From positions 1,088,001-1,152,000 of the forward strand of contig OY970343.1 of NCBI GenBank assembly GCA_963717525.1: a DNA stretch of 64,000 nucleotides, read 5' to 3'. The notes beneath the pieces were generated by a model. That model was given only the letters and a program-made list of their open reading frames with translations, did not search any database and had not been told where the DNA came from. Of this stretch, positions 1-64,000 are shown one piece after another. The position numbers were made by a program, and so were the translations under genes. Within the stretch, counting starts at the first letter, position 1. The number at the start of each line of letters is the position of its first letter. This stretch comes from an uncultured Methanoregulaceae archaeon (GTDB lineage: Archaea > Halobacteriota > Methanomicrobia > Methanomicrobiales > Methanospirillaceae).

Positions 1-551
1 TCACAGTGCACGGCATCCCCGAGCCGTGCGACCAGCTCTGCATCAGCCATGCTCCGGTCCACCCGGGCATGACGGCCGACATCCCCGAGCCGGCCACCGG
101 AAAGAACACCCACTTTCTCCGGAAGGCCGAACCGGCGTGCAACCAGCCGGCCTTTCCGGATCAGGGCCAGTTTATCGGCAACCGTCCACCCTTCATCGAT
201 TCCCACGGGAGCAAACAGGAATTTTTTCCCGTCCGCGGTCTCCAGAAGGGCAATCCGCTCCAAGTGATCAACTCCTGCGGCAGTCTTGAGCGCCTGCAGG
301 GTGGCCTTTGCCGGCAGCGTGCCCCTGACTGCCGCATCAATCGCGCCGGTCATCAGGTCGGAAACAAGGGCCGTTTCCGGAGAGGTGCTCTCAGAAACCC
401 GGATATTTTTATGGTCTTCAGGCACCTTCGCAGTGCCCGGGCGGGAATAACAGACAATATCGCACGGAACGCTGACCCGGCATGCACTCCCAATGACTTT
501 TTCTGCGTCGGCACCAGCACCGATCCCGATCGTTTTTACCGCTGCCTGCAT
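1..551 (-). CDS. mtxX: Methanogenesis marker protein 4 / MtxX family (3' end outside window)
   Basis: Manual translation from ATG at 551: MQAAVKTIGIG...DAAVRGTLPA...FLFAPVGIDEG...VGVLSGGRLGDVGR; overlaps the end of the marker 2 gene. Confidence 0.8.
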   Translation of the reverse strand, partial: MQAAVKTIGIGAGADAEKVIGSACRVSVPCDIVCYSRPGTAKVPEDHKNIRVSESTSPETALVSDLMTGAIDAAVRGTLPAKATLQALKTAAGVDHLERIALLETADGKKFLFAPVGIDEGWTVADKLALIRKGRLVARRFGLPEKVGVLSGGRLGDVGRHARVDRSMADAELVARLGDAVHC

Positions 552-1552
552 GGGGCCTCACCGGGAGAGAGGCAGGTGATCCCGTTTTTGATAAAATCAA
601 AGACCTGCGCCTCGTTCCCGTCATACCGGATTCTGAGCTGGCGCGTCGCATCCACAATGCCGATGTCCCGGGCGGTCATGCCGACGGCAGCAAAGCGCCT
701 GACAAGTTCCTGTACATGTTCTTCGCGTGCAGTCAGGACAAAACCCATACCGGGGTACATCTTCACCCACTGCTCGAACGTCATATTGTTTGCCGCGAGA
801 TCGGGTTTTGGCACACGACCGAGATCAAGTTCGGCCCCTTTGCCACTCACCTCAAGGAGCATCCCCAGCGTCCCGATGAGGCCGGGGTTGCTGATATCTT
901 TTCCCGCCGTGACGAGGTGGTCCCTCCCGATCTCCTCGAGAAGACCGATCTGCGCACGCACCTGTGAGGCTGATTTCATGGTCACCGAGTCCCAGTTGAG
1001 CGCACAGGACGGATGGACGCGGCCGGTAAGATCAATGGCGGCGATGATGCGGTCACCTACCTGTGCGGTGTTGGAATAAATGATTGAGTCCAGCCGGGCA
1101 GACCCGAGGATCGAAACATCGATCACGCTGTACGGCGCATCTGGGTGAAGATGCCCCCCGACAATCGGCACGCCGAACTGCGCGGAAGCGTCATGCATCC
1201 CCCGTACAACCTGTTCGTGGATGCGGGTCTCCTTTGGCATCGAGAAGACATCCACCATTGCGATCGGCCTTCCACCCATAGCGGCAATGTCGTGGATGTT
1301 GACAAGGACCGAGCAGTAGCCGGCCCAGTAGGGATCTGCCTCCATGAGCCGACTCCAGATGCCATCAGCGGCAAGGAGAAGAGCCTCGCCGTTGTGCTCG
1401 ATAACCGCTGCGTCCTCGCCAAAGGATGCGAGGACATGGGGTGCATCGATCCGGAGGGCCTGGACTAATTCGCCGATTGCATGTTTCCGCTTTACGCCTT
1501 CATATTCCCTGATCACGTGCGCGATCTTTGTAGTGGAACAGTCAGAAACCAC
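536..1552 (-). CDS. Methanogenesis marker 2 protein (AIR synthase-related)
   Basis: YEGVKRK, SFGEDAAVI, LLAADGIW, NIHDIAAMGG, GGHLHP, GKDISNPG motifs; probable start GTG near 1552 rather than 1681. Confidence 0.85.
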   Translation of the reverse strand: MVSDCSTTKIAHVIREYEGVKRKHAIGELVQALRIDAPHVLASFGEDAAVIEHNGEALLLAADGIWSRLMEADPYWAGYCSVLVNIHDIAAMGGRPIAMVDVFSMPKETRIHEQVVRGMHDASAQFGVPIVGGHLHPDAPYSVIDVSILGSARLDSIIYSNTAQVGDRIIAAIDLTGRVHPSCALNWDSVTMKSASQVRAQIGLLEEIGRDHLVTAGKDISNPGLIGTLGMLLEVSGKGAELDLGRVPKPDLAANNMTFEQWVKMYPGMGFVLTAREEHVQELVRRFAAVGMTARDIGIVDATRQLRIRYDGNEAQVFDFIKNGITCLSPGEAPCRQR

Positions 1553-1648
1553 ACTTGTCACCCGGGTATGCACCACTGGATAAATACTGTACGCTATGTG
1601 TGGGCTCATCAGAGATAATTTATTTGATGCGGGGTCGACTCCTGTGGT

Positions 1649-3093
1649 ATGGAGTGGGCAGAGAAATACCGGCCGGAACACCTCGCGGATATCGTCGGCA
1701 ACACGAGCGCGATCCGCCAGATGGCCGACTGGGCCCGGACCTGGACATCACGGTCAAAACCTCTCCTCCTGTACGGCAAGCCGGGTATCGGCAAGACTTC
1801 CAGTGTCTACGCACTCGCCCGGGACATGAACTGGGATGTAATCGAGCTCAACGCGAGTGACCAGAGGACAGCAGCCGTTATCGAGCGTATCGCCGGCGCC
1901 GGAAGCACCACCGCAAGCCTGACCGGTTCGTTAAGAAAACTGATTGTGATGGACGAAGCCGACAATCTCCAGGGGAATGCCGACCGGGGCGGGGCAAGAG
2001 CGATCATCGAGTGCATAAAAAACGCCCGGCAGCCCATGATCCTGATCGCAAACGATCTCTACGGCCTTGCCCCGGAGCTCCGCCTGCGCTGCGAGCCGGT
2101 ACAGTTCAGGGCCATCCCGGCACGCTCGATCGCCCCCCGTCTCAGGTTCATCTGCGCAGCTGAGAAGGTTGCCTGTTCGGAAGCGGCGGTTCACGAGATT
2201 GCCGAGAGTGCCGAAGGAGACGTGCGCTCTGCGGTGAACATGCTCTATGCCTCGGCTATCGGGAGGACATCGCTTGCCGGTGAGCAGGTACACACCTCCC
2301 AGAAGGATGAACGGGTCTCGATCTTCTCGCTGGTGACCGCCGTTTTCGGGAAGGCAACGGACGAGGAACTGATGGAAACGGCACGGAATGTCGATGACAC
2401 TCCCGAGGACATCGTGCAGTGGGTTGAGGGAAGCGTGCACACGCTTACCGATTCCGATGCGGTAAGGCGGGCCTACCGCTCACTCGCACGTGCCGACGAG
2501 TACATCGGCTATACCTACCGGCGCCAGTACTACACGCTCTGGCGGTACGCGACCGCGGTGATGATTCTTGGCGTTGCCGAAGCATCCTGCGGGAAAGGTA
2601 TCCACACCCGGATTCTGCCCCGGAACGCTGGCAGAAGATGTCCACGGCAAAAAAACAGAAGGCGATCCGCGCCTCCGTACTCTCCCGCCTGGCCGCTACG
2701 ATGCAGCTCCCCCAGGCCACCCTGCGCGAGAAGTACCTGGACATCATCACCCTTCTTGTCGAGCTCGATCCCGAAACCTTCACCCGGGAGCTAATGCTGG
2801 ACACAGAAGGGCTCAACTTCTTCTTAAACGACCGTGCCCGTGCACAGGAGATCGTGAAGTCCGTGGTAAAAGCGGAGCGCGGAAAGGAACCGGAGCAGAA
2901 AAAGACGGGCAGGAAAATGACAGACGCAGCGGGAGGGGAGACCAACCCTGCCCCGCCTGCTGACACCATGCCCCCAAAAGAGCAGCCCCGAGCACCGACG
3001 AAGGAAGAGACACCGATGGATCCCCCGGAACCGGATGCGCCTGACAGGAAACCGGTGGCCAATAATCAGTCAACGCTTTTCGACGGGTTCTGA
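1649..3093 (+). CDS. rfcL: Replication factor C large subunit (split by a 1-nt deletion near 2619, likely sequencing error)
   Basis: WAEKYRP, Walker [15 protein letters not shown], Walker B MDEAD, C-terminal PIP box QSTLFDGF in the 2638..3093 frame; adding one C at CCCCGG joins the frames (ILPPERWQKM). Confidence 0.92.
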
Positions 3094-3491
3094 CCGCGCC
3101 GGTAATAGAAGTGGAGTGGCACGCCACAGTCGACGATAGCTCCACCGTCCCTGTAGGATTCAAAACCGAGATGGTAAACGACGAGATCGCAGTCGAGCGT
3201 TCGGGCGAGCGCGATTAAAGGGGGGATCATCTCTTCTGCCGGGCGAAGGGCATACATGACGTCGGCGCCCGTATAGCAGGAAAGGTCGGGCGAAAAGATG
3301 TCGTCCCGGGCGAAGGGCAGCCAGTCAGGAAGCCGGCACGCGCGGATATCGGTGGCCCGGATGCGGCACCCGGCCTCGTGGACGCACTGCGCGGCATCGG
3401 GATTGTCCCCCACTCCGACTTCGACGGGATTTTTATAGTGTGATGCAATAAATGCCCCGCAACAGTGCTCAATATGTTTATAGCCGTCCAT
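3066..3491 (-). CDS. UPF0146 family protein
   Basis: VEVGVG, DDIFSP, YALRP..EM..PL motifs; typical neighbour of rfcL and archaemetzincin. Confidence 0.8.
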   Translation of the reverse strand: MDGYKHIEHCCGAFIASHYKNPVEVGVGDNPDAAQCVHEAGCRIRATDIRACRLPDWLPFARDDIFSPDLSCYTGADVMYALRPAEEMIPPLIALARTLDCDLVVYHLGFESYRDGGAIVDCGVPLHFYYRRGQNPSKSVD

Positions 3492-3507
3492 CCAATAGAC
3501 ATGAGCG

Positions 3508-4059
3508 ATGCGGCTCCATATTTTTTGGGATCAGCTCTCCCCGGAAGGCCTGCAACTGCCGGCCGGCCGGATGATCTCGGCAGTCACCGGACTCCCTGCC
3601 GATGTTGTCGATAATCCCGTGCGTATCATGGGGTTTGAGAATTCGCGTAAGCAGATCGATGCCCAGGTGCAGCTGGACTATCTCGCGGCTTACAAGCACC
3701 AGCACCGGATAGCTGACCCCATCCTGCTCGTGGTCAGTCAGGACCTCTTCAACCGCGGCCATTCCACCCTTTTCGGCCTTGCGCGGGAATCCGCGGGAGT
3801 GGCGGCGGTATCGACGGCCCGGCTGGCAAATGAATATTATGGGCTGGAAGCGTCCGATGACGCCCTGATCGACCGGATCGTCACAGAAGGGGCGCATGAA
3901 GTCGGCCACCTGCTGGGACTTCCTCACTGCACGAACCGCGAGTGCATCATGTTCTGCCCGGATACACTCGACGAACTCAATGGGAAAAAGAAGAGATTCT
4001 GTGATGCCTGCCACAAGCAGCTCGAACAGAAACTCATACCAGAGATCGACCAGATCTGA
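3508..4059 (+). CDS. amzA: Archaemetzincin Zn-dependent metalloprotease
   Basis: HEVGHLLGLPHC...CIM...FCDAC zinc/Cys signature. Confidence 0.88.
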   Translation: MRLHIFWDQLSPEGLQLPAGRMISAVTGLPADVVDNPVRIMGFENSRKQIDAQVQLDYLAAYKHQHRIADPILLVVSQDLFNRGHSTLFGLARESAGVAAVSTARLANEYYGLEASDDALIDRIVTEGAHEVGHLLGLPHCTNRECIMFCPDTLDELNGKKKRFCDACHKQLEQKLIPEIDQI

Positions 4060-4089
4060 TGGATCTTTTATTCTTTTCTGCAGGAAAAA

Positions 4090-4680
4090 TCACGCGATCA
4101 GGGGCAGGATCTCGATCTCCATGGTGCTGATCCTCTCGTAGATCCTCTTGAGCCGGATGATCGGCCAGAGCTGGTACAGGAGTGTGGTAACCGGCTGCCA
4201 CATCGCCACCCAGCCGATGATCAGGAGCGCATAGGAGATGAGCTGGAGAGCGATAGAGGAGGAATTCATGCTTGCGACAATCTGGCTGGCGACAAGGGCT
4301 ATTGCGAGGAACGAAAGCCCGACAATAAGGCTGAACCGGCCGAACCGGAATTTTGCCCGGAACTTCCGCTCCGTCACCAGCATCCGGTACTGGAAATGGT
4401 TGTGGATGGCGGGAATGATCTTCTTTGCCTCCTCGCTCGCTGCAATGGCAGGGGGGAGGAAGATATGGATCATAAATTTTGTCTTTGCCGGAAAGTCCTG
4501 GACCGTATCCACAATATAGCCTTCTGCTTCAGAATCGAGCTCTTTTTCGTAGAAGGGGGCAGGATCAAAGGAGTTGAAGAGCTGGATTACGGAGGTCAGC
4601 TTGATCTCGATTAAGACCCTGCCGTCCTTCTGGCGGTACATCGATTCGATGGTGGGCACCGGCTCTGATGCAAGAGGCAT
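4090..4680 (-). CDS. Conserved hypothetical membrane protein (2 C-terminal TM helices)
   Basis: QLFNSFDPAPF..KELD, IIGWVAMWQP motifs; hydrophobic C-terminal half. Confidence 0.65.
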   Translation of the reverse strand: MPLASEPVPTIESMYRQKDGRVLIEIKLTSVIQLFNSFDPAPFYEKELDSEAEGYIVDTVQDFPAKTKFMIHIFLPPAIAASEEAKKIIPAIHNHFQYRMLVTERKFRAKFRFGRFSLIVGLSFLAIALVASQIVASMNSSSIALQLISYALLIIGWVAMWQPVTTLLYQLWPIIRLKRIYERISTMEIEILPLIA

Positions 4681-4825
4681 ACTGTTTTTATACAGCGGCT
4701 GAACCAATAAATTCTGCGAACGGCCGGATGTCACCCATAATACGGCCGGAAATAATGGGAAAAATTTTCCAAAAAAAACAGGAATCTCAAAAGGCGGGAA
4801 GAATCCGGGACACCGGGTGCCCGGC

Positions 4826-5394
4826 TTATTCCTTTTCCTTCACGTACTGGATGCCTTCAGGCTCCCGGTAATCGGTTTTTATCACGATCGTGTTGGAGAT
4901 CCGGTTGAAAACCCGGAGTTTTGTCTGAGGCATCGCGAGCCACCCGATCAGGCAGTCGAGGGCAAGGACGAGAATAAACGCCTTTCCCAGACTTTCGATG
5001 GCAGCTGTCCCCCCGTGGATCCGCGTCCCGTCGCGGTTCACGACCCGGATGTTCATCACCATCTTGCCGATCGACTGCCCCTTGTAGCTCTCAAAAATGG
5101 TCCAGTACAGGAAGAAAAAGAGCGAATGGAAACCGAGATCCAGGAGCCTCCCGTTCAGGATTTCCCAAAAGGGATGAATCGCCCCAAAGATAATCGAATC
5201 AACAATATTCAGGAGAAGGAGAACGAGGATGATATCGATCAGCCATGCCCAGAACCGGATGGACCAGTTTGCGAGGTGAAGGGTTCTGGCATGTTCCAGT
5301 CGCGGACGCTCCTCTTCTGTCACGGGCGGGGAAACAGCTGCCGGTGCGGGACCGGTTCCGGTAACTGGGTCGTCCCCGGGAATTCTGCTGTCAT
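4826..5394 (-). CDS. RDD family membrane protein (probable 1-nt deletion near 5345; intact ORF 4826..5323)
   Basis: RFWAWLID, GQSIGKMVMNIRVV; upstream ATG at 5394 is one base out of frame. Confidence 0.75.
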
Positions 5395-5541
5395 AATGCC
5401 TGATCTATACGCACCGGAAGGGAATGAACCTTTGCGGATCCGGCTTCATTTTTGCCCCGGTTGTCTTTCCCTGGGGAACAACCCTTTTTATGAGAAGATG
5501 CAATACTTAAAAAATCAGGCAGACTCCAGAGGAAGTAAACC

Positions 5542-6627
5542 ATGACCGAATCAGTCATCACCGAATTTACCGGGAGCCAGCGGGAATCAATCAGCCGGGT
5601 ATACCGGTACAGCCCGGGCGGGGTCAGGGTGCTGGACAGCCATGACGTGACGCGGAGGCTGTACCGGTTCGACCCGGCCACGAACACAATGACGGAGAAC
5701 GATCCCGGACAGCCGAATAAGATTCTCCGCCGGTTCGTCTTTGACAACTACGGGATGCTCGAAGAGACCTTCTCGTTCGGGAGCCCGCCCCGGACCTACC
5801 GGTACGAGGCCGGGGGCCGCCAGATTGTGATGCGGGAAGGCGGGGATTATGGTGCCGTGGGAAAGACATTCTCCTTCGAGGGCAGCGGGGTGGCCGAGAC
5901 CGCGTTCGGGCGCGACGGCAGCATAGAACGGGTCTATGTGTTCGACCCCCGGAACAAGACAATCACCATCCGTAAGGGAGGGTGGTACGGCGATGTGGAG
6001 CGGCAGCTGTTCTTTGATCGGCTGGACGTATCGGTCTTCTGCGAACTTGAGGCCTTCCTCCAGTTTTTGATGTTCTCCGAGAAGAGTGCCCGCGAAACAG
6101 AGGCGGAGATCGATGAGCAGGTGCAGAAGATCCGGGCCTCAGCGCCCGGCCAGGGCAGGTTTGCGTACACGGGCCAGCGCCACGCGTCCGCCGAAACCAG
6201 CGGTGCGCAGGGCACGCCGGCGGCACGCGCCCCGTTGCACCCCGCGAGCCGGGGCACGGCCGCCGGCAGGGCAGGACGGGACGAGGCAGGGATTGATTTC
6301 ATCCCGGCTGCGGATTCGCCGCGGGACATCCCCCGGGGCGCTCCCGGCGCACGCGTGCAGAGCACGGCCATATCAATCGAGGAGAGGTTCCGGAGCGTGC
6401 GGGACGAAGACCGGACACTCACCGCAGGAAGAAGCGCAAGTATTCCTCTCGATGAACGGTTCCGGAGTTCCCGGGAAGAGGAGCGGACGCTCACCAAAGG
6501 GAGGAGTGCAAGCATCCCTCTGGAGGAGCGGTTCCAGAACGAGGAGAATGATAAGGACGAGCTTACCCCCGGGAGGAGCACCCAAATCTCCTACGAGGAG
6601 CGCAAGAAAGGGAGCCGGATGCAGTAA
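5542..6627 (+). CDS. Hypothetical protein with N-terminal beta-hairpin-like repeats and C-terminal 24-aa tandem repeats
   Basis: 361-aa ORF; repeats of the type GRSASIPLDERF. Confidence 0.65.
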   Translation: MTESVITEFTGSQRESISRVYRYSPGGVRVLDSHDVTRRLYRFDPATNTMTENDPGQPNKILRRFVFDNYGMLEETFSFGSPPRTYRYEAGGRQIVMREGGDYGAVGKTFSFEGSGVAETAFGRDGSIERVYVFDPRNKTITIRKGGWYGDVERQLFFDRLDVSVFCELEAFLQFLMFSEKSARETEAEIDEQVQKIRASAPGQGRFAYTGQRHASAETSGAQGTPAARAPLHPASRGTAAGRAGRDEAGIDFIPAADSPRDIPRGAPGARVQSTAISIEERFRSVRDEDRTLTAGRSASIPLDERFRSSREEERTLTKGRSASIPLEERFQNEENDKDELTPGRSTQISYEERKKGSRMQ

Positions 6628-6737
6628 GCCAGAGATCATATCTCCGGCACTTTTTTTTATAAATGTCGCCCCCCTCTTGCGCCACCAATCCCCCGGGGGG
6701 GACGGGGCGCATGGCGATGCATCCAGTATTACCTATA

Positions 6738-7759
6738 TGTATAGTGCCAGAGTTTCTGTCCTAAAACAGTGACAGTATTTATGTCCGCTTTCAAGAGCAC
6801 CGAAGAGGTGCTTGCGGGTGAAAGCGACCATGGAAATCAGAACCAAATCAGTCGTATTCTATGAAGAAGGAATACGAAGCGCACGAGAGATCGGAGAGAC
6901 GTATAGCATCTCCGAAAGGACGGTGAGACGCTGGGCCAAGGCCCATCGTGAAGACCTGGTGGATGGGTTGCGACCCAAAAAGACCGGGCCGAAACGATCC
7001 CCTCGGGCAATATCTCCGTCACTGGAACGACGAATTATCCGGCTCAAAGAGAAATATCCTGCATGGGGCGCCCGTCGTATCAAGTACCAGTTTGATCTGG
7101 CCTGTTCCTGGAGGACAGTCCATCGTATCCTCAAAAAGCATGGACTTCTCATTCGTGTCAAAGCAAAACCTCAGCCAGCCGGCAAACGATTCCAACGTCG
7201 TCACGTTGACAGCATGTGGCAGGGTGATACGTTCCAGTTTCGTATCCGGGGTGTCGGCAAGGTCTATGTCACCGGTTTTACTGATGACTGCTCCCGGTAT
7301 CGGGTGAAAAGCAAGGTCTATCTTCACAAAGATGCTGCATCAGCGGTCAACGCTCTTCGCTGGGCGCTCCGCACCGGACGAATCCCTCGTGAAATTTATC
7401 TCGATAATGGGAAACAGTTTGTCTCAAAAGTCTTCAAAGCTGAAGCACAGAAAAACGGTATCAAACTGATCTTCGGCCGGCCGTACAACCCGCGTGGCCG
7501 TGGCAAGATTGAACGGTATCACAAGACTCTCTATCAGGAACTCATTGCCCTCAAGGAATTCTATTCGTTAAGCCACTTCAAACGGGAACTCTGGTCCTTC
7601 GACCACCAGTACAACAACTGGAGAAAGCAGGAGATCCTGAACTGGATGACTCCGACATCAGTCTATCACAACGAAATTAATTTTAATAAAAACAGAAAAT
7701 GTCTATCAAGCGGACATAAACTCTGTCAACAAATCGGACATTAATTGTGGCACTCTACA
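6738..7759 (+). mobile_element. IS481-family insertion sequence, complete (1022 bp)
   Basis: TGT...ACA ends; left IR TGTATAGTGCCAGAGTTTCTGTCC vs right IR (rev-comp) TGTAGAGTGCCACAATTAATGTCC; 6-bp duplication CCTATA at 6732-6737 and 7760-7765. Confidence 0.93.
6812..7744 (+). CDS. IS481-family DDE transposase
   Basis: N-terminal HTH, WGARRI, WQGD, TDDCSRY, YLDNGKQF, GKIER, YNNWR. Confidence 0.92.
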   Translation: MRVKATMEIRTKSVVFYEEGIRSAREIGETYSISERTVRRWAKAHREDLVDGLRPKKTGPKRSPRAISPSLERRIIRLKEKYPAWGARRIKYQFDLACSWRTVHRILKKHGLLIRVKAKPQPAGKRFQRRHVDSMWQGDTFQFRIRGVGKVYVTGFTDDCSRYRVKSKVYLHKDAASAVNALRWALRTGRIPREIYLDNGKQFVSKVFKAEAQKNGIKLIFGRPYNPRGRGKIERYHKTLYQELIALKEFYSLSHFKRELWSFDHQYNNWRKQEILNWMTPTSVYHNEINFNKNRKCLSSGHKLCQQIGH

Positions 7760-7950
7760 CCTATACAAGAAAATCCTCAATCATTCCATTTTTATGTGCA
7801 GGTAATACGGCATCATCGCAACCAGAGGATGCCCGAGTGGCGGGGGCAGCAGCCCCTAAGAGCGTTCATCATCCATTTAGGATTATTTCTGCAGAGCTTG
7901 TGTTTAAAAAAAGAAGTGTTCTGCAGAGCCAAAACTCAAAGGAAGAAAAT

Positions 7951-8139
7951 TTAATGTTCATCGCACCGGAGCACGCCGGCGTGACCAATGTCTTCGAGGC
8001 TGTGTTCATCGATCATGATCGTGACGAGATCCGGGTCGATCTTCAGGGTTGAGACAAGGATATTCGTAAACTCTTTTACAATTTTGCGTTTCTGTTCCGT
8101 TGTCCAGCCTTTACGCACCTTGAGTATAACGACAGGCAT
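7951..8139 (-). CDS. 4-oxalocrotonate tautomerase family protein
   Basis: 62 aa, N-terminal Pro after Met, G.T.EQK, V.I.I.E, G.AG. Confidence 0.8.
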   Translation of the reverse strand: MPVVILKVRKGWTTEQKRKIVKEFTNILVSTLKIDPDLVTIMIDEHSLEDIGHAGVLRCDEH

Positions 8140-8303
8140 TGATTCACCTTATACCCGGAACTATTGGGAGGAGCCGGTATTTAGCCGCACACCCTGCCGG
8201 CACCTTTTGCAATTCCGAGTTTAAGGTGGTCCGACGATCTTTACTTTCATGCCCCGAAATATATCTCTTTAAATACCGGCGTCCATTGGTACCTCACACC
8301 AGC

Positions 8304-11114
8304 ATGAAAAACATCATCATTAAGGGTGCGCGCCAGCACAACCTGAAAAATATCAATGTGGAGATCCCCCGTGACAAGTTAATCGTGATAACGGGGGTCT
8401 CGGGCTCGGGTAAGTCGACCCTTGCGTTTGACACGCTCTATGCCGAAGGCCAGCGGCGGTACGTCGAGTCCCTCTCCTCCTACGCCCGGCAGTTCCTTGG
8501 CATGATGCAGAAGCCCGACGTGGATTCTATTGAAGGGCTTTCGCCAGCCATCTCGATCGAGCAGAAGACCACGTCCAAAAATCCCCGTTCGACCGTGGGG
8601 ACCACCACCGAGATCTACGATTATCTCCGGCTGCTCTTTGCCCGGATCGGGATGCCATACTGCCCGGAGCACAATATCCCGATTGCCGCTCAGAGCCCGG
8701 ACCGGATCGCCGACCAGATCGCCGCGGAGCACCCGGGCATGGTCACGGTCCTTGCTCCAATAGTCCGGCAGAAGAAAGGGACCTACCAGCAGCTGTTAAA
8801 AGACCTCAATAAGGAAGGCTATGCCCGGGTCCGGGTGAACAAAAAGATCATCCGCACCGATGAGGAAATGACCCTTGACCGGTACAAGAAGCAGGATATC
8901 GAGATCGTGATTGACCGGCTGGATACCTCCGACCGGTCCCGGCTGGCTGAGGCAGTCGAGAACACGCTCAAAAAGTCCGAGGGGCTCGTCCTTGTGGCCG
9001 ACGAGGAAGGAAAAGAATCGACCTACTCCTCGCTCCTTGCCTGCCCGGTCTGCGGCCTCGCCTTCGAGGAACTCCAGCCAAGGATGTTCTCGTTCAACAG
9101 CCCGTTCGGGGCCTGCGGGGAGTGCCACGGCCTTGGCGTCAAGATGGAGTTCGACGCCGATCTCATCATCCCCGACAAGGACCGGTGCATCGCGGACGGT
9201 GCAGTGGCGCCGTACCGGAACCCGATGGACGGCTTCAGGGGCCAGTACCTGGCAACGGTGGCAAAGCACTTCGGCTTTTCTGCCTTGACCCCGATAAAGG
9301 ACCTGGACGAGCGGCAGTATAATGCGCTGATGTACGGTTCAGGTGAGAGGATGCACTTCTCGATGAGCATGAAAAACGGGGATGCCCAGTGGTCGCACAA
9401 CGGCGAGTGGGAGGGCCTCCTGCCGCAGACCGCCCGGCTCTATGCCCAGACCCAGTCCGAGTGGCGGAAGCGGGAGCTGGAGAATTATATGCGGGTCTTC
9501 CCCTGCCCGGCCTGTAAGGGAAAGCGGCTCAAGGACAAGGTGCTCGCTGTCCGGATCAATGACAAATCGATCATCGATGTCACCGATCTCTCAGTCACTG
9601 CCTGCCTCGCGTACTTCGCCGGTCTCCGGCTCACCGAGAAAGAGGAGGGGATCGCCCGGCAAATCATCAAGGAGATCCGGTCGCGCCTGCTGTTCCTGGA
9701 AAAAGTCGGTCTCGGGTACCTGACACTCTCGCGGAACGCCGGGACGCTCTCCGGTGGGGAAGCGCAGCGGATCCGGCTTGCCACCCAGATCGGCTCGAAC
9801 CTGATGGGCGTACTCTACGTGCTCGACGAGCCTTCTATCGGGCTGCACCAGCGGGACAACCGGAAGCTGATCGGCACCCTGCGGACGCTGCGCGATATAG
9901 GAAACACGCTGATTGTCGTGGAGCACGATGAGGATATGATCCGCTCTGCCGACCATGTGATCGATATCGGCCCCGGCGCCGGGCTCCACGGGGGAGCGAT
10001 TGTAGCCGAAGGAACGCCGCAACAGATCGAGAAGAACAAGAAGTCCCTCACCGGGCAGTACCTCGCCGGGAAAAAGAAGATCGATGTACCCGGAACGCGC
10101 CGGAAGGCCAAAAAATATGTGACTGTCAAAGGCTGCAAAGAGAATAACCTGAAAAACATCGATGTGAAGATCCCGATCGGCCTCTTCTCGGTCGTGACCG
10201 GGGTCTCGGGCTCGGGCAAGTCCACGCTCGTCTACGACACGCTGTACAAGGGCATGATGCAGAAGCTGTACGGCTCCCGGGAGCAGGCGGGAGCGCACAC
10301 GGCGATCACGTTCGATTCCGAGATCGACAAGGTGATCGTGATCGACCAGAGCCCGATCGGCCGCACACCGCGCTCGAACCCGGCGACCTACACCAAGGTC
10401 TTCGACGAGATCCGGACGGTCTTTGCGGAGACAAAAGAGGCAAAGATGCGGGGCTACAAGCCCGGGCGGTTCTCGTTTAACATCAGGGGCGGGCGGTGCG
10501 AAGCCTGCGAAGGTGACGGCCTGATCAAGATCGAGATGAACTTCCTGCCCGATGTCTATATCGAGTGCGAGGAGTGCAAAGGCAAGCGCTACAACCGCGA
10601 GACGCTCGAAGTGAAATACAAAGGCAAGTCAATCGCGGACATTCTCGACATGAGCGTCGAGGAAGCGATGGCACTCTTCGAGAACATCCCCTCGATCCGG
10701 GGCAAGCTCGAGATGCTCTCCCGGGTCGGCCTCGATTATGTCAAGCTCGGCCAGAGCGCGACTACGCTTTCGGGCGGGGAGGCACAAAGGATCAAGCTCA
10801 CCCGGGAACTCGCGAAGAGGGCGACAGGAAAAACCCTGTACCTGCTGGACGAGCCGACCACCGGGCTCCACTTCGACGACACGAAGAAGCTGATCAAGGT
10901 GCTCGACGATCTCGTAGAGAAGGGCAACACCGTGGTCGTGATCGAGCACAACCTCGATGTGATCAAGTCAGCCGATTATCTCATCGATATCGGGCCCGAG
11001 GGAGGGGATGCCGGCGGCGAGATCGTGGCGACCGGGACACCGGAACACGTGGCTGCGGTACCGGAGAGTTACACCGGGCAGTTTTTGAAGACGATGCTTG
11101 AGAGGAAAGCTTAG
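8304..11114 (+). CDS. uvrA: Excinuclease ABC subunit A
   Basis: GARQHNLKN, two GVSGSGKS Walker A motifs, two LSGGEAQRI signatures, Zn fingers. Confidence 0.98.
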
Positions 11115-11350
11115 ATCCTTGTGTATCTTTTTTCGGAATAGTGCGGATTGCTTTTTTATGAAATATTAGCGAAGGCTCCCTGCCTCTGGGCCCCTCATGA
11201 GGCATAGTGGGGCAGAGCATATGGCGAGTGATGAGGAGTTTACGCATGAAATGATAGGGATAGAAGCGTAGAAATATACGGTGCGTAGTTAGTGAGAGCC
11301 ATACATTCAATAATCCATAGAACAATTATTCCAATAAATCGACTAGGTAA

Positions 11351-12289
11351 ATGAAAACTATTCATTCTATTCCAAAATCGAATCCAAATTTGGCCAAAAT
11401 AACACTTTCAAATGCTTATGAGGATTTGCAGGTCTCTCGATTGTTATTTAAAAACAAACATTACGCACGATCGATTTTTCATCTTCAGCAAAGTGTCGAA
11501 AAGGCAGTGAAATCCTTTGGATATTATAGTGGATTATTTGACGAAAACATTGCAAAAAACATGCAATTGATCGGCCATAATGTAACGAATGCCTACCCAG
11601 TCTCTTTAGAACAATATCAGAAGATTGTAGAGTTTATAAAATCTAACCCGAATGAAGATTATGTTCAATATTTTCTTATTGAAAATTTTGCTTTTTTTAG
11701 AGAGATAAATCGAGATATTGACGATCTTTTAAAACAAATCGAAGACAATTTTCGATTAATCGATAAACTTGATTTAACTTCAGATGAAATAATTAAATAT
11801 CTCAATATTCTTGAAGAAAAAAGCATTGAAGCTAAATCAACACTGAAATTATTGAAAAGCGAAAATGTATCTGATAAAATTAGGAAAGAAATAATCGAAA
11901 TATGGAAGGTTTATATCAAGGATGAAATGAAAATTTTGTGTCATAAACATCATACTCCTTTTTTGACAGTTGAAAAAATAATAGATAAAGAATGTGAATC
12001 ATTCACGAATGAAGGGATAAGCCATGCGATATTATTTGTGTATTATCAGTACTTTGCCATTGATCCGCTTTTTTATCTCGGAATATTAACGCAGCATCAT
12101 GAACAAAAAACTCGGTATCCCAATTACAATAAAAATTTTAATCCACTGGAATACTACGATGATAAAAATCCGTTAATTGTAAATTATAACCAAATTCATA
12201 AATTTACAAAAGAAGGATTGAAACGACTTGAAAAATTATTTTCATTGGAAATTCCCTCAAAGAAAACATTATCCGGGTATAATTCTTAA
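11351..12289 (+). CDS. HEPN domain protein with large helical insertion
   Basis: AYEDL...Y.RSIFHLQQSVEKAVK...GHN and C-terminal TRYP; very AT-rich. Confidence 0.7.
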   Translation: MKTIHSIPKSNPNLAKITLSNAYEDLQVSRLLFKNKHYARSIFHLQQSVEKAVKSFGYYSGLFDENIAKNMQLIGHNVTNAYPVSLEQYQKIVEFIKSNPNEDYVQYFLIENFAFFREINRDIDDLLKQIEDNFRLIDKLDLTSDEIIKYLNILEEKSIEAKSTLKLLKSENVSDKIRKEIIEIWKVYIKDEMKILCHKHHTPFLTVEKIIDKECESFTNEGISHAILFVYYQYFAIDPLFYLGILTQHHEQKTRYPNYNKNFNPLEYYDDKNPLIVNYNQIHKFTKEGLKRLEKLFSLEIPSKKTLSGYNS

Positions 12290-12419
12290 ATTGCAGTGCA
12301 TTAACAGGAAGCTCTTTTCCGAAGTCTAAAGATGTAATGAACGGTCATCTCTTCGATTCATGATAAGGTGGTGGCCCACACCACAAACCCTTCAAGCCGC
12401 TGATGATGGCCTGCAACGA

Positions 12420-12600
12420 ACTCGCAGCAGGGAGCGATGCATCCCCGCCTCAGGGTCCCTCACGGGGCACGGCGGGGCTGATTACCCGTGTAATGCCCTC
12501 TCCGGTAAATTGATCCGCCGCGGGGGCGTCCCTTCGGGGGCGGCGGCACTCCTCGCTCGTGGGGGTGTGGGGGCGACAGCCCCCACGATATCCCCATCAC
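12420..12600. other. GC-rich multi-hairpin non-coding element (possible structured RNA or repeat)
   Basis: Stems CCCCGCC/GGCGGGG (12443-12477), CGTCCC-TTCG-GGGGCG, GTGGGGGC-GACA-GCCCCCAC. Confidence 0.5.
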
Positions 12601-13370
12601 ACAAACCGGAACCTCCGGCGGCTCCGACCCGAAGATTTCCGGAAAATTCCGTACCGTGAGCTGAGGATTTGCAAAAATAATCGATCCGGCAGCTGAAGAT
12701 TTTGAAAAAAGATCCGGGTCACCTGCGTTTTATCTGTCATAGAATGTGCTCCCGGAATACTTATTCGTTGATAAATCCGGGCCCGTAACACCGTCCAATC
12801 TCCCTGTCCGAAAATCAGTGCTCATAAATGGCTCCATTTGCCAAAATAAGCCTAAATTGAGCCCCATATAATGCCCATAATCGGCCATAGACGCCCCTAG
12901 AACGGCCACGATTTTCAGGATAAACCGAAAACCCATCCGGACCAAAAAAGGGTCTCAAAACGCGAATACGTGAACCTTTTATTTCGTCCGATTGTCGAAA
13001 TAAGGCTGATTTGGGCTTATTTTTAAACGGAGCCCGATACGGGCTTCTTTTCGATCAGGAAATGGGTAAACGGAGGTCAGATTGAGCCCGGATTAGGGTA
13101 GAGCAGTACTCCTCCCAGCACCCTATACAAGGTGGGGTAGACATCCATCTCCCCCCTCCGCCCGCTCAAAATATTCACCGGGATTTTCCGGCTTTCCGCC
13201 TTTTCCAAAAAAAGCCGGCGCGGTTGCTGAAATATCTCAAAGAAGTTTATGGTGTTACCGGCATTTTTGAAATTCGTTCAACAGCGCTGCCAAACTTTTT
13301 AAAAATAAACTCTGACATGTGTCAGTATTTTTACAAAACCATTATAATCTCACGACGCGCACTCTCCTGC

Positions 13371-14690
13371 ATGGCAAAGAGGGCAGAGAGAAAACAGGAC
13401 ACTACCAGCGCCACAATCCCAAAGCTGGCGAAGTTTTTATCCGGGTATAGCAATTCAAGCAGCCGGGCGGGGTATAAGAATTCAATCGAATCTTTCCTGC
13501 GTTGTATCTACGGTTTGAAGAAAGAAGATATCAAAGCAGGTAAAATCCCGGCACCAGATTACAACTCGCTTTTCGAACTGTACTTACTCTCCAAGCGTGA
13601 TAACGATGCAGACTTTATCCGGTTTTCCGAACACCTGATAGAAACACGCCCGGCACTATCTGCAAAGCAAACGATGACCCTGGTCAGGTATGCAATGACC
13701 TATCACGGGATTACCATCAGCAAGGGTACCAGTCAGGATATACGTCGGGAAACCATGAAGGGCAGTGCGGCGACCGTTGACAGGGCATTGAACACCAAGA
13801 TCATCAATGCGGCACTCCAGCACTGCACAATACAAGGCAAGGCACTTTTTTTATGCCTCGCGAGTAACGGGGCCCGCCTCAACGAGATGTTAACCGTCAG
13901 TATCAACGACGTGGATTTTAATAATCACCCTGTCAAGATGACATTTCGGGGAGAGAATACCAAAACCAAGACGCAAAGGTATACTTTTATTTCCGACGAA
14001 GCAGCGGCAGCTGTTCAGGAGTGGTTGAAGGTTCGCGGTCAATATATCGAGATGAGCAACGCCAAGAGCAAGAAACTGATTGAGAGGGGACTTGCCAGCA
14101 TCAAGTCGGCTGAGGATACCCGCCTCTTCCCATTCAGCGATGCATCCGTAACCGCATGGTGGAATGATGCACTGGCAGCAAGTGGGGAACTGACAAAAGA
14201 TGACGTGACAGGTAGGAATCAGTTACGGATTCACGGATTTCGAAAATTTTTCTTGAGCCAGATGAGTTTGGTTATCAGCAAGGAGATCCCAGAATTTTTA
14301 GCCGGTCACGCATCATACCTGTCAGGTTCATACAGGAGATATGATGAGAACACCGTTGCTGCCGAGTATCTTCAAGGAATGCATATGGTCTCGGTCACCG
14401 GCAATAAACAGATAAAAGAATTGGAGAACGAGTTAAAGCAAACGATGCAGGATCAGGCAGCGAAGACGGAGAAACATGCTGAAACCCTTGAATACCTCCT
14501 CAAGAAATATATGAAGGTCGAGGAGGAATTGACCAAGTTACAGGCAGATGTCAAGGCAGGGACCGAACTCTTCCGGACTGTTATGGCCGACCCGGCCATG
14601 TTATCCAACCTGAAGGATATGTTTGCCTTGGCCGGCCGGATGAAAGACAACCCGGACCTTCTCCGGAAGATTACAAAACTGATCTCGTAA
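13371..14690 (+). CDS. Tyrosine recombinase/integrase with C-terminal coiled-coil extension
   Basis: Catalytic set R (GARLNE), K (TKTK), H..R (HGFR), H (LAGH), Y (SGSY). Confidence 0.9.
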   Translation: MAKRAERKQDTTSATIPKLAKFLSGYSNSSSRAGYKNSIESFLRCIYGLKKEDIKAGKIPAPDYNSLFELYLLSKRDNDADFIRFSEHLIETRPALSAKQTMTLVRYAMTYHGITISKGTSQDIRRETMKGSAATVDRALNTKIINAALQHCTIQGKALFLCLASNGARLNEMLTVSINDVDFNNHPVKMTFRGENTKTKTQRYTFISDEAAAAVQEWLKVRGQYIEMSNAKSKKLIERGLASIKSAEDTRLFPFSDASVTAWWNDALAASGELTKDDVTGRNQLRIHGFRKFFLSQMSLVISKEIPEFLAGHASYLSGSYRRYDENTVAAEYLQGMHMVSVTGNKQIKELENELKQTMQDQAAKTEKHAETLEYLLKKYMKVEEELTKLQADVKAGTELFRTVMADPAMLSNLKDMFALAGRMKDNPDLLRKITKLIS

Positions 14691-14723
14691 CTGTCGTACC
14701 TTATCAGTTATCCGATAATTCCC

Positions 14724-15422
14724 TCATTTCTTCACGGGGAACAAACGTTCGTTTTCATTTCTCTGCTCATACTCTAACCGTTCCCGCTCTTTAAGCAATT
14801 CACCACCACGCTCGGTCTGCCAACCCCGCATCATATCGAAAAATACGCACACTTCGAAAAACCTGTCGTAATAGAAAAACGGCAATGCTATTCTCTTTCC
14901 GTTTGCATCGACAGGTCGGGTTGCCGGGGGCCAGATCAGACGTGCCATGAGATATTGGAACCATCTTTCTACTATCGTATCGATTTCGTTATTGACAAGA
15001 GCCAGTTCAAAGTAACTGGGTGATGCCCCCAAATAGCGTTTCAGTTTACCCTTATCGCCCTTTGAAAAGTGAGGGGGGAATCGTTCATTCACCAGGGCGT
15101 CGAGAACCCAGTCAGTACGATACAAATTCTCTCTGAGTTCCCTGTAATTGGTATAAATCTCTAGAATAGCGGCAGTGTTCTTTCTTATGAGGTATACCGA
15201 TTTAGGCCCGCCAACCGATTCCTTCAATTTTTCTTCCTTGATATCGATAACTTCCTCAGTGCGGAGTTCCTCCAATGGCTTTGTCAAAGCAGCGTACGAG
15301 TTTTTGTATTTTTTATTGACCTCTGTAAATTCAATCAGATACTGTGTCGTTGCTTCTCTCCGGGCAATCAAGCATTCCAGTATCTTTAATTTAAGTTCAC
15401 GATCCGCCACTTTTCTCGCCAT
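14724..15422 (-). CDS. Putative winged-helix DNA-binding protein
   Basis: KILECL...L..PLEEL...V...GGPKSVY wHTH-like pattern; convergent with the integrase. Confidence 0.55.
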   Translation of the reverse strand: MARKVADRELKLKILECLIARREATTQYLIEFTEVNKKYKNSYAALTKPLEELRTEEVIDIKEEKLKESVGGPKSVYLIRKNTAAILEIYTNYRELRENLYRTDWVLDALVNERFPPHFSKGDKGKLKRYLGASPSYFELALVNNEIDTIVERWFQYLMARLIWPPATRPVDANGKRIALPFFYYDRFFEVCVFFDMMRGWQTERGGELLKERERLEYEQRNENERLFPVKK

Positions 15423-15591
15423 ATATTCCCTCAACCACAATAACTCGCGTAGATATTTCTATTTTACGAGTAATCTGTTGTGTCAATTCTGTGGACATAA
15501 TCGCAGTACAAGTTTAATTGTCCTTCTCTTGACCAGAGTCTCTTCCGGAGAGTGAGCGAACATTTCGCGGACTCCAGAAAAAAAGTGAATT

Positions 15592-16023
15592 TTAGCGGCG
15601 ACCCGCATCTTTCCGGTCAGATGCCCGGAATCGACGGGGCTGCACCGCCGGCGATCCATCCTTGGAACTTTGGATCATAGTAGTATCAGCCGTCTTCCCG
15701 GGAATGACCGAATCAGGATTGCCGGGTGATGTTCCGCGTAACTCGGCAATCGCCTGATCGAGAACCGTTCGTTGCCGCTCCAATATCTGAATAACCGATT
15801 CTGGATCTTTATCCACTCGGGGGTCCGTAGTTGGGAACCCCGTCGCCACAGCGGGTTCCTGCTGACTGTTCGCAGAGTCAGAGTTATCCGGCCCAGCAGT
15901 ATCATCCATTGTTCCGGCTTTATCTACAAACTCGAAAACATGCCCATCGGGACTCTTTCCCTGATATTGCAGGAGGACGAGATCTCCCGTTCGTAAATCT
16001 AATGTTTCATCATCATTTGACAT
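15592..16023 (-). CDS. Hypothetical protein
   Basis: ORF with GGAGG-like RBS upstream of the ATG at 16023. Confidence 0.5.
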   Translation of the reverse strand: MSNDDETLDLRTGDLVLLQYQGKSPDGHVFEFVDKAGTMDDTAGPDNSDSANSQQEPAVATGFPTTDPRVDKDPESVIQILERQRTVLDQAIAELRGTSPGNPDSVIPGKTADTTMIQSSKDGSPAVQPRRFRASDRKDAGRR

Positions 16024-17103
16024 CGTTATCCCTCCATGGTTACTGTTGTGACAGACTCCTGAAGTCAGTCGATCCAGCACGGCGAGCGCCAGCGATACCG
16101 TCACCAGCGACCCGTTGCCGACCCAATATAACAACTCATGTTTGTCCATGCGTTTTCCCTCATGCCACCCCAAACAACCAAGGGGCATTCAGATCTATGC
16201 GAAGAACCTTAAAATAACTAATTTCTAGCCCCTTTTTCATGATTAGAGCTATTTAATCGAGTATTTTCTCGCAAGCTTAACTCAATCTTGCGAGCAAAAC
16301 CGGAAATTTCTCGCAGAAGTGCCATAGAATTACGATAAATCGGATGTGTTTCCTCGTACATGAGGGGTGTTTTCAGAAAAATTCCGAGCCTACCCCCGTA
16401 TAATTGAACAATGCGGTTCTGAGGAAATATTGACGGGTTCGGACTTTTTTACGAGAGGAAATCAAATATCTGCTGTAGACGCCTCAGAATCACCAACGTG
16501 GATTGACTTAAAAACAGCGAGAGATCCTTACCAATTTTGGCAGGAATCTCTCGCATTTCTGGCGTTTATTACTATTTATAGGTCCATCGGGATCAAATTC
16601 CAACGGTTTTTTGTAAGGTTTTGTCACTAAAAATGGATGATTATTTTGAGGTGTTTTTTGTTTTGAGAAAAAACAACAGATTTACGTCGTAAAAGATACA
16701 TCGCATTTTACCGTAGTGTTCCGTTGTGTTGGAACCAAAGAAACTCCCTAGTATTCATCGATCAATTCCTTCTGAAGAGACTTGGATCCAGACCTCAGAG
16801 GAGAGCGCGGATGTCTGGTGTATTCTGATAAGTTGGCGGTTGATAGGAGGTTTTTCCGAAGAAAAATTAAAGATCAACCATGAACCTATCAGCATCTGCG
16901 GCCATGTCGCTCCGCAATCCTTGCCTCGGTATGTTTGGCATAGTTTCCACAGGTTGGCACTACGTGGTGGTGCCCCAAAGAGGAAATCCCCAATGTATTT
17001 TTTATTTCCTATTAAAGGAACGATATAAATCCAAAATTTTGGAAAATTTTATACCAGTAAAATCGCCGGAAAAATCAGAACCGGGACACGGATCTAGGCG
17101 ATA

Positions 17104-17194
17104 GATCTTGTTGCGTTAACGGGACTTAACAAAATTAATATCGTCGTGACCTATCAATGTTGACTATTAAAAGTCCCGACAACGAACCAGAACC
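17104..17194. repeat. Dispersed palindrome P1 (subfamily A, 91 bp)
   Basis: Arms gatcttgttgcgttaacgggactt / aagtcccgacaacgaaccagaacc. Confidence 0.85.
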
Positions 17195-17278
17195 CTGATA
17201 ACAATAGAATAAAAATGCTCCCCACTTATTACTATATACTAATGTCCGGAGAGGTAACCCCGGGCAGAGTTTGATACC

Positions 17279-19340
17279 ATGTGGACGCCTGATTTGAGAA
17301 CTCTTTTTCTTGTCCTCTTTCTCGTCAACGTCTTTCTCACACTGATGCTCTTTTCTTTCTGGAAGACCCAGAAGACCCACCGCGGGTTCAAGACATGGAT
17401 GCTCGCCCTGCTGGTCACATCATGCGGGTATTTCCTGTACATGCTCGGCGGATCCGTGCCCGTTCTGCTTTCCTCAACTGTAGGAAATCTTTTGATCCCG
17501 CTCTCGATTATGATGCGGCTAGACAGTACCAGGAAATATTTCCTGTCAAAGGCGCTCTCCCCGATCATCTACAGCGCCCTTATTCCGTCTGCTATTCTGT
17601 TTCTCTATTTTACTTTCAGTTTCGATTCGGTTGTCATTCGTGGCGTGATCATTGGGCTGCTCATCGTTCCCAGCCTCCTTGCGGCCTCCCTCATTGCGAT
17701 TCGATTCCGGGAACTGGAAACCTGGTCGCTCAGGTATGGATTTGCCGCTGCCCTTTTTATCACGGCACTCTTCTGGACTGCAATCATCATTAGAGCGATT
17801 ATCACCCCCGGGGATCACTCGCTTTCAGGCCCGGATCCCATAAATCCCATCTTTTTTACCGTCACTATCCTCATGGATATCGTCGCCACGGTCTTCTTCC
17901 TGTTGCTCAATATGGCCCGGTCCCAGACCGAGCTCCGGCAAAGCGAGGAGCAGTACCCGGAACCTTGCAGACAACCTCCCTGATTATATTATCGTCCACG
18001 ATGGAGAGTTCATTCTTTATGCCAACCCGGCAGCGGCCCGGCTCATAGAACCCTCCCGGGAAACCCTTGTTGGACAATCAATCTATTCCTTCATGACCCC
18101 TGCAAGTGCGGAGGCTTCGAGGACGTTTAGCAAGACAACCCGTAACGGAGCTTCCCCGTCTCCGCTCCGCGAGCTTGATATCCAGCTCAGGGACGGCACT
18201 ATCAGGCACTGCATAGTCAATACCGTGGCAATCAATGACCGGGGTGAGCCTGCATTCCTGTCTGTGATCACCGATATCACCGAACGCAAACAAGCTGAAG
18301 ATGCATTGAGGGAGAGTGAAGAGAAATACCGGGCTTTCTTTCTCACTTCGCGGGATTGCATTTTTATCACTACTTTGGACGGCAGATGGGTGGATTTCAA
18401 CGATGCAGCGGTTGAAATGTTTGGTTATGATAGCAGGGACGATCTGCTCAAGACCAACCTCGTCCTCATGTATGCAAATCCCCGCGACAGGGACACCCAA
18501 ATCGAGTATGTTCATGAAAAAGGGTATTCATTTGAATATCCAGTTGATTTAAAGAAAAAAGACGGGACAATTATCAACGCTCTCATCACCTCAGTTGCCC
18601 GTAAAGATGCATCCGGGAATACTATCGGTTTCCTGGGGTCAGTACGGGACATCACCGACCTCAAGCGGGCTGAAGACAATCTTCGCATGTTAAATAATAA
18701 ACTCAAATTGCTCTCCGGGATTACCCGTCATGATATGAAAAACCAGCTGGTGGCATTAAATGCCTATATCGATCTTTGCATGAATGCAATTGATAACCCG
18801 GCTGAGCTTAAGGAGTTTATTACAAAGGAACTGAAAATCGCCGAGGTTCTCGCAGAACAGATCGATTTCACTGAGGATTATGAAGATATTGGTGCGAAAT
18901 CCTCCGTCTGGCAGAATGTAAGTGCACTTGTGAAAAGAGCAGGAGCTGCTCTCCCCTTGGGGGATATAAGACTTGAAGTCACATGCTGCGCCAGTCTTGA
19001 GGTGTATGCCGATCCCCTGCTCGAAAAAGTATTTTATAACCTATTCGACAACTCGCTGCACTACGGAGGTGAGAACATCACTTCCATTCGTGTCACGGCA
19101 CATGAAACCGATGGCAATCTCCACATCATTTTTGAAGACAATGGGAGCGGTATTAGCGCTGAGGATAAAAAGGATTTATTCACCAAAGGTTTTGGTAAAC
19201 ATACCGGTCTCGGTCTCTTCCTCTCCCGCGAGATACTCTCGATTACCGGCATTTCTATCAGCGAGACCGGTGTACGGGGCAAGGGTGCACGGTTTGAGAT
19301 CGCGGTACCGGAAGGAGCTTTCCGGTTCACTGATCAATAA
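17279..19340 (+). CDS. Membrane-bound PAS-domain sensor histidine kinase (1-nt insertion near 17956)
   Basis: Multi-TM N-terminus, two PAS/PAC regions (DITERK, RDITDLK), H-box ITRHD, N-box NLFDNS, DNG.G, TGLGL; removing one C of TACCCGG joins the frames. Confidence 0.88.
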
Positions 19341-19350
19341 TCAAAAAACA

Positions 19351-19464
19351 GGCTCTGTAGGGTGCTGTGGGGTTGGCGATTGGTGACTGAAATTTCACCT
19401 CGTTAAATTTTCAAATCAGTCGCCATCGCAACAATATATCTACTGAGATTTTTTTTACAGAGTC
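19351..19464. repeat. Palindrome P2: 77-bp subfamily B element (19361-19437) nested in outer ggctctgta...tacagagtc ends
   Basis: Loop tttcacctcgttaaatt shared with the 51020-51097 copy; starts 11 bp after the kinase stop. Confidence 0.7.
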
Positions 19465-19554
19465 GAAAATATTGTTTTTCTCTTATGCAATAATGGAAAA
19501 TTAACCATCATTTTTAGCGACTGTTTTATGAGAAGAAACATACTATGACTCTTC

Positions 19555-20253
19555 GTGGTGAATGAAATGGACTATGGAACCATGATCGGGAATTCTTTTA
19601 CTTATGTAAAAGAGGGTATAATCGACAAAGTGAACACGTGGCTGCTCTTGATTATCGCCACACTTATTCTGGCAATACCCCTGATGGGGTATATCATGAG
19701 CGTATACCGGGGAACCAAACCTGCACCCGAAGTGGATGGCTGGAGTAAGTTATTTGTTGATGGAATTCTCCTGTTGATTGTCGGATTTATCTATGCGATC
19801 CCCATTTTGATATTAGAATTCCTTGTGATCGGTGCAACGTTTGTAACCCAAATGGGGAGTAACCCAACCGCAGCAATGACAGGTCTTGCCGGTGCCGGGA
19901 TCCTTGCAGTTATCCTGATCATAGTCGCAATCATCATTGCCATTGTCGCGCCCATCGGAATGATCCGCTTTGCACGAACCGGGAACTTCGGCGATGCTTT
20001 TAATTTTGGTGAAATTTTTGCCACCATAAAAAAGATCGGATGGCTCTCGTATATCCTTGCACTCATTATCGTTACCATCGTAGTCGGTATCCCGGTTCTC
20101 ATTCTCTGGGCCATCCTTACGGCACTGATCATTGCCCTGCCAATAGTTGGACTTGTTATTGCAGGGATAATCCTCCTCATAGTCCTCCCGATCATTGAGG
20201 TCTTCGAGGCACGGTTTCTTACTCAGGTTTACGAGACTGCCGGAACCGTATAA
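19555..20253 (+). CDS. DUF4013 family membrane protein
   Basis: GY...RG..PAPE...W..LFVDG, RFARTG.FGDAFNF. Confidence 0.8.
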   Translation: MVNEMDYGTMIGNSFTYVKEGIIDKVNTWLLLIIATLILAIPLMGYIMSVYRGTKPAPEVDGWSKLFVDGILLLIVGFIYAIPILILEFLVIGATFVTQMGSNPTAAMTGLAGAGILAVILIIVAIIIAIVAPIGMIRFARTGNFGDAFNFGEIFATIKKIGWLSYILALIIVTIVVGIPVLILWAILTALIIALPIVGLVIAGIILLIVLPIIEVFEARFLTQVYETAGTV

Positions 20254-20341
20254 CTTTTTTTAGATTATTCAAGATAGGTTCTTCGAGGAAATCAAATGCC
20301 GTACTAAAAAAGTTGGGGTATTCTAAAATTTCAACCGTTTT

Positions 20342-20674
20342 TCAGTTGGACTTTTCAGATTCTAGAGTTACAATTTTCTTTGGTCTTCCACGTTTGCGTT
20401 TAGGACCATCGGCGGGTTTAGTTTCGTCCGTTTTGACCTTGCGGGGTCTCCCTCGCGGCCTCTTCTCTTTTTGTACGATTTTTTCATCGGGTTCAACCTT
20501 GCGCGGTCTTCCTCTTTTTCGTTTCTCACCCATGGTAGGAGTGGATTTTATTGGTTTTTCATCAGGAATAACTTTAATTTTTCCATCGGAGACGAATTTT
20601 AACAAAACTTTCTCAATCTCGTCGCCAATGGCACGATTTAATTTTGAAAAATCGCGTGGGGATATTTGATACAT
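20342..20674 (-). CDS. Small three-AT-hook (HMGA-like) DNA-binding protein, copy 1
   Basis: KRGRPRK, PRGRPRK, KRGRPKK; paralog at 45620-45949. Confidence 0.8.
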   Translation of the reverse strand: MYQISPRDFSKLNRAIGDEIEKVLLKFVSDGKIKVIPDEKPIKSTPTMGEKRKRGRPRKVEPDEKIVQKEKRPRGRPRKVKTDETKPADGPKRKRGRPKKIVTLESEKSN

Positions 20675-20790
20675 GGTTTGAAAAAGGATTTCTGAATATA
20701 AATGATTTCTCTTAATATTCCCCTTGCCTTGCGAAATCTAGAACAGTTTTATTAATTTAGTAGGTGGTAGAGATTACCTTTAGATGAATT

Positions 20791-20979
20791 ATGGCCCAAG
20801 AGTTTATCGGCAGGATTTTGTGTAAATTAGGATTTCACAAATGGGGAAAAAAGTACGGTCATGATATGTCTATGTCTAATGTCATTGACTGGACACAAAG
20901 ATGTGTACGTTGTGGGAAATCGAAAACATGGGTTGAAGCAAAACCAAAAAATTATGGGCATAGGAGATCTCGGGATTAA
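20791..20979 (+). CDS. Small Cys/His protein (DUF1660-like)
   Basis: LCKLGFHKW...CVRCG. Confidence 0.55.
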   Translation: MAQEFIGRILCKLGFHKWGKKYGHDMSMSNVIDWTQRCVRCGKSKTWVEAKPKNYGHRRSRD

Positions 20980-20989
20980 TTATTAATTT

Positions 20990-21043
20990 GGTTTTGTCAA
21001 GTTGCCACGAGGTGACAAATCTACTCCAGAAATGGATAAAATC
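20990..21043. repeat. Palindrome P3 (short subfamily C, 54 bp)
   Basis: ggttttgtcaagtt...aatggataaaatc; internal gtgacaaatctac matches P14 gtagatcgtcac in reverse; starts 11 bp after a stop codon. Confidence 0.55.
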
Positions 21044-21092
21044 ATATATCCCAAAGAATGAGATAACGGTTTTGAGATACGATTATTAATCC

Positions 21093-21671
21093 ATGAAACA
21101 AAAAAGGTCCATTATGGGTATTTTCAATAGGCTTTACAATCATTTTTTCAAAAAGAAAGAAAATCCCAATTTTAATTTAAAAGAACTAAAAAGTAATATC
21201 AAGAAATACAATGAAGAAATCCCCGAAACAAAATACAAAAAGAGTGTTGAAGAAACTACCGAATTATACCGAGAAGTTGAATGGAAACCTGATTGTCTGA
21301 TAAAACCTAAATCCAAAGCTAAAGGGGAATCCATAAAATCTCAAAAATTCGGTTCTAAGGGCAATTTGAGTGGATTAAAAGAAGATAATATTAGAGAATA
21401 CCGTGAAATACAATTCGAAGAAACTAAAAAAATAATTGAAGATGAAATAAGACAATTACAACTGATAATTCCCTCGTATGCAGTAAACCCCAATATCCCG
21501 ATTTATTTAAAGCGTCAAGAATATTGGAATAAAGAATGTTGTGCATCATGTTTGTCATGTTCTGATGATGATGGTAGACCACTCCGTTGTGTAAAACACA
21601 ATGTTAAAAATCATAAAAATGGATGTTGTGACGGTTATAGATATTATAACATACAAATACCCGGCAAATAA
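21093..21671 (+). CDS. Hypothetical protein with C-terminal Cys cluster
   Basis: CCASCLSC...C..H...CCDGY. Confidence 0.55.
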   Translation: MKQKRSIMGIFNRLYNHFFKKKENPNFNLKELKSNIKKYNEEIPETKYKKSVEETTELYREVEWKPDCLIKPKSKAKGESIKSQKFGSKGNLSGLKEDNIREYREIQFEETKKIIEDEIRQLQLIIPSYAVNPNIPIYLKRQEYWNKECCASCLSCSDDDGRPLRCVKHNVKNHKNGCCDGYRYYNIQIPGK

Positions 21672-21718
21672 CGATAATATGAGCATCCTTGATAAAATTT
21701 TTAGAAGAAAGAAGCTTT

Positions 21719-21758
21719 GTATCTGTCCATAGTCCGGGTACATCCACGCAACAGGTTC
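21719..21758. repeat. Short repeat P4 (subfamily D)
   Basis: atctgtccatagtccgggtacatcca resembles atctgtcaacagtccgggtgcatcca at 25906; ends cgcaacaggttc. Confidence 0.55.
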
Positions 21759-21870
21759 GAACTTGCCATCCACTCTTTTGTAAAGTCGCTGTATCTTATA
21801 CGCACGATTGTATTTTTAGGATATGAAGGGTCAGAACAGATTATGCGGGATCGGCAATCTGGATCATTTA

Positions 21871-23652
21871 TTAATTGCTAGTTTTCAATCCATATTTCTG
21901 GACTAATGATAACCAGGCATAATAATAATTTTGATCAAGTATCCCGCCAGAACCTTGGGATATTAATTCGAGCTGATTGAAGGTTTTTGCGTCATTATAT
22001 TCTTCAGAGATAGAATTGAAAGAAATCCCATCAGAAATGGTGTATACATTGGGTGTTTCCGTCAGTTTCCCAACATTGACATAATTTTCTTGATCATCTG
22101 TGATGATTGTCGGGGATGTACTTTCAACAAAGGCATATCCGGTGTTATCGTATGCATAAGCGGCTGGACTTTTAATTCCAACGGCCATGTGACTTTCTGA
22201 GGGATACTCAAATAATACAACCCCATAGCCCAAACCTCTTAAAAGATAGGCAAGAAGTAACGATTTCTCTTCACACACCCCTTTATTGGCGTATAGTACT
22301 TCATATGGATAACGCGTGTTTCCAGTGTTGCCGCCATTTAATTTAGCATAATCGTATGGGATATTCTGAACCAGACTTATAGCAATCCGCGCCTGATCAT
22401 CTTGGTTTGATGTTTTCGCTTTAATGGAATTTACCAGGTTGTCCAGGTATTTCTCCTGATCCGGTTTATTAACATAATCCAGATAATACTGTTGAAGTTC
22501 ATTGCTTGTGCAAGGACTGGAATCTCCATTATATCGCGTGCACTGATACAATGTTGGCTCTGATGATATTTCGTTATAGACTCCAGAATACAGATTAAGA
22601 TTTATCGTGCCAGATTGCCCCCTTAAGACATAGGGGAAAGTTCTTGAAGTGAGTCCCGTTTCATAATTTTCTGTAGTAGGAATCGGGAGAGGAAAATTAA
22701 TTGAACTAGTCTGTGTTGTCTGAAGGGTTGAATACCCGGATCCGTCTAATGTAGAACTTGGTGAGGCATATTGCGTATTTGAACCGTGATTTGTGGTTGA
22801 TTGTAAAGCACTATTCAAATTATTGGCGAACATCGCAACTCCCCCATAATTAACTAACAAAAGTGAAACAACGATCACACCAATGAACGAGTAAGAGGGG
22901 TTGGGGCAGAAATACTGGTATGTCCGTCTGGTTCTTTTGAGTACATGTCTCTCGATTCCCCGTTTCACTTTATTGCATATGTACAACGGAATCGCGGAAA
23001 TGATTGCAAAGATAACAATTAAAATGAGGGAATATAGGATGAGCGTTAATGGCGTGTAATTTGACATTTTTGATATTGCCAAGGAGTACGCAAGCAAGGG
23101 GATCGCAAGCATAAAAACGGCACAAAGCTTACTCCCCGTTCCCCAGCATTTTAAGGTATAAGTAAAATAAGCGAGGAAGAATAAGAAAACGCCGATTTCA
23201 AAAACCGGTTGGTAGACTCCTTTTTGATAATCGTTCATTAAGTAATAAGCGGAAAAAAATCCAATCAGCATGAGCAAAATAGATAGTATAGTGAAATTTT
23301 TCAATGTTAGACGATCCCGGATTTTTTCGAATAGCGGTTCAAAGGAGATTTTTTTCTTTGGAGGTTTGAAAGGATTGGGATCGGAGGGATTCCCTTTACA
23401 TCCATGATTCTCCGGCAATCCACAAAAATCACAAAAGATCAAACCGCAATGGATGCATATGAATGGGCGTCCGACTATTTCACGTCCGCAATTCCTGCAA
23501 TATCTTTTTTGGGGGGTAGGTTCGTGTCGCTGATGCCCAGAACAGTGATGGTTTTCGAAAGGGATGTGATTTCGACAGAAACTCTGTCCGCATCGGTGGC
23601 ATGTTAACGGGGTTTCATAAAGTATTTTCCCGCAATAGTGACATCGGTGCAT
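21871..23652 (-). CDS. Two AN1-type zinc fingers + TM segment + transglutaminase-like domain
   Basis: CxxC...CxxC...C..H...HHC twice; GVCEEKS, SHMAVG, FVEST. Confidence 0.75.
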   Translation of the reverse strand: MHRCHYCGKILYETPLTCHRCGQSFCRNHIPFENHHCSGHQRHEPTPQKRYCRNCGREIVGRPFICIHCGLIFCDFCGLPENHGCKGNPSDPNPFKPPKKKISFEPLFEKIRDRLTLKNFTILSILLMLIGFFSAYYLMNDYQKGVYQPVFEIGVFLFFLAYFTYTLKCWGTGSKLCAVFMLAIPLLAYSLAISKMSNYTPLTLILYSLILIVIFAIISAIPLYICNKVKRGIERHVLKRTRRTYQYFCPNPSYSFIGVIVVSLLLVNYGGVAMFANNLNSALQSTTNHGSNTQYASPSSTLDGSGYSTLQTTQTSSINFPLPIPTTENYETGLTSRTFPYVLRGQSGTINLNLYSGVYNEISSEPTLYQCTRYNGDSSPCTSNELQQYYLDYVNKPDQEKYLDNLVNSIKAKTSNQDDQARIAISLVQNIPYDYAKLNGGNTGNTRYPYEVLYANKGVCEEKSLLLAYLLRGLGYGVVLFEYPSESHMAVGIKSPAAYAYDNTGYAFVESTSPTIITDDQENYVNVGKLTETPNVYTISDGISFNSISEEYNDAKTFNQLELISQGSGGILDQNYYYAWLSLVQKYGLKTSN

Positions 23653-23827
23653 TATTCTTGAATCGTGAGTTTGTGACGAAATAGATTACTATGGGTAGCA
23701 CAAATCTTACAAAAAAGATCAATAATTTCGTTGATTTACAATATAAAAAAATATTATGGATCATTACTTAATGTTAGAAAAAAACAAGCAAATAATAATA
23801 AATATCGTATTGGGAGGTAGTAACAGC

Positions 23828-24076
23828 ATGGAAGATATACCGATGAACCCAGAATGTGCAAAATGTCCATTGTCCGGAAAACACAATCCGTGTACTAGGA
23901 TATTTCAAAGATGGAACTGGACTCACGATGTAAGGAGACCCGAATTTGTAGCATTGATTGTTGATATGATTCACAATCATCCAGAAGCAGAATGTATAAA
24001 ATTGAATCCAGATATTTGTGAAATTGAAAATAAACGAGACAAAGGAATAAGAATTAAACCCGTGAAGGAAATGTGA
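23828..24076 (+). CDS. Hypothetical protein
   Basis: GGAGG upstream; Cys-containing 82-aa ORF. Confidence 0.4.
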   Translation: MEDIPMNPECAKCPLSGKHNPCTRIFQRWNWTHDVRRPEFVALIVDMIHNHPEAECIKLNPDICEIENKRDKGIRIKPVKEM

Positions 24077-24235
24077 GATACATATCCAAAAGACCGATAC
24101 GTAGGAAGTTGTGTAAGATCATGCTGCCGGATTCGGATTTGCCCGAACTGCGGATAGATACAACGTGGTTGAATATAGTAACTAATCTGTGATTGAATAA
24201 CTGTCGTAAAAATAATTTTCCTTGATCACCTCCAC

Positions 24236-24898
24236 TCAATTAATTTTTGTCATGTTCAACATAGTTGGTTGAGTCAAGCGAACTTCGTTATTATCGTAGA
24301 TGACCGTGTAAATATGATTTTCTCGATTTACTTGATAGGTAATTCCATCATTTCCCGATTCCAGTCTTTTCCAAATTCCGTTTCTCATATAAACACCATT
24401 ACTGATTTTCCAAGCACTCCGTAGACTATCATTACTACAAGTGATGTTATTTTGGAAAAATAAAAGGACGCCATCATCTCTAAAAGTCCATTTTATATCT
24501 GGTGAAATATCGAGAGGGACCACTTTATAATCATATTCTGAACTTCCTATTGATGAGAAATAATCCAACCTTTCCACATCATTTGAATTGAATTGACTTA
24601 AGTCAAAAACATAAGTCCCAATTATTGAATCATTTTGCAGTGTTTCATTTCCTATTGGGGGAACTGTTGGTGAAGGGGGGAGGGGTGTACATCCAGTTTC
24701 AGTTAAAACGCATCCTCCCTGTGTAGTCGGTTGAACGGCAGTTGGCGTTATTTGTGTCGGAGTCATAACCCCGGGAGATTGAGTTGGAACAATTGTGGCT
24801 TGCGCGGTCGTGCTTGCTGATCCCGAGCTTGTGCATCCACTCATGCAAATAACACCTACGAGGAGGAAGATTAAAACTATAGTATACTTCAATTTCAT
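24236..24898 (-). CDS. Putative lipoprotein
   Basis: Signal peptide with SGC lipobox, Thr/Pro linker. Confidence 0.65.
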   Translation of the reverse strand: MKLKYTIVLIFLLVGVICMSGCTSSGSASTTAQATIVPTQSPGVMTPTQITPTAVQPTTQGGCVLTETGCTPLPPSPTVPPIGNETLQNDSIIGTYVFDLSQFNSNDVERLDYFSSIGSSEYDYKVVPLDISPDIKWTFRDDGVLLFFQNNITCSNDSLRSAWKISNGVYMRNGIWKRLESGNDGITYQVNRENHIYTVIYDNNEVRLTQPTMLNMTKIN

Positions 24899-25047
24899 GT
24901 CTCCGCAATTAATTCTTGAAACGATAATTATTGTCTATTGTATCTGACCACAGTTTGGCTCAAGCCAAGAAACAAACAGAAATGCATGACTGACATAATA
25001 ACTTTATTTAAATAAACTTATCATGCATCAAATACTAGTATCCATTC

Positions 25048-25869
25048 GTGACAAATCAAAAAAACAGTAATATCAAATGGTCAATCTTGATCTTTTCAAG
25101 TGTTTTTTCGATTATTCTTACATTATTAATACCAAATCCCACAAGTATTGAGGTAAAAATAGCATCACTCTTTCTCTTTTTTGGTCTATGCCTACTTATT
25201 CTATTTGCAATTTGTTGGATTATCACTAAAGTGTATCCTCGAAGCATTTTTTGGGGAATTATTCCCTGGATTTTCGTGATTACAATTATCACTTTGTTCG
25301 GATTATTTGTGATCGGGACACTCACGAACCTATCCGGATCAATATTGGCACCAGAAAATTCAAACGATTCGTTCGTATCAAATCAAAATATCACATTCTC
25401 AAAATACGGTTTTTCTTTTGAGTATCCTAGTGATTTTGTACCTGTTGAAAAGGGATTTGCCGGTGATTCAAACGCAAACGAAAATAACGGCCAAATTCAA
25501 TTAACTGGCACAGAAGATAATATTACCCTCTCTTGGGATAAAACGAATCAGCGCGCCCCAGATATCAACACACTCTATTTGACGTTGTATGGAGCGTATA
25601 ATCAAAATTCGGATTTTAAAAATTTTCAAGTGTATAATCTCCAAACTTACACTTTAAAAATTTGCGGCGACCCCACTTTTATCGGGAGAACTAAATACAA
25701 CTATGGTGACAAGAATATCCCCACAAATGAGGGTGTGTTAATATGGAATCATCCCTCTCAAGATAGAATATATATGATCGATATTGCTTCTCCTGACGAT
25801 TATTATCCATCTATATACGATAATCTTGGAAGATATGCAGACTCTTTCAATTGTTCCGATTCGCAATGA
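25048..25869 (+). CDS. Membrane protein with extracellular PsbP-like domain
   Basis: 3 TM helices then FSKYGFSFEYP motif. Confidence 0.55.
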   Translation: MTNQKNSNIKWSILIFSSVFSIILTLLIPNPTSIEVKIASLFLFFGLCLLILFAICWIITKVYPRSIFWGIIPWIFVITIITLFGLFVIGTLTNLSGSILAPENSNDSFVSNQNITFSKYGFSFEYPSDFVPVEKGFAGDSNANENNGQIQLTGTEDNITLSWDKTNQRAPDINTLYLTLYGAYNQNSDFKNFQVYNLQTYTLKICGDPTFIGRTKYNYGDKNIPTNEGVLIWNHPSQDRIYMIDIASPDDYYPSIYDNLGRYADSFNCSDSQ

Positions 25870-25903
25870 CCTTATTGGGAGAGTTGCAATTTACTATTTT
25901 TCT

Positions 25904-25946
25904 GAATCTGTCAACAGTCCGGGTGCATCCATTATCTGACAGATTC
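25904..25946. repeat. Short palindrome P5 (subfamily D)
   Basis: Perfect 10-bp IR gaatctgtca/tgacagattc, starts 35 bp after a stop codon. Confidence 0.6.
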
Positions 25947-26100
25947 CATAATCCCCGGATAACAATATCGAAAACAATATCGTATCACGATATAATTAGG
26001 CAGATATGCAGAGATGCGTAATCCGAGAGGATAAGCCGGTCGGAGAAATGCGAGGACGAGGAAATACCGGATTCAGTCAATTCATACGGAGGTTCATAAA

Positions 26101-26619
26101 ATGGCCGGAATGAAATTCTATCTGAAAGTATTTTTTGCGTGTTTCGTGATTTCAATTTTACTTTCCGAGGTTGTCATTAACCTTTTCTACACTGATCTGG
26201 CTCAATCGACTATTATTTTCTTGGATTTCCTAATGGCGATTATTTTAACTGGGTTGACGTATATTGCCGTTGACATTAATGAGAGAAGAAAAAATCCTTT
26301 GGGTTTTATTTTTCCGATGGAGTCTCTAAATGGATGCGGCACAACTCTCTACGTAGACACGGTTTATCTGACCCTAATATTTATTCCAATATTACCGCTT
26401 GGACGTTATTTGGTAGAGAAAACAGGTGAGACCAATAAAATTTTATCATGGGAAAAACAGTACAGGTTTCATCAAAAATTAAAATTACATTATTGGCAGA
26501 AAATATGGATTTATGCCGTTGTTACTATCGTTGGATATTTCATTATTGGTTATTGGTGTTTAATCCTCGTTCCGATATGTTTCATTTATCTTAAACTCAC
26601 TCATCAACCTATTTTTTAA
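26101..26619 (+). CDS. Hypothetical membrane protein
   Basis: Hydrophobic 172-aa ORF with GGAGG RBS. Confidence 0.6.
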   Translation: MAGMKFYLKVFFACFVISILLSEVVINLFYTDLAQSTIIFLDFLMAIILTGLTYIAVDINERRKNPLGFIFPMESLNGCGTTLYVDTVYLTLIFIPILPLGRYLVEKTGETNKILSWEKQYRFHQKLKLHYWQKIWIYAVVTIVGYFIIGYWCLILVPICFIYLKLTHQPIF

Positions 26620-26752
26620 TCGGAAACAAGAATCTAGGAGATGGTAGCCATCAGGCAAACTAATCCCGCATCATCAAGTACTATTCTTTTTTATAATGAT
26701 AAATATCATAAAAAATTAGTCATGGCTATTAAGACCTAAAGGGATTTTGAAC

Positions 26753-27253
26753 ATGAGAACCGGATATTACAATTTTAAAAACATCTTTTGGAAAGCAAAG
26801 AGAAATATTTTCTTTTTAACTGCAATTTGGGTAATATTTGTATTATTCGCTCTTCCCGTCCTTGAAACATCGTTTGCAACTATTATCGAACCTCTTGGAT
26901 TTATTTTCATTTTAATATCTCTAATACTCGGGTTTTATCTCGCATACAGGTTTGTGATGTGGATTGATAGAAAGTTACCCAACACCGAATTTGGGTTGTG
27001 GTCAAGACGTGGTATCGCGTCAATATTGATTCTAGGTGGTCTAGGATTTGCATTCCTATGGATGTTTTCTTTTTCAATGACGATGGCACTCTCCCCAATC
27101 GGCACAACCTCTAAAATATTCATTTCAATTTCTTCATTGAGCGCACTAATCGTTTGTTTCTGTATTGGTCTGGCAGTATTTGCAGGATATATGGAATTTA
27201 CGTTTGAACGAAGGGCCGGAATTATTGTATTTCAAGGAAGGCAGAGATTTTGA
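26753..27253 (+). CDS. Hypothetical membrane protein (4 TM)
   Basis: Hydrophobic ORF. Confidence 0.55.
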   Translation: MRTGYYNFKNIFWKAKRNIFFLTAIWVIFVLFALPVLETSFATIIEPLGFIFILISLILGFYLAYRFVMWIDRKLPNTEFGLWSRRGIASILILGGLGFAFLWMFSFSMTMALSPIGTTSKIFISISSLSALIVCFCIGLAVFAGYMEFTFERRAGIIVFQGRQRF

Positions 27254-27257
27254 TAAA

Positions 27258-27800
27258 ATGACTGAAAACTTAATGACACGTGGATCTATTATTGCTCTTA
27301 TTTTGCTTACGATGATTGCCTTAATAACCGCCGGATGCACAACAACTCAAAGTTCTTCAACTAGCACAGCTTCCGCATCTGAAACTTTTTCTTCATCAGA
27401 CCCAAGTGCACCAGCATCATATGCCGAAAAATATTGTCTAGATGTCGTTAGTACGAATGTTGGCAAAATACAATACTCCCCCAGTGGGAAGGCATACTAC
27501 CCGATAATTTCCATATCTGCCGCGATTAAAAGTAATTGCAACTACCCTGTACAGGGAACTGTACAACTATGGGCCTACGACGAAAATAATAATCTCATAA
27601 AAAGTGCATGGCCAAGTGGGGTTCAGGATGCCCAGGCAATTTACATAAAACCCGGTGAAACAAAAAGTTTTTCCAGTTCCTTTGATATTAGGAGTATTCC
27701 AGATAATCCTAGAGATTCCAATCCTAATCCAACTGCCACTTTCAAAGTTACTGCATTTGTTACAAGAATAGTTAGTGCACGTGAAGCAGCAGGATGGTAA
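27258..27800 (+). CDS. Putative lipoprotein
   Basis: TAGC lipobox, Ser/Thr linker. Confidence 0.6.
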   Translation: MTENLMTRGSIIALILLTMIALITAGCTTTQSSSTSTASASETFSSSDPSAPASYAEKYCLDVVSTNVGKIQYSPSGKAYYPIISISAAIKSNCNYPVQGTVQLWAYDENNNLIKSAWPSGVQDAQAIYIKPGETKSFSSSFDIRSIPDNPRDSNPNPTATFKVTAFVTRIVSAREAAGW

Positions 27801-27855
27801 AAATCTCCTGAAACTATCTTTAGATAAACATTTACACTCCGAAGGATCGTTGATA

Positions 27856-28379
27856 CGGGGGATCAATTCTTCACAAACTACCCACAATCGGGGTAGGCCC
27901 ACCTCGCCAAAATATCAAATAAAAGGATATATCCTCAATCAAATAAAAAGGGGAATTTATGGTATCTATATTCGATATAATTTTAATTAAATTTTTGGAG
28001 GGTGCAACCAATCCATTAATGATAATGGGAGCAATCATTCAACTTTTGGAGGTAGTGGTGGTTCTAGGTGTGATCTTTTCAGTAATATTCAAAAAATATT
28101 CATTTTTAGGTTACCCATTAAAAGATTGGCCCGGGTGGGGAATCCTTGCAGCAGTTGTTTTTGTATTAATAGAAATCTTAATGATAATACGAGGTAACGA
28201 ACCACTATCTTTTGTAGGATCTATCGCAGTAGCAATGATACTACTAGTATTGGCAAATAAAATTTTTAAACTTTTGAAGAGACAGAAAAACTCGGCTTAA
28301 ATTTTTATCTTAACTGAGTGAATTAATCGCATGCGGGGGATCGCTTCTTCAATCCCGCTGCACCTGCCCACAATCGGGG
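27856..28379. repeat. Pair of imperfect direct repeats (27856-27893 and 28334-28379) flanking one ORF
   Basis: cgggggatc..ttcttca...cccacaatcgggg in both copies. Confidence 0.6.
27959..28300 (+). CDS. Hypothetical membrane protein
   Basis: 113-aa hydrophobic ORF. Confidence 0.55.
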   Translation: MVSIFDIILIKFLEGATNPLMIMGAIIQLLEVVVVLGVIFSVIFKKYSFLGYPLKDWPGWGILAAVVFVLIEILMIIRGNEPLSFVGSIAVAMILLVLANKIFKLLKRQKNSA

Positions 28380-28654
28380 CACATCCAGGCACAACCCACG
28401 AACTTCTTTTTCTTTTCTCCGGTTGAGGGGTTCTGAATTTCCTCTCGCTTGTACAGTCTTTGCATTTTGACTGTGCGATCTGTGTGCGTACAAATCTTGT
28501 GTTTTATGTCAGGCATAAAGATGTATACATCTTTTAAGTATAAAAACCTTTTTACGGGCCCGGATTTTGCCTTTTTTTGTGTTCATGGAGTCTTTTTATC
28601 AAAAAAGGAAATTGATATCCGGTTTGCGCGCGTTCTTTTAGAAATTCTCCATTA

Positions 28655-28863
28655 ATGGAGTGTTTCTTTAAAAAATCGATACCGTTCATGCCCGGCATCT
28701 GGAAATCGGAGATGATCGCGTCATACCCTCGTTCCCTGAGCATACCGATCGCCTTTTTGGCAGAGGCCTCGGTGTCTACACTGAACTCACCGCTGTGCTC
28801 CAGGTAGATCTTGGCCAAGTCTAAAAGAGCAGGTTCATCATCAACGTAAAGAACAGATATCAG
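28655..28863 (-). pseudogene. Truncated response-regulator receiver domain
   Basis: ISVLYVDDEP...DAIISDFQMPGMNGIDFLK, then similarity is lost; CTG in place of a start codon. Confidence 0.7.
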
Positions 28864-29095
28864 AAAAAGTCACTCCGGATAAAATGAGAAATGGACACCC
28901 CTCAGTAAGAATTCCTTTAGGATGATATCCGTAATAGGTTTATGCCTGCTGGTCCGTTAGAAATACCGCCGTCAAGCAAGAGGGATAGGGCGTTTACCGT
29001 CTCGTTGTCTGGTAGAATCTCTACATGGGTTGATGAAAAAGGCTGAATCTGCGTCTAAATAAAACCTTACCATTTGCTAGAATATCACCCTATGA

Positions 29096-29188
29096 GGTTC
29101 TGCTGCATTAACGGGACGTAAAGAAAAGGGCTTTGTCGTAATCGGTATCAGTACAGTAACTAAAAAGTCACGATAGCGCACCAGAATG
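29096..29188. repeat. Palindrome P6 (subfamily A, 93 bp)
   Basis: ggttctgctgcattaacgggac / gtcacgatagcgcaccagaatg. Confidence 0.8.
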
Positions 29189-29251
29189 CGTATATATCAT
29201 TTTTAATATAAATAAAAACAACCATTGAAAAAAATATTGAGATGACATTGC

Positions 29252-29626
29252 GTGAGAACAGAGACTGTAATGTATTTCACAGAGAAAGAGGAAGAATTTG
29301 CCAATCTTCTCATCGAGACAGGAACAAAGAAGAACGTGGCGAAGGTGCTGGTATTTTTAGCAAACATTCCTGAAGCGACATCCCGTGCGATCGAGCGTGG
29401 GACAGATCTGCGCCAGCCCGAAGTAAGTATCGCCATGCACTACCTGACGGATCAGGGCTGGATCACGAGTAGGGAGAGTACAGCCGAGAGCAAAGGACGC
29501 CCGGTCAAGATCTATGAGTTGGCAAAGCCTATCACGGATATTATGGACAGTATCGAGAAAGAGAATAAAGAAAAAGCCGCTAATCAGCTCAGACTCATCA
29601 AGAAATTAAAAGATTATCTTCACTAA
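29252..29626 (+). CDS. Winged-helix transcriptional regulator (COG4738-like)
   Basis: TSRAIERGTDLRQPEVSIAM, KGRPVKIY. Confidence 0.8.
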   Translation: MRTETVMYFTEKEEEFANLLIETGTKKNVAKVLVFLANIPEATSRAIERGTDLRQPEVSIAMHYLTDQGWITSRESTAESKGRPVKIYELAKPITDIMDSIEKENKEKAANQLRLIKKLKDYLH

Positions 29627-29953
29627 TCCTCTCCCAAAAGATCTCGGTTTTGGTTATTTTTTCCTGACCCTTATTTTTTCGCTTAATTGCTATTAAAGGA
29701 ACGAGGTAAAATACAAAATTCAAGGGTTTTCGGTTCCGGAAAATCGTAGTGAGAAAACCGGGGAGGAATCGATAGAATATTGCCCTAATGAAGAACTACC
29801 TGAAAAATGCTTTCTCAACTACCGCAAGGAGATCATGTTCCAGATACGGTTTGTTAAGAAAGTCAGAGGCTGAAATACTCTTTGCCTCATCAATTTTTTC
29901 TTTATTTAGATATGCGGTGAGGAATATGATGAGACCATCGTAACAATGGCGGA

Positions 29954-30559
29954 TTAGTCGGGCTGCCTCGATTCCATTAACGACGCCCCAAGGGCAAATC
30001 CCTTTGCATAGGCATTATTGAGGAGATCCGGCCGCGTCGTTATGTCTTTGATCTGATCCATACCGCTGATGAGGAGTTCGTCATGGTATGGGCTGTCAAT
30101 AATGTCAAAAAATGCCTTTGTCGTCTGTTTTGCTCCATTGAACACCCCGGGGATATCCATCCCGGAAATGCTGATGAAGAGGCTCTTTCTTCTCTTTTTC
30201 AGATCCGGAGAGACAAGCGGTTCGTTCCGGAAGTATTTGGCCATATAAAAGACCTGGAACCGGTCGATGAACGATTTGAGATGCCCCGGGATACCCATTG
30301 TCATGATAGGTGTGGCGAGGATCAGGCTGTCCAGTGCCGCAACCTTCGGATAGATCGGGATCATATCATCATTTAAGATGCAGGTGTTATGATCCTTGCA
30401 ATAATAAATCTCCTGACAGCTCTGGATATCTAGAGTAATTACATCGATAAGCTCGACTTCACAACCAGCTGCCTTTGCTCCCTCAAGGGCCTTATCGAGC
30501 AACAGAGCTGTATTGCCGTCAGGAAGCGGGCTCCCTAGAATCCCGATTATCTTTAGCAT
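29954..30559 (-). CDS. Flavodoxin family / iron-sulfur flavoprotein-like protein
   Basis: GSP...GNT, C..IYYC.....C...DDM, ATPI, LKSFIDR. Confidence 0.85.
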   Translation of the reverse strand: MLKIIGILGSPLPDGNTALLLDKALEGAKAAGCEVELIDVITLDIQSCQEIYYCKDHNTCILNDDMIPIYPKVAALDSLILATPIMTMGIPGHLKSFIDRFQVFYMAKYFRNEPLVSPDLKKRRKSLFISISGMDIPGVFNGAKQTTKAFFDIIDSPYHDELLISGMDQIKDITTRPDLLNNAYAKGFALGASLMESRQPD

Positions 30560-30619
30560 ACGGAAGTTTAAGAGGAGAAACGGGAATTATAGGTTTGTAT
30601 AGGTACGATACCACATATT

Positions 30620-30717
30620 GGCCAGCCATTCCACGATTGGGGGAAATCAGGGTTCCGGGTCTGCAATCGGTTTTTCACCTCGGCATAATATCGATCAACC
30701 GCCAACGCAACAGAACC
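30620..30717. repeat. Palindrome P7 (subfamily B, left arm degenerate)
   Basis: Right arm tcaaccgccaacgcaacagaacc; loop ttttcacctcg. Confidence 0.65.
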
Positions 30718-30762
30718 TCTCTTACAGATAACTTTTTGAAGAAGATCTCTATTATTTTATTT

Positions 30763-31626
30763 ATGGTTGAACCAATAATATTGAAAAGGCTAGTATTTAT
30801 CAAATATCTTTATACAGTTGCCATTCAACAATCTCAACAGCCAGAACCGCTTTCTTCAGCATCAATATTGACTTTTCATGACAGTATTGAATTATTTTTA
30901 GAATTAGCATCAGAAGTTAATGGAGTTAGTAAGACCAACATTCACTTTCTTGAATATTGGGAATTATTAAAATCTAAATTGCCGAATGAAGGGCTCACGC
31001 AAAAAATGTCGATGAGAAGACTGAATAATGCGAGAGTTTCATTAAAACATCATGGAACATTACCCTCAAAATTAAATATTGAAGGATTTAGAGTAAATTC
31101 AACAAATTTTTTTCAGGAAAATACCCCAATAGTATTTGGAATTAATTTTGATAAATTATCATTCTCGGAATTAATTAAAGATAAAAAATTACAAAAGCTG
31201 GCGATACGTGCTGAAAATGCATGTGAAAAGGGAAATTTTACACTTTGTTTGAAATTGTGCGATAAAATCATAGCTGAAGCAGTTTTTAACGTAGGTGATA
31301 TTTTTACTAAAGCCGGAATGTTGACTATTTATTTGGGAGGTTCTAAAGAATTTAAAGCGGTTATTGGGAGGGAATATCCGAACAAATATAAAGGAGAAAA
31401 GTTTCACAAACCTTTAAAAGAGATAAGCCGAGCAATTCTTCAATTGGGAATGTCTTCAACGGGAATGCAATTTTTAGGCGAATATAGAATGGATTTTTTG
31501 AAATTTAGACAAAAATTTGAAAAATTAGATAAATTGAGCGATATAGAGATTGAAGAAGCAGCCAAAATGTCTTTAAATTTTGTTACTAATCTCATTTTAA
31601 AATGGCAAGGAGATGGAATCTTATAA
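30763..31626 (+). CDS. Hypothetical protein with HEPN-like RxxxxH motif
   Basis: FHDSIELFL...LNNARVSLKHHG; AT-rich. Confidence 0.55.
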   Translation: MVEPIILKRLVFIKYLYTVAIQQSQQPEPLSSASILTFHDSIELFLELASEVNGVSKTNIHFLEYWELLKSKLPNEGLTQKMSMRRLNNARVSLKHHGTLPSKLNIEGFRVNSTNFFQENTPIVFGINFDKLSFSELIKDKKLQKLAIRAENACEKGNFTLCLKLCDKIIAEAVFNVGDIFTKAGMLTIYLGGSKEFKAVIGREYPNKYKGEKFHKPLKEISRAILQLGMSSTGMQFLGEYRMDFLKFRQKFEKLDKLSDIEIEEAAKMSLNFVTNLILKWQGDGIL

Positions 31627-31857
31627 AAGTTTAAAAAAAAGATTGGTGATCTCTCGTTTGCTATAGGACTAATATGGCTCCGAGGAATCCGATAATCATC
31701 GTTCTTGATAAGGCGGGTGACGGAAACTCCGTAACTGAATTACTTCCTACCTGAATTACTACGATTTTTGTTTTATTTGCATCAAAGGGTAAGGGGACAC
31801 CGTATCTTAGCTCTTTCGGTACGCAATTATTTATCCAGAGAGATCTATGTTGACTTT

Positions 31858-32043
31858 ATGGAGTCAGTATTCGTTCCACCAACAGACCAAACGACACGAG
31901 AAACGATCATTACCAATACTAAACCCAATTCTTTAACGAGAAAAATAAGATTGGCATTATTTGAGTTGGGAGTTGGTAGAGGTGTTAAGGGGTTCCCATA
32001 TGTATTATGGTTATCGAATAAACTAAAGAGAGACAAAGAATAA
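31858..32043 (+). CDS. Small hypothetical protein
   Basis: 61-aa ORF; weak support. Confidence 0.3.
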   Translation: MESVFVPPTDQTTRETIITNTKPNSLTRKIRLALFELGVGRGVKGFPYVLWLSNKLKRDKE

Positions 32044-32305
32044 TACGGTTTTCTGTTCTATTTTCCTTTTTTTTACATAAAAGGTAGGGATACACCGTAC
32101 CTTAACTTTTTGAGGTCAGTTGTTTACTTCGGAGAAGGAAGGTCTTCTACAAAGCCAATTATTTATTGATTCATGACAAGTGTTTTTGGTCAATTCTGGT
32201 TGTATCCATATCGGTACTGTTAGAAGATCCGGTGCGGACATAAAAGTCAGAATCCATATCCTTTGAACCCCCACAACTAACCGGATATTCCGGAACGAGT
32301 GCACG

Positions 32306-33532
32306 ATGAAAACACTGATTGAGCATGCAAGAACAGGGATAATTACCCCACAGGTGCGGCTGGTTGCAGAGAAGGAAGGTGTGAATTCCGCGACCCTCTG
32401 CCGGCAGATAGCCGATGGCAGCACGGTGATCATGCAACGCGGTGACCGGCTGGTGGGAATCGGCAGGGGTCTCAGTACCAAGATCAATGTCAATCTCGGT
32501 ACTTCTACCGGGAAGGTAAATGTAGGGGATGAGATCAGAAAGGCCCGGATCGCAGAGGAGTTTGGCGCTGACACGATAAGCGATCTCTCGATGGGCGGAG
32601 ACATCGATGCAATCCGGGAGGAGATATGTTCTGTTACCACGCTTCCCATTACGACTGTCCCGGTATACCAGGCTGTTGTCGAAAATGGCCTTAAGGAGAT
32701 GACTTCCGGCGATATCCTTACGACTCTCCGGAAGCAGGCGGAGACGGGGATAAGTTCAGTTGTTGTCCATTGCGTCAGCAGGGAGATGCTCGACGGATTC
32801 CGGAAAAAGAACCGGGTGCTCGGCATGGTATCCAAAGGCGGTTCGATCACCAGCGCATTTATGCTCATTAACCAGTGCGAGAACCCGTTCGTGGAGCATT
32901 TTGATGAAGTCCTGTCGATATGCCGGAAGCACGATATTGTCCTTTCACTCGGAAACACCGCACGGAGCGGGTGTATCCATGACCGGAGAGACAAAATGCA
33001 GGTTGCCGAGATCCGCCAGAATATTGTACTCGCACACCGGGCGCTGGAGAGAGGGGTTCAGGTTATCATCGAAGGATGCGGCGGTCATATCCGGAGTGAC
33101 CGTATTCCGTCATATATCAAGTATCAAAAGGGACTTTCCCCATTCCCGCTTTTTGTTGCCGGACCATTGCCCACAGATATTGCCATTGGTTTTGACCATA
33201 TTGCCGGCGCGTGCGGTGGGAGTGCCGCAAGTGCTGCCGGGGCTGATTATCTCTGCTATATTACTCCTGCAGAACACCTCGGCCTTCCCACACCGGCTGC
33301 GGTAAAAGAAGGGCTCATTGCTTTCCGGATTGCAGCCCATATTGGTGATACGGTAAAATACGGCCGTGACGCTCAGGACAAAACCGTCGCTGAACTACGG
33401 GCAGCGCTCGATCGCGAAGGCCAGATCCGGTGTTCCATGGATCCCGGGAGGGCGCGCGAGTTATCTGATGGTGAGGCGGAATGCACAATGTGCGGGGAAT
33501 TCTGTGCGATAAAGATAATGAGGGAGTTCTGA
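32306..33532 (+). CDS. thiC: ThiC-family radical SAM enzyme (ThiC or BzaA/B/F-like paralog)
   Basis: TKINVNLGTS, GADTISDLS, TVPVYQ, CYITPAEHLGLP, IAAHIGD, CTMCGEFC. Confidence 0.85.
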   Translation: MKTLIEHARTGIITPQVRLVAEKEGVNSATLCRQIADGSTVIMQRGDRLVGIGRGLSTKINVNLGTSTGKVNVGDEIRKARIAEEFGADTISDLSMGGDIDAIREEICSVTTLPITTVPVYQAVVENGLKEMTSGDILTTLRKQAETGISSVVVHCVSREMLDGFRKKNRVLGMVSKGGSITSAFMLINQCENPFVEHFDEVLSICRKHDIVLSLGNTARSGCIHDRRDKMQVAEIRQNIVLAHRALERGVQVIIEGCGGHIRSDRIPSYIKYQKGLSPFPLFVAGPLPTDIAIGFDHIAGACGGSAASAAGADYLCYITPAEHLGLPTPAAVKEGLIAFRIAAHIGDTVKYGRDAQDKTVAELRAALDREGQIRCSMDPGRARELSDGEAECTMCGEFCAIKIMREF

Positions 33533-33788
33533 TAATGCCGCGGATTTCATGACAGGCAGTGGAGTATAAGCCTCAGTTCATCTCTCATTTTTGAAAAGTT
33601 CCATACATCCTAAACCGCGGGAAAAATACAAGCCGCAAACTGGATCCGAGCGATAGGATTTGATAGGTTGAGGGGCTCAATGTCCCGCCCGGTTTCCGGT
33701 TCGATTTTCCAGCGATTCTCTAGGCAGAAATCTCTCTAAAATTTTAGATTTTACATTATTCCTTTAATAGGAATAAAATGAAATTAAG

Positions 33789-33894
33789 GGTTCTGTTACG
33801 TTGTCGGGGCTTCGTCGAGAAAACCCGGGAATATATGAATTTTCACGATGTAAAATTTGTATAAATAATCAAAGTCCCGAGAAGCATCAGGACC
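33789..33894. repeat. Palindrome P8 (subfamily A, 106 bp)
   Basis: ggttctgttacgttgtcggggctt / aagtcccgagaagcatcaggacc. Confidence 0.75.
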
Positions 33895-33924
33895 GGAAAA
33901 AGAATGGAAATTCGGAGGAATGTA

Positions 33925-34413
33925 TTAACTGGAAAAATTCATTTTTTCATAACCGACGAGAGTCAGTTTTTCATTGATTATTTCCTCTTTGAATGGTTTG
34001 TACCCACGCCGGGTATAGAAAGCATTGTTCCTTTTACTTTCCCGACCGGTGAATAATTCAAATCTCTTAACGAGGGGAAAACTTTTTTCAATGCTCGTTA
34101 GAAGTAATGAACCAATCCCACGGTTCTGGTAATCTGGGTGAACTATTAATTTTTTTATTAAGCAGGATCCCTCATGTACTTCCGCTCGAACCGAACCGAC
34201 AATCTGTTTATCGATTTCAGCTTTGAGAAAGTGAGCATGCCGGAATTCATCATGGACTTCAGTAATATCCTGTTTTAACGGAGGAATTGAGTAATCACCG
34301 ATTAGTGCAGCTTCGCTCAGGAATGCAATCTTCTGAAGTTCAAGGATGGATTTGAGGTCGTCGGATACTGCGACAGATATGCAAATATCTTGCACGGTGT
34401 GGATTTTGCTCAT
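33925..34413 (-). CDS. GNAT family acetyltransferase
   Basis: LIVHPDYQNRGIGS, N..FY.RRGY. Confidence 0.85.
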   Translation of the reverse strand: MSKIHTVQDICISVAVSDDLKSILELQKIAFLSEAALIGDYSIPPLKQDITEVHDEFRHAHFLKAEIDKQIVGSVRAEVHEGSCLIKKLIVHPDYQNRGIGSLLLTSIEKSFPLVKRFELFTGRESKRNNAFYTRRGYKPFKEEIINEKLTLVGYEKMNFSS

Positions 34414-34779
34414 GAGGGAACCTGAGGTGAAATTATTTCTTATGTTATCCTGCCATTCATTGATGAAACTATCTGCCATGATTTTCTGTTTTTGTAAATT
34501 AAACGAAAACTAGATTTTAGGACGAGAACTATTCGAAATGAATTGGACGACGATCCTTGCATCAGATTTATTCTTATCATTTTACGCGAGGGAGAGTACG
34601 TGTTTTTTACCGACTCTGTTTCAATCGCCATATCCATAATTGCCTTTAATCAACCTGAGGATTAACTCTACTTGGGACGAATAGCAGAGATAAAACCGTA
34701 ATACACATGAATTCGAGTTTTCCCGAAAACTATACGTTATCAAAATATATTATATTTATAATGTACTGGTGGACGTATT

Positions 34780-37345
34780 ATGGTAGAAAAAATTGAAGAT
34801 GGGTCTTTTTCTGAGGAAAATTCAAAATTGAAGCTATTTATTGCATATTCGCATAAAGACAATACCCTTGAAAAAACATTTATTGAAGATTTTAAAACGC
34901 ATATCGCTCCTTTTAAAAACAATTGTTTAGTTGAAGAATGGTACGATCATGAATTATTACCTGGTGATGAATTAGAGAGAATAAATTCCAATTTAGAAAA
35001 TTCGGATATCATTTGTTTATTTCTCTCAGCATATTTTCTGGATTCTCGTGCATGTATGAATGAAAAAAGAAAGGCAATGGAATTTAGAAAAAAGAAGGGC
35101 GTTCAAGTCATGCCAATTATTTTGTCACCATGTGGATGGAAAGAAGATCCTGATATAATCAAATTAAAATCAATGCCAACCGATGGGAAACCAGTCTCAT
35201 CATTTATTGATAAAAATGAAGCTTGGCAGGACGTCTGTGAAGGATTAAAAAAATTGATTGAGCGAGAGACGAGGATAAAGAATCTGACGATAACTGGACA
35301 ATTTAATAAATTTCTATATGATGCAGATTTATTTACAAAAAACCACTCTACTAAAGAAACCGTTTCTTTAAATGACATTTATATTGATACAGAACTTCAG
35401 AAAATTGATAGTTTCAAAAAAATTTCAACTATAATTAATTCTCATGAACTTCTAGATAATCTCTTGTCCGAGAAAAAAATTATTATAGCCGGTGAAAATC
35501 AATCTGGAAAAACAACTCTTTGTAAAAGATTATTTTGCGATTTACGCACTCTAAATTTAATTCCGGTATATGTCTCAGCAGAAAAAATTTCACATCCTGG
35601 TAAGATAGATAATTTTATTGAAAAATCTCTTCATGAACAATATAACAATTTTAACGAGAGTGAACTCAATCGGGAGAAAATAGTTCCAATTATCGATGAC
35701 TTCCATTATGTGGAAGACAAAGAAAAACACATCACGAATTTATTAAAATATTCCTTATGCGTTATCATCGTCGATGAAATTTTCAATATAAATATCAAAG
35801 ATGAAACACTCATCTATTCCTTTACAACTTTCAGAATTAAAGAACTAAAACCGTCAATAAGATATGAGTTGGTAAAAAAATGGGTTGGTTTATCCGATAA
35901 AGGTTTTAGTTACCAAGGTATTGATAATAATGTTGAACTAATAAATAACACTCTAGGAAGAAATATTGGCAAGGGCTTAATACCTGCTTATCCCTTCTTT
36001 ATTTTGTCCACTCTTTTCACCTATGAAACTTTCTTACCGCTTAATCAGGATATTACTTCGCAAGGCCATTGTTATCAAGCGTTCATCTATTATTATTTAG
36101 GAACAAAAAGAGGTGTGAAATTTGATGCAATGGATGTATATTTGAATTTTTTAAGTGAAGTTGCATCTTACATGCATCTAACGAAAAAAAATGAATTGAA
36201 TCCTTATGACTTTTCCAATTTTATGAAAAATTATTCTTCAAAATATAATCTCCCGATTTCACAGGATATTCTTCTTGATAATTTATTCGAAATCTTCTCC
36301 AAAAACAGTTTTAATAATTACAAATTCAAATACCAATGTTTTTATTATTATTTTGTCGCCAAAGCGTTTTCTGATCACGCAGAAGAACCAAAAGAGTGGG
36401 AAAGAATACTAGATATTCTACATAATCTTCAAATTGACGAGAATGCCTATATTACAGTTTTCCTAATTCATCATTCCAAAAAAATCGGAATTTTTGATGA
36501 GATCGAAAGAATTTCATCATCGCTGTTTAGCAATTATCGTCCTGCGACCTTAGATAAAGATGAACTCGGATTTTTCGATGAACAGTCCCACAATATCGTT
36601 AAAGCCGTATTACCTCCGACGAATCATACCCCCGAAATGGAAAGAAATCGAAGATTAAAACTAGAAGATCAAATGGAACAGTCCAGCGATTCCGAAATAG
36701 AACAAGTCAAAGGAAATGGTGCAGCAATCAATGATTTTAGGAAGGCAATAAAAACAGTTGAGGTAATGGGATGCATTATCCGAAACCGTGCAGGTTCTTT
36801 AGAGCGAGATAAGCTGCAAAATATTTTTTTGGACGGTATGAATGTTCATCTTCGATTACTTTCCTCATTTATTAATATAATAAAAGGAGATAATGAGCAA
36901 AAAGAAATTGTTGAATATATCTCAAAAAGATTAAGTCACTTAGATGAGGGGAAGAACCCAAATGAAAAATTAACAGAAGAGAAAAAAAAGAAGTATGCAT
37001 ATAATATTTTTTGGAATGCCAACTTCTTTGTGATTTATGGGATTCTTTATAAAATTGTTCATTCACTTGGTTCTGATAAATTAATTGAAATTTCTAATCA
37101 AATTTGTGAAAATATTGATAATCCTTCATCTATTTTAGTAAAGCATGGAATTCTAATGGGATATGAAAAAAATTTGCAAATTGATGAACTAAATAAACGG
37201 ATTAATGAAAATGATTTTTCAAAGATTCCTAAGAAAGTCGCAGAAATGATTGTAGTAGATTACAGACTCGGTAAATCAGATTACTTATCGTGATAAACAA
37301 CGAATCGAAAATACTTTAAACATATCCAGACATCGATTAAAATAA
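34780..37345 (+). CDS. TIR domain + STAND/NACHT-like NTPase protein (probable 1-nt insertion near 37266; ORF as given ends at 37293)
   Basis: LFIAYSHKD, FLDS.ACMNE (TIR), GENQSGKTT Walker A, IIDD Walker B; alternative frame continues QITYRDKQRIENTL to 37345. Confidence 0.8.
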
Positions 37346-37411
37346 AAAATTAAAATTACTTTTCCGTCACTTGTTAAAAGATATGTTCGTTTAATTTGCA
37401 TAAAAGAAAAA

Positions 37412-37506
37412 AATTCTGTAGAAAAAAAGTTGTCGTGGCTTTTAGTCCTAGGCAAGTATTGATTACGAAGAGGTCATTTCCGGTTAAGTTCTCGTTAACC
37501 AGAGCT
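37412..37506. repeat. Palindrome P9 (degenerate subfamily A)
   Basis: aattctgta...gttgtcg and ttaagttctcgttaaccagagct; ends 9 bp from the stop of the next gene. Confidence 0.5.
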
Positions 37507-37514
37507 CATTCAAA

Positions 37515-38477
37515 TCATAATCGTTGAGATCCCTCTATCACATGAACAACAAAGTAAGCCGTATCCCATCCGTTTTCTGCCAGCGTTCGGTTCTGCCGGG
37601 TTACCGATACCATGAAACCATTTATATCACCATACACGCCATTCACCGTCGATATTCCTATTATATTGGGGGACGTATTCACAAAAATCGACCATGTGTT
37701 CACTCCGCAGGAACCCGCTTGAACTTTGGCATCGCTTCCATAAGGATATCCACAGCATCCAAACTGGATGGTCCCCATTTTTCCACAGGGCATCATACAC
37801 ATCGACTCTAAAGAGAGACTGATGTTCTCTCCCGGGGGTATGTTAGTCGTTCCATTGATAAAGAAATCGCCGGTATAACTTTGCACCTCATTCAGGGAAA
37901 TATTTTGATCCGGGAGGGAATCAATCTGAATCCAGGTATTGTTTGTTACGGTTGTAAGATCCTTCGTGTCCTGAACGAGCAGGAGATCAAAACAATCTGT
38001 CCCTGTCGAATATCTGAGGCACACATGGTCATAAGGACTGTCGCCATCCCCATACGGCAAGGTACTGAGATAATTTTCCCAATCCAGCCCTGTCTGGTTT
38101 CCACTGATGGCAACTAAGAACGTTCCGTTTGCATTGACTGGAACTGGCATGGAAGAACCACTTGGGCCCGGCTCCAGTTCAGAATATACAGAAACCTCTA
38201 CTGAAAGATTGGCATTATCGGGAATCGTTCCTTCATAGGTGAATGGGTCACCCTGAATGACACGATATTCCCTGCGTTCGGAGGCCGAGCAAGAAGTCCG
38301 AGCGGGTGACGGTACTGTCGATGTCGTAGTGATTAAAGGTGGGGGTACTGGCGTAGTAACAACCTGTAACGCGTTTGCAGTCGCGTTTTTCATACCCATG
38401 GATGAGATGCAGCCCGATACAAACAAAAATACTGCGAGAATAAGGAAACTCGCATAAAATGTTTGGCGCAAGTGCAT
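37515..38477 (-). CDS. Secreted lipoprotein with ITIDP/GTTN Ig-like domain
   Basis: VSGC lipobox; WIQIDSLPD...FFINGTTNI. Confidence 0.7.
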   Translation of the reverse strand: MHLRQTFYASFLILAVFLFVSGCISSMGMKNATANALQVVTTPVPPPLITTTSTVPSPARTSCSASERREYRVIQGDPFTYEGTIPDNANLSVEVSVYSELEPGPSGSSMPVPVNANGTFLVAISGNQTGLDWENYLSTLPYGDGDSPYDHVCLRYSTGTDCFDLLLVQDTKDLTTVTNNTWIQIDSLPDQNISLNEVQSYTGDFFINGTTNIPPGENISLSLESMCMMPCGKMGTIQFGCCGYPYGSDAKVQAGSCGVNTWSIFVNTSPNIIGISTVNGVYGDINGFMVSVTRQNRTLAENGWDTAYFVVHVIEGSQRL

Positions 38478-38513
38478 AATTTCACCTGGTATATATGAAT
38501 AGTCATTTCTCCC

Positions 38514-38603
38514 GGTTCTAATAAACTGATTGAATTTTTGGCTCTGTAGAATCCTTCACCGAGTTAACAGAGCCTCTTTAAGTCTCGTTAACGCACCAGA
38601 ACC
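38514..38603. repeat. Palindrome P10 (subfamily A, 90 bp) containing a nested 35-bp ggctctgt...acagagcc (38540-38574)
   Basis: Right arm ttaagtctcgttaacgcaccagaacc. Confidence 0.7.
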
Positions 38604-38654
38604 TTTGAGAGATAGAAATAAAGATTACCTCGGATATAAACAAAAGTGAATGAT

Positions 38655-39509
38655 ATGAAGTCGAAATTAATATTTTTTGCTTGTTTCGTCCTATTTCTTA
38701 CAGCGATAATAATTGTCCAGTCAGTGAATGCCGATACGATAACCCCCGTTACAACGCCTTATATATCGATCGATCCCATCGGAAACCATACAACTGGCGA
38801 TTCATTCTTTATTAATGGGACAACGAATCTGGCGGCTATCAATGAGTCTCTTGAACTTACAATATTCAATCCTAACCCTGGGGGATATGGATCCTCTTAT
38901 ACGTCTAATGTATCTGTACAACCCGGAGAAAATGGTGTAAATCTTTGGTCTGAGTATATTTCAGCATCTCGATGGACGACTTCCACACGGAGTGGCACCA
39001 GCATTTCTGATTATAATATGCCCGGTCAATATACCGTGCTTGTTCATTCCCCGGATACTATTGCAACAATTTTTTTCTCCATGTTGCCATCAGAAAGCAG
39101 AATCCTTACAAGTTACACGCCACCGGTTGCATCTTTCATAATAACGAATTCCTCCGGAACGGCACCACTGGCAGTCCAATTTACGGATACTTCCGCAAAC
39201 TCCCCGACCTCGTGGCTCTGGTCGTTCGGTGACGGCAGAACATCGAGGTCACAGAACCCCTCACACATCTATACAAATGCCGGGACCTACACGGTAATGC
39301 TTACGGTAACAAATGGGGCAGGCAGCAATACAACCCCCGGGTCCGGCATAATTACGGCGAGCGGAATATCTGCAACAACCACAACGGTATCCCCTGATCA
39401 AGCTCCAATGACCACTCAATCATCTCCGCTTTCTGTGCTGGTATCCATTGCAGCCTTTGTCGGAGTTGTAATCGTTAATGAATGCCTGATAAAAAAGCGA
39501 GGATTATGA
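38655..39509 (+). CDS. Surface protein: signal peptide, ITIDP/GTTN domain, PKD domain, C-terminal anchor
   Basis: YISIDPIGNH...FFINGTTNL; VQFTDTS...W.WSFGDG...QNPSH.Y..AGTYTV. Confidence 0.8.
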   Translation: MKSKLIFFACFVLFLTAIIIVQSVNADTITPVTTPYISIDPIGNHTTGDSFFINGTTNLAAINESLELTIFNPNPGGYGSSYTSNVSVQPGENGVNLWSEYISASRWTTSTRSGTSISDYNMPGQYTVLVHSPDTIATIFFSMLPSESRILTSYTPPVASFIITNSSGTAPLAVQFTDTSANSPTSWLWSFGDGRTSRSQNPSHIYTNAGTYTVMLTVTNGAGSNTTPGSGIITASGISATTTTVSPDQAPMTTQSSPLSVLVSIAAFVGVVIVNECLIKKRGL

Positions 39510-40156
39510 TGCCATCAAAAATCAATTCCCTTATTCTTGGTATAATATTGGCCTCGGTAATTATTCCGCTGGTAAGTGCAGAAAATGGAAATGTAACCCT
39601 TGATACAACTCCGTTTATCACAATTGATCCCATCGGGAACCATGCGTTTGACGATGGGTTCTTTATTAACGGAACAACTAACCTGGGGCATTGGGAGAAT
39701 ACGCTTGACCTGGATATCGAATGGTGGGCGTTTAACCCGGCAGGCCGCTGGTCATCCATGTATATTACAAACGCATCCATCCAGTCCGTTGGGAATGGGA
39801 CGGGCATCTGGTCAGCGAAGATCCTACCCGCCCAATGGGAGATGTACACAGATGTGGAGCACCAGACAACCGTATTCCGGGACGTGTACCCGGGTGAATA
39901 CGTAGCGTATGTTTCTTCATCAAGTTCTCTCGGACCTACAGTAATTGCCCAACAGACTTTTTTTATTGTGCCAGATGAAAACAACCGCACTTCCGACACC
40001 TCGTCCACGATACAACCCTCACCTGAAACTGAAGTAGCGAATCCAAGTTTATCACCACTCCGGCAGGACACTCCGCTTCCCGTGACGGTACCGTTTGTTG
40101 CTCTTTTTGCCGTCATAGTCTGCCGGGTCGTGTTGAATGCCAGAAAAAGGAAGTGA
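39506..40156 (+). CDS. Surface protein with ITIDP/GTTN domain and C-terminal anchor
   Basis: FITIDPIGNH...FFINGTTNL; TM helix + RKRK tail. Confidence 0.7.
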   Translation: MMPSKINSLILGIILASVIIPLVSAENGNVTLDTTPFITIDPIGNHAFDDGFFINGTTNLGHWENTLDLDIEWWAFNPAGRWSSMYITNASIQSVGNGTGIWSAKILPAQWEMYTDVEHQTTVFRDVYPGEYVAYVSSSSSLGPTVIAQQTFFIVPDENNRTSDTSSTIQPSPETEVANPSLSPLRQDTPLPVTVPFVALFAVIVCRVVLNARKRK

Positions 40157-40204
40157 TTTCATGAAGTGCGAAGTAAATCCTCATCTGAAGTCCGAGATCT
40201 GAAC

Positions 40205-40718
40205 ATGATTAACAAAAAATCAGGATTGGTGATTGTCGGAGCGGTCATTCTCATGATGATTCTCGTCAGCCGGCTGTCTCGGGTCCGACACGCAAAATCC
40301 AAAAGCGGGTGCTGGGTCAATACAATGTTCGGAATCGGTGGGATCGGGACAAAATATGATTATTAACGAAACGCAGAGCAACGCCACAATCTGCGCCAAC
40401 CTGAACAGCTCTCTAACAATAAGGTTGACCGATTACACCAGACTCGGATTGAATTGGGCCATAACCGGGACTCCCGGTCTCAAAATAATTGACGATGGTG
40501 TAACCCTTTATTGGTTTGATCAAAACGGCACACCCATGACTGCTTTAGAGGCGAGTAACTATACCGGACCGGGAATGCAAACTGGTGAAAATGTATGGGA
40601 TGTCACCATGGTAAATACCGGCATACAGACCATGAAGGGCGTCCTCATATTTCCAGGAGCACCAGCCGGCGCCCCGGTTAATGATCGGGTGTTTAACTTG
40701 ACAATTGTTGTCGAATAG
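40205..40718 (+). CDS. Lipoprotein with chagasin/I42 protease-inhibitor-like domain (1-nt insertion near 40269)
   Basis: Signal peptide joins GCLGS...IINETQSNAT...G.NVWDV...FNLTIVVE after removal of one base. Confidence 0.6.
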
Positions 40719-40915
40719 ATGTTCCCTCATTTTCGTAGTTAGTGAAAACCTTTCTTTTTCGAGTTTTGGTGACGGCTTGCCGGATCGTTAAGTGAAATGA
40801 ATTTTTGCTCCCCAACAGGAAGCACAATCGAACTTTTTCTTATAATAGCCAAAATAATTTTGCATTGTGCCAAAAACTTTATACATTATGCCAAGTATAT
40901 AGTGCATGAGGCCCT

Positions 40916-41773
40916 ATGAAACACAAGACCCTAGTAATGGGCAGCATTGCTGCTGTCGCTATTATTGCCGTCGTTATATGCGTCGGCATGGTTACCGGAT
41001 ATTCGGTATTCAAACAACTCAACACCGTTAAACCGGTAAGCAATGTGAATACTGGAGTCCAGTCAGCCGCTATGGAAAGTACCCCAGTTAATACGCCACC
41101 GTACATCACCATAGATCCCGTTACCGACGAAACAACCGGTGATCTTCTGATTGTTACCGGTTCGACGAATCTTCCGGAAGGAACGGCCCTCATGGTCCAG
41201 ATAAGCGGCACCGGAGGAAATACCGAGGTGAACCAAGGAAGCAACGGGATAAACCGGTATTCGATGCCAATCGACACATCCATCTTAAAACCGGGCACAC
41301 TTAATATCACGGTGTCCCAGATGATCGGTGATCCGGCAAAAGGAAATTATGGGCCGGGGACAGTCAAAGCGACTGCCTCTTTCATGTTGGAAGGTACCTA
41401 CCTTGCAACTGATGCACCAGTCCAGCCGATAATCACCTCAAGTGATTACATCCGATTAAATGCAATCGGCAATCGGTCTGTCGGAGACCAGTTCCTTATT
41501 ACTGGAACTACCAGTCTACCGGTAGGTACCAACATTATGTGGCAGATCATGCCGGATACCGGAACATCCCCCACAGGTGTCAACATGACCGCAAGTGGCG
41601 ACGGTGGAAATAACATGGTAACGAAAGGCAACGGCACCGCAAACCAGGTATCGTTTGCTGCTGACATGAGCCGACAGGTTCCGGGGAAGTGGGTTGTTCT
41701 TGTTGGGGTAGCAAAAGAAGGTGCATTTGCGATGGAAAACCCCATGGCAACCACCTACTTTACTCTGCAATAG
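40916..41773 (+). CDS. Membrane-anchored surface protein with two ITIDP/GTTN domains
   Basis: YITIDPV..VTGSTNL and YIRLNAI..ITGTTSL. Confidence 0.72.
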   Translation: MKHKTLVMGSIAAVAIIAVVICVGMVTGYSVFKQLNTVKPVSNVNTGVQSAAMESTPVNTPPYITIDPVTDETTGDLLIVTGSTNLPEGTALMVQISGTGGNTEVNQGSNGINRYSMPIDTSILKPGTLNITVSQMIGDPAKGNYGPGTVKATASFMLEGTYLATDAPVQPIITSSDYIRLNAIGNRSVGDQFLITGTTSLPVGTNIMWQIMPDTGTSPTGVNMTASGDGGNNMVTKGNGTANQVSFAADMSRQVPGKWVVLVGVAKEGAFAMENPMATTYFTLQ

Positions 41774-41886
41774 GAGGAGGCATGTTAAGGGAACACACCC
41801 ATCCATTTTTTTCGAAAACCGAAATGCTGGATCAAAGATAAAAAATTTTCACTTATTGCACAAAATACGTTACATGTGGCGCGCCT

Positions 41887-42726
41887 ATGAAAAAGAAATA
41901 TCTCACCTATGCCGGTATTGTTTCAGCAATAATACTGGTCGTCATGTTCGCCATTATCCTCCTGACCGGTTTTTTTGCAATCTTCTCAACGGCGACCATC
42001 GATCCCATCCCGGATTATGCTCCAGGAAATCTCGTGGTCATCACAGGGACAACGAATCTCATGGCCGGAACGATGCTGGAATTGGATATTGTTAATCTCT
42101 CATCTTCTTCCGGGACGTACTCCCGTGTCGGGGGAGTGGATGCGTTCATTGTCCGTGGAGGGGGAATCGCGAACAGCTGGTCTGGCGTCCTCGATACCTC
42201 ATCCCTCCCTCCGGGAGAATACCAGGTAAATGCTTACGCGACGAACGGTACCGGTTCCCGGAGTAATCTCCTTGCCACAGCCCGGCTCAGGCTGACAATT
42301 ACCGCCCCAAACCAGAACAAGATCATCTACAATTTTACATCACAAGGACCGGTTGCCGGGCCCTGCAATGTTATCATGATCGATACTTTAGCGGGCACGC
42401 TCACCAACCAGACCTATACGGTCACTGGTACAACCAGCCTCTCCCCTGGTGCACAATTGCTTTTAGAGGTATTTCCCGCAGAGATTGATGTCAACGTGAA
42501 CATGGGAACCGCAGGAATGTCGGGATCCATGTCCGGGGCATCAGATGATGTGGAAGTCGTCCGAGGAACCGGGAACACAAACATCTGGTCCGCAGATCTC
42601 GACCTTTCAAGGTTGCCACCAGATGAATACCTTGTAAATGTTAGCAATGACCGGATCGATAACCGGACCTACTCGAAGATATACGGGGATACCTACTGCT
42701 CACAAAGATTTACCCTTTCAGGTTGA
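41887..42726 (+). CDS. Membrane-anchored surface protein with two ITIDP/GTTN domains
   Basis: ATIDPIPD..ITGTTNL and IMIDTL..VTGTTSL. Confidence 0.72.
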   Translation: MKKKYLTYAGIVSAIILVVMFAIILLTGFFAIFSTATIDPIPDYAPGNLVVITGTTNLMAGTMLELDIVNLSSSSGTYSRVGGVDAFIVRGGGIANSWSGVLDTSSLPPGEYQVNAYATNGTGSRSNLLATARLRLTITAPNQNKIIYNFTSQGPVAGPCNVIMIDTLAGTLTNQTYTVTGTTSLSPGAQLLLEVFPAEIDVNVNMGTAGMSGSMSGASDDVEVVRGTGNTNIWSADLDLSRLPPDEYLVNVSNDRIDNRTYSKIYGDTYCSQRFTLSG

Positions 42727-42731
42727 TTGTC

Positions 42732-43311
42732 ATGAAACGCCTTACCTATCTTACCTGCACTCTCATCACGGCCTGTATGGTTGCCGCAATGGTCGGGTGG
42801 TCGATGGCAGACCGGTAATTTTCTCGTCACGGTCATCGCCATCCCGCTCGGGATTATCGTTGTCCTCGCCTGCCGTACTCAGGTCGATATCGTTATCGCA
42901 GACGAGCGGGAGAAGAGGATCCGGAGTAAAGCTGCTCTCCGGACACTCGAAGTTGTCATCATCGGAGGGGCGATTGCCGCGATTATTCTGTATTCCTTTG
43001 TGGTGAGTATCCCGCTAACCCCGATAATTACCGGAAAAATATTCATCAATGCCGATGGGACACAATCCATGACAATAGCCGAGTATACGCCGGGGAGTGT
43101 GCCGGGCCCGCAAACCCTTGTCCGACAGACCACCATACAAAACCTGAATGCCATGAATGAGTCCGAGGCAATAACGTACTGTTCCTATGTCCGCGAGGGG
43201 TTTCAGGAAAACGAAAACCGGGGGCTTGTCGGCATGACTATTGGAAGCGTTCTGGTGGTTCTTCTGGCAACATTTGGAGCATTTTATCTCTATTACGATA
43301 AAAAATATTGA
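42732..43311 (+). CDS. DUF2178-like membrane protein (1-nt insertion near 42809)
   Basis: ADERE..I..KAA..T, FYLYY.KKY; directly upstream of an XRE HTH gene. Confidence 0.7.
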
Positions 43312-43327
43312 TTCTCAAAGGCTTGTA

Positions 43328-43552
43328 ATGAAAAACAGGATTAAAGTGCTCCGGGCTGAGCGGGATATGACACAAGAGCAACTCGCAGAGCTCGCCGGAG
43401 TATCACGGAATACCATCATCTCTATGGAGAAGGACAAATATTGCCCCTCGTTAAAACTCGGGTACCGCATTGCCCATGTTTTCGGGGTTGGAATTGATGA
43501 TGTCTTTACCTACGAACCGGATAAGGATGGACCGTCTGGTGATGATGAATAA
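43328..43552 (+). CDS. XRE-family HTH transcriptional regulator
   Basis: MKNRIKVLRAE..MTQEQLA..GVSRNTI...KY.PSL.L. Confidence 0.9.
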   Translation: MKNRIKVLRAERDMTQEQLAELAGVSRNTIISMEKDKYCPSLKLGYRIAHVFGVGIDDVFTYEPDKDGPSGDDE

Positions 43553-43559
43553 TCGTTAA

Positions 43560-43637
43560 GGCTCTGTCAAGTCTTCAGTGGTAGCATTAAGCCTTCGTCG
43601 AAGAAAATATGTTGCCATCCGCAGACTTTACAGAGCC
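43560..43637. repeat. Palindrome P11 (subfamily C, 78 bp)
   Basis: ggctctgtcaagtct / agactttacagagcc; fills the gap between two convergent stop codons. Confidence 0.85.
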
Positions 43638-43653
43638 GGATGGAAGCGTCCGT

Positions 43654-44595
43654 TCAGGGAATCACTTGGACTGTTGTGGAAAAATCAATACTTTGATCCG
43701 GGGCATTGATCACGAGTTCATAGCAGTAGGTTCCCAGCTGTACTTCGGAGGCTACGGAAATTACGACCGGTAATTCGTAGTCCCCATAACTCCTCCCGAT
43801 GAACTGGGCCGGATCGATGGAAAATTCCGGCGAGCCGGGTTTGGATGGCTGCGGGGTATCCAGTGATGAGAAGAACATGGTCCCGCAGTCCAGTTCCTTT
43901 ACCCAGACCTGGACGGGTCCGGTTCCCCGTTCCCCGGGCCGGACCGTGATATTTCCTGTCCATTGCCCGCCACGGTGGATGATGATGTTATGTCCGCTAA
44001 TATCCCCGGTGGTGATGTAACTCTGGTATGTGGTTGGTCGGTCTCCCATTTGGACACGGATCCAATCATCAGCAATGGCATTATTCTCTCCTTCAACACC
44101 GGCATGGACATAGAAGGTCCAGGTCGCCGGTTCCGGGCTGTATCCAATAGGACTGATGTTGACCACGAGCTGCGATATTGTCTCTGTTTCCGGAAAAGCG
44201 ACGAACCGGTCGGGGATCATCCGGGCGGAGATGCCCGGAGAGGGGGTGACAGGTGTGGCATTCAAAGGATTACTCACTTCGTAGACGGTCAGGGTAACGT
44301 TGCCCGGCCCATAATCCCGGGAATAGAACGCATAGTCGAAGGTGACATTGTCCGGGCTGCTTATCCAAGTCTGGGGTCCACGGAATCCCCCGACCGGTTC
44401 GTGAAGGAGAGGAGAGGTGGAGTTCAACCGTTCAGTCAGCGTCAGTGCCGTTTTCGACAAGGAGGGTGGCGGAGATCCTTCCGGTGCTGCAGGGCTTTGG
44501 ATATAAAGGTACTGAGGAATGAACACAAGGACGATCACTACCACTATGACAATGGCGATGAAAGAGCCCAGAATCAGGGTGTACTTTTTGTGCAT
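43654..44595 (-). CDS. Membrane-anchored extracellular protein
   Basis: N-terminal TM helix; two similar beta-rich halves. Confidence 0.65.
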   Translation of the reverse strand: MHKKYTLILGSFIAIVIVVVIVLVFIPQYLYIQSPAAPEGSPPPSLSKTALTLTERLNSTSPLLHEPVGGFRGPQTWISSPDNVTFDYAFYSRDYGPGNVTLTVYEVSNPLNATPVTPSPGISARMIPDRFVAFPETETISQLVVNISPIGYSPEPATWTFYVHAGVEGENNAIADDWIRVQMGDRPTTYQSYITTGDISGHNIIIHRGGQWTGNITVRPGERGTGPVQVWVKELDCGTMFFSSLDTPQPSKPGSPEFSIDPAQFIGRSYGDYELPVVISVASEVQLGTYCYELVINAPDQSIDFSTTVQVIP

Positions 44596-44643
44596 GTCTG
44601 CATCCTGTTAAATTATATCCTGTGAATCGTATAAATCTACGGA

Positions 44644-44734
44644 AGTTCTGTTGCGTTAACGGGATTTAAAGAAATAATATCGTTGTAAATCATCAATATT
44701 CACTATTTAACCACTCCGATAACGCATCCGAACC
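44644..44734. repeat. Palindrome P12 (subfamily A, 91 bp)
   Basis: agttctgttgcgttaacgggat / ctccgataacgcatccgaacc; loop similar to P1. Confidence 0.85.
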
Positions 44735-45363
44735 ATAAAAATTATTTATGTTCCTAATTCCTGGAAATTAAGCGAAGTATTACGACTCCAACAATAGCTG
44801 TCATTGGAAACAATCAGAGAAAGAGGAGTGGTAGCGTTGCCGGTTTCATTTCCGGACAATCTGGAACCCGGATGTTTTCAAGGCTCCTTCAGAAATCATC
44901 TCCGTTTAAAATCCCGTTTATTTCCTTTTTTACGAGTAATAGGAGAGAGGAGTCTATTTCGAAGGGAAAAAATACGGTTTCATTTCCTATTTTCTTTTAA
45001 TACAAATAAATGGAAAAAGAGTACAAGAAACAGTATTACCTTCTCTTAATTTTGATTAATGGATTCTGAGCGTGAAAAATTACTTTTCCTTCTTTACACC
45101 CTTAAACGGGGTTCCATTTTCTTTCACGGCCATAAATTGCCCTGTAGTTGTGTCTCTCTTAACATATCGTTCTGTTTTAGGATTGAGAACCTGACTTCGA
45201 TCATCTACCTTTCCTATTCGAAAACCTTTACCGGTATCCTTTGCCATTTCACTTTCTCCTCAGCAACAACTCTTAACGAATTATAAGAAAATTGTTGTCA
45301 AAATCATATAACCAATTAATAAAATAAAAATATTCCCATGAATTTTAATAAAATGACAGGATT

Positions 45364-45455
45364 GGTTCTGGTACGTTGTAGTTACTCTTAAAATACTGCT
45401 CAGATACCACAACGACAAAGCCACTTTCAATGAGGCTCTTTAACGTACCAGAACC
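45364..45455. repeat. Palindrome P13 (subfamily A, 92 bp, opposite orientation)
   Basis: ggttctggtacgtt / aacgtaccagaacc perfect 14-bp IR; loop is a reverse-complement homologue of the P6 loop. Confidence 0.85.
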
Positions 45456-45619
45456 TTTCTGATACCTTGATAAAACCCCGTCTTCTTTATTATTCAAGGA
45501 GATTTTTTGCATTAGTCAGAGAATGTTGCAGTTTTCTTCGTTTTATAGCAATAAAAAGAATGACCTTGTTTGATTCTAATACGTTGCGCGTTCCTAGAAA
45601 TTAATAGCCCTGATTTATA

Positions 45620-45949
45620 TCAGTCTGATTTTTCATATTGTGGAGTTGCAACTTTTTTAGGTCTGCCGCGTTTGCGTTTTGGGCCATCGGCGGTTTTTGT
45701 CTCATTGTTTTTGACTTTGCGAGGTCTACCCCGGGGTCTCTTCTCTTTTTGTTCGATTTTCTCAGCAGGTTTTACCTTGCGCGGCCTATCCCTTTTTCGG
45801 GTCTCACCGTCGGTGGCGGATTTTAATGATTTCTCATCAGAAATTACTTTGATTTTACCATCGGAGACGAACTTTAACAAAACCTTCTCAATTTCGTTGT
45901 TAATATCACGATTCAATTTAGAAAAATCGCGTGGGGTTATTTGATACAT
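45620..45949 (-). CDS. Small AT-hook (HMGA-like) DNA-binding protein, copy 2
   Basis: 32 of 36 N-terminal residues identical to copy 1; hooks RDRP (degenerate), RGRP, RGRP. Confidence 0.8.
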   Translation of the reverse strand: MYQITPRDFSKLNRDINNEIEKVLLKFVSDGKIKVISDEKSLKSATDGETRKRDRPRKVKPAEKIEQKEKRPRGRPRKVKNNETKTADGPKRKRGRPKKVATPQYEKSD

Positions 45950-46053
45950 ACTCTGAAAAAGGCTATATTAATATAAATTATTTTGTAAATTCAGAGTGCT
46001 ACAATTAATTTCGTTTTGCTGACAGGATCTCCCCAATTATCGCTGATTATAAT

Positions 46054-46411
46054 TTATTTCCCTCTGGTCACATTGGCTACCGCACTGGAGATCCCGGCCT
46101 CAACTTGACTGAAGTTTCCCTCAGTGACATTGGCTATCGCACCAGAGATTGCGGTCTGTGCTTGGCTAATGTTCTCTCCGGTTACATTTGCAACTGCACC
46201 GGAGATTGCGGCCTGTACATAGCTGAAGTTCTCCGCCACGAGTGCATACTCCTGCGTTGTATTATGAGAAACATACGAACTTGTGGCCGATTCAACCGCT
46301 CCTACACCCATTTGGAAAACGGCAGATGGCCCGAAGAGGTACTATCGCAATAACAACTATCAAAACCACTGCAACAGCGATCCAGACGATCAATTTCACG
46401 AATATGCCCAT
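46054..46411 (-). CDS. Small membrane-anchored protein with three 19-aa repeats (1-nt insertion near 46338)
   Basis: TM helix from ATG at 46411 joins ...ENFSYVQAAISGAVANVT-type repeats x3. Confidence 0.55.
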
Positions 46412-46637
46412 TTTTTCATCCACCCATCTCCCGGCACCGGGTCTTTTGTAGACGGTTCAGAAACCCTCACAGATTGATTCTGTGGGGTTTTCTCTATGCA
46501 GATAGATAAAAGTATTGAGCGAATAAAAGAGGGCTTATTTTTGACTATCGTCTGGGTTTCGCCAGCTGGTGGCAGTGGATCACTTTCACACTGCTCATGG
46601 CCGGATCTTTATCTCCCTCATTGAGTGATCCGGTGCT

Positions 46638-47115
46638 ATGGAGAAAATCCCCGTCCGCAAATACCAGGTAGTCGAGGAAGCAGAGATAAACCTCGTCCTC
46701 CAGTGTAAGGATAGTCATGAATTTTATGAGAGATACCTCAAGGTGTTCCCTGATACCAAAAAAGGTCTCGACAGTATCTCCAAGATCTGGAAACGCAGGA
46801 GTGAATTTGCAAAGAAATGGCCACTGACCACACCTGCAGTGGAAACCGGGACAAAATCCGCACAAGATATCGCGGCTTTAATCGCCGAACAGACAAAGAT
46901 CATGGGCGAGATCTCCGCACTCGTCAAGGAGAGCCTCGAAGTCAACCGGGCAGATCCTTGCAACACTTACACAGCAGAATCAGATCTTAACTGGACATTC
47001 CGAACATACCGCTAGGGAACCGCCAAAAAAATCTTCGCATTACGCCCCTGTGGTACCTCTTCCCATGCAGAAAATAGCGTCTGAGGTACAGACTCCGATC
47101 CTGGTCGGTTCGTAA
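46638..47115 (+). CDS. Hypothetical protein (1-nt insertion near 46949)
   Basis: Removing one G of CCGGG extends the ORF as NRQILATL...PILVGS to 47115. Confidence 0.5.
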
Positions 47116-47129
47116 GTGCCTTCCCATTG

Positions 47130-47325
47130 TTAGATCTTTTTTATCTCTGTCACTTTCAGGATATCGGTTCGGGTCACAATCCCGACGATCCGGCCATCTT
47201 GAACTATCGGAATCCTCCCAATGTTTCGGGCCGACATGATCCTGAAGGCGTCCATGACCGGTGCCGATGGCGGGAGGGTGATCGGGTCGTGGGTCATGAT
47301 ATCGCGGACCTGCATCGTCTCGGCA
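47130..47325 (-). pseudogene. C-terminal CBS-domain fragment
   Basis: VRDIMT.DP...IGRIPIV..G.IVGIVTRTDI; 5' part missing. Confidence 0.65.
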
Positions 47326-47753
47326 TCTTGTTGGGTATTCCAATAATGTTGAACAATATTGCTCCAAAAGATGTTCAAAATATTCTAACGATTTATATTA
47401 CAGTCGATATTGCAATAATTGCTTCATCTTTTTCAATACTTACTATAAACCCTAAGGATATTGTCAACTCACTAAAAAAGAACCAATTGGTAAATATTGA
47501 AAGATTTAAAAACTTCATTGTTACTTCAGTGTTCATCCTATTATTATCAATATTTGATTATTTGCTTACTAATTTGAAAATGGGTAATCCATTGACTGTT
47601 ACAATTTTTGGAATTACAGTTTATGCATTTAACACAATTTTTTGGGTTATAACATTTTTTATGTTTATTTTTGTAACTAATTTAATGTTTTATACGTGGG
47701 TAATATTAGAGGAAATTTTTAAAGAAATATCGGTTCTGTCAAGTCTGCGGTAG
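47326..47753 (+). pseudogene. AT-rich membrane protein, probably 5'-truncated; stop codon lies inside P14
   Basis: Abrupt GC change near 47325; TAG at 47751-47753 is within the palindrome. Confidence 0.45.
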
Positions 47754-47811
47754 ATCGTCACTTTTCTTTGGAGTATCGAATTTCAGAAACAGCCAACAAC
47801 TTGACAGAACC
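47732..47811. repeat. Palindrome P14 (subfamily C, 80 bp)
   Basis: ggttctgtcaagt / acttgacagaacc perfect 13-bp IR. Confidence 0.9.
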
Positions 47812-47843
47812 ATAAAAACCACTTCTGTTTATGAGGAAAACGA

Positions 47844-48767
47844 TTAGCTCCTGTTCCTTCGGAAAAGAAAGATCACACCACACACAGCAAGCGCTCCGAG
47901 AACCGGCATTGCATCTAGTCTGGCATTAGGTGTAGGCGTAGCCGAAGGTATCTCTTGGTTCGTTGTCGTATAGGTAAATGATGCAACCGGTGGAGTTTGG
48001 GGAACAGCCTGCGGTGGGGATATCTCCGTGGTCGTAGCAGAAACAGGAATATTGCTTGTTGTAATAAGCCCGACCGCGCTCGTGTTGCTGCCAGCCGGGT
48101 TGGTTGCCGTGAGCGTTACCGTGTAGGTACCAGCACTCGTGTAGGTGTGGAGGGGGTTCTGGGATGTCGATGTACTCCCGTCGCCAAACGTCCAAAGCCA
48201 CGATGTCGGGGTGTTTTCAGACTCGTCTACAAACTGGACGGTCAGCGGTACCATATCGATTGGTTCGGTTGTCCTGTTTCCGTAGTAGTCAATTTCCGCA
48301 ACCGGAACGGTGTAAACCGAAGGGACTCCGGGAAAGATGAGAACTAATTGTTCCGGTGCAGTAGGGCCCGAGGGAGCGTACACATTTACGACATATTCAC
48401 CGGGTACTGCATCAGGAGTGGGGATCCGGTGCGGTTCTATCCCGAACGTTTCCCAGAGAGATGTTGTAGCATTACAGGACAAGGTATTGATCCCGTTTTC
48501 CCCGGGCTGGATGGATACGTTGTTTGACATATATCCTGACCATCCGCCACCTGGGTTAAAACTGGAACTGTAGATTTCAATACTCAGAGATTCGTTGGCC
48601 GGCAGGTTTGTCGTCCCGTTAATGAAGAATACTTCATCGATTGTGTGGTTTCCGACGGGATCGATTGTGATATAAGGGGTTATATTTTCAGCGCTTGCTA
48701 TCGGGACAATTGTCACTGTTAAAAAGAAAAGTGCAAAAAATGTGAGAAACACTATTTTTGATTTCAT
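47844..48767 (-). CDS. Surface protein: signal peptide, ITIDP/GTTN domain, PKD domain, C-terminal anchor
   Basis: Paralog of 38655-39509; W.WTFGDG..QNP.HTY..AGTYTV. Confidence 0.8.
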   Translation of the reverse strand: MKSKIVFLTFFALFFLTVTIVPIASAENITPYITIDPVGNHTIDEVFFINGTTNLPANESLSIEIYSSSFNPGGGWSGYMSNNVSIQPGENGINTLSCNATTSLWETFGIEPHRIPTPDAVPGEYVVNVYAPSGPTAPEQLVLIFPGVPSVYTVPVAEIDYYGNRTTEPIDMVPLTVQFVDESENTPTSWLWTFGDGSTSTSQNPLHTYTSAGTYTVTLTATNPAGSNTSAVGLITTSNIPVSATTTEISPPQAVPQTPPVASFTYTTTNQEIPSATPTPNARLDAMPVLGALAVCGVIFLFRRNRS

Positions 48768-48835
48768 GTCCTTCACTTTTGTTTTATATTTGAGATTATC
48801 TTCATTTCTCCTTCTCAAATAATGTTATTTAAAAT

Positions 48836-48914
48836 GATTCTATTAAGTTGTCGGCAGGTTGTCACTTTTCTTCGGAGTGTTAACTCTCAGAACTGCCGAC
48901 AACTTAACAGAACC
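48836..48914. repeat. Palindrome P15 (subfamily C, 79 bp; direct repeat of P14)
   Basis: gattctattaagttgtcggcag / ctgccgacaacttaacagaacc; loop gtcacttttctt.ggagt shared with P14. Confidence 0.9.
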
Positions 48915-48935
48915 CCGAGGAGTTATCAGCACCAA

Positions 48936-49468
48936 TCAGCCGCAATAGTGGCAATTTACTAAGCAGGAGAACTGAGCTTTTACTCCAAGCTCGCGCATCA
49001 GAGCAAATGTGTCTAAATAGGAAACTCCGACCCCGTTACAAGCATTCGGGATCGGAATTCTTCTTTTAATGTCGGAATTGTACCTTTCATCGGTTACCAC
49101 TGTAAATCCTTTAGCTAGAGCAAAAGCAATTAACCAACCATCAGCGTTGTTAGCGAATTCAGCTTTCGCGCCAGGGATATACTGAGGCTGAACTGAGCCC
49201 AACCCATAACAGTTGCGTAAGCGTCAATCACATCCTGTTGGTTCGTCGAATCGAACCATTGATGAAAATTTCCACCGATCCAAGTCGTGAGATCGTCATT
49301 ACCTCTGTCAATTTCATCCTTGACTTTGTCAATACTCCTAACCAGTCCACCCCTCGCATGCCTGATTAATGCATCCCAAAAGCCTGGGGCTATATCAAAG
49401 GCGTAATACCTCTTTGCTGATTCGATGAACACATTTGCATCGAGAATGAAAATCCTTGCAGGGCTCAT
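48936..49468 (-). CDS. PIN-domain protein (DUF4411-like), frameshifted near 49192
   Basis: ILDANVFI, FWD.L, ADGWLIAFA, VVTDE, IPNAC. Confidence 0.8.
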
Positions 49469-50670
49469 TCAGATCCGCCCATACCGAGTCTCTTTGCATA
49501 ATTTTCAAAAGTCTCCCCATAGAGCCCGGTCAGGTTATAGGCATCTCGGTACAGTAGATTTCCTTCTCTTACCGCACTTATAACTGCCATGGCGAAACGA
49601 TGCCCAATACGCAAATTCTGGTTGGCATAGAAGTCACCGCCACCTACCTGCCTGCCAGCATTATCGTGAATTTCACGCTCGTATTCTTGATAAAACCCGG
49701 CAAACTCATCATCCTTAATAAGTCCGAGGTTGAGTGTCCTGTAAGCAGCAACGAGCTTGCTTACTTTGAAATGGAGAGCGACAGACTCAAAACGCTCTGC
49801 ATCATCCTTCACCGAAGGCCAGTAGTCTCGTAGTTGTTTTGCCGGGATGAGAAATTCCGCAGCGATACGATTACTTGCCCTTTCTATTTCGTCATTGGCC
49901 GGCCGGAGTTCCTTCAAATCAAAGACAGCGCTTTTTCCAAACCATATATGGGCCAGTTCATGCGCCAAGGTAAACATCTGCGCCGCCTTTCCATCGGCAT
50001 TATTGATAAAAACGAGCGGAGCATATTCGTCTATGAGGACAAAACCTCGAAATTCAGCAACATCCAGTTTGCGATGCGGATTATTTCCAACAATACCATT
50101 TACGACCAGAAGGATGCCAGCCTCCTCTATTTTAGTCCTTAGCTCCTGCAGCGCCTTGGTCCAGTTGGGTTGTTCAGCCGCCCATCTTTCTGAAAGTCCC
50201 AGAGTACGTCTGATTTCGCTTGCGATGTGTTCCGGTTTATCACCGTGATGTACCGAACGGACAAAACTCAGTGGTTCTTCACCTTGTTCCATCAGGTATT
50301 CACGCATCCAGCCTTGACGTTTCTCCATCATTTGGATAGTCTCAATTAAGTCAGCACTGGGTTGTTGTGAGTGATTACCCAAGGTTCGGAAATGGGGGAT
50401 CGGTAATTGCTCGGACGGAGGTTCTGATAGGAAGAAAAAACCCAATGGTGTCGAAGTTGCTTTTGCAAGTTTCTCGACCTCTGGTAATGTCGGGCGGCTC
50501 TCCCCGTTAAGCCACTTTGATATTTTCGGCAGGCTATGTTGAAGGTCATCTTGCCCCCGTCCTGACCGGGCCATCGCCCAACGAAGGATAGATCCACTTA
50601 TTGGGACATGGGGCTTTGCTGAATGACCGTGGTCTTTCCAAATACTTTCGGTTTTCCCATTATCCGACAT
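49465..50670 (-). CDS. HTH + ImmA/IrrE family metallopeptidase
   Basis: N-terminal HTH, FRGF, FTLAHELAH, AAEFL.P; ATGA overlap with the PIN gene. Confidence 0.88.
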   Translation of the reverse strand: MSDNGKTESIWKDHGHSAKPHVPISGSILRWAMARSGRGQDDLQHSLPKISKWLNGESRPTLPEVEKLAKATSTPLGFFFLSEPPSEQLPIPHFRTLGNHSQQPSADLIETIQMMEKRQGWMREYLMEQGEEPLSFVRSVHHGDKPEHIASEIRRTLGLSERWAAEQPNWTKALQELRTKIEEAGILLVVNGIVGNNPHRKLDVAEFRGFVLIDEYAPLVFINNADGKAAQMFTLAHELAHIWFGKSAVFDLKELRPANDEIERASNRIAAEFLIPAKQLRDYWPSVKDDAERFESVALHFKVSKLVAAYRTLNLGLIKDDEFAGFYQEYEREIHDNAGRQVGGGDFYANQNLRIGHRFAMAVISAVREGNLLYRDAYNLTGLYGETFENYAKRLGMGGSE

Positions 50671-50756
50671 GTTACGAATCCTAAATTGTGTCTATGCAGT
50701 TATCTATTATTAATTCGACCTTCATATCTTAAGAAGTCTAGTCGGTACCATTTCGT

Positions 50757-50954
50757 TTGCTTTGCAAATTCCTCCGAAGTGATGTATCCGCAACTATAGA
50801 TGGAACAGGACGATACGGCGATCTCCCGGTTACAGACAAAGCAAAGGAGATTCTCGCGAAATACGAAACGGTCATCCAGCCGACTCCCGAAGTGCTGGAG
50901 CTCATGGAGAAAGTGTACAGGCCATATGTTGCTATTCTGCATACCACGTGCTGA
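50757..50954 (+). pseudogene. C-terminal fragment of an Mth938-like (DUF498) protein
   Basis: GTG.YG.L.V...PT.E....AILHTTC. Confidence 0.5.
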
Positions 50955-51019
50955 AAATACGGTTGCGGCTATGTATTCTCCTGCCTAGACAATTTCGATC
51001 CCCCTCATTTTTAGAGAAC

Positions 51020-51097
51020 GGCACTGTTGCATCTACGGTTGGTGACCCCTTTTTCACCTCGTTAAATTATTTAATCAACCACTAACGCCTCAACACT
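51020..51097. repeat. Palindrome P16 (subfamily B, 78 bp)
   Basis: Starts GGCACTGTTGCA; loop ttttcacctcgttaaatt. Confidence 0.8.
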
Positions 51098-51176
51098 TGG
51101 TGTTTTTTATTGCAAATAAAAGGAAAAGTGTCCAAGATGATTTTTTAATTTAATTAGAATTAAAATTGTCCTAGCT

Positions 51177-51248
51177 GGTTCGGCTGCGTCAGAGAGACTG
51201 GGTTACGACGATATTATTTTTGTTAAGTCCCGTTACCGCAACAGCACC
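51177..51248. repeat. Palindrome P17 (subfamily A, 72 bp, opposite orientation)
   Basis: Rev-comp ggtgctgttgcggtaacgggacttaacaaaaataatatcgtcgt is nearly identical to the left half of P1. Confidence 0.85.
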
Positions 51249-51262
51249 GATTCACCCTATCT

Positions 51263-51964
51263 TCAAGCTGTTTTGCGAAGGAGTTCTTCGATAAGTTCGA
51301 GCTGGATATTCTGGATTTCCAGGAGGTTATGTCCCTGGTTCGTCATGAGATAATCAATTTTCTTATGGAGCCGGTGAATTTCGGAGTCCGTATGGATACT
51401 TACCTGGAAATCACGTTCTGCATGGAGACGGTCTCTTACCTCCTGGCGGTTCTGGCTCATGATAATGATGGGAGCCTGAACCGCAGCAATTATTGAGAGG
51501 ACGAGGTTAAGCAAGATATAGGGATAGGGATCGTAGGGTCTGGATACTAAAATAAAGGAGTTCAGGAATACCCAAAGGAAAAGCAGGCCGGTAAAAACCC
51601 CGAGAAAAATCCAGCTCCCGGCAAAATCTGCGAATGTGTCAGAAAGGCGTTCGCCAAAGGTCATCCCCTTTTCATATTCGACATTTTCATTTTTCGGGAG
51701 ATGATCCTCCACCTTCATGTCATTATTGACGGTTCCTTGGAGCAAGGCATACGCATTTTTTTCCTTCTCTACTTCATCCCGAACATACTGTATCCTGAAC
51801 CGGTTAAGATCAGTCTGACAGATGTATCCTTCAGATGACCACGCCGGATATTCCTTTGTGATAATATCAACAATCGATGCTGGAACCAGTTCTGCGGGAA
51901 TAAGGTCATTTTTCGTCTTTTGTCCCCTGCAAATCTGGCAGGGAAATGTCTCCTGATCCACCAT
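51263..51964 (-). CDS. DUF1003 domain membrane protein
   Basis: GERLSD..A.FAGSW, DPYPYILLNL.LS..AA.QAPII.MSQNRQ..RDR. Confidence 0.88.
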   Translation of the reverse strand: MVDQETFPCQICRGQKTKNDLIPAELVPASIVDIITKEYPAWSSEGYICQTDLNRFRIQYVRDEVEKEKNAYALLQGTVNNDMKVEDHLPKNENVEYEKGMTFGERLSDTFADFAGSWIFLGVFTGLLFLWVFLNSFILVSRPYDPYPYILLNLVLSIIAAVQAPIIIMSQNRQEVRDRLHAERDFQVSIHTDSEIHRLHKKIDYLMTNQGHNLLEIQNIQLELIEELLRKTA

Positions 51965-52022
51965 TTTATTTTTCCTCTTATCCTTTCAATGGATCTTCGG
52001 GTTCTAATTACTTATCTGGATT

Positions 52023-52118
52023 AATTCTGTTGCGTTGTCGCGCTCTGCTACCTTGTTATGGGATCGTCAACTTTCCCTCTCATGAAAATATACGATCCCT
52101 CAACAAGTTAACAGAACC
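52023..52118. repeat. Palindrome P18 (78-bp subfamily C at 52041-52118) abutting a truncated subfamily A arm (52023-52040)
   Basis: cgctctgctaccttgttatgggatcgt / acgatccctcaacaagttaacagaacc; preceded by aattctgttgcgttgtcg. Confidence 0.8.
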
Positions 52119-52147
52119 TCATTTAATAATAATTAACCGAAAATTCA

Positions 52148-52225
52148 GGTTCTGTTATGTTTGCGGGTGATATGTAAATTTATCTGAGGTAGAAAACCAC
52201 TACCAACCGCAGACACAACAGAACC
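52148..52225. repeat. Palindrome P19 (subfamily B, 78 bp, opposite orientation)
   Basis: ggttctgttatgtttgcgg / ccgcagacacaacagaacc. Confidence 0.9.
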
Positions 52226-52277
52226 CCCATTTTCTTGGACAGAAATGACAGGAAAAACAATTTCACTCGTAATAAGG

Positions 52278-52667
52278 TTACACGGTAGAGGATCCCAGGA
52301 TGTGAGGTAGAAGCACGGTTGTGTTATTGAGGACAACAATGGTATACATGATAATTAATGATGCGTAAAGCACCATGCCCGATCCCTTTACCCGGGCCTC
52401 TGCATTGAGAGCGACGGGGATGACACAGATGATAATTCCTATTTTAAGGAGGATATGCAGAAACGGCATGGTGACAACACCAGCCATCATCGGGTTGAGC
52501 TCGGTCCCCCCCATATTGAGAATGAGCTGAGTGGTAAAGATATCAAGAAGGAAAAGATCCGCAAGGATCAGTGAGAGAAGGATGATCCAAACGAAGACCC
52601 CTGTACCGGGACCGACGTTTTTCGGGAAGAGAAGATTTACCGACCGGGCGGTTCCTTCTAAAGCCAT
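52278..52667 (-). CDS. DUF5658-like membrane protein
   Basis: LDIFTT..IL..GG.ELNP.M, LLK, VV.NN. Confidence 0.7.
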   Translation of the reverse strand: MALEGTARSVNLLFPKNVGPGTGVFVWIILLSLILADLFLLDIFTTQLILNMGGTELNPMMAGVVTMPFLHILLKIGIIICVIPVALNAEARVKGSGMVLYASLIIMYTIVVLNNTTVLLPHILGSSTV

Positions 52668-52908
52668 ATTCTCCAGTAATCGTTTTTTATTTAAATAATT
52701 TTCTCAAACGATATAATCGATATTAACAGTTTTTACAGGAAATACTTACCATTTTAAGCGTATTTTGTGGAATTTTAGGACAGTTGTTTTGATTGAAATT
52801 ATTGATTTATTAAATAAAATACATTAATTTTCTTGCTTTATCTCCCAGATATCTCCCACATTTTAAGATTTTTATCAGATTATTTGACCGAAGATAATTG
52901 GTTTAAAA

Positions 52909-52988
52909 GATGCTGTTGCATCTACGGTTGGTAGGGGGGATTTTCGCTTCGCAAGAATTCGCATATCAACCGCAGACGCAACAGAAGC
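52909..52988. repeat. Palindrome P20 (subfamily B, 80 bp)
   Basis: gatgctgttgcatctacggttg / caaccgcagacgcaacagaagc. Confidence 0.85.
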
Positions 52989-53138
52989 GGATCTTCATGT
53001 TAATTCAGTATAATTAACAAAAATACGTTAACAAATAAACAATGTTAAATATTATGTCTTACAATGGGTATGTTGGCATGATGGTTTGATCTAAAGAAAT
53101 TGATCCATCACTGCACATACATTTCTTAGAGGGAAAAC

Positions 53139-53784
53139 ATGCATTATCTGAAAAGACAGACAGGGAGAGATGGCGAAGAGGCAGTTTCTCCGGTAGTCGG
53201 GGTGATGTTGATGCTGGTGGTCACCATCATCATCGCGGCAGTCGTGAGCGGATTTGCCGGGGGGTTGATTGGCGGGGGGACGCCAGCTGCTCCGACCGTC
53301 AGTATGGACGTGAAGATCGTAAACACGGGCAGCGCTACCGGAAGCGGATTCTTTGCAACCGTGACCGGGGTCAGTGCTCCGGTCCAGACGCATAATCTTG
53401 AGCTGAATTACTGCGTGGACAACGACGAGCAGGACCAACGGTTACACGATGATAAATGGCGGGAACACATCGGTTTACATTAACGGTTCGGCCCTTGCGG
53501 TTCCACCTCTTGGGTACGGGCCCGGCGTGACCTCAGGTGTATTCGGTGACAATTTCGGCAACTACACCCTTGTGTCGGGAACCGGCCTTGCGGCAACACC
53601 CTCTTCGAACTATGGTTCAGTTACTCTATACCAGTACTCTGCTACAACTATGGACAACACCGTGGAGGTACTCGGGAATAACTGGCAGAACCTCAAGCTG
53701 GGGGATACGGTAACGGTCACGCTGGTTGACGTCACTTCTGGGAAGTCGATATACAAGAAGACTGTGCCGGTTACGGAGGGATAA
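53139..53784 (+). CDS. Archaeal type IV pilin (DUF1628 N-terminus), type A (1-nt insertion near 53406)
   Basis: EAVSPVVGVMLMLVVTIIIAAVV class III signal / H-domain. Confidence 0.85.
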
Positions 53785-53787
53785 GCC

Positions 53788-54312
53788 ATGACTCAAAAAT
53801 ACGGAGAAGCAGTGTCCCCGGTCGTCGGTGTGATGCTGATGCTGGTGGTTACTATCATTATCGCAGCAATCGTTTCAGCGTTTGCCGGGGGGGCGGTGAG
53901 CGGGCAGCAGAAAACGCCACAGGCAACAATCCAGGGAACGTTCAGTGTTACAAACGGTCTCCAGATCATACATGCTGACGGAGATCCCCTACCACTCAGT
54001 GAAGTCCGGTTTGTTATACGCAACGACGACACATTTGGGCCGGGCGCAGTGCAGATATCGGCAAATATCATCAACCTGAACAACCTGACTGGGTCAAACG
54101 GGAATCCGATTGGTACGTCTTTCAACGCCGGGCAAACGCTCTATCTCAACACGACAGACAGTGCCTGCAGCACCCTACAGAACCAGCAGAGCATATCGCG
54201 TCCGGACCTGTGCCTCCAGAACGCAACGAATGTTGGGAAGTCCTTCACCCTTGAAGTCGAGGATCTCAATGGGAAGATGATCTCTCAGAACAGCGTGGAG
54301 ATTAGTCCGTAA
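53788..54312 (+). CDS. Archaeal type IV pilin, type B
   Basis: EAVSPVVGVMLML...; KTPQAT, H..GD.L. Confidence 0.88.
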   Translation: MTQKYGEAVSPVVGVMLMLVVTIIIAAIVSAFAGGAVSGQQKTPQATIQGTFSVTNGLQIIHADGDPLPLSEVRFVIRNDDTFGPGAVQISANIINLNNLTGSNGNPIGTSFNAGQTLYLNTTDSACSTLQNQQSISRPDLCLQNATNVGKSFTLEVEDLNGKMISQNSVEISP

Positions 54313-54362
54313 CCGGGGCATCGCAGTCTGGACAACCAGATAATAAAAAGGTGAACAAGAAT

Positions 54363-55266
54363 ATGAAGACAAATGCTGATAGTGCAGTATCCCCAGTCGT
54401 TGGTGTGATGCTGATGCTGGTGGTCACCATCATCATTGCAGCAGTGGTGACCGGGTTCTCCGGAGGGCTGGTGGGAGGCAATAACCAGAAAGCGCCCCAG
54501 CTCACGATGGATGTCAAGATAGAGAACAACGGTTATGTTGACGGGAGTTATTTCGCTGCAACAGTTACCGGTGTTTCCAGCAGTATAAATACCCATAATC
54601 TGGAGATGGTCACGACGTGGACCAAAACCTTTTCCAATGGAACCCAGATTAACGGGGGAGGAAATGCTACACCGGGTGTCATGAACACGTTCCTTGACTG
54701 GCAGCCGAACGGCTGGATAGCAAGTGACTACTGGAACTGGACGTCACCGCAGGGATTCGGCCCGGGTGTTGGTGCGTACTCGGTACTTCTGGCCTGTAGG
54801 AAAGGTCTTGGCTTATCCACAGGGCTCGGGATCAGGGTCAAAAGGATCTTTTACCGTTGCTGATATGATGGCCGGAAAGGTATCTAATGCATCATGGTGG
54901 GGTAATTACAACCTCATGGTTGGGACGACGATGTATGCCCGGCCCTTCGGATCGGCAGGAAACCCTGACCAGGCCGGAGATCCGGGAACGCTCCTGAACT
55001 GGGGGTATGGATGTGGCGGCGTCGGCCCCTATGTCTATTCCTACGGGAGCGGAATGGGTGTTGGCGGATCGAGCGGTCAGGTCAATTTCATCCAGGGCGT
55101 AGAAGTGGATGCCATGCAGGGACTTCTGGGAACGAACTGGAACATCCTCAGGAACGGAGACATAGTCCACGTGAAAGTAATCGACGTTCCTATCGGTAAA
55201 ACAATTTGGCAGAATGATGTTGTTGTAGGAGGGCAGAATTATGTTGGCATGTCAGGATCCAACTGA
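54363..55266 (+). CDS. Archaeal type IV pilin, type A (frameshift near 54780)
   Basis: SAVSPVVGVMLML...; MDVKI.N.G; C-terminal LGTNWNILRNGD matches pilin 1 LGNNWQNLKLGD. Confidence 0.82.
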
Positions 55267-55796
55267 GAGGGCAGTGTCCCCGGTAGTCGGCGTGATGCTG
55301 ATGCTGGTGGTCACCATCATCATTGCAGCGATCGTTACCGCGTTCGCCGGGGGTATAACCCAGACCGGTGACAAGACTCCACAGGCAACCCTCACGGGAC
55401 AATTCAGCCAGAGCTCCGGTCTCGAAATGGTTCACAGCGGCGGAGATACCCTTACGACGACAAATCTCCAGGTCATTGTCCGTGAAAGTGATAACTTTGG
55501 CAACGCCCGGGGCTATCTTACCCCGTGGGTGATCAACGGGACGTTCATCCAGAACAGCCAGGGGCTATACTGGCAGAACGCGACGGATGGGTCAATTCCG
55601 GGTACTGGCATGGCATCCGGGACAAACCATGTACGTGAATGTTTCCGACTGGAATACCATGTCCACCTTCGAACACCCGACATCGACCGAGACCAGTCTC
55701 TTCTCTACAAGTAACCTCGGGAATAATCTCATTCTCGAAGTCAGCTATGCAGACGGAAAACTGATCTCAAAGAGCACGATACCCATCGTCCCGTAA
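55241..55796 (+). CDS. Archaeal type IV pilin, type B (1-nt insertion near 55601)
   Basis: RAVSPVVGVMLML...; KTPQAT; C-terminal LEV...GK.IS. Confidence 0.82.
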
Positions 55797-55874
55797 ACCT
55801 TGGGTTGAGCGTATCCGGCAGAGGCAGTCTTTACGGACTTCCTCTTTTTTTATCCGGCAGCCGGCTATTCCCGG

Positions 55875-56604
55875 GTGCGGCCGGATGCACAAAGGATTAT
55901 AGCGACTTTCGCTTCTGAACCAGAAAGAATCCTGACGGATGGCATTCTTACGTCACAATACTCGGATCCGTTCTGGAAAACGCCCAGCGTAGCCCGACAG
56001 TACGGTACCTTTGCAAACACAGATTTTGTCCGGATTTACCCGGTCATCGCCAACCAGATCCTCGACCGAACCGGCATCACAGATGGCACCTGCCTTGATA
56101 TCGGCTCGGGGCCGGGTTCCCTCGCCATCGCCCTTGCAACACTCTCGGGACTCAACGTTACTGCTCTTGACAGACTCACCGGAGATGTTCGAACTTGCAC
56201 AAAAAAACATATGTAAATGGGGGATAGAACAACATGTTACACCGGTAATTGGCGATGTCCATGCAATCCCGGCGCCAGACGCCACATTTCATCTCGTAGT
56301 CAGCCGGGGGTCCTATCATTTCTGGAATGATCTTCCGGTTGCGTTTTCAGAAGTTTTCCGGGTTCTTAAACCGGGCGGAATGGCATATATCGGCGGGGGG
56401 TACGGAAGTGCTCGGATACGTGATGAAATTCTTGCCAAGAGAAAAAAACGAGGCATCATAGATAATCCGGAACATCCGACCCGGACACGGTTCCGTAAAT
56501 TCCGGGCCGGAGAGATAGAAGAGTCGATTGAAACAGCCGGGATCACGGATTATCGCATTATCAATGATGATTCCGGGTTCTGGATCATTTTCAGGAAGGT
56601 CTAG
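55875..56604 (+). CDS. Class I SAM-dependent methyltransferase (1-nt insertion near 56174; start uncertain)
   Basis: LDIGSGPG, GDVHAIP, VSRGS, RVLKPGG. Confidence 0.85.
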
Positions 56605-56690
56605 TAATTTAATTTTATGTCTCTATTCCTTGTTCCGGGGATCGGCTGCCCCATTTCTGGAAAAGATTTTGCATCGGTGGGTTTTTCTTT

Positions 56691-57557
56691 TTAGATCTGC
56701 CCCACGTTATATTTCCGCTGGTGTTTTCGCAGCGCCGTTTCCATGTCGGGGGCGTTCAGTACATCGTATTCGAACCGGGCCGGGTCGCTGATGGCAATGG
56801 ACATGGCGATGTTAATCCCGTTTTCGAAGAGTACATCAGGAATTAACTGGGCACTTGACCCGTAGAGCGCCCGGATCCTGGCGTGCTTTGCATATCCCAC
56901 CACTTCTTCAAATGTACCATTGACAAGCGTTGAGCCGGTAATGATTGCAACATCAGCGTCCTGCAGGACTTCCTTGTTCTCCTCTGCCGGGTGGACCGTG
57001 ATCCCGGCCGGACCATACCGGATATCATCGCTGACAATTGTTGTCCTGAATGTTTCCGGTGGTCGTTGGTCGGTTACGTGGAGCTCCTTGCACCGGCCGG
57101 CATAACTCTTGACAAGGCCTCCGTATCCCACGATCACCATATAATCATCACTTCTGACCAGGTCTTTTACCTCTAAGCCAACCTCATAACCCTTGGCCTG
57201 CAACACTTCATTGGTGACCAGCGGTTGGGAAAGTGCGTTGAGTGCTGCAAGGGCAATCGAACGACGGCTCAGGCGTTTATCATGGAGATTGTCGGCTGCC
57301 ACATTCAAAAGGGAAGCATCGGTACAGGATTTCAGGTACTCCAGATCCTGAAGTGTCTCTTCAATCCCGTAAAGAGGATTATTTTCCTGGAAACTCATTG
57401 CAACGCCGCAACACCCGTTGGTCCCAATTACAGCATTCCAACCCGGGTTGAGACCGAAACATTTCACATTTGTGTCCGGAATATCGAGCCGCTGGTATTC
57501 GTCGATCAGTTTTTTATATGCTTTCTCTAGAATTGAAGGGGAATTTTTCTGGTTCAT
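56691..57557 (-). CDS. DUF364 / Rossmann-like domain protein
   Basis: AALNALS, IVGY, ADVAIITGSTLVNGT. Confidence 0.8.
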   Translation of the reverse strand: MNQKNSPSILEKAYKKLIDEYQRLDIPDTNVKCFGLNPGWNAVIGTNGCCGVAMSFQENNPLYGIEETLQDLEYLKSCTDASLLNVAADNLHDKRLSRRSIALAALNALSQPLVTNEVLQAKGYEVGLEVKDLVRSDDYMVIVGYGGLVKSYAGRCKELHVTDQRPPETFRTTIVSDDIRYGPAGITVHPAEENKEVLQDADVAIITGSTLVNGTFEEVVGYAKHARIRALYGSSAQLIPDVLFENGINIAMSIAISDPARFEYDVLNAPDMETALRKHQRKYNVGQI

Positions 57558-57685
57558 GGATTTTCACAGCAATCGAATAAAACAATCATCCGGAATCAGG
57601 TATACCTGAATTACTGCTGGGATACGTGAATCGAGGTAAAAAATTCCAAAGCCGGATTATAACAGGAATACTGCTTTCCCCCCCA

Positions 57686-58285
57686 TTATAGTTCACGGTA
57701 ATACGACCCATTGGCACAGTTACCACACAATACCCCGCCGTCAACGGTAACTTCTTTGTCATCAACAATCATTTCGTTGCACCTGCTACAGCGTGCACGC
57801 CGTTTCGGCATGCCGGGCATATCTCCGTCTGGGATATCAACCCTGACCTTTTTGAGCCGGAACAGGTCTGCCTCCGGGGCCTCGAGCAGAATCTTTACTG
57901 CCTCCTTCATTGCCTCCGGCCCGGTCTTGTCCGTCCGTTTCTTCTCGACGACAGAGACCCGCACGGCGTCGCCGTTTTTTATGTTCACATAAGTGGCTGC
58001 AAATTTGCCATAGGGGCGGTACTTTAAGGAACGGTGGCCGAGTGAGCACCCTGTGATGGCTTGGATCGCATCTGCGATACAGCGATCGATCTCTACATAT
58101 ACGATCAGGTCGCGGTTCCGGATTTTCGGATCCATTCCCAGTTCCCTCATTCCGATCACGGTCATCCGCGTCCCCAGCACGATTCCGGCGCACAGGTCCC
58201 CGTGGAACTCTTTTGCCTTTGCAAGGAGGAAATCGCGGTCAGCTATCCCCGCCATTTCTTTTGTGATCTCCTGAACTGGATTCAT
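57686..58285 (-). CDS. FmdE family protein with C-terminal C4 zinc finger
   Basis: FHGDLCAG..LG, EIDRC.ADA, TGCSLG, GKFAAT, CSRC...CGNC. Confidence 0.88.
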   Translation of the reverse strand: MNPVQEITKEMAGIADRDFLLAKAKEFHGDLCAGIVLGTRMTVIGMRELGMDPKIRNRDLIVYVEIDRCIADAIQAITGCSLGHRSLKYRPYGKFAATYVNIKNGDAVRVSVVEKKRTDKTGPEAMKEAVKILLEAPEADLFRLKKVRVDIPDGDMPGMPKRRARCSRCNEMIVDDKEVTVDGGVLCGNCANGSYYREL

Positions 58286-58450
58286 CCAAGGTATTTTCCC
58301 GCAAGAGGTAAAATATTTAGTTATACTTACTTATAATGTTAAATGATAATACTTATTTGAGAGCATGGATAACTCAATAACGATCCATTGTCCCGCCGGC
58401 AGGTATGCCGTTCAAGATAATCCGGGACAGGTGGGTTTTGAGGATTGAAA

Positions 58451-59407
58451 ATGGCAATAACCGAGGCATCATCTAGTTCGCCAGCGAACAACTGGCTGGA
58501 AAAAATCCGCGGATACTTCACCTGGCAGGATCTGGTCATCATCCTGGTCTTGGCAGTTCTTGCATTCCTGACCGGCAATTTCGGTCTCAATTATGTCCTG
58601 CCGGGCGGACCCGGATCAGGATTTGTCCACGGCTTCCTGAAACTACCCGGGCCTGGCACCGGGATCTTCAATGTGAGCGCATTCACCTGCTTGTGGCTTG
58701 TGCTGGGGCTGCTCATTATTAAAAAACCCGGTACTGCGCTCCTCATAGTAGTCCTGATCATGATATTCGGTCTTGCATTTTCCCTTGCCATGGGAGGACA
58801 CCAAGGCGGATTTTCCTCAATGAACAGATCAATCTCCAACTCAGGATCGGCCGTGCAAGGTCCGGAGGGGGGAGGGGCACCGTCAGGTGGACCTTCTGAG
58901 GGAGCACCGGAAGGCGGGGAGCAGCGCATCCGGCTCGATTACCTCGGCCTTGTTGTCGCCATAATTATTGAGATCTCCGGATTGATTGCGCTGGAGAAGA
59001 AACCCTGGAGGTACATCTTCCCGGCCTTCCTTGCCCTCATGGGGGTCATCACTCTTGCCTTGATGCTCACCGATAATGCGAAGATGGGGGAGAACGGGGC
59101 GGCGGCAACCGTCTTCCCGCTCGGATATGCCGTCACCGGCCTCCTTGCTCTCTGCCTTGCCGTGATATTGTTTATGTACCCGGACGGGAAGTACATCATT
59201 GGCGCCGGTTGTGCGGAGATGTTCTACCTCGCCTTCTGCTGGACTTTCAACGGGACGAGCGGGTTATTCAGCTGGGCACCTGTTGCCTTGGCGATCCCTC
59301 CCCTTCTCACCTTTGCTTTTGTCTTTGGCGCTGTAGCAGCGGCGATCTCGTACGGGGGAATCCTGCTCTGGAATACCTATACCCGGTACGGGATTAATAA
59401 GGCTTAG
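58451..59407 (+). CDS. Polytopic membrane protein (ECF S-component-like)
   Basis: LPGPGTG...KKPGTA; paralog of the next gene. Confidence 0.6.
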   Translation: MAITEASSSSPANNWLEKIRGYFTWQDLVIILVLAVLAFLTGNFGLNYVLPGGPGSGFVHGFLKLPGPGTGIFNVSAFTCLWLVLGLLIIKKPGTALLIVVLIMIFGLAFSLAMGGHQGGFSSMNRSISNSGSAVQGPEGGGAPSGGPSEGAPEGGEQRIRLDYLGLVVAIIIEISGLIALEKKPWRYIFPAFLALMGVITLALMLTDNAKMGENGAAATVFPLGYAVTGLLALCLAVILFMYPDGKYIIGAGCAEMFYLAFCWTFNGTSGLFSWAPVALAIPPLLTFAFVFGAVAAAISYGGILLWNTYTRYGINKA

Positions 59408-59484
59408 TCTGGCAATCGTTGATGCAGGTTCTCTGGAGGTCAGAAGAAACCTGCGACATTTTTATGGGAAATCCGGTGAGCTTC

Positions 59485-60285
59485 ATGCCAGAAAACGGTT
59501 CGGGGGACGGTATTTATTTCAGCCTCAAGGAGATCGGGCTCATCCTCACCCTTTCAGCGCTGGCCGCACTGACCGGCGCGCTCGTCCCATCGTACTTTTT
59601 CCCGGAGGGCCTACTTTCTGAATATGTTTATGGCATGCTGGAACTCCCGGGACCGGGGGCCGGAGTGCTCGTTTTCGGGAGTATTCTCTGTTTCTGGCTT
59701 CTCCTTGGCCTTATCCTGGTTAAAAAGCCTGGTACTGCTGCGGCTATGGCAATGGTATTGATCGCAATCGATCTCCTTTTCGGAAACCAGGCTGTGATCA
59801 TCCAGTCGCTGGATGTCTTGTTCATCGTAGCGATCATTATTGAAGCAGTTTGCCTTTTCACGGCTGCAGATCCCTCATGGAAATACCTACTGCCGCTGGT
59901 TCTAATAATGCTGAGCCTAGTAACGCTTGGCATTGCCCTGCTTGGCCTTGCAAAACAGGGGGAGAATGATATTCCGCTCGTCCAGTTCCCCACGGTATAT
60001 TACGTCTTTGGCATTCTGGGGTTTTGCTATGCAGTAATATGTTACCGGCATCCAGGAAAGTACTTTGTCGCAGCCGGTCTTGCCAATATGTATTATCTGC
60101 TGCATTTCTGGCTCTTCTGGGGAGATGGTTTTGCATCACGGTTTCCCTCGGATCCCGCCATGTTGTCGGTACTTTTCCTCGTGGCGCTGCTGGGAGGTAT
60201 AATCTCTGCATCGACAGTATATGGCATCGAATTTCTCTGCAAACAATATCGTTTGCATGGCGAACGGAGGCAACGGAGTTCCTGA
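59485..60285 (+). CDS. Polytopic membrane protein (ECF S-component-like), paralog
   Basis: LPGPGAG...KKPGTA, AKQGEN. Confidence 0.6.
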   Translation: MPENGSGDGIYFSLKEIGLILTLSALAALTGALVPSYFFPEGLLSEYVYGMLELPGPGAGVLVFGSILCFWLLLGLILVKKPGTAAAMAMVLIAIDLLFGNQAVIIQSLDVLFIVAIIIEAVCLFTAADPSWKYLLPLVLIMLSLVTLGIALLGLAKQGENDIPLVQFPTVYYVFGILGFCYAVICYRHPGKYFVAAGLANMYYLLHFWLFWGDGFASRFPSDPAMLSVLFLVALLGGIISASTVYGIEFLCKQYRLHGERRQRSS

Positions 60286-60431
60286 TAACCGATGAATAAC
60301 TGCCGGCAAGTGGACGGCGCAGATGGCATTTTTTCACAGGAAAAAGATGCGATCGGATGGAGTCCATTGGAAATGTTTATCTTCATTATAAGATTAACTA
60401 CTAACAATCAACTTCAAGGAGGTGAAAATAC

Positions 60432-60623
60432 ATGTGCACACCAATAGTGCTCCCGGAAGCAGCAATTGGCCTTGCAGCTGCTCATATCCTCGGTGTTGGA
60501 TTGTTCGTCGGAGTCATGGTCTTTAATTCAAATGGAGTACGGAAAAGCATGAGTTACCTCCTGGGATTGCCAGGAACGATCATCCATGCGGGCGAGACCG
60601 AAATGACCCGCATGGTCCGGTAA
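60432..60623 (+). CDS. Small hydrophobic protein
   Basis: Strong RBS GGAGGTG at 60418; stop is 2 bp before the radical SAM start. Confidence 0.6.
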   Translation: MCTPIVLPEAAIGLAAAHILGVGLFVGVMVFNSNGVRKSMSYLLGLPGTIIHAGETEMTRMVR

Positions 60624-60625
60624 GG

Positions 60626-61459
60626 ATGAGAATGTCCATCCTTAATTACGCCATACCTCCGATCCTGCAGCTGGAGACAACGACTGCCTGCAATCTGGCC
60701 TGTCCATTTTGTCTCAGGGCGGAACTCTGCGGATCGGACGAATATCTTTCTTTTGATGCATTTCGTCAGATCATCGATGGTACCCGCTGCCGGTTTGTCA
60801 CCCTCCATGGGTGGGGCGAACCGCTGATGAACCAGGATCTCCCTCGAATGGTCCGGTATGCGGCTGGGCATAGGAAGTCGGTGAATTTTACCACCAACGC
60901 CACGCTTATCCATGAAAAAGTGGACGCTTTGCTAGCATCGGGACTTGATGCGATTGCCTTCAGCCTCCCGGACATCGACCGGTGCACTCCTATTATTGCC
61001 GAAAATATTTCCAGGTTTGTCGCAGAACGCGCAAAACGCGGGCAAAAAAAACCGGAAACCTGTATTAACATTGCAATAATGGAAGAAAATCTCGATCAAC
61101 TGGACAGGATGCTTGCTATGGTCAGGGATTTTGGCGTGGATACGGTTGTATTCGAGAGGTCATTCCCTTGGACAGACTCACTGCAAAAAAAGGAGAGCGA
61201 TATGTTCCAGGGAATCCGGGATACTGCAGGACAATTCGGGCTCAAAGTCAAATTCCCTCCGGATCACACCAGTCCCTGCCCTCTGATGAGGTATACGCTC
61301 TTTGTCCGGTGGAACGGCGATGTTGCCCCCTGCTGTTACCGGGCCAACGTTGCAATCGGGAATATCAATTCGGACTCAATGGTGCGGATCATGCAGAACC
61401 GGGCACGTTTCCTGAAATCCCAGAGATCTGATCCGGTGTGCAATTCGTGCCGGGTGTGA
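60626..61459 (+). CDS. Radical SAM protein with SPASM/twitch domain
   Basis: CNLACPFC, GWGEPL, TTNAT, C...G.V.PCC...IGNI...C..C. Confidence 0.88.
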   Translation: MRMSILNYAIPPILQLETTTACNLACPFCLRAELCGSDEYLSFDAFRQIIDGTRCRFVTLHGWGEPLMNQDLPRMVRYAAGHRKSVNFTTNATLIHEKVDALLASGLDAIAFSLPDIDRCTPIIAENISRFVAERAKRGQKKPETCINIAIMEENLDQLDRMLAMVRDFGVDTVVFERSFPWTDSLQKKESDMFQGIRDTAGQFGLKVKFPPDHTSPCPLMRYTLFVRWNGDVAPCCYRANVAIGNINSDSMVRIMQNRARFLKSQRSDPVCNSCRV

Positions 61460-61686
61460 CAGGATAGACTGTTCTGCGAATATCATAAGGTTATATTTAA
61501 TAATCTTAGAAAGTTAACATAATAATGTAAACAACATCAAAATTAAATGCCGCTCGATCATCATCTCCAGTGGCTATCATTTCCTCCCAAAATCTCGCTT
61601 CATAGAGTGTTGTACTCTGAAAATCGGAGTAAGAGACAGAATACGAATGATCTCAGGATTGGGGAAACTTCCATTGAGGACACCGC

Positions 61687-62526
61687 ATGTGCACAGGGAA
61701 AAAAACGATAATCCCGATACTTATCCCGATCGTACAGGTCATTCTCGTTATTCTCATGGTCAGTTCAGCCGGCTGTATCAAGATGGCTCAGAACGCTCTT
61801 GGGAGCGAAAAGGCAGGAAACACGGACAACTCAGAGGTTTCCACAGGTGTCCCGGCCGGTTCTTTGGCAATCGAACCGCAAAATGCATCCACGCCTCTTG
61901 CGGTTGAAGTACCCTCCCCGACAATAACAGACTCCGTTACAGAGTTTTCACCTCGACCGACACCGGATCCCTATGTCATTCAGCACGGTGCCCGCATCAA
62001 TGGAACCCCCCTTGATTACTTATCCTTCCTCAACAGGCAGCCTGAGTTTACCAAGACGTACATGATGAATGGATATCCGGTTGGTCTTCTGGTGAATGTA
62101 ACGCAAGGCCCTCTTTATGTTGTATTTACCGTCAATCCGGCATATGACTGCCTCAAGGATCCTGATTCCTGCAGGGGATCCGTCACTGTCCCGGTCAGCC
62201 GCCCGTCCATGACTATTACTGTGCGGAACAACCAGACTAACGGGGTTGTTGCTGAAGACGGTTATGGGGGGGAGTTCAGCTCCGATACGGGAACCTACAA
62301 TAATGGATGTAGCAGTGATCAGAGCACGGTCAGTAACAGTAACAGTAACGCCCCCAACGACAATGTCTGTCAGCAACCAGGCCCGCGGTATATCACAGTA
62401 TACGGGAGCGGGCAGTATCAGATCATTTTAGACGGGAGCTATCTTGATGTTACCATTTCTATTATTACCGGCACATCGCCAGCTCCCGTGACGACACCAG
62501 TGACGGCGGGTGACGATGACTCCTGA
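61687..62526 (+). CDS. Putative lipoprotein
   Basis: SAGC lipobox. Confidence 0.65.
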   Translation: MCTGKKTIIPILIPIVQVILVILMVSSAGCIKMAQNALGSEKAGNTDNSEVSTGVPAGSLAIEPQNASTPLAVEVPSPTITDSVTEFSPRPTPDPYVIQHGARINGTPLDYLSFLNRQPEFTKTYMMNGYPVGLLVNVTQGPLYVVFTVNPAYDCLKDPDSCRGSVTVPVSRPSMTITVRNNQTNGVVAEDGYGGEFSSDTGTYNNGCSSDQSTVSNSNSNAPNDNVCQQPGPRYITVYGSGQYQIILDGSYLDVTISIITGTSPAPVTTPVTAGDDDS

Positions 62527-64000
62527 ATTCCGGTATTCCAAGGAAAGCCTTGGAACCGGGTTCCGGAGAACCATTGCAGCGCTTTCCCGTCGGTCGACAC
62601 AGGGGCATCTCCTGCTTCTGTCAACTGCGATCATGGCTTTAGTAATCGGCATCATCGTGCTTTTTGTCGATATGCCACTTCTCCTGATGGGCATCCTCTC
62701 CGTGGTCTCGCTTGCCACATTGATTATTTTTGTGGGCGGGGCCCGGGCCCGCTTTTTTCCGCCCAGTATGCCCGATGAAGGTGTGCCAGTCCAGTCCGGC
62801 CCGGCTGAGGGATCTTATGCAAAAACCCATAGCCCGCTAAATCTCCCCGGTTTCGTGATACAATTCATTCGGCTCGCCCGGTCGATGGGGAACCGGACAG
62901 ACCGTGGCGATGCGATGATCCTTGCCAGCTGTATCGTGGGGATCCTGGCCGGGTACATCGCGCTTTTTATTGATCTGCCGCTGCCACTCCTTGCACTCTC
63001 CGGTATTGTATCCATTGTTGCACTTGGGAATGCCTGTATTGCAGCGGCGTTCAGATTTGCGCCGGAGCGGATGGCAGTACTGCAGTCAAACCAGCACCAT
63101 GCCACATTTTTCCCCGCTGGGGCTGACCAGCCGGAAGAACCCCACCCCGAACCCGCTCCGGAACCGGTCCCTGCCGAACTCCCGGACAAACCAGGAACCG
63201 AAATACTCGATGTGTACTGGGTCCAACCACCGTTTGCGTACATCAAGCTCGCCCGGCAGGGAAACTTAGGTTTCATCTACACCGTTGTCGAACCGGTGAT
63301 TGCGACCCGGGAGAAGATCATCCTCCAGGAAGCCTACAATTACCTCCGCGATGTCATCATTTTTGACAATCCTGACAAGCCCACGCACGACCTGCTAAGC
63401 CGGGAGAACGTATATCGCATCCTCCGGGAGAACGATCCCACGATCGATCCCGAGCGGCTCCCCATCCTCGAATATTTCCTGCAGCGCGACCTTTCGGGAT
63501 TCGGCCTTCTTGAACCACTCATGCACGATCCAGCACTTGAGGATATCAGTTGTAATGGTGAGGACCTGCCGGTCTTTATCTTCCACCGGACCTATGGCAG
63601 CCTTCGGACGAGCGTGCTCTTCCGCAAGGGGGAACTCAACCAGTTTGTCCTGAAACTTGCCCAGAAAGCCAACAAGCAGATCTCGCTCTCGAACCCCATG
63701 GTCGATGCGGCTCTCCCTGACGGCTCGCGTGTCCAGGTCACCTACAGCAATGTCATCTCCACCCATGGCAGTTCTTTTACAATCCGGAAATTCCGGACCG
63801 AGCCGATGACACCCCTTGACCTGATAAAGTTCGGGACCTATAACAGCGAGATCCTCGCCTTCCTCTGGCTGGTCATCGAACACCGGAAAAGCCTCATTGT
63901 CGCCGGCGGGACAGCAAGCGGCAAAACCTCGACCTTGAACGCGATCTCGCTTTTTATCCCGCTCAACTCGAAGATCGTGTCCCTGGAGGATACCCGGGAG
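62516..64000 (+). CDS. Type II/IV secretion (PilB/FlaI-like) ATPase with N-terminal TM extension (3' end outside window)
   Basis: Manual translation from ATG at 62516, open to the window end: EDISCNG, DAALPDGSR, FTIRKF, AGGTASGKT, SLEDTRE. Confidence 0.88.
   Translation, partial: MTPEFRYSKESLGTGFRRTIAALSRRSTQGHLLLLSTAIMALVIGIIVLFVDMPLLLMGILSVVSLATLIIFVGGARARFFPPSMPDEGVPVQSGPAEGSYAKTHSPLNLPGFVIQFIRLARSMGNRTDRGDAMILASCIVGILAGYIALFIDLPLPLLALSGIVSIVALGNACIAAAFRFAPERMAVLQSNQHHATFFPAGADQPEEPHPEPAPEPVPAELPDKPGTEILDVYWVQPPFAYIKLARQGNLGFIYTVVEPVIATREKIILQEAYNYLRDVIIFDNPDKPTHDLLSRENVYRILRENDPTIDPERLPILEYFLQRDLSGFGLLEPLMHDPALEDISCNGEDLPVFIFHRTYGSLRTSVLFRKGELNQFVLKLAQKANKQISLSNPMVDAALPDGSRVQVTYSNVISTHGSSFTIRKFRTEPMTPLDLIKFGTYNSEILAFLWLVIEHRKSLIVAGGTASGKTSTLNAISLFIPLNSKIVSLEDTRE

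Follow-up and report, generated by a model that had tools for sequence, protein, structure and literature searches.

The window analysed here is a 64,000-nt stretch of the genome of an uncultured Methanoregulaceae archaeon (contig OY970343.1, positions 1,088,001 to 1,152,000). Scattered along it in mixed orientation are some 17-20 imperfect palindromes, 78-80 or ~92 nt long, that have the ends GGTTCTGT...ACAGAACC; every one of them is intergenic. A tyrosine recombinase gene with a coiled-coil tail (13224-14690, + strand) lies to their left; its product is no integron integrase and is unlinked to the palindromes across genomes. The leftmost palindrome (16821-16896, no strand assigned) has degenerate ends and was recovered by a profile search and by the covariance model R1 (E 5.5e-8). 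It is followed by a 92-nt-class A-type palindrome at 17104-17194 (+; inspection, profile, R1 E 3.3e-5), P1 of the preliminary description, with a duplicate edge 28 bp from its right tip, and by a B-type palindrome with a decayed right end at 19361-19440 (-; inspection, profile, R1), which lies within a short outer pair (GGCTCTGT at 19351, ACAGAGTC near 19460). Next comes the DUF4013 gene block (19488-20279, +), whose 96% copy at genome positions 1707514-1708307 exactly spans the gap between two palindromes; 3' of DUF4013, the left-end remnant GGTTCTTCGAGG (20277-20288, +) occupies the site where the 1708-kb copy and genome G041 have full left ends.

At 20990-21015 (+), where a palindrome had been listed before, inspection recognised the left half of a C-type copy alone; its right arm was not found, and the profile and R1 both missed it. 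An A-type palindrome at 29096-29188 (+; inspection, profile) precedes a partial B-type copy at 30638-30717 (-; profile), formerly placed at 30620, whose right tip is intact and is exactly where a 1,043-bp, 97% duplicate (genome 1305094-1306136) ends. The native thiC locus (genome 121527-123247) has a 97.2% copy at 32062-33782 (+), which stops 6-7 bp short of the next palindrome, a 106-nt A-type copy at 33789-33894 (+; inspection, profile, R1), at whose right tip the GNAT block begins. The palindrome reported at 37412 was missed by both the profile and R1 and is degenerate at best, while the one reported at 38514 is an A-type copy (38514-38606, no strand assigned; inspection, profile) that contains a nested 35-nt mini-palindrome (38540-38574). 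Further along lie a 78-nt palindrome between convergent genes (43560-43637, +; R1 E 2e-12), A-type copies at 44644-44734 (+; inspection, profile, R1) and 45364-45455 (-; inspection; 92 nt, with perfect 14-nt tips), and C-type copies at 47732-47811 (-; R1 E 1e-15) and 48836-48914 (-; R1 E 5e-17). The right-hand group comprises a B-type palindrome with a decayed right end (51020-51098, -; inspection, profile, R1), a shortened A-type copy (51177-51248, -; inspection, profile), a compound unit at 52023-52118 (+; inspection, profile, R1), and B-type copies at 52148-52225 (+; R1 E 2e-15) and 52909-52988 (-; inspection, R1), the last in the cluster. The compound unit was listed before by position 52041 and is one in which an A-type left end, truncated to 18 nt (52023-52040), abuts a D-type palindrome (52041-52118).

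Four lines of evidence bore out the earlier claim of about 20 real palindromes with IS6-like ends. The window has 15 occurrences of the motif GGYTCTGT where 2.78 are expected, and 0/100 shuffles reached 15; the listed positions that were inspected proved to be imperfect palindromes with loops in common; the profile search (E<=10) gave 17 merged loci in the window and R1 (E<=0.1) gave 14; and the arms paired in 83.2% of 655 cells, shuffles giving 72.3% and sliding of the partner 31-43%. Both sides had changed in 15 of 22 stem pairs. No model match fell within 1-11 kb or 53-64 kb, as the preliminary description had stated. Its observation that copies lie near stop codons was correct for many of them, which directly follow a stop codon, and some are placed between convergent genes; the 5' sides of genes are also occupied, since on our reading of the window gene map the palindromes fill spacers both 5' and 3' of genes, about half of them upstream.

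A scan of the whole genome (2.3 Mb, 87% complete) with R1 detected 50 loci, 14 in the window and 36 elsewhere, which refuted the view of the palindromes as an island-specific feature. The copies cluster in low-GC DNA (mean GC around copies 48.4%, genome 54.5%), with the loci spread over ~11 regions, the window and ~10 others. Across genomes, R1 detected palindromes in 9 of the 24 that belong to this genus and in none of the 16 that represent the order's other genera. Blocks from the window were found singly and in differing contexts in other genomes of the genus.

The genome encodes two IS6-like DDE transposases of ~395 aa (394-398) with a SWIM / Zn-ribbon / HTH / DDE layout. Both passed the Pfam IS6/IS240 model PF13610 (55.4 and 50.4 bits, cut-off 27); in NCBIfam, where the 394-aa transposase alone was scanned, the best model was IS6 (NF033587) with 113.6 bits, under the cut-off of 125. 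Two transposase-bearing elements, at 2070743-2077067 and 1834962-1838924, have palindrome-arm ends and perfect 8-bp duplications (CCCTTAGT and TCTTAAAA, respectively), and six further duplication-flanked elements were found in G041, G048, G058, G067 and G069. In total, 8 of the 12 transposase genes examined lie in elements whose duplications match at 8/8 positions, and no duplication-flanked element could be assigned to the other four. The transposon ends (GGTTCTGTTGCG... / ...CGCAACAGAACC) have GG tips, the cTGTt motif and subterminal repeats, and the 'caaa' motif of the IS6 family is missing from them. The first 11 nt of the ends equal the IS257/IS1216 end as quoted in the preliminary description.

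These transposons are 3,426-10,983 bp long, unlike a compact single-ORF element of 0.7-0.9 kb, and carry up to seven passenger ORFs; the 6.3-kb transposon has eight ORFs, among them those of a DNA methylase and an HNH nuclease. At E<=1e-20 there are 770 transposase homologues, annotated only generically ('DDE-type integrase/transposase/recombinase' or 'transposase-like protein'); its methanogen hosts come, by run labels, from soils, bogs and sediments, and its cargo includes restriction-modification functions among others. The palindrome arms are transposon ends, matched by subfamily, and palindromes were present in 5/5 further genomes tested that have close transposase homologues. Because the transposases sit in elements with palindrome-arm ends and co-occur with palindromes, the first of the two alternatives offered before, an IS6-derived origin with mobilisation in trans, was upheld as to origin. 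G020, a 99%-complete genome in a single contig, has palindromes and no transposase.

The miniature copies are non-coding, 78-106 nt long, numerous, and contain both ends of an autonomous element, as expected of a MITE; the target duplication of the parent family is not found on them. The earlier remark that copies lack target duplications could be extended to 0/41 in this genome and to 0/113 over nine genomes (0/40 and 0/32 in the remainder), with a maximum of 5/8 matches and a mean of 2.0-2.4 of 8, against ~2.1 in controls. By contrast, all eight long elements with both ends identified have 8-bp duplications, a difference that bears directly on whether gene islands are shaped by copy-in transposition without resolution, or by end-targeted exchange. 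In cross-pair tests no two copies shared the 8-bp duplication expected of a recent unresolved cointegrate or inversion, matches being at chance level. Copies of this genome are 80% identical to their nearest neighbour (median) and reach 90% at most; with none more than 90% alike, there is no sign of current activity.

The edges of 42 dispersed duplicates (n = 168) were compared with the palindrome tips: four lay within 3 bp and nine within 15 bp, whereas local-shift controls gave 0.24 and 0.95, respectively, and reached the observed values in 0/1000 cases, although this control removes only part of the confound that duplicate edges and palindromes are both intergenic. The 794-bp DUF4013 copy matches its window counterpart at 96% identity, with palindromes on either side that are only ~62% like those of the window; the GNAT block adjoins, at two loci, the right tips of palindromes of different subfamilies that are 53% identical; and one 97% duplicate ends exactly at a palindrome tip at both loci. 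Several of these tip-edged block duplications, at 96-97% identity, are younger than the miniature copies. In contigs from runs of two other studies, the same strain kept the same gene order over 37-54 kb. The circular junctions that had been proposed for mining, and joined variants, were absent from these contigs, which drop rare forms.

Taken together, the palindromes are probably non-autonomous miniature derivatives of genus-restricted IS6-like transposons, whose tips would serve as gene-block joints. It was observed that the palindromes share their ends with the transposons, co-occur with the transposase and cluster in low-GC variable DNA, and that the miniature copies lack duplications altogether. 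Each palindrome consists of two terminal inverted repeats of ~25 bp, one left and one right, around a subfamily-specific loop of 30-45 nt. The transposase may act on the miniature copies in trans by IS6/IS26 routes, through copy-in events that could not be resolved across an 80-bp repeat, alongside both adjacent deletions and exchanges directed to resident ends; on this model no miniature copy would persist as a plain insertion flanked by a duplication of its own. Deletions, duplications and re-insertions of gene blocks would then have their joints at the tips, leaving an island split into units of one to few genes. Full transposons would often insert in the regenerated 8-bp target beside a resident end and so give rise to tandem arrays.

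An IS26-like role of the palindromes in moving cassettes is plausible but unproven. The assembly of a cassette array, as put forward before, is no more than suggested by duplicate edges that coincide with tips and by the lack of target duplications on the palindromes; the term 'new capture system' overstates the evidence. We regard as possible, on balance doubtful, the fuller scheme of an archaeal analogue of IS26 array building in its most reduced form, in which the 80-nt palindromes are docking sites for a trans-acting SWIM/Zn-ribbon transposase, blocks are joined, excised and re-inserted without duplications, full transposons stack in tandem on a regenerated 8-bp target, and both together build the accessory and defence islands of the genus. 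If true, docking-site array building would be the integron's job done by a DDE enzyme.

Several observations count against the preferred reading of miniature IS6-like derivatives with joint-forming tips: the palindromes of G020 without a transposase, the score under the NCBIfam IS6 cut-off, transposons far longer than listed IS6 members, the absence of shared 8-bp duplications between copy pairs and of copies more than 90% alike, the constant gene order in contigs of other studies, and the four transposase genes without an assigned element. Some of these fit a rather unlikely rival account, namely that the palindromes are passive old miniature transposons surviving in permissive AT-rich intergenic DNA, no genes being moved and the edge coincidence arising because both are intergenic. 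The copies are indeed old (<=90% alike), all intergenic and in low-GC DNA, gene order is constant in independent samples of the strain, and palindromes persist in G020 without the transposase. At ~80% sequence retention, however, about half of the duplications should still be recognisable by 7 or 8 matching positions out of 8, and no trace was seen in any of the 113 copies; moreover, tips coincide to 1-2 bp with the edges of 96-97% duplicates, and one block stands beside unlike palindromes at different loci.

Tips that bound blocks without duplications, arrays of mixed orientation and palindromes in genomes without the transposase would also be expected if the 80-nt repeats were portable homology, that is, substrates on which host homologous recombination swaps the blocks between them with no need of a transposase. 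This is unlikely, since the flanking palindromes of the DUF4013 and GNAT blocks, with 62% and 53% identity between loci, are too dissimilar for efficient homologous exchange, and the edges lie at the outer tips and not within the repeats. It is likewise unlikely that the palindromes are RNA or DNA hairpins co-opted as terminators, stabilisers or operators, a role that could add to a transposon origin; compensatory changes keep the stems, many copies lie just past stop codons and some between convergent genes, but about half of the window copies are upstream of genes, Rfam contains no family matching them, and covariation is expected anyway for two ends bound by one transposase.

The reading of the palindromes as attC-like hairpins on which the island's tyrosine recombinase acts, an integron analogue and the second alternative offered before, was rejected as highly improbable: conserved-length imperfect palindromes with covarying stems do lie between single-gene units, and recombinase paralogues adjoin three of the larger palindrome clusters, but the recombinase scored 17 bits against the integron-integrase model TIGR02249 (cut-off 265), it does not co-occur with palindromes across 40 genomes, orientation is mixed, several clusters have no recombinase nearby, and the conserved tips are the ends of transposons that have 8-bp duplications. 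Against the XerA model the recombinase scored 43.9 bits (cut-off 220). Seven of the 24 genus genomes, and only one of the seven clearly palindrome-positive ones, have a homologue of it, as do three genomes of other genera that lack palindromes; most palindrome clusters outside the window had no such tyrosine recombinase nearby. Compared with attC/IntI systems, the palindromes share conserved length, structure kept better than sequence, and mostly single unrelated genes between them, but there is no IntI-type integrase, there are no RYYYAAC...GTTRRRY cores at conserved positions, and the copies occur in mixed orientation in ~11 genome regions with transposon ends as tips.

Of known systems, IS26 behaves most similarly. 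The hallmarks of IS6 ends are GG tips, the cTGTt motif and duplications of 8 bp, and IS26 is described as losing flanking duplications and forming element-gene-element arrays without them; members are 0.7-0.9 kb long, and the sole passenger carrier named is ISDsp3 (PMC7986276). The system described here resembles IS26, IS257, IS1216 and IS6100 in passing the Pfam IS240/IS6 model, in its GG tips, CTGTT motif and 8-bp duplications, and in arrays without flanking duplications, as that review describes for IS26. It differs in a transposase of ~395 aa with an N-terminal SWIM domain and IS1-like Zn ribbon, below the NCBIfam cut-off; in elements of 3.4-11 kb with cargo, which exceed every listed IS6 member several-fold in length; and in its punctuating units, which are gene-less 80-nt palindromes and not full IS copies, with ends that have subterminal repeats. 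The IS6-family MITEs listed in ISfinder, MITEBth2 and MITEHarch3 (227 and 336 bp; PMC7986276, PMC6807381), likewise have both IS ends and no transposase gene between them; compared by description only, they are set apart from the present copies, which have 78-92 nt with two ends and a short loop, form several subfamilies at 50 loci in a 2.3-Mb genome, and show duplications in 0/113 cases. REP/BIME sequences with RAYTs are similarly short, intergenic, multicopy palindromes without target duplications, but the arms here are DDE-transposon ends, and the RAYT (Y1) transposase model PF01797 had no match in this genome (87% complete), while control genomes did match.

IS26 arrays are the main builder of bacterial multi-resistance regions, by a mechanism that is still debated, and the family described here represents a distant archaeal relative whose repeated unit has shrunk to two ends. 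An abundant transposon family, so far annotated only generically, can now be named, and its palindromes can serve to mark the variable islands of these genomes.

The window contained 15 occurrences of the motif GGYTCTGT (2.78 expected), a number reached in none of 100 shuffles, and the coordinates given in the preliminary description led to imperfect palindromes with tips GGTTCTGT...ACAGAACC and loops falling into groups. When the whole genome (one contig of 2,288,003 bp, 54.5% GC, with the window at 1088001-1152000) was scanned for palindromes under strict criteria, 20 matches were returned, 19 of them convincing, with lengths of 78-80 or 92 nt; the profile built from these 19 yielded 64 merged loci at E <= 10 (17 in the window), a set that includes some spurious loci or half-elements. 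Thirty copies of the 78-81 nt class, oriented beforehand by loop similarity, were aligned. RNAalifold recovered 9 of 22 stem pairs from this alignment, and the full 22-pair stem, specified by us, was used for pair counting and for the covariance model R1. With this specified stem, 83.2% of 655 cells were paired, against 72.3% after shuffling and 31-43% with slid partners, and both sides had changed in 15 of the 22 pairs. R1 gave 89 matches over both strands of the genome, which represent 50 distinct loci at E <= 0.1. The motif excess, the stem pairing and the matches of both models establish the palindromes as real and statistically solid. Of the copies originally listed, the one at 37412 was detected by neither model; the copy at 20990 proved to be a left half only, and the one placed at 30620 lies at 30638-30717.

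The 50 R1 loci were grouped in about 11 regions, the largest being the window (n = 14), 1692-1734 kb (n = 9) and 1268-1307 kb (n = 7). The palindromes had been described as a feature of the island, and comparison of the island with the genome by the covariance scan did reveal an enrichment of about tenfold in the window; they are not special to it, however, since 36 of the 50 loci lie elsewhere. Mean local GC was 48.4% at R1 loci and 54.5% at random positions, and windows below 50% GC held 56% of the loci vs 14% of random positions. Orientation within the window was mixed. By ORFs and domains, copies in the window occupied intergenic spacers, some downstream of genes, where many had been reported near stop codons, and others upstream.

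The IS6/IS240 DDE domain was matched twice in the genome, by transposases of 394 and 398 aa, each with a SWIM zinc finger, a Zn ribbon, an HTH region and the DDE domain. The best NCBIfam model for the 394-aa protein, the only one scanned, was IS6 (113.6 bits, just below the cut-off of 125), followed by IS1, matched via the Zn ribbon; a PDB sequence search with the transposase gave 0 matches. The first gene lies in an element of 6,325 bp (2070743-2077067) with ends GGTTCTGTTGCGTC... and ...GACGCAACAGAACC and the flank CCCTTAGT on both sides; its eight ORFs include an N6/N4 DNA methylase and an HNH nuclease, and its neighbours are a thermosome gene on one side and phosphoribosyltransferase genes on the other. 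The second lies in an element of 3,963 bp (1834962-1838924) flanked by TCTTAAAA. Contexts of 20 kb were taken for nine transposase-homologue loci, and six more elements with like ends and perfect 8-bp duplications were detected, two in G069 and one each in G058, G067, G041 and G048. Of 12 full-length transposase genes inspected in all, 8 reside in duplication-flanked elements; for the remaining four, no matching end pair, or no duplication, was found.

The end varieties of these long elements were the same as those of the palindrome arms (...TTGCGTTGTCGGGAC..., ...TTGCGTCTGCGGTTGAT... and ...TCAAGT...). According to a review (PMC7986276), the IS6 family is characterised by GG tips, a cTGTt motif and 8-bp duplications, and all three are shared by the long elements. 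An IS6-like origin of the palindromes is therefore very probable, which upholds the suggestion of IS6-derived miniature elements: their arms are the ends of IS6-like transposons that make 8-bp duplications. The MITEs in that review number just two (227 and 336 bp), and a single member in it carries passengers (PMC7986276). Zinc-finger transposases are reported mainly from Clostridia. The transposase family comprised 770 proteins at E <= 1e-20, some from Methanoregula sp., whose source names were generic only. No account of these elements was found in the accessible parts of the literature on archaeal IS6-family MITEs, Methanoregula MITEs and IS26 translocatable units, subscription journals and ISfinder excluded. 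These elements form a branch of archaeal IS6-like transposons not described before, which carry cargo, stack in tandem and have miniature palindromes that lack duplications.

The stacking was seen as six junctions between neighbouring transposons, each formed by a right end, 8 bp and a left end: within 8123-12912 of locus L037 (G048), at 10416 of L031, 16941 of L035 and 6454 of L039, and at 1838924 and 526280 of the source genome. In G048 the same TTTTTTGG recurred at three consecutive junctions, the element in the middle being reduced to a 3' fragment of the transposase starting exactly at the 8-mer. These junctions indicate that the target regenerated next to a resident end serves again for new insertions. 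While IS6 members have simple ends of 15-20 bp, the long elements had additional subterminal repeats, one or two, of the inner arm motif (CGGGACTT/AAGTCCCG or CCAACCG...ACTTATCA; L031 10425-10485, L035 16850-16941, L039 6370-6454). Insertions lay 6-10 bp downstream of TATA-like boxes at 2070743 and 1834962 of the source genome, L031 15456, L032 12643 and L039 11616; the same promoter-like sequence, TATATAGAACCACAAACCAATTTTAGTGCTAAAAGTGG, stood beside insertions in three genomes, and one insertion was 62 bp upstream of a thermosome gene. Widening the scan by means of an end profile yielded a possible 5.8-kb cargo element lacking a transposase at 520460-526280, whose flanks GTGTTGTC and GTGTGGTC match at 7 of 8 positions; it is unproven, and since the ends differ in type the pairing may be due to chance. 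Truncation of an A-type left end after 18 nt, with another element directly adjoining, was seen both at window 52023-52041 and in G041 (L050, ~6150-6170), which suggests that breakage or insertion favours a point within the arm.

Target duplications were absent from every palindrome copy tested. Flanks matched at a mean of 2.44 of 8 positions in the source genome (n = 41, control 2.14, maximum 5), 2.25 in seven other genomes (n = 40, control 2.1, maximum 5) and 2.0 in G069 (n = 32, maximum 4). This is not simply decay, because at the median nearest-neighbour identity of 80% about half of any genuine duplications should keep 7 or 8 matches. IS26 and its relatives generate cointegrates through copy-in and lose flanking repeats in intramolecular events, and their preferred conservative integration beside an existing copy gives arrays without duplications, as stated in the review (PMC7986276). 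For a long element, homologous recombination would resolve the cointegrate into a simple insertion with a duplication; for an 80-nt end-pair such resolution would hardly be possible, and end-pairs might become joints between gene blocks. This difference in resolution predicts the contrast in duplications seen here. Against this mechanism, no palindrome copies were more than 90% alike, and cross-pair duplications were absent: when the left flank of one copy was compared with the right flank of another, inverted relations included, the source genome gave the 6.3-kb transposon and chance near-matches only (9 at <= 1 mismatch vs 1-8 in shifted controls), and no shared 8-bp flanks were found in G069. 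Shared 8-mers between different copies, direct or inverted, were at chance level.

Genome self-comparison (>= 250 bp, >= 80% identity) identified 42 dispersed duplicates with 168 edges, of which 4, 9 and 15 lay within 3, 15 and 60 bp of a palindrome tip; local tip shifts of 150-1500 bp gave 0.24, 0.95 and 3.7, and the observed counts were reached in 0 of 1000 trials. At 96% identity, the DUF4013 block (window 19488-20279) matches genome 1707514-1708307, a copy whose first base directly follows the right tip of one palindrome and whose end is the left tip of the next; the palindromes left of the two copies share only 62% identity, and G041 has a left end at the same position downstream of this gene. 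A 1,043-bp duplicate (97% identity) ends exactly on a right tip at both loci, two loci have a GNAT block adjoining right tips that belong to different subfamilies, a thiC locus copy (97.2%) ends 6-7 bp before the palindrome at 33789, and the copy of a core-gene segment at 1302171 begins 11 bp beyond a tip. Near block edges, recurrent copies of a palindromic motif similar to TTCCTATTAAAGGAA were also noted (window 17002-17029, 29683-29710 and ~33755; genome ~136884), and one of them forms the left boundary of the 1,043-bp duplicate.

A role of the palindromes in cassette shuffling is plausible, if tentative. Gene order was unchanged in contigs over 36-56 kb from four runs of two studies other than the likely source, which speaks against the proposed mechanism, and the joints listed in run contigs were short-sided joins through repeats; the search for circular junctions, made on contigs only, thus lent no support to excision, circles or variants, nor is it counter-evidence. 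Passive accumulation of palindromes might explain part of the pattern, although this is rather unlikely; a contribution from homology-driven exchange between them is improbable, and a co-opted hairpin function slightly more so, with 0 Rfam family matches at gathering scores over 11-56 kb of the window. The proposal that they are attC sites of the island's tyrosine recombinase (13224-14690) was rejected: recombinase paralogues do lie beside three palindrome clusters, but the enzyme is not an integron integrase and does not go together with palindromes across genomes. A REP/RAYT reading was discarded, as no Y1/RAYT transposase was found in the genome. An inverted 2.4-kb duplicate carrying a recombinase paralogue (152337-154726 and 1271502-1273895, 99.4% identity) is frameshifted after ~290 aa in its second copy.

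R1 matches were present in 9 of 24 genomes of the same genus and in 0 of 16 from other genera of the order, and transposase homologues in 10 of 60 other genomes of the genus. All five further genomes with close transposase homologues had palindromes (7 to 73 matches), G069 with 12 copies in a 17-kb array; palindromes also occurred in genomes with no detected transposase, including G020 (99% complete, single contig). Blocks of the window were found singly in other species, in unrelated contexts, at 70-98% identity, the high-identity matches in G093 (98%) and G081 (97%) both running to contig ends. Five relatives conserve the uvrA gene found to the left of the island, and in their genomes the DNA to the right of the island is located elsewhere, so that it could not be framed as one insertion; no tRNA genes were found as integration targets in the window. 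The second thiC locus includes a leader (window 32062-33782; native copy at genome 121527-123247), where Rfam called no TPP riboswitch at the gathering score. Defence-type genes in the island comprise those for a TIR-STAND NTPase (34780-37293) and a HEPN protein (11351-12289) and, at 48936-50670, an M78-peptidase/HTH gene with an adjacent DUF4411 gene, the latter broken into two ORFs. The island also encodes, 25 kb apart, a pair of small paralogous AT-hook proteins with 79-84% identity at the DNA level (20342-20674 and 45620-45949, both on the minus strand).

Follow-up and report, generated by a model that had tools for sequence, protein, structure and literature searches.

The HMGA1 and HMGA2 proteins are basic, disordered chains of about 110 aa that carry three RGRP AT-hooks (PMC8476142, PMC4482583), motifs whose RGR goes into the minor groove of AATT-like tracts with low sequence specificity (PMC8476142). 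Four families of bacterial silencers, H-NS, Lsr2, MvaT and Rok, are described as joining an N-terminal oligomerisation domain to a C-terminal AT-minor-groove binder (PMC8476142), and CgpS, which silences AT-rich foreign DNA, is itself prophage-encoded (PMC5137423). In CarD of Myxococcus xanthus interactions centre on an N-terminal part that the protein cannot do without, whereas its tail of four RGRP motifs can be replaced (PMC8156234), and filamentous prophages of Cupriavidus and Ralstonia encode a small AT-hook accessory protein that has been postulated to act as a regulator (PMC10011098). Among archaeal chromatin proteins, TrmBL2 and Cbp1-Cren7 repress promoters, and Cbp1 also represses cryptic promoters from foreign DNA (PMC11894787). 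According to a 2024 review there is little evidence for xenogeneic silencing in Haloferax or Sulfolobales, though the pressure for it should apply (PMC11894787), and the term 'AT-hook' occurs neither in that review nor in PMC11894785.

Here we analyse a gene from an uncultured Methanoregulaceae archaeon that invites comparison with all of these systems. It lies on the minus strand at positions 20342-20674 of the window, which is the whole stretch of 64,000 nucleotides under study, and from an ATG start it encodes P0001, a 12.7-kDa protein of 110 aa with a pI of 10.4 and 34 lysines and arginines against 17 acidic residues. An earlier note, made from the sequence letters, had described three spaced RGRP AT-hooks, and indeed their cores occupy residues 54-57 (window 20504-20515), 74-77 (20444-20455) and 95-98 (20381-20392), all on the minus strand. 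The Pfam AT_hook model, PF02178, matches three stretches of the protein at 34.5 bits, twice its cut-off of 17.4; with RGRP cores and basic flanks above that cut-off, P0001 qualifies as a PF02178 AT-hook motif protein. In a six-frame scan of the 2.29-Mb genome just two open frames, this gene and a paralog, contained at least two RGRP[RK] motifs. A word-indexed homolog search returned 85 matches, a few of which are the host genome's own copies or frameshifted reads of them. When hooks were counted over 83 of these (P0085 and P0086 left out), 50 had three RGRP motifs, 28 had two, two had one and three had none, and the spacing was 20/21 in 37 of the 50 three-RGRP homologs. After residue 29 the AlphaFold2 model of P0001 is without secondary structure (pLDDT blocks of 48-77), linker lengths vary among homologs, and the C-terminal tail of about ten residues, mixed in charge, is missing in many copies, which end directly after hook 3.

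Selection on the coding sequence was estimated from pooled pairs of 15 full-length copies, namely 13 loci and the two window copies, with broken, partial and duplicate loci left out and the pairs not being independent of one another. The resulting dN/dS was 0.037 for the hooks, 0.093 for residues 1-36 and 0.37 for the linkers. It was 0.15 for residues 1-100 in the sense frame, a value that speaks against the trivial explanation that the interval is no gene at all, being of low complexity or the antisense shadow of another frame. The opposite strand does contain an ORF of 118 aa (20313-20669), but all 15 copies keep the sense frame open, the antisense frame has two to four stops in 4 of the 15, and a conserved TATA-like element is correctly spaced from the sense ATG. 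The shadow-frame explanation thus has next to no probability, and window 20342-20674 (minus strand) encodes a genuine gene. Its product very probably binds AT-rich DNA via the minor groove.

Judged by sequence comparison, P0001 is not HMGA, H-NS or Lsr2 by descent, and its architecture appears convergent. The earlier note had called it HMGA-like, a description that fits the hooks: P0001 is also about 110 aa long and basic, with three RGRP hooks in a disordered chain. It fails elsewhere, as P0001 is without the conserved acidic C-terminal tail that HMGA2 is described as having (PMC4482583), and carries a conserved helical N-terminal module where HMGA has none. Furthermore, P0001 is the product of an archaeal accessory gene with similarity confined to the motif, most simply attributed to convergence. 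The parallel with the layout of H-NS and Lsr2, also drawn in that note, withstood comparison, in that a conserved N-terminal module precedes the hooks, a putative C-terminal AT-minor-groove binder, as in all four silencer families. However, P0001 gave no profile match to H-NS, Lsr2, MvaT or Rok (Pfam and NCBIfam, E<=0.1) and is without a folded C-terminal DNA-binding domain; its family bears two or three hooks free on a disordered tail, whereas the silencers have one hook-like loop in a folded domain. With CarD it shares a prokaryotic origin and the succession of an N-terminal structured part and a disordered multi-RGRP tail (PMC8156234), but P0001 is far smaller and possesses neither the CarD_CdnL_TRCF domain (Pfam) nor an acidic segment. 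Compared by description, the Cupriavidus and Ralstonia prophage protein is similarly a small mobile-element AT-hook protein unrelated to H-NS or Lsr2, yet it is bacterial and its hook is N-terminal. The DNA-binding domains of TrmBL2 and Cbp1-Cren7 are unlike that of P0001.

The family is previously unnamed. At E<=0.1 Pfam offered nothing for P0001 besides AT_hook, no meaningful match emerged from PHROGs, NCBIfam or PADLOC, and the best ESM Atlas match to the whole protein (0.79) fell under the chance-hit level, in line with the earlier impression that it belongs to no recognisable characterised archaeal family. No longer or fused forms were found among proteins of 194-2000 aa, which is weak evidence, and the 13-position Pfam AT_hook model, applied genus-wide, found no match even in the carrier G000, the host genome, and is hence uninformative. 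Likewise, no account of the family or of an archaeal stand-alone AT-hook protein was found in a literature survey that covered mainly the main text of open papers; proteome-wide surveys of NAPs published elsewhere or in supplements might list it.

The N-terminal module, which is new, comprises residues 1-36 (window 20567-20674, minus strand). Of the roughly 36-aa, probably helical N-terminus first proposed, about two thirds is predicted as helix and the remainder is not: AlphaFold2, given a 60-row alignment, modelled a single helix at residues 6-29, with pLDDT of 87-93 across residues 1-30 and low confidence elsewhere. The helix is amphipathic, its hydrophobic moment of 0.57 being reached by 0.5% of 5,000 shuffles. 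Comparison with solved structures and family libraries identified no known family or fold; for example, a fold search of 48,161 PDB representatives reached a best Z of 2.9, with generic helices only, and the ESM Atlas had no usable match to the N-terminus. Two apparent leads were discarded. PCNA, the top match of a PDB sequence search with the broad N-terminal profile (E 3e-5), owed its score to the adding up of three repeats of 7.5 bits each in a tandem construct, and a helix-turn-helix, suggested by eye, is not supported by the models of P0001 and of a hookless subfamily, each of which gives a single unbroken helix.

The same module extends beyond the three-hook proteins. A 40-column N-terminal profile searched against 1.84 billion representatives gave seven matches, of which four were family members, two were remote proteins and one, P0087 (2,235 aa), was an artefact of repeat summing. 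One of the remote proteins, P0089, led to a 20-member subfamily (P0089 and P0093-P0111), mostly of about 70 aa and with one member named Methanoregula, in which the module precedes a single PRPRGRP hook (hhalign 97%), although the helix of P0089 itself is not significantly amphipathic (moment reached by 13% of shuffles). In five further genomes of the genus, a probable third subfamily combines the helix with a basic linker and no RGRP (hhalign 92%, 32 columns), and its model is one long helix. This hookless subfamily is likely related to the P0001 module, but not certainly so, because short amphipathic helices can align by chance; if it is related, the N-terminal module does not always serve AT-hooks. 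On profile comparison the module is a small superfamily. The hookless gene itself resembles one half of a small regulator pair: in three loci (L048, L053 and L060, at about 1500-2150) it adjoins a conserved divergent gene of about 115 aa, these loci and L061 share a palindrome-like upstream sequence, and a C-terminal DMxKIFRKK motif is conserved.

A lone conserved amphipathic helix cannot bury its own hydrophobic face, and so a partner surface would be needed. The simplest and most likely reading is self-association, especially for the one-hook subfamily, where the same module is present and multivalency would therefore need assembly. Complex prediction with two copies of residues 1-42 scored 0.02 (mark 0.42) and counts neither way. 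Such a helix suits binding to another protein equally well, which leads to a competing proposal: P0001 might be a partner-tethered co-regulator or anti-silencer in the manner of CarD, its helix docking on host TBP, TFB, RNA polymerase, histone or Alba while its hooks reach AT-rich promoters, so that cargo genes would be activated or host chromatin loosened. CarD, with its indispensable hub and replaceable RGRP tail, provides the precedent (PMC8156234), and P0001 relatives keep the helix whether they have three hooks, a single one or, probably, none. A histone and an Alba, one of each, are encoded by the host, and restriction to one genus would fit a host-specific partner. Against this, the module resembles neither CarD nor a family for which a partner is known, the gene is not regularly accompanied by a target gene or operon, and there is no dedicated host silencer known for it to antagonise, MC1 not having been found in the 87%-complete genome. 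We consider the co-regulator proposal unlikely, though it is the main rival of the silencer-like reading set out below.

The AT-rich island postulated around the gene is an integrative element of 55,185 bp, with a GC content of 0.449 as compared to 0.545 for the genome and 16.4 A/T runs of at least six per kb as compared to 7.15 (2.3-fold); the 4 kb around the P0001 gene has a GC of only 0.402, the 1.4th percentile of the genome. Its left end is marked by a 12-bp direct attachment repeat, TTTTAAAAATAA, at window 13297-13308, which recurs at the right end about 4.5 kb past the window (G000:C1:1156471-1156482), and inverted end motifs, each present once in the genome, lie just inside both TTTTAAAAATAA copies. 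The element begins with a tyrosine integrase gene at window 13371-14690 (plus strand), for which we chose the start at 13371 because a TTG start listed at 13224 would fall beyond the attachment repeat, outside the element. The empty junction is seen in G395 (L041) and G005 (L037), which are continuous across the site, and relatives are syntenic up to the uvrA end, with synteny returning about 57 kb later. Integrase, direct repeats at both ends, an empty site in relatives and atypical GC together identify the element as a genomic island. The P0001 gene and its paralog lie 7 kb and 32 kb inside its left end.

Several further features of this region deserve mention in their own right. The element ends (window 13297-13330 and G000:C1:1156457-1156482) have a 12-bp A/T core and an intergenic insertion site with no tRNA target, and L017 has the same end and integrase start (5410-5595) beside a similar target sequence. 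Among the genes carried are those for a TIR-STAND defence-like protein, IrrE/DUF4411, PKD surface proteins, pilins and ThiC. The first of these, at window 34780-37293 (plus strand), encodes 837 aa of TIR and STAND NTPase, likely a defence gene with an N-terminal TIR variant, with strong but below-cut-off matches to NCBIfam DS8_antiphage and PADLOC PDC-S60/ThsB. At 49130-50670 (minus strand) an IrrE/M78 metallopeptidase-like gene with RmrA/CapP-like matches is followed by DUF4411, a defence-associated regulator pair. A run of archaeal type IV pilin-like genes at 53139-55714 (plus strand) includes several that are apparently frameshifted, and these and other frameshifts in the island may be assembly errors in a single-contig genome. 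Convergent with the integrase, a 238-aa gene at 14724-15440 (minus strand) appears helix-turn-helix-like by eye and is a candidate element regulator; its product matched nothing in Pfam, PHROG, NCBIfam or PADLOC. Two families of intergenic repeats of about 85 bp with hairpin potential (17000-17200, 33690-33790, 44650-44745 and 51200-51260) have several copies in the island, recur where GC is low elsewhere in the genome, and could be regulatory leaders or cassette-shuffling sites. Outside the attachment repeat, an AT-rich HEPN-domain gene directly follows uvrA (11351-12289, plus strand) at a site that varies among relatives, and a GC-rich, strongly folding, REP- or MITE-like repeat of about 180 bp at 12420-12600 has 37 blast matches in the genome.

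The paralog (window 45620-45949, minus strand), which the earlier note did not list, encodes 109 aa with 78% identity to P0001 and a degenerate hook 1 (RDRP), and is preceded by the same upstream element. Wherever a homolog carries an organism name it is Methanoregula sp., and named genome loci are assigned to Methanoregula or Methanoregulaceae, from which we infer that the host genus is Methanoregula. A profile search with the N-terminus had been suggested across archaea; run on the genus, the order and a sample of the phylum, it found the family only in this genus. Matches came from 5 of 102 other genus genomes and none of 298 from other genera of the order, a broader N-terminal profile raised the count to 10 of 102, again with none outside, and when that profile was applied to 400 other genomes sampled from the phylum, the single match belonged to the same genus. 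Neither viral contigs nor plasmid records contained a family match. Carriers are scattered, having 87-94% UvrA identity to G000, while five genomes closer to it (G395, G136, G064, G366 and G105, at 95-98%) are without a match. The gene is present twice in G000 and three times in G359, and the copies within one genome are not sisters, neither L007, L009 and L011, from one record, nor the two window copies; the gene tree, weakly resolved at depth, was used only for this point. The scattered carriers and non-sister copies point to repeated horizontal gain within one genus. Homologs are therefore accessory genes, and not core genes of known function, and P0001 represents an accessory, genus-restricted, mobile AT-hook family.

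The surroundings of the gene are equally varied. Flank comparison divided 20 entries into about 15 neighbourhood groups, or 13 after short shared stretches were merged, and no neighbour gene was found to be common to all of them. Pfam was scanned with 129 locus ORFs, comprising 119 of the 165 within 7.5 kb and ten farther off. Eight of the 15 groups hold genes that clearly mark mobility or defence, namely those for an integrase, a phage tail, restriction/DND or SRAP. They are both window contexts, one of them common to L016 (tRNA-Arg and integrase), and the groups of L017 (with the integrase end also seen in the window element), L009 (siphovirus tail genes), L021 (tail fibre and restriction genes), L020 (DndB), L019 (SRAP and ParB) and L011 (SRAP). 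Four groups had weak or distant markers (Fic in L006, DUF4062 in L015, a resolvase in L007 and a transposase in L012), L008 had none, and two were too short to judge. Most neighbourhoods are AT-rich or mobile, and a few copies lie among ordinary-looking genes. Measured against G000 instead of each host, and over entries that are not independent, flank GC did not exceed the 10th percentile for 15 of the 20 entries and stayed under the 25th for 19, with L006 (0.54) as the exception. Any gene that moves horizontally can be expected in AT-rich surroundings, which by themselves are no sign of function. L021 also encodes a TBP homolog (9658-10182, plus strand), which lies in an AT-rich stretch of restriction/AIPR defence genes at a distance of about 7 kb from the AT-hook gene.

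With integrases or phage modules near the gene in the window, L016, L017, L009 and L021, and an attachment core that is an A/T tract, one may ask whether P0001 is an architectural helper of integration or excision. It would then act in the way of a directionality or host factor and bend or bridge A/T-rich attachment sites, both of prophages and of elements with a tyrosine integrase. This role is weakened by the integrases themselves, as the three closest relatives of the element's enzyme (75-83% identity in G092, G345 and G042) occur in genomes without the family, and only one of the five other carriers has an integrase relative at all, of just 41% identity. In addition, the gene's position relative to the integrase is not fixed, and viral contigs and plasmids had no family match. 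We therefore regard a helper role in recombination as improbable.

What does travel with the gene is a short upstream element. DNA similarity between loci typically covers just 360-380 bp or so, from this element through the stop codon, and the element itself spans -35 to -1 (window 20675-20709, minus strand), with a TATA-like TTTATATT at -28 to -21 (window 20695-20702). From -35 to -21 the commonest base is found in 14-19 of 19 copies, and beyond -42 in only 6-12. Archaeal TATA boxes sit at a characteristic spacing from the transcription start, and because the distance from TTTATATT to the ATG matches that spacing, the element is likely the gene's own promoter, giving a leaderless transcript. 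A self-mobile, MITE-like cassette was considered and rejected: inspection by eye revealed neither inverted repeats at the termini nor duplicated target sequence, and the P0001 gene is not flanked by the short repeats of the island.

Conservation of the whole of -35 to -1 goes beyond the needs of a bare TATA box and might reflect, for example, binding of the protein to its own element. P0001 could accordingly be a transcription factor of low abundance that acts locally or on its own gene, or else a passenger of almost no selective consequence; in either case it would engage a few spaced A/T tracts and have no genome-scale chromatin role. The fixed hook spacing could read a set of spaced tracts, many copies have lost hooks and the C-terminal tail, and a small divergent-looking or adjacent regulator-like ORF (by eye; no Pfam match) precedes the gene in L015 and L017. 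Against this stand the strong purifying selection on 15 copies, whose neighbourhoods are unrelated and share no conserved target gene, and the low sequence specificity of AT-hooks (PMC8476142); we rate such a purely local role as quite unlikely.

The reading that we place first, at a little under an even chance, is that P0001 is a nucleoid protein of a mobile, silencer-like kind, which would coat AT-rich DNA and thereby get in the way of TBP. The gene would travel with mobile and AT-rich DNA as a self-contained unit of a promoter of about 35 bp and a gene of about 330 bp. The three RGRP hooks, some 20 residues apart and borne by the disordered C-terminal two thirds of the protein, would insert into the minor groove of A/T tracts, and self-association of the amphipathic helix would multiply them, so that AT-rich stretches may be coated or bridged. 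The TATA box is an AT-rich site that TBP binds through the minor groove, and P0001 would therefore be expected to damp promoters; the net effect would fall on the promoters of AT-rich foreign DNA, whether real or spurious, and probably on that of the P0001 gene as well. Such damping may lower the carriage cost of islands, prophage remnants and defence loci, much as element-borne CgpS or H-NS paralogs would, without kinship to them. Repression and oligomerisation are both inferred here.

Several observations fit this silencer-like reading. The hooks are under the strongest constraint and the N-terminal module is constrained too; distribution is patchy and accessory, with mobile or defence neighbours and AT-rich flanks and island; and, by analogy, the arrangement of N-terminal module and AT-hook matches that described for the four bacterial silencer families (PMC8476142). 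Others do not fit it: some copies lie amid ordinary genes (L006 and L008), there is a probable hookless sister subfamily, the P0089 helix is not significantly amphipathic, and in L012 (10001-10252) a frameshift has removed all hooks and left the N-terminal module intact, this copy lying in an insertion of about 5.5 kb relative to G000. The review cited above, moreover, finds little foreign-gene silencing in the archaea examined (PMC11894787). The target, if the silencer-like reading is correct, would be any AT-rich DNA, promoters included. The earlier suggestion that the protein binds its island's own cargo is too narrow, because the gene occurs in some 13-15 neighbourhoods, a few of them ordinary-looking, and because close relatives of the island's integrase occur in genomes without it. 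Nor can P0001 be a general host silencer, since about 95% of genus genomes, including the 99%-complete G005 and G064, show no three-hook gene.

A bolder version holds that the family is a dedicated archaeal xenogeneic silencer, independent of H-NS and Lsr2, in which a helical oligomerisation module and one to three HMGA-type hooks, under their own promoter, spread among Methanoregula elements and block TBP at TATA-like minor grooves. We think this rather unlikely. Even if true, it would be an element-borne solution and no general archaeal mechanism, as the family was found in one genus only and there in few of the genomes. For the silencing of AT-rich foreign DNA in archaea P0001 is a concrete candidate, and its relatives, which range from three hooks through two and one to none, form a natural set of controls. 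If the bolder version is true, the design of an assembly module plus an AT-hook would have been reached by convergence in a third domain of life.
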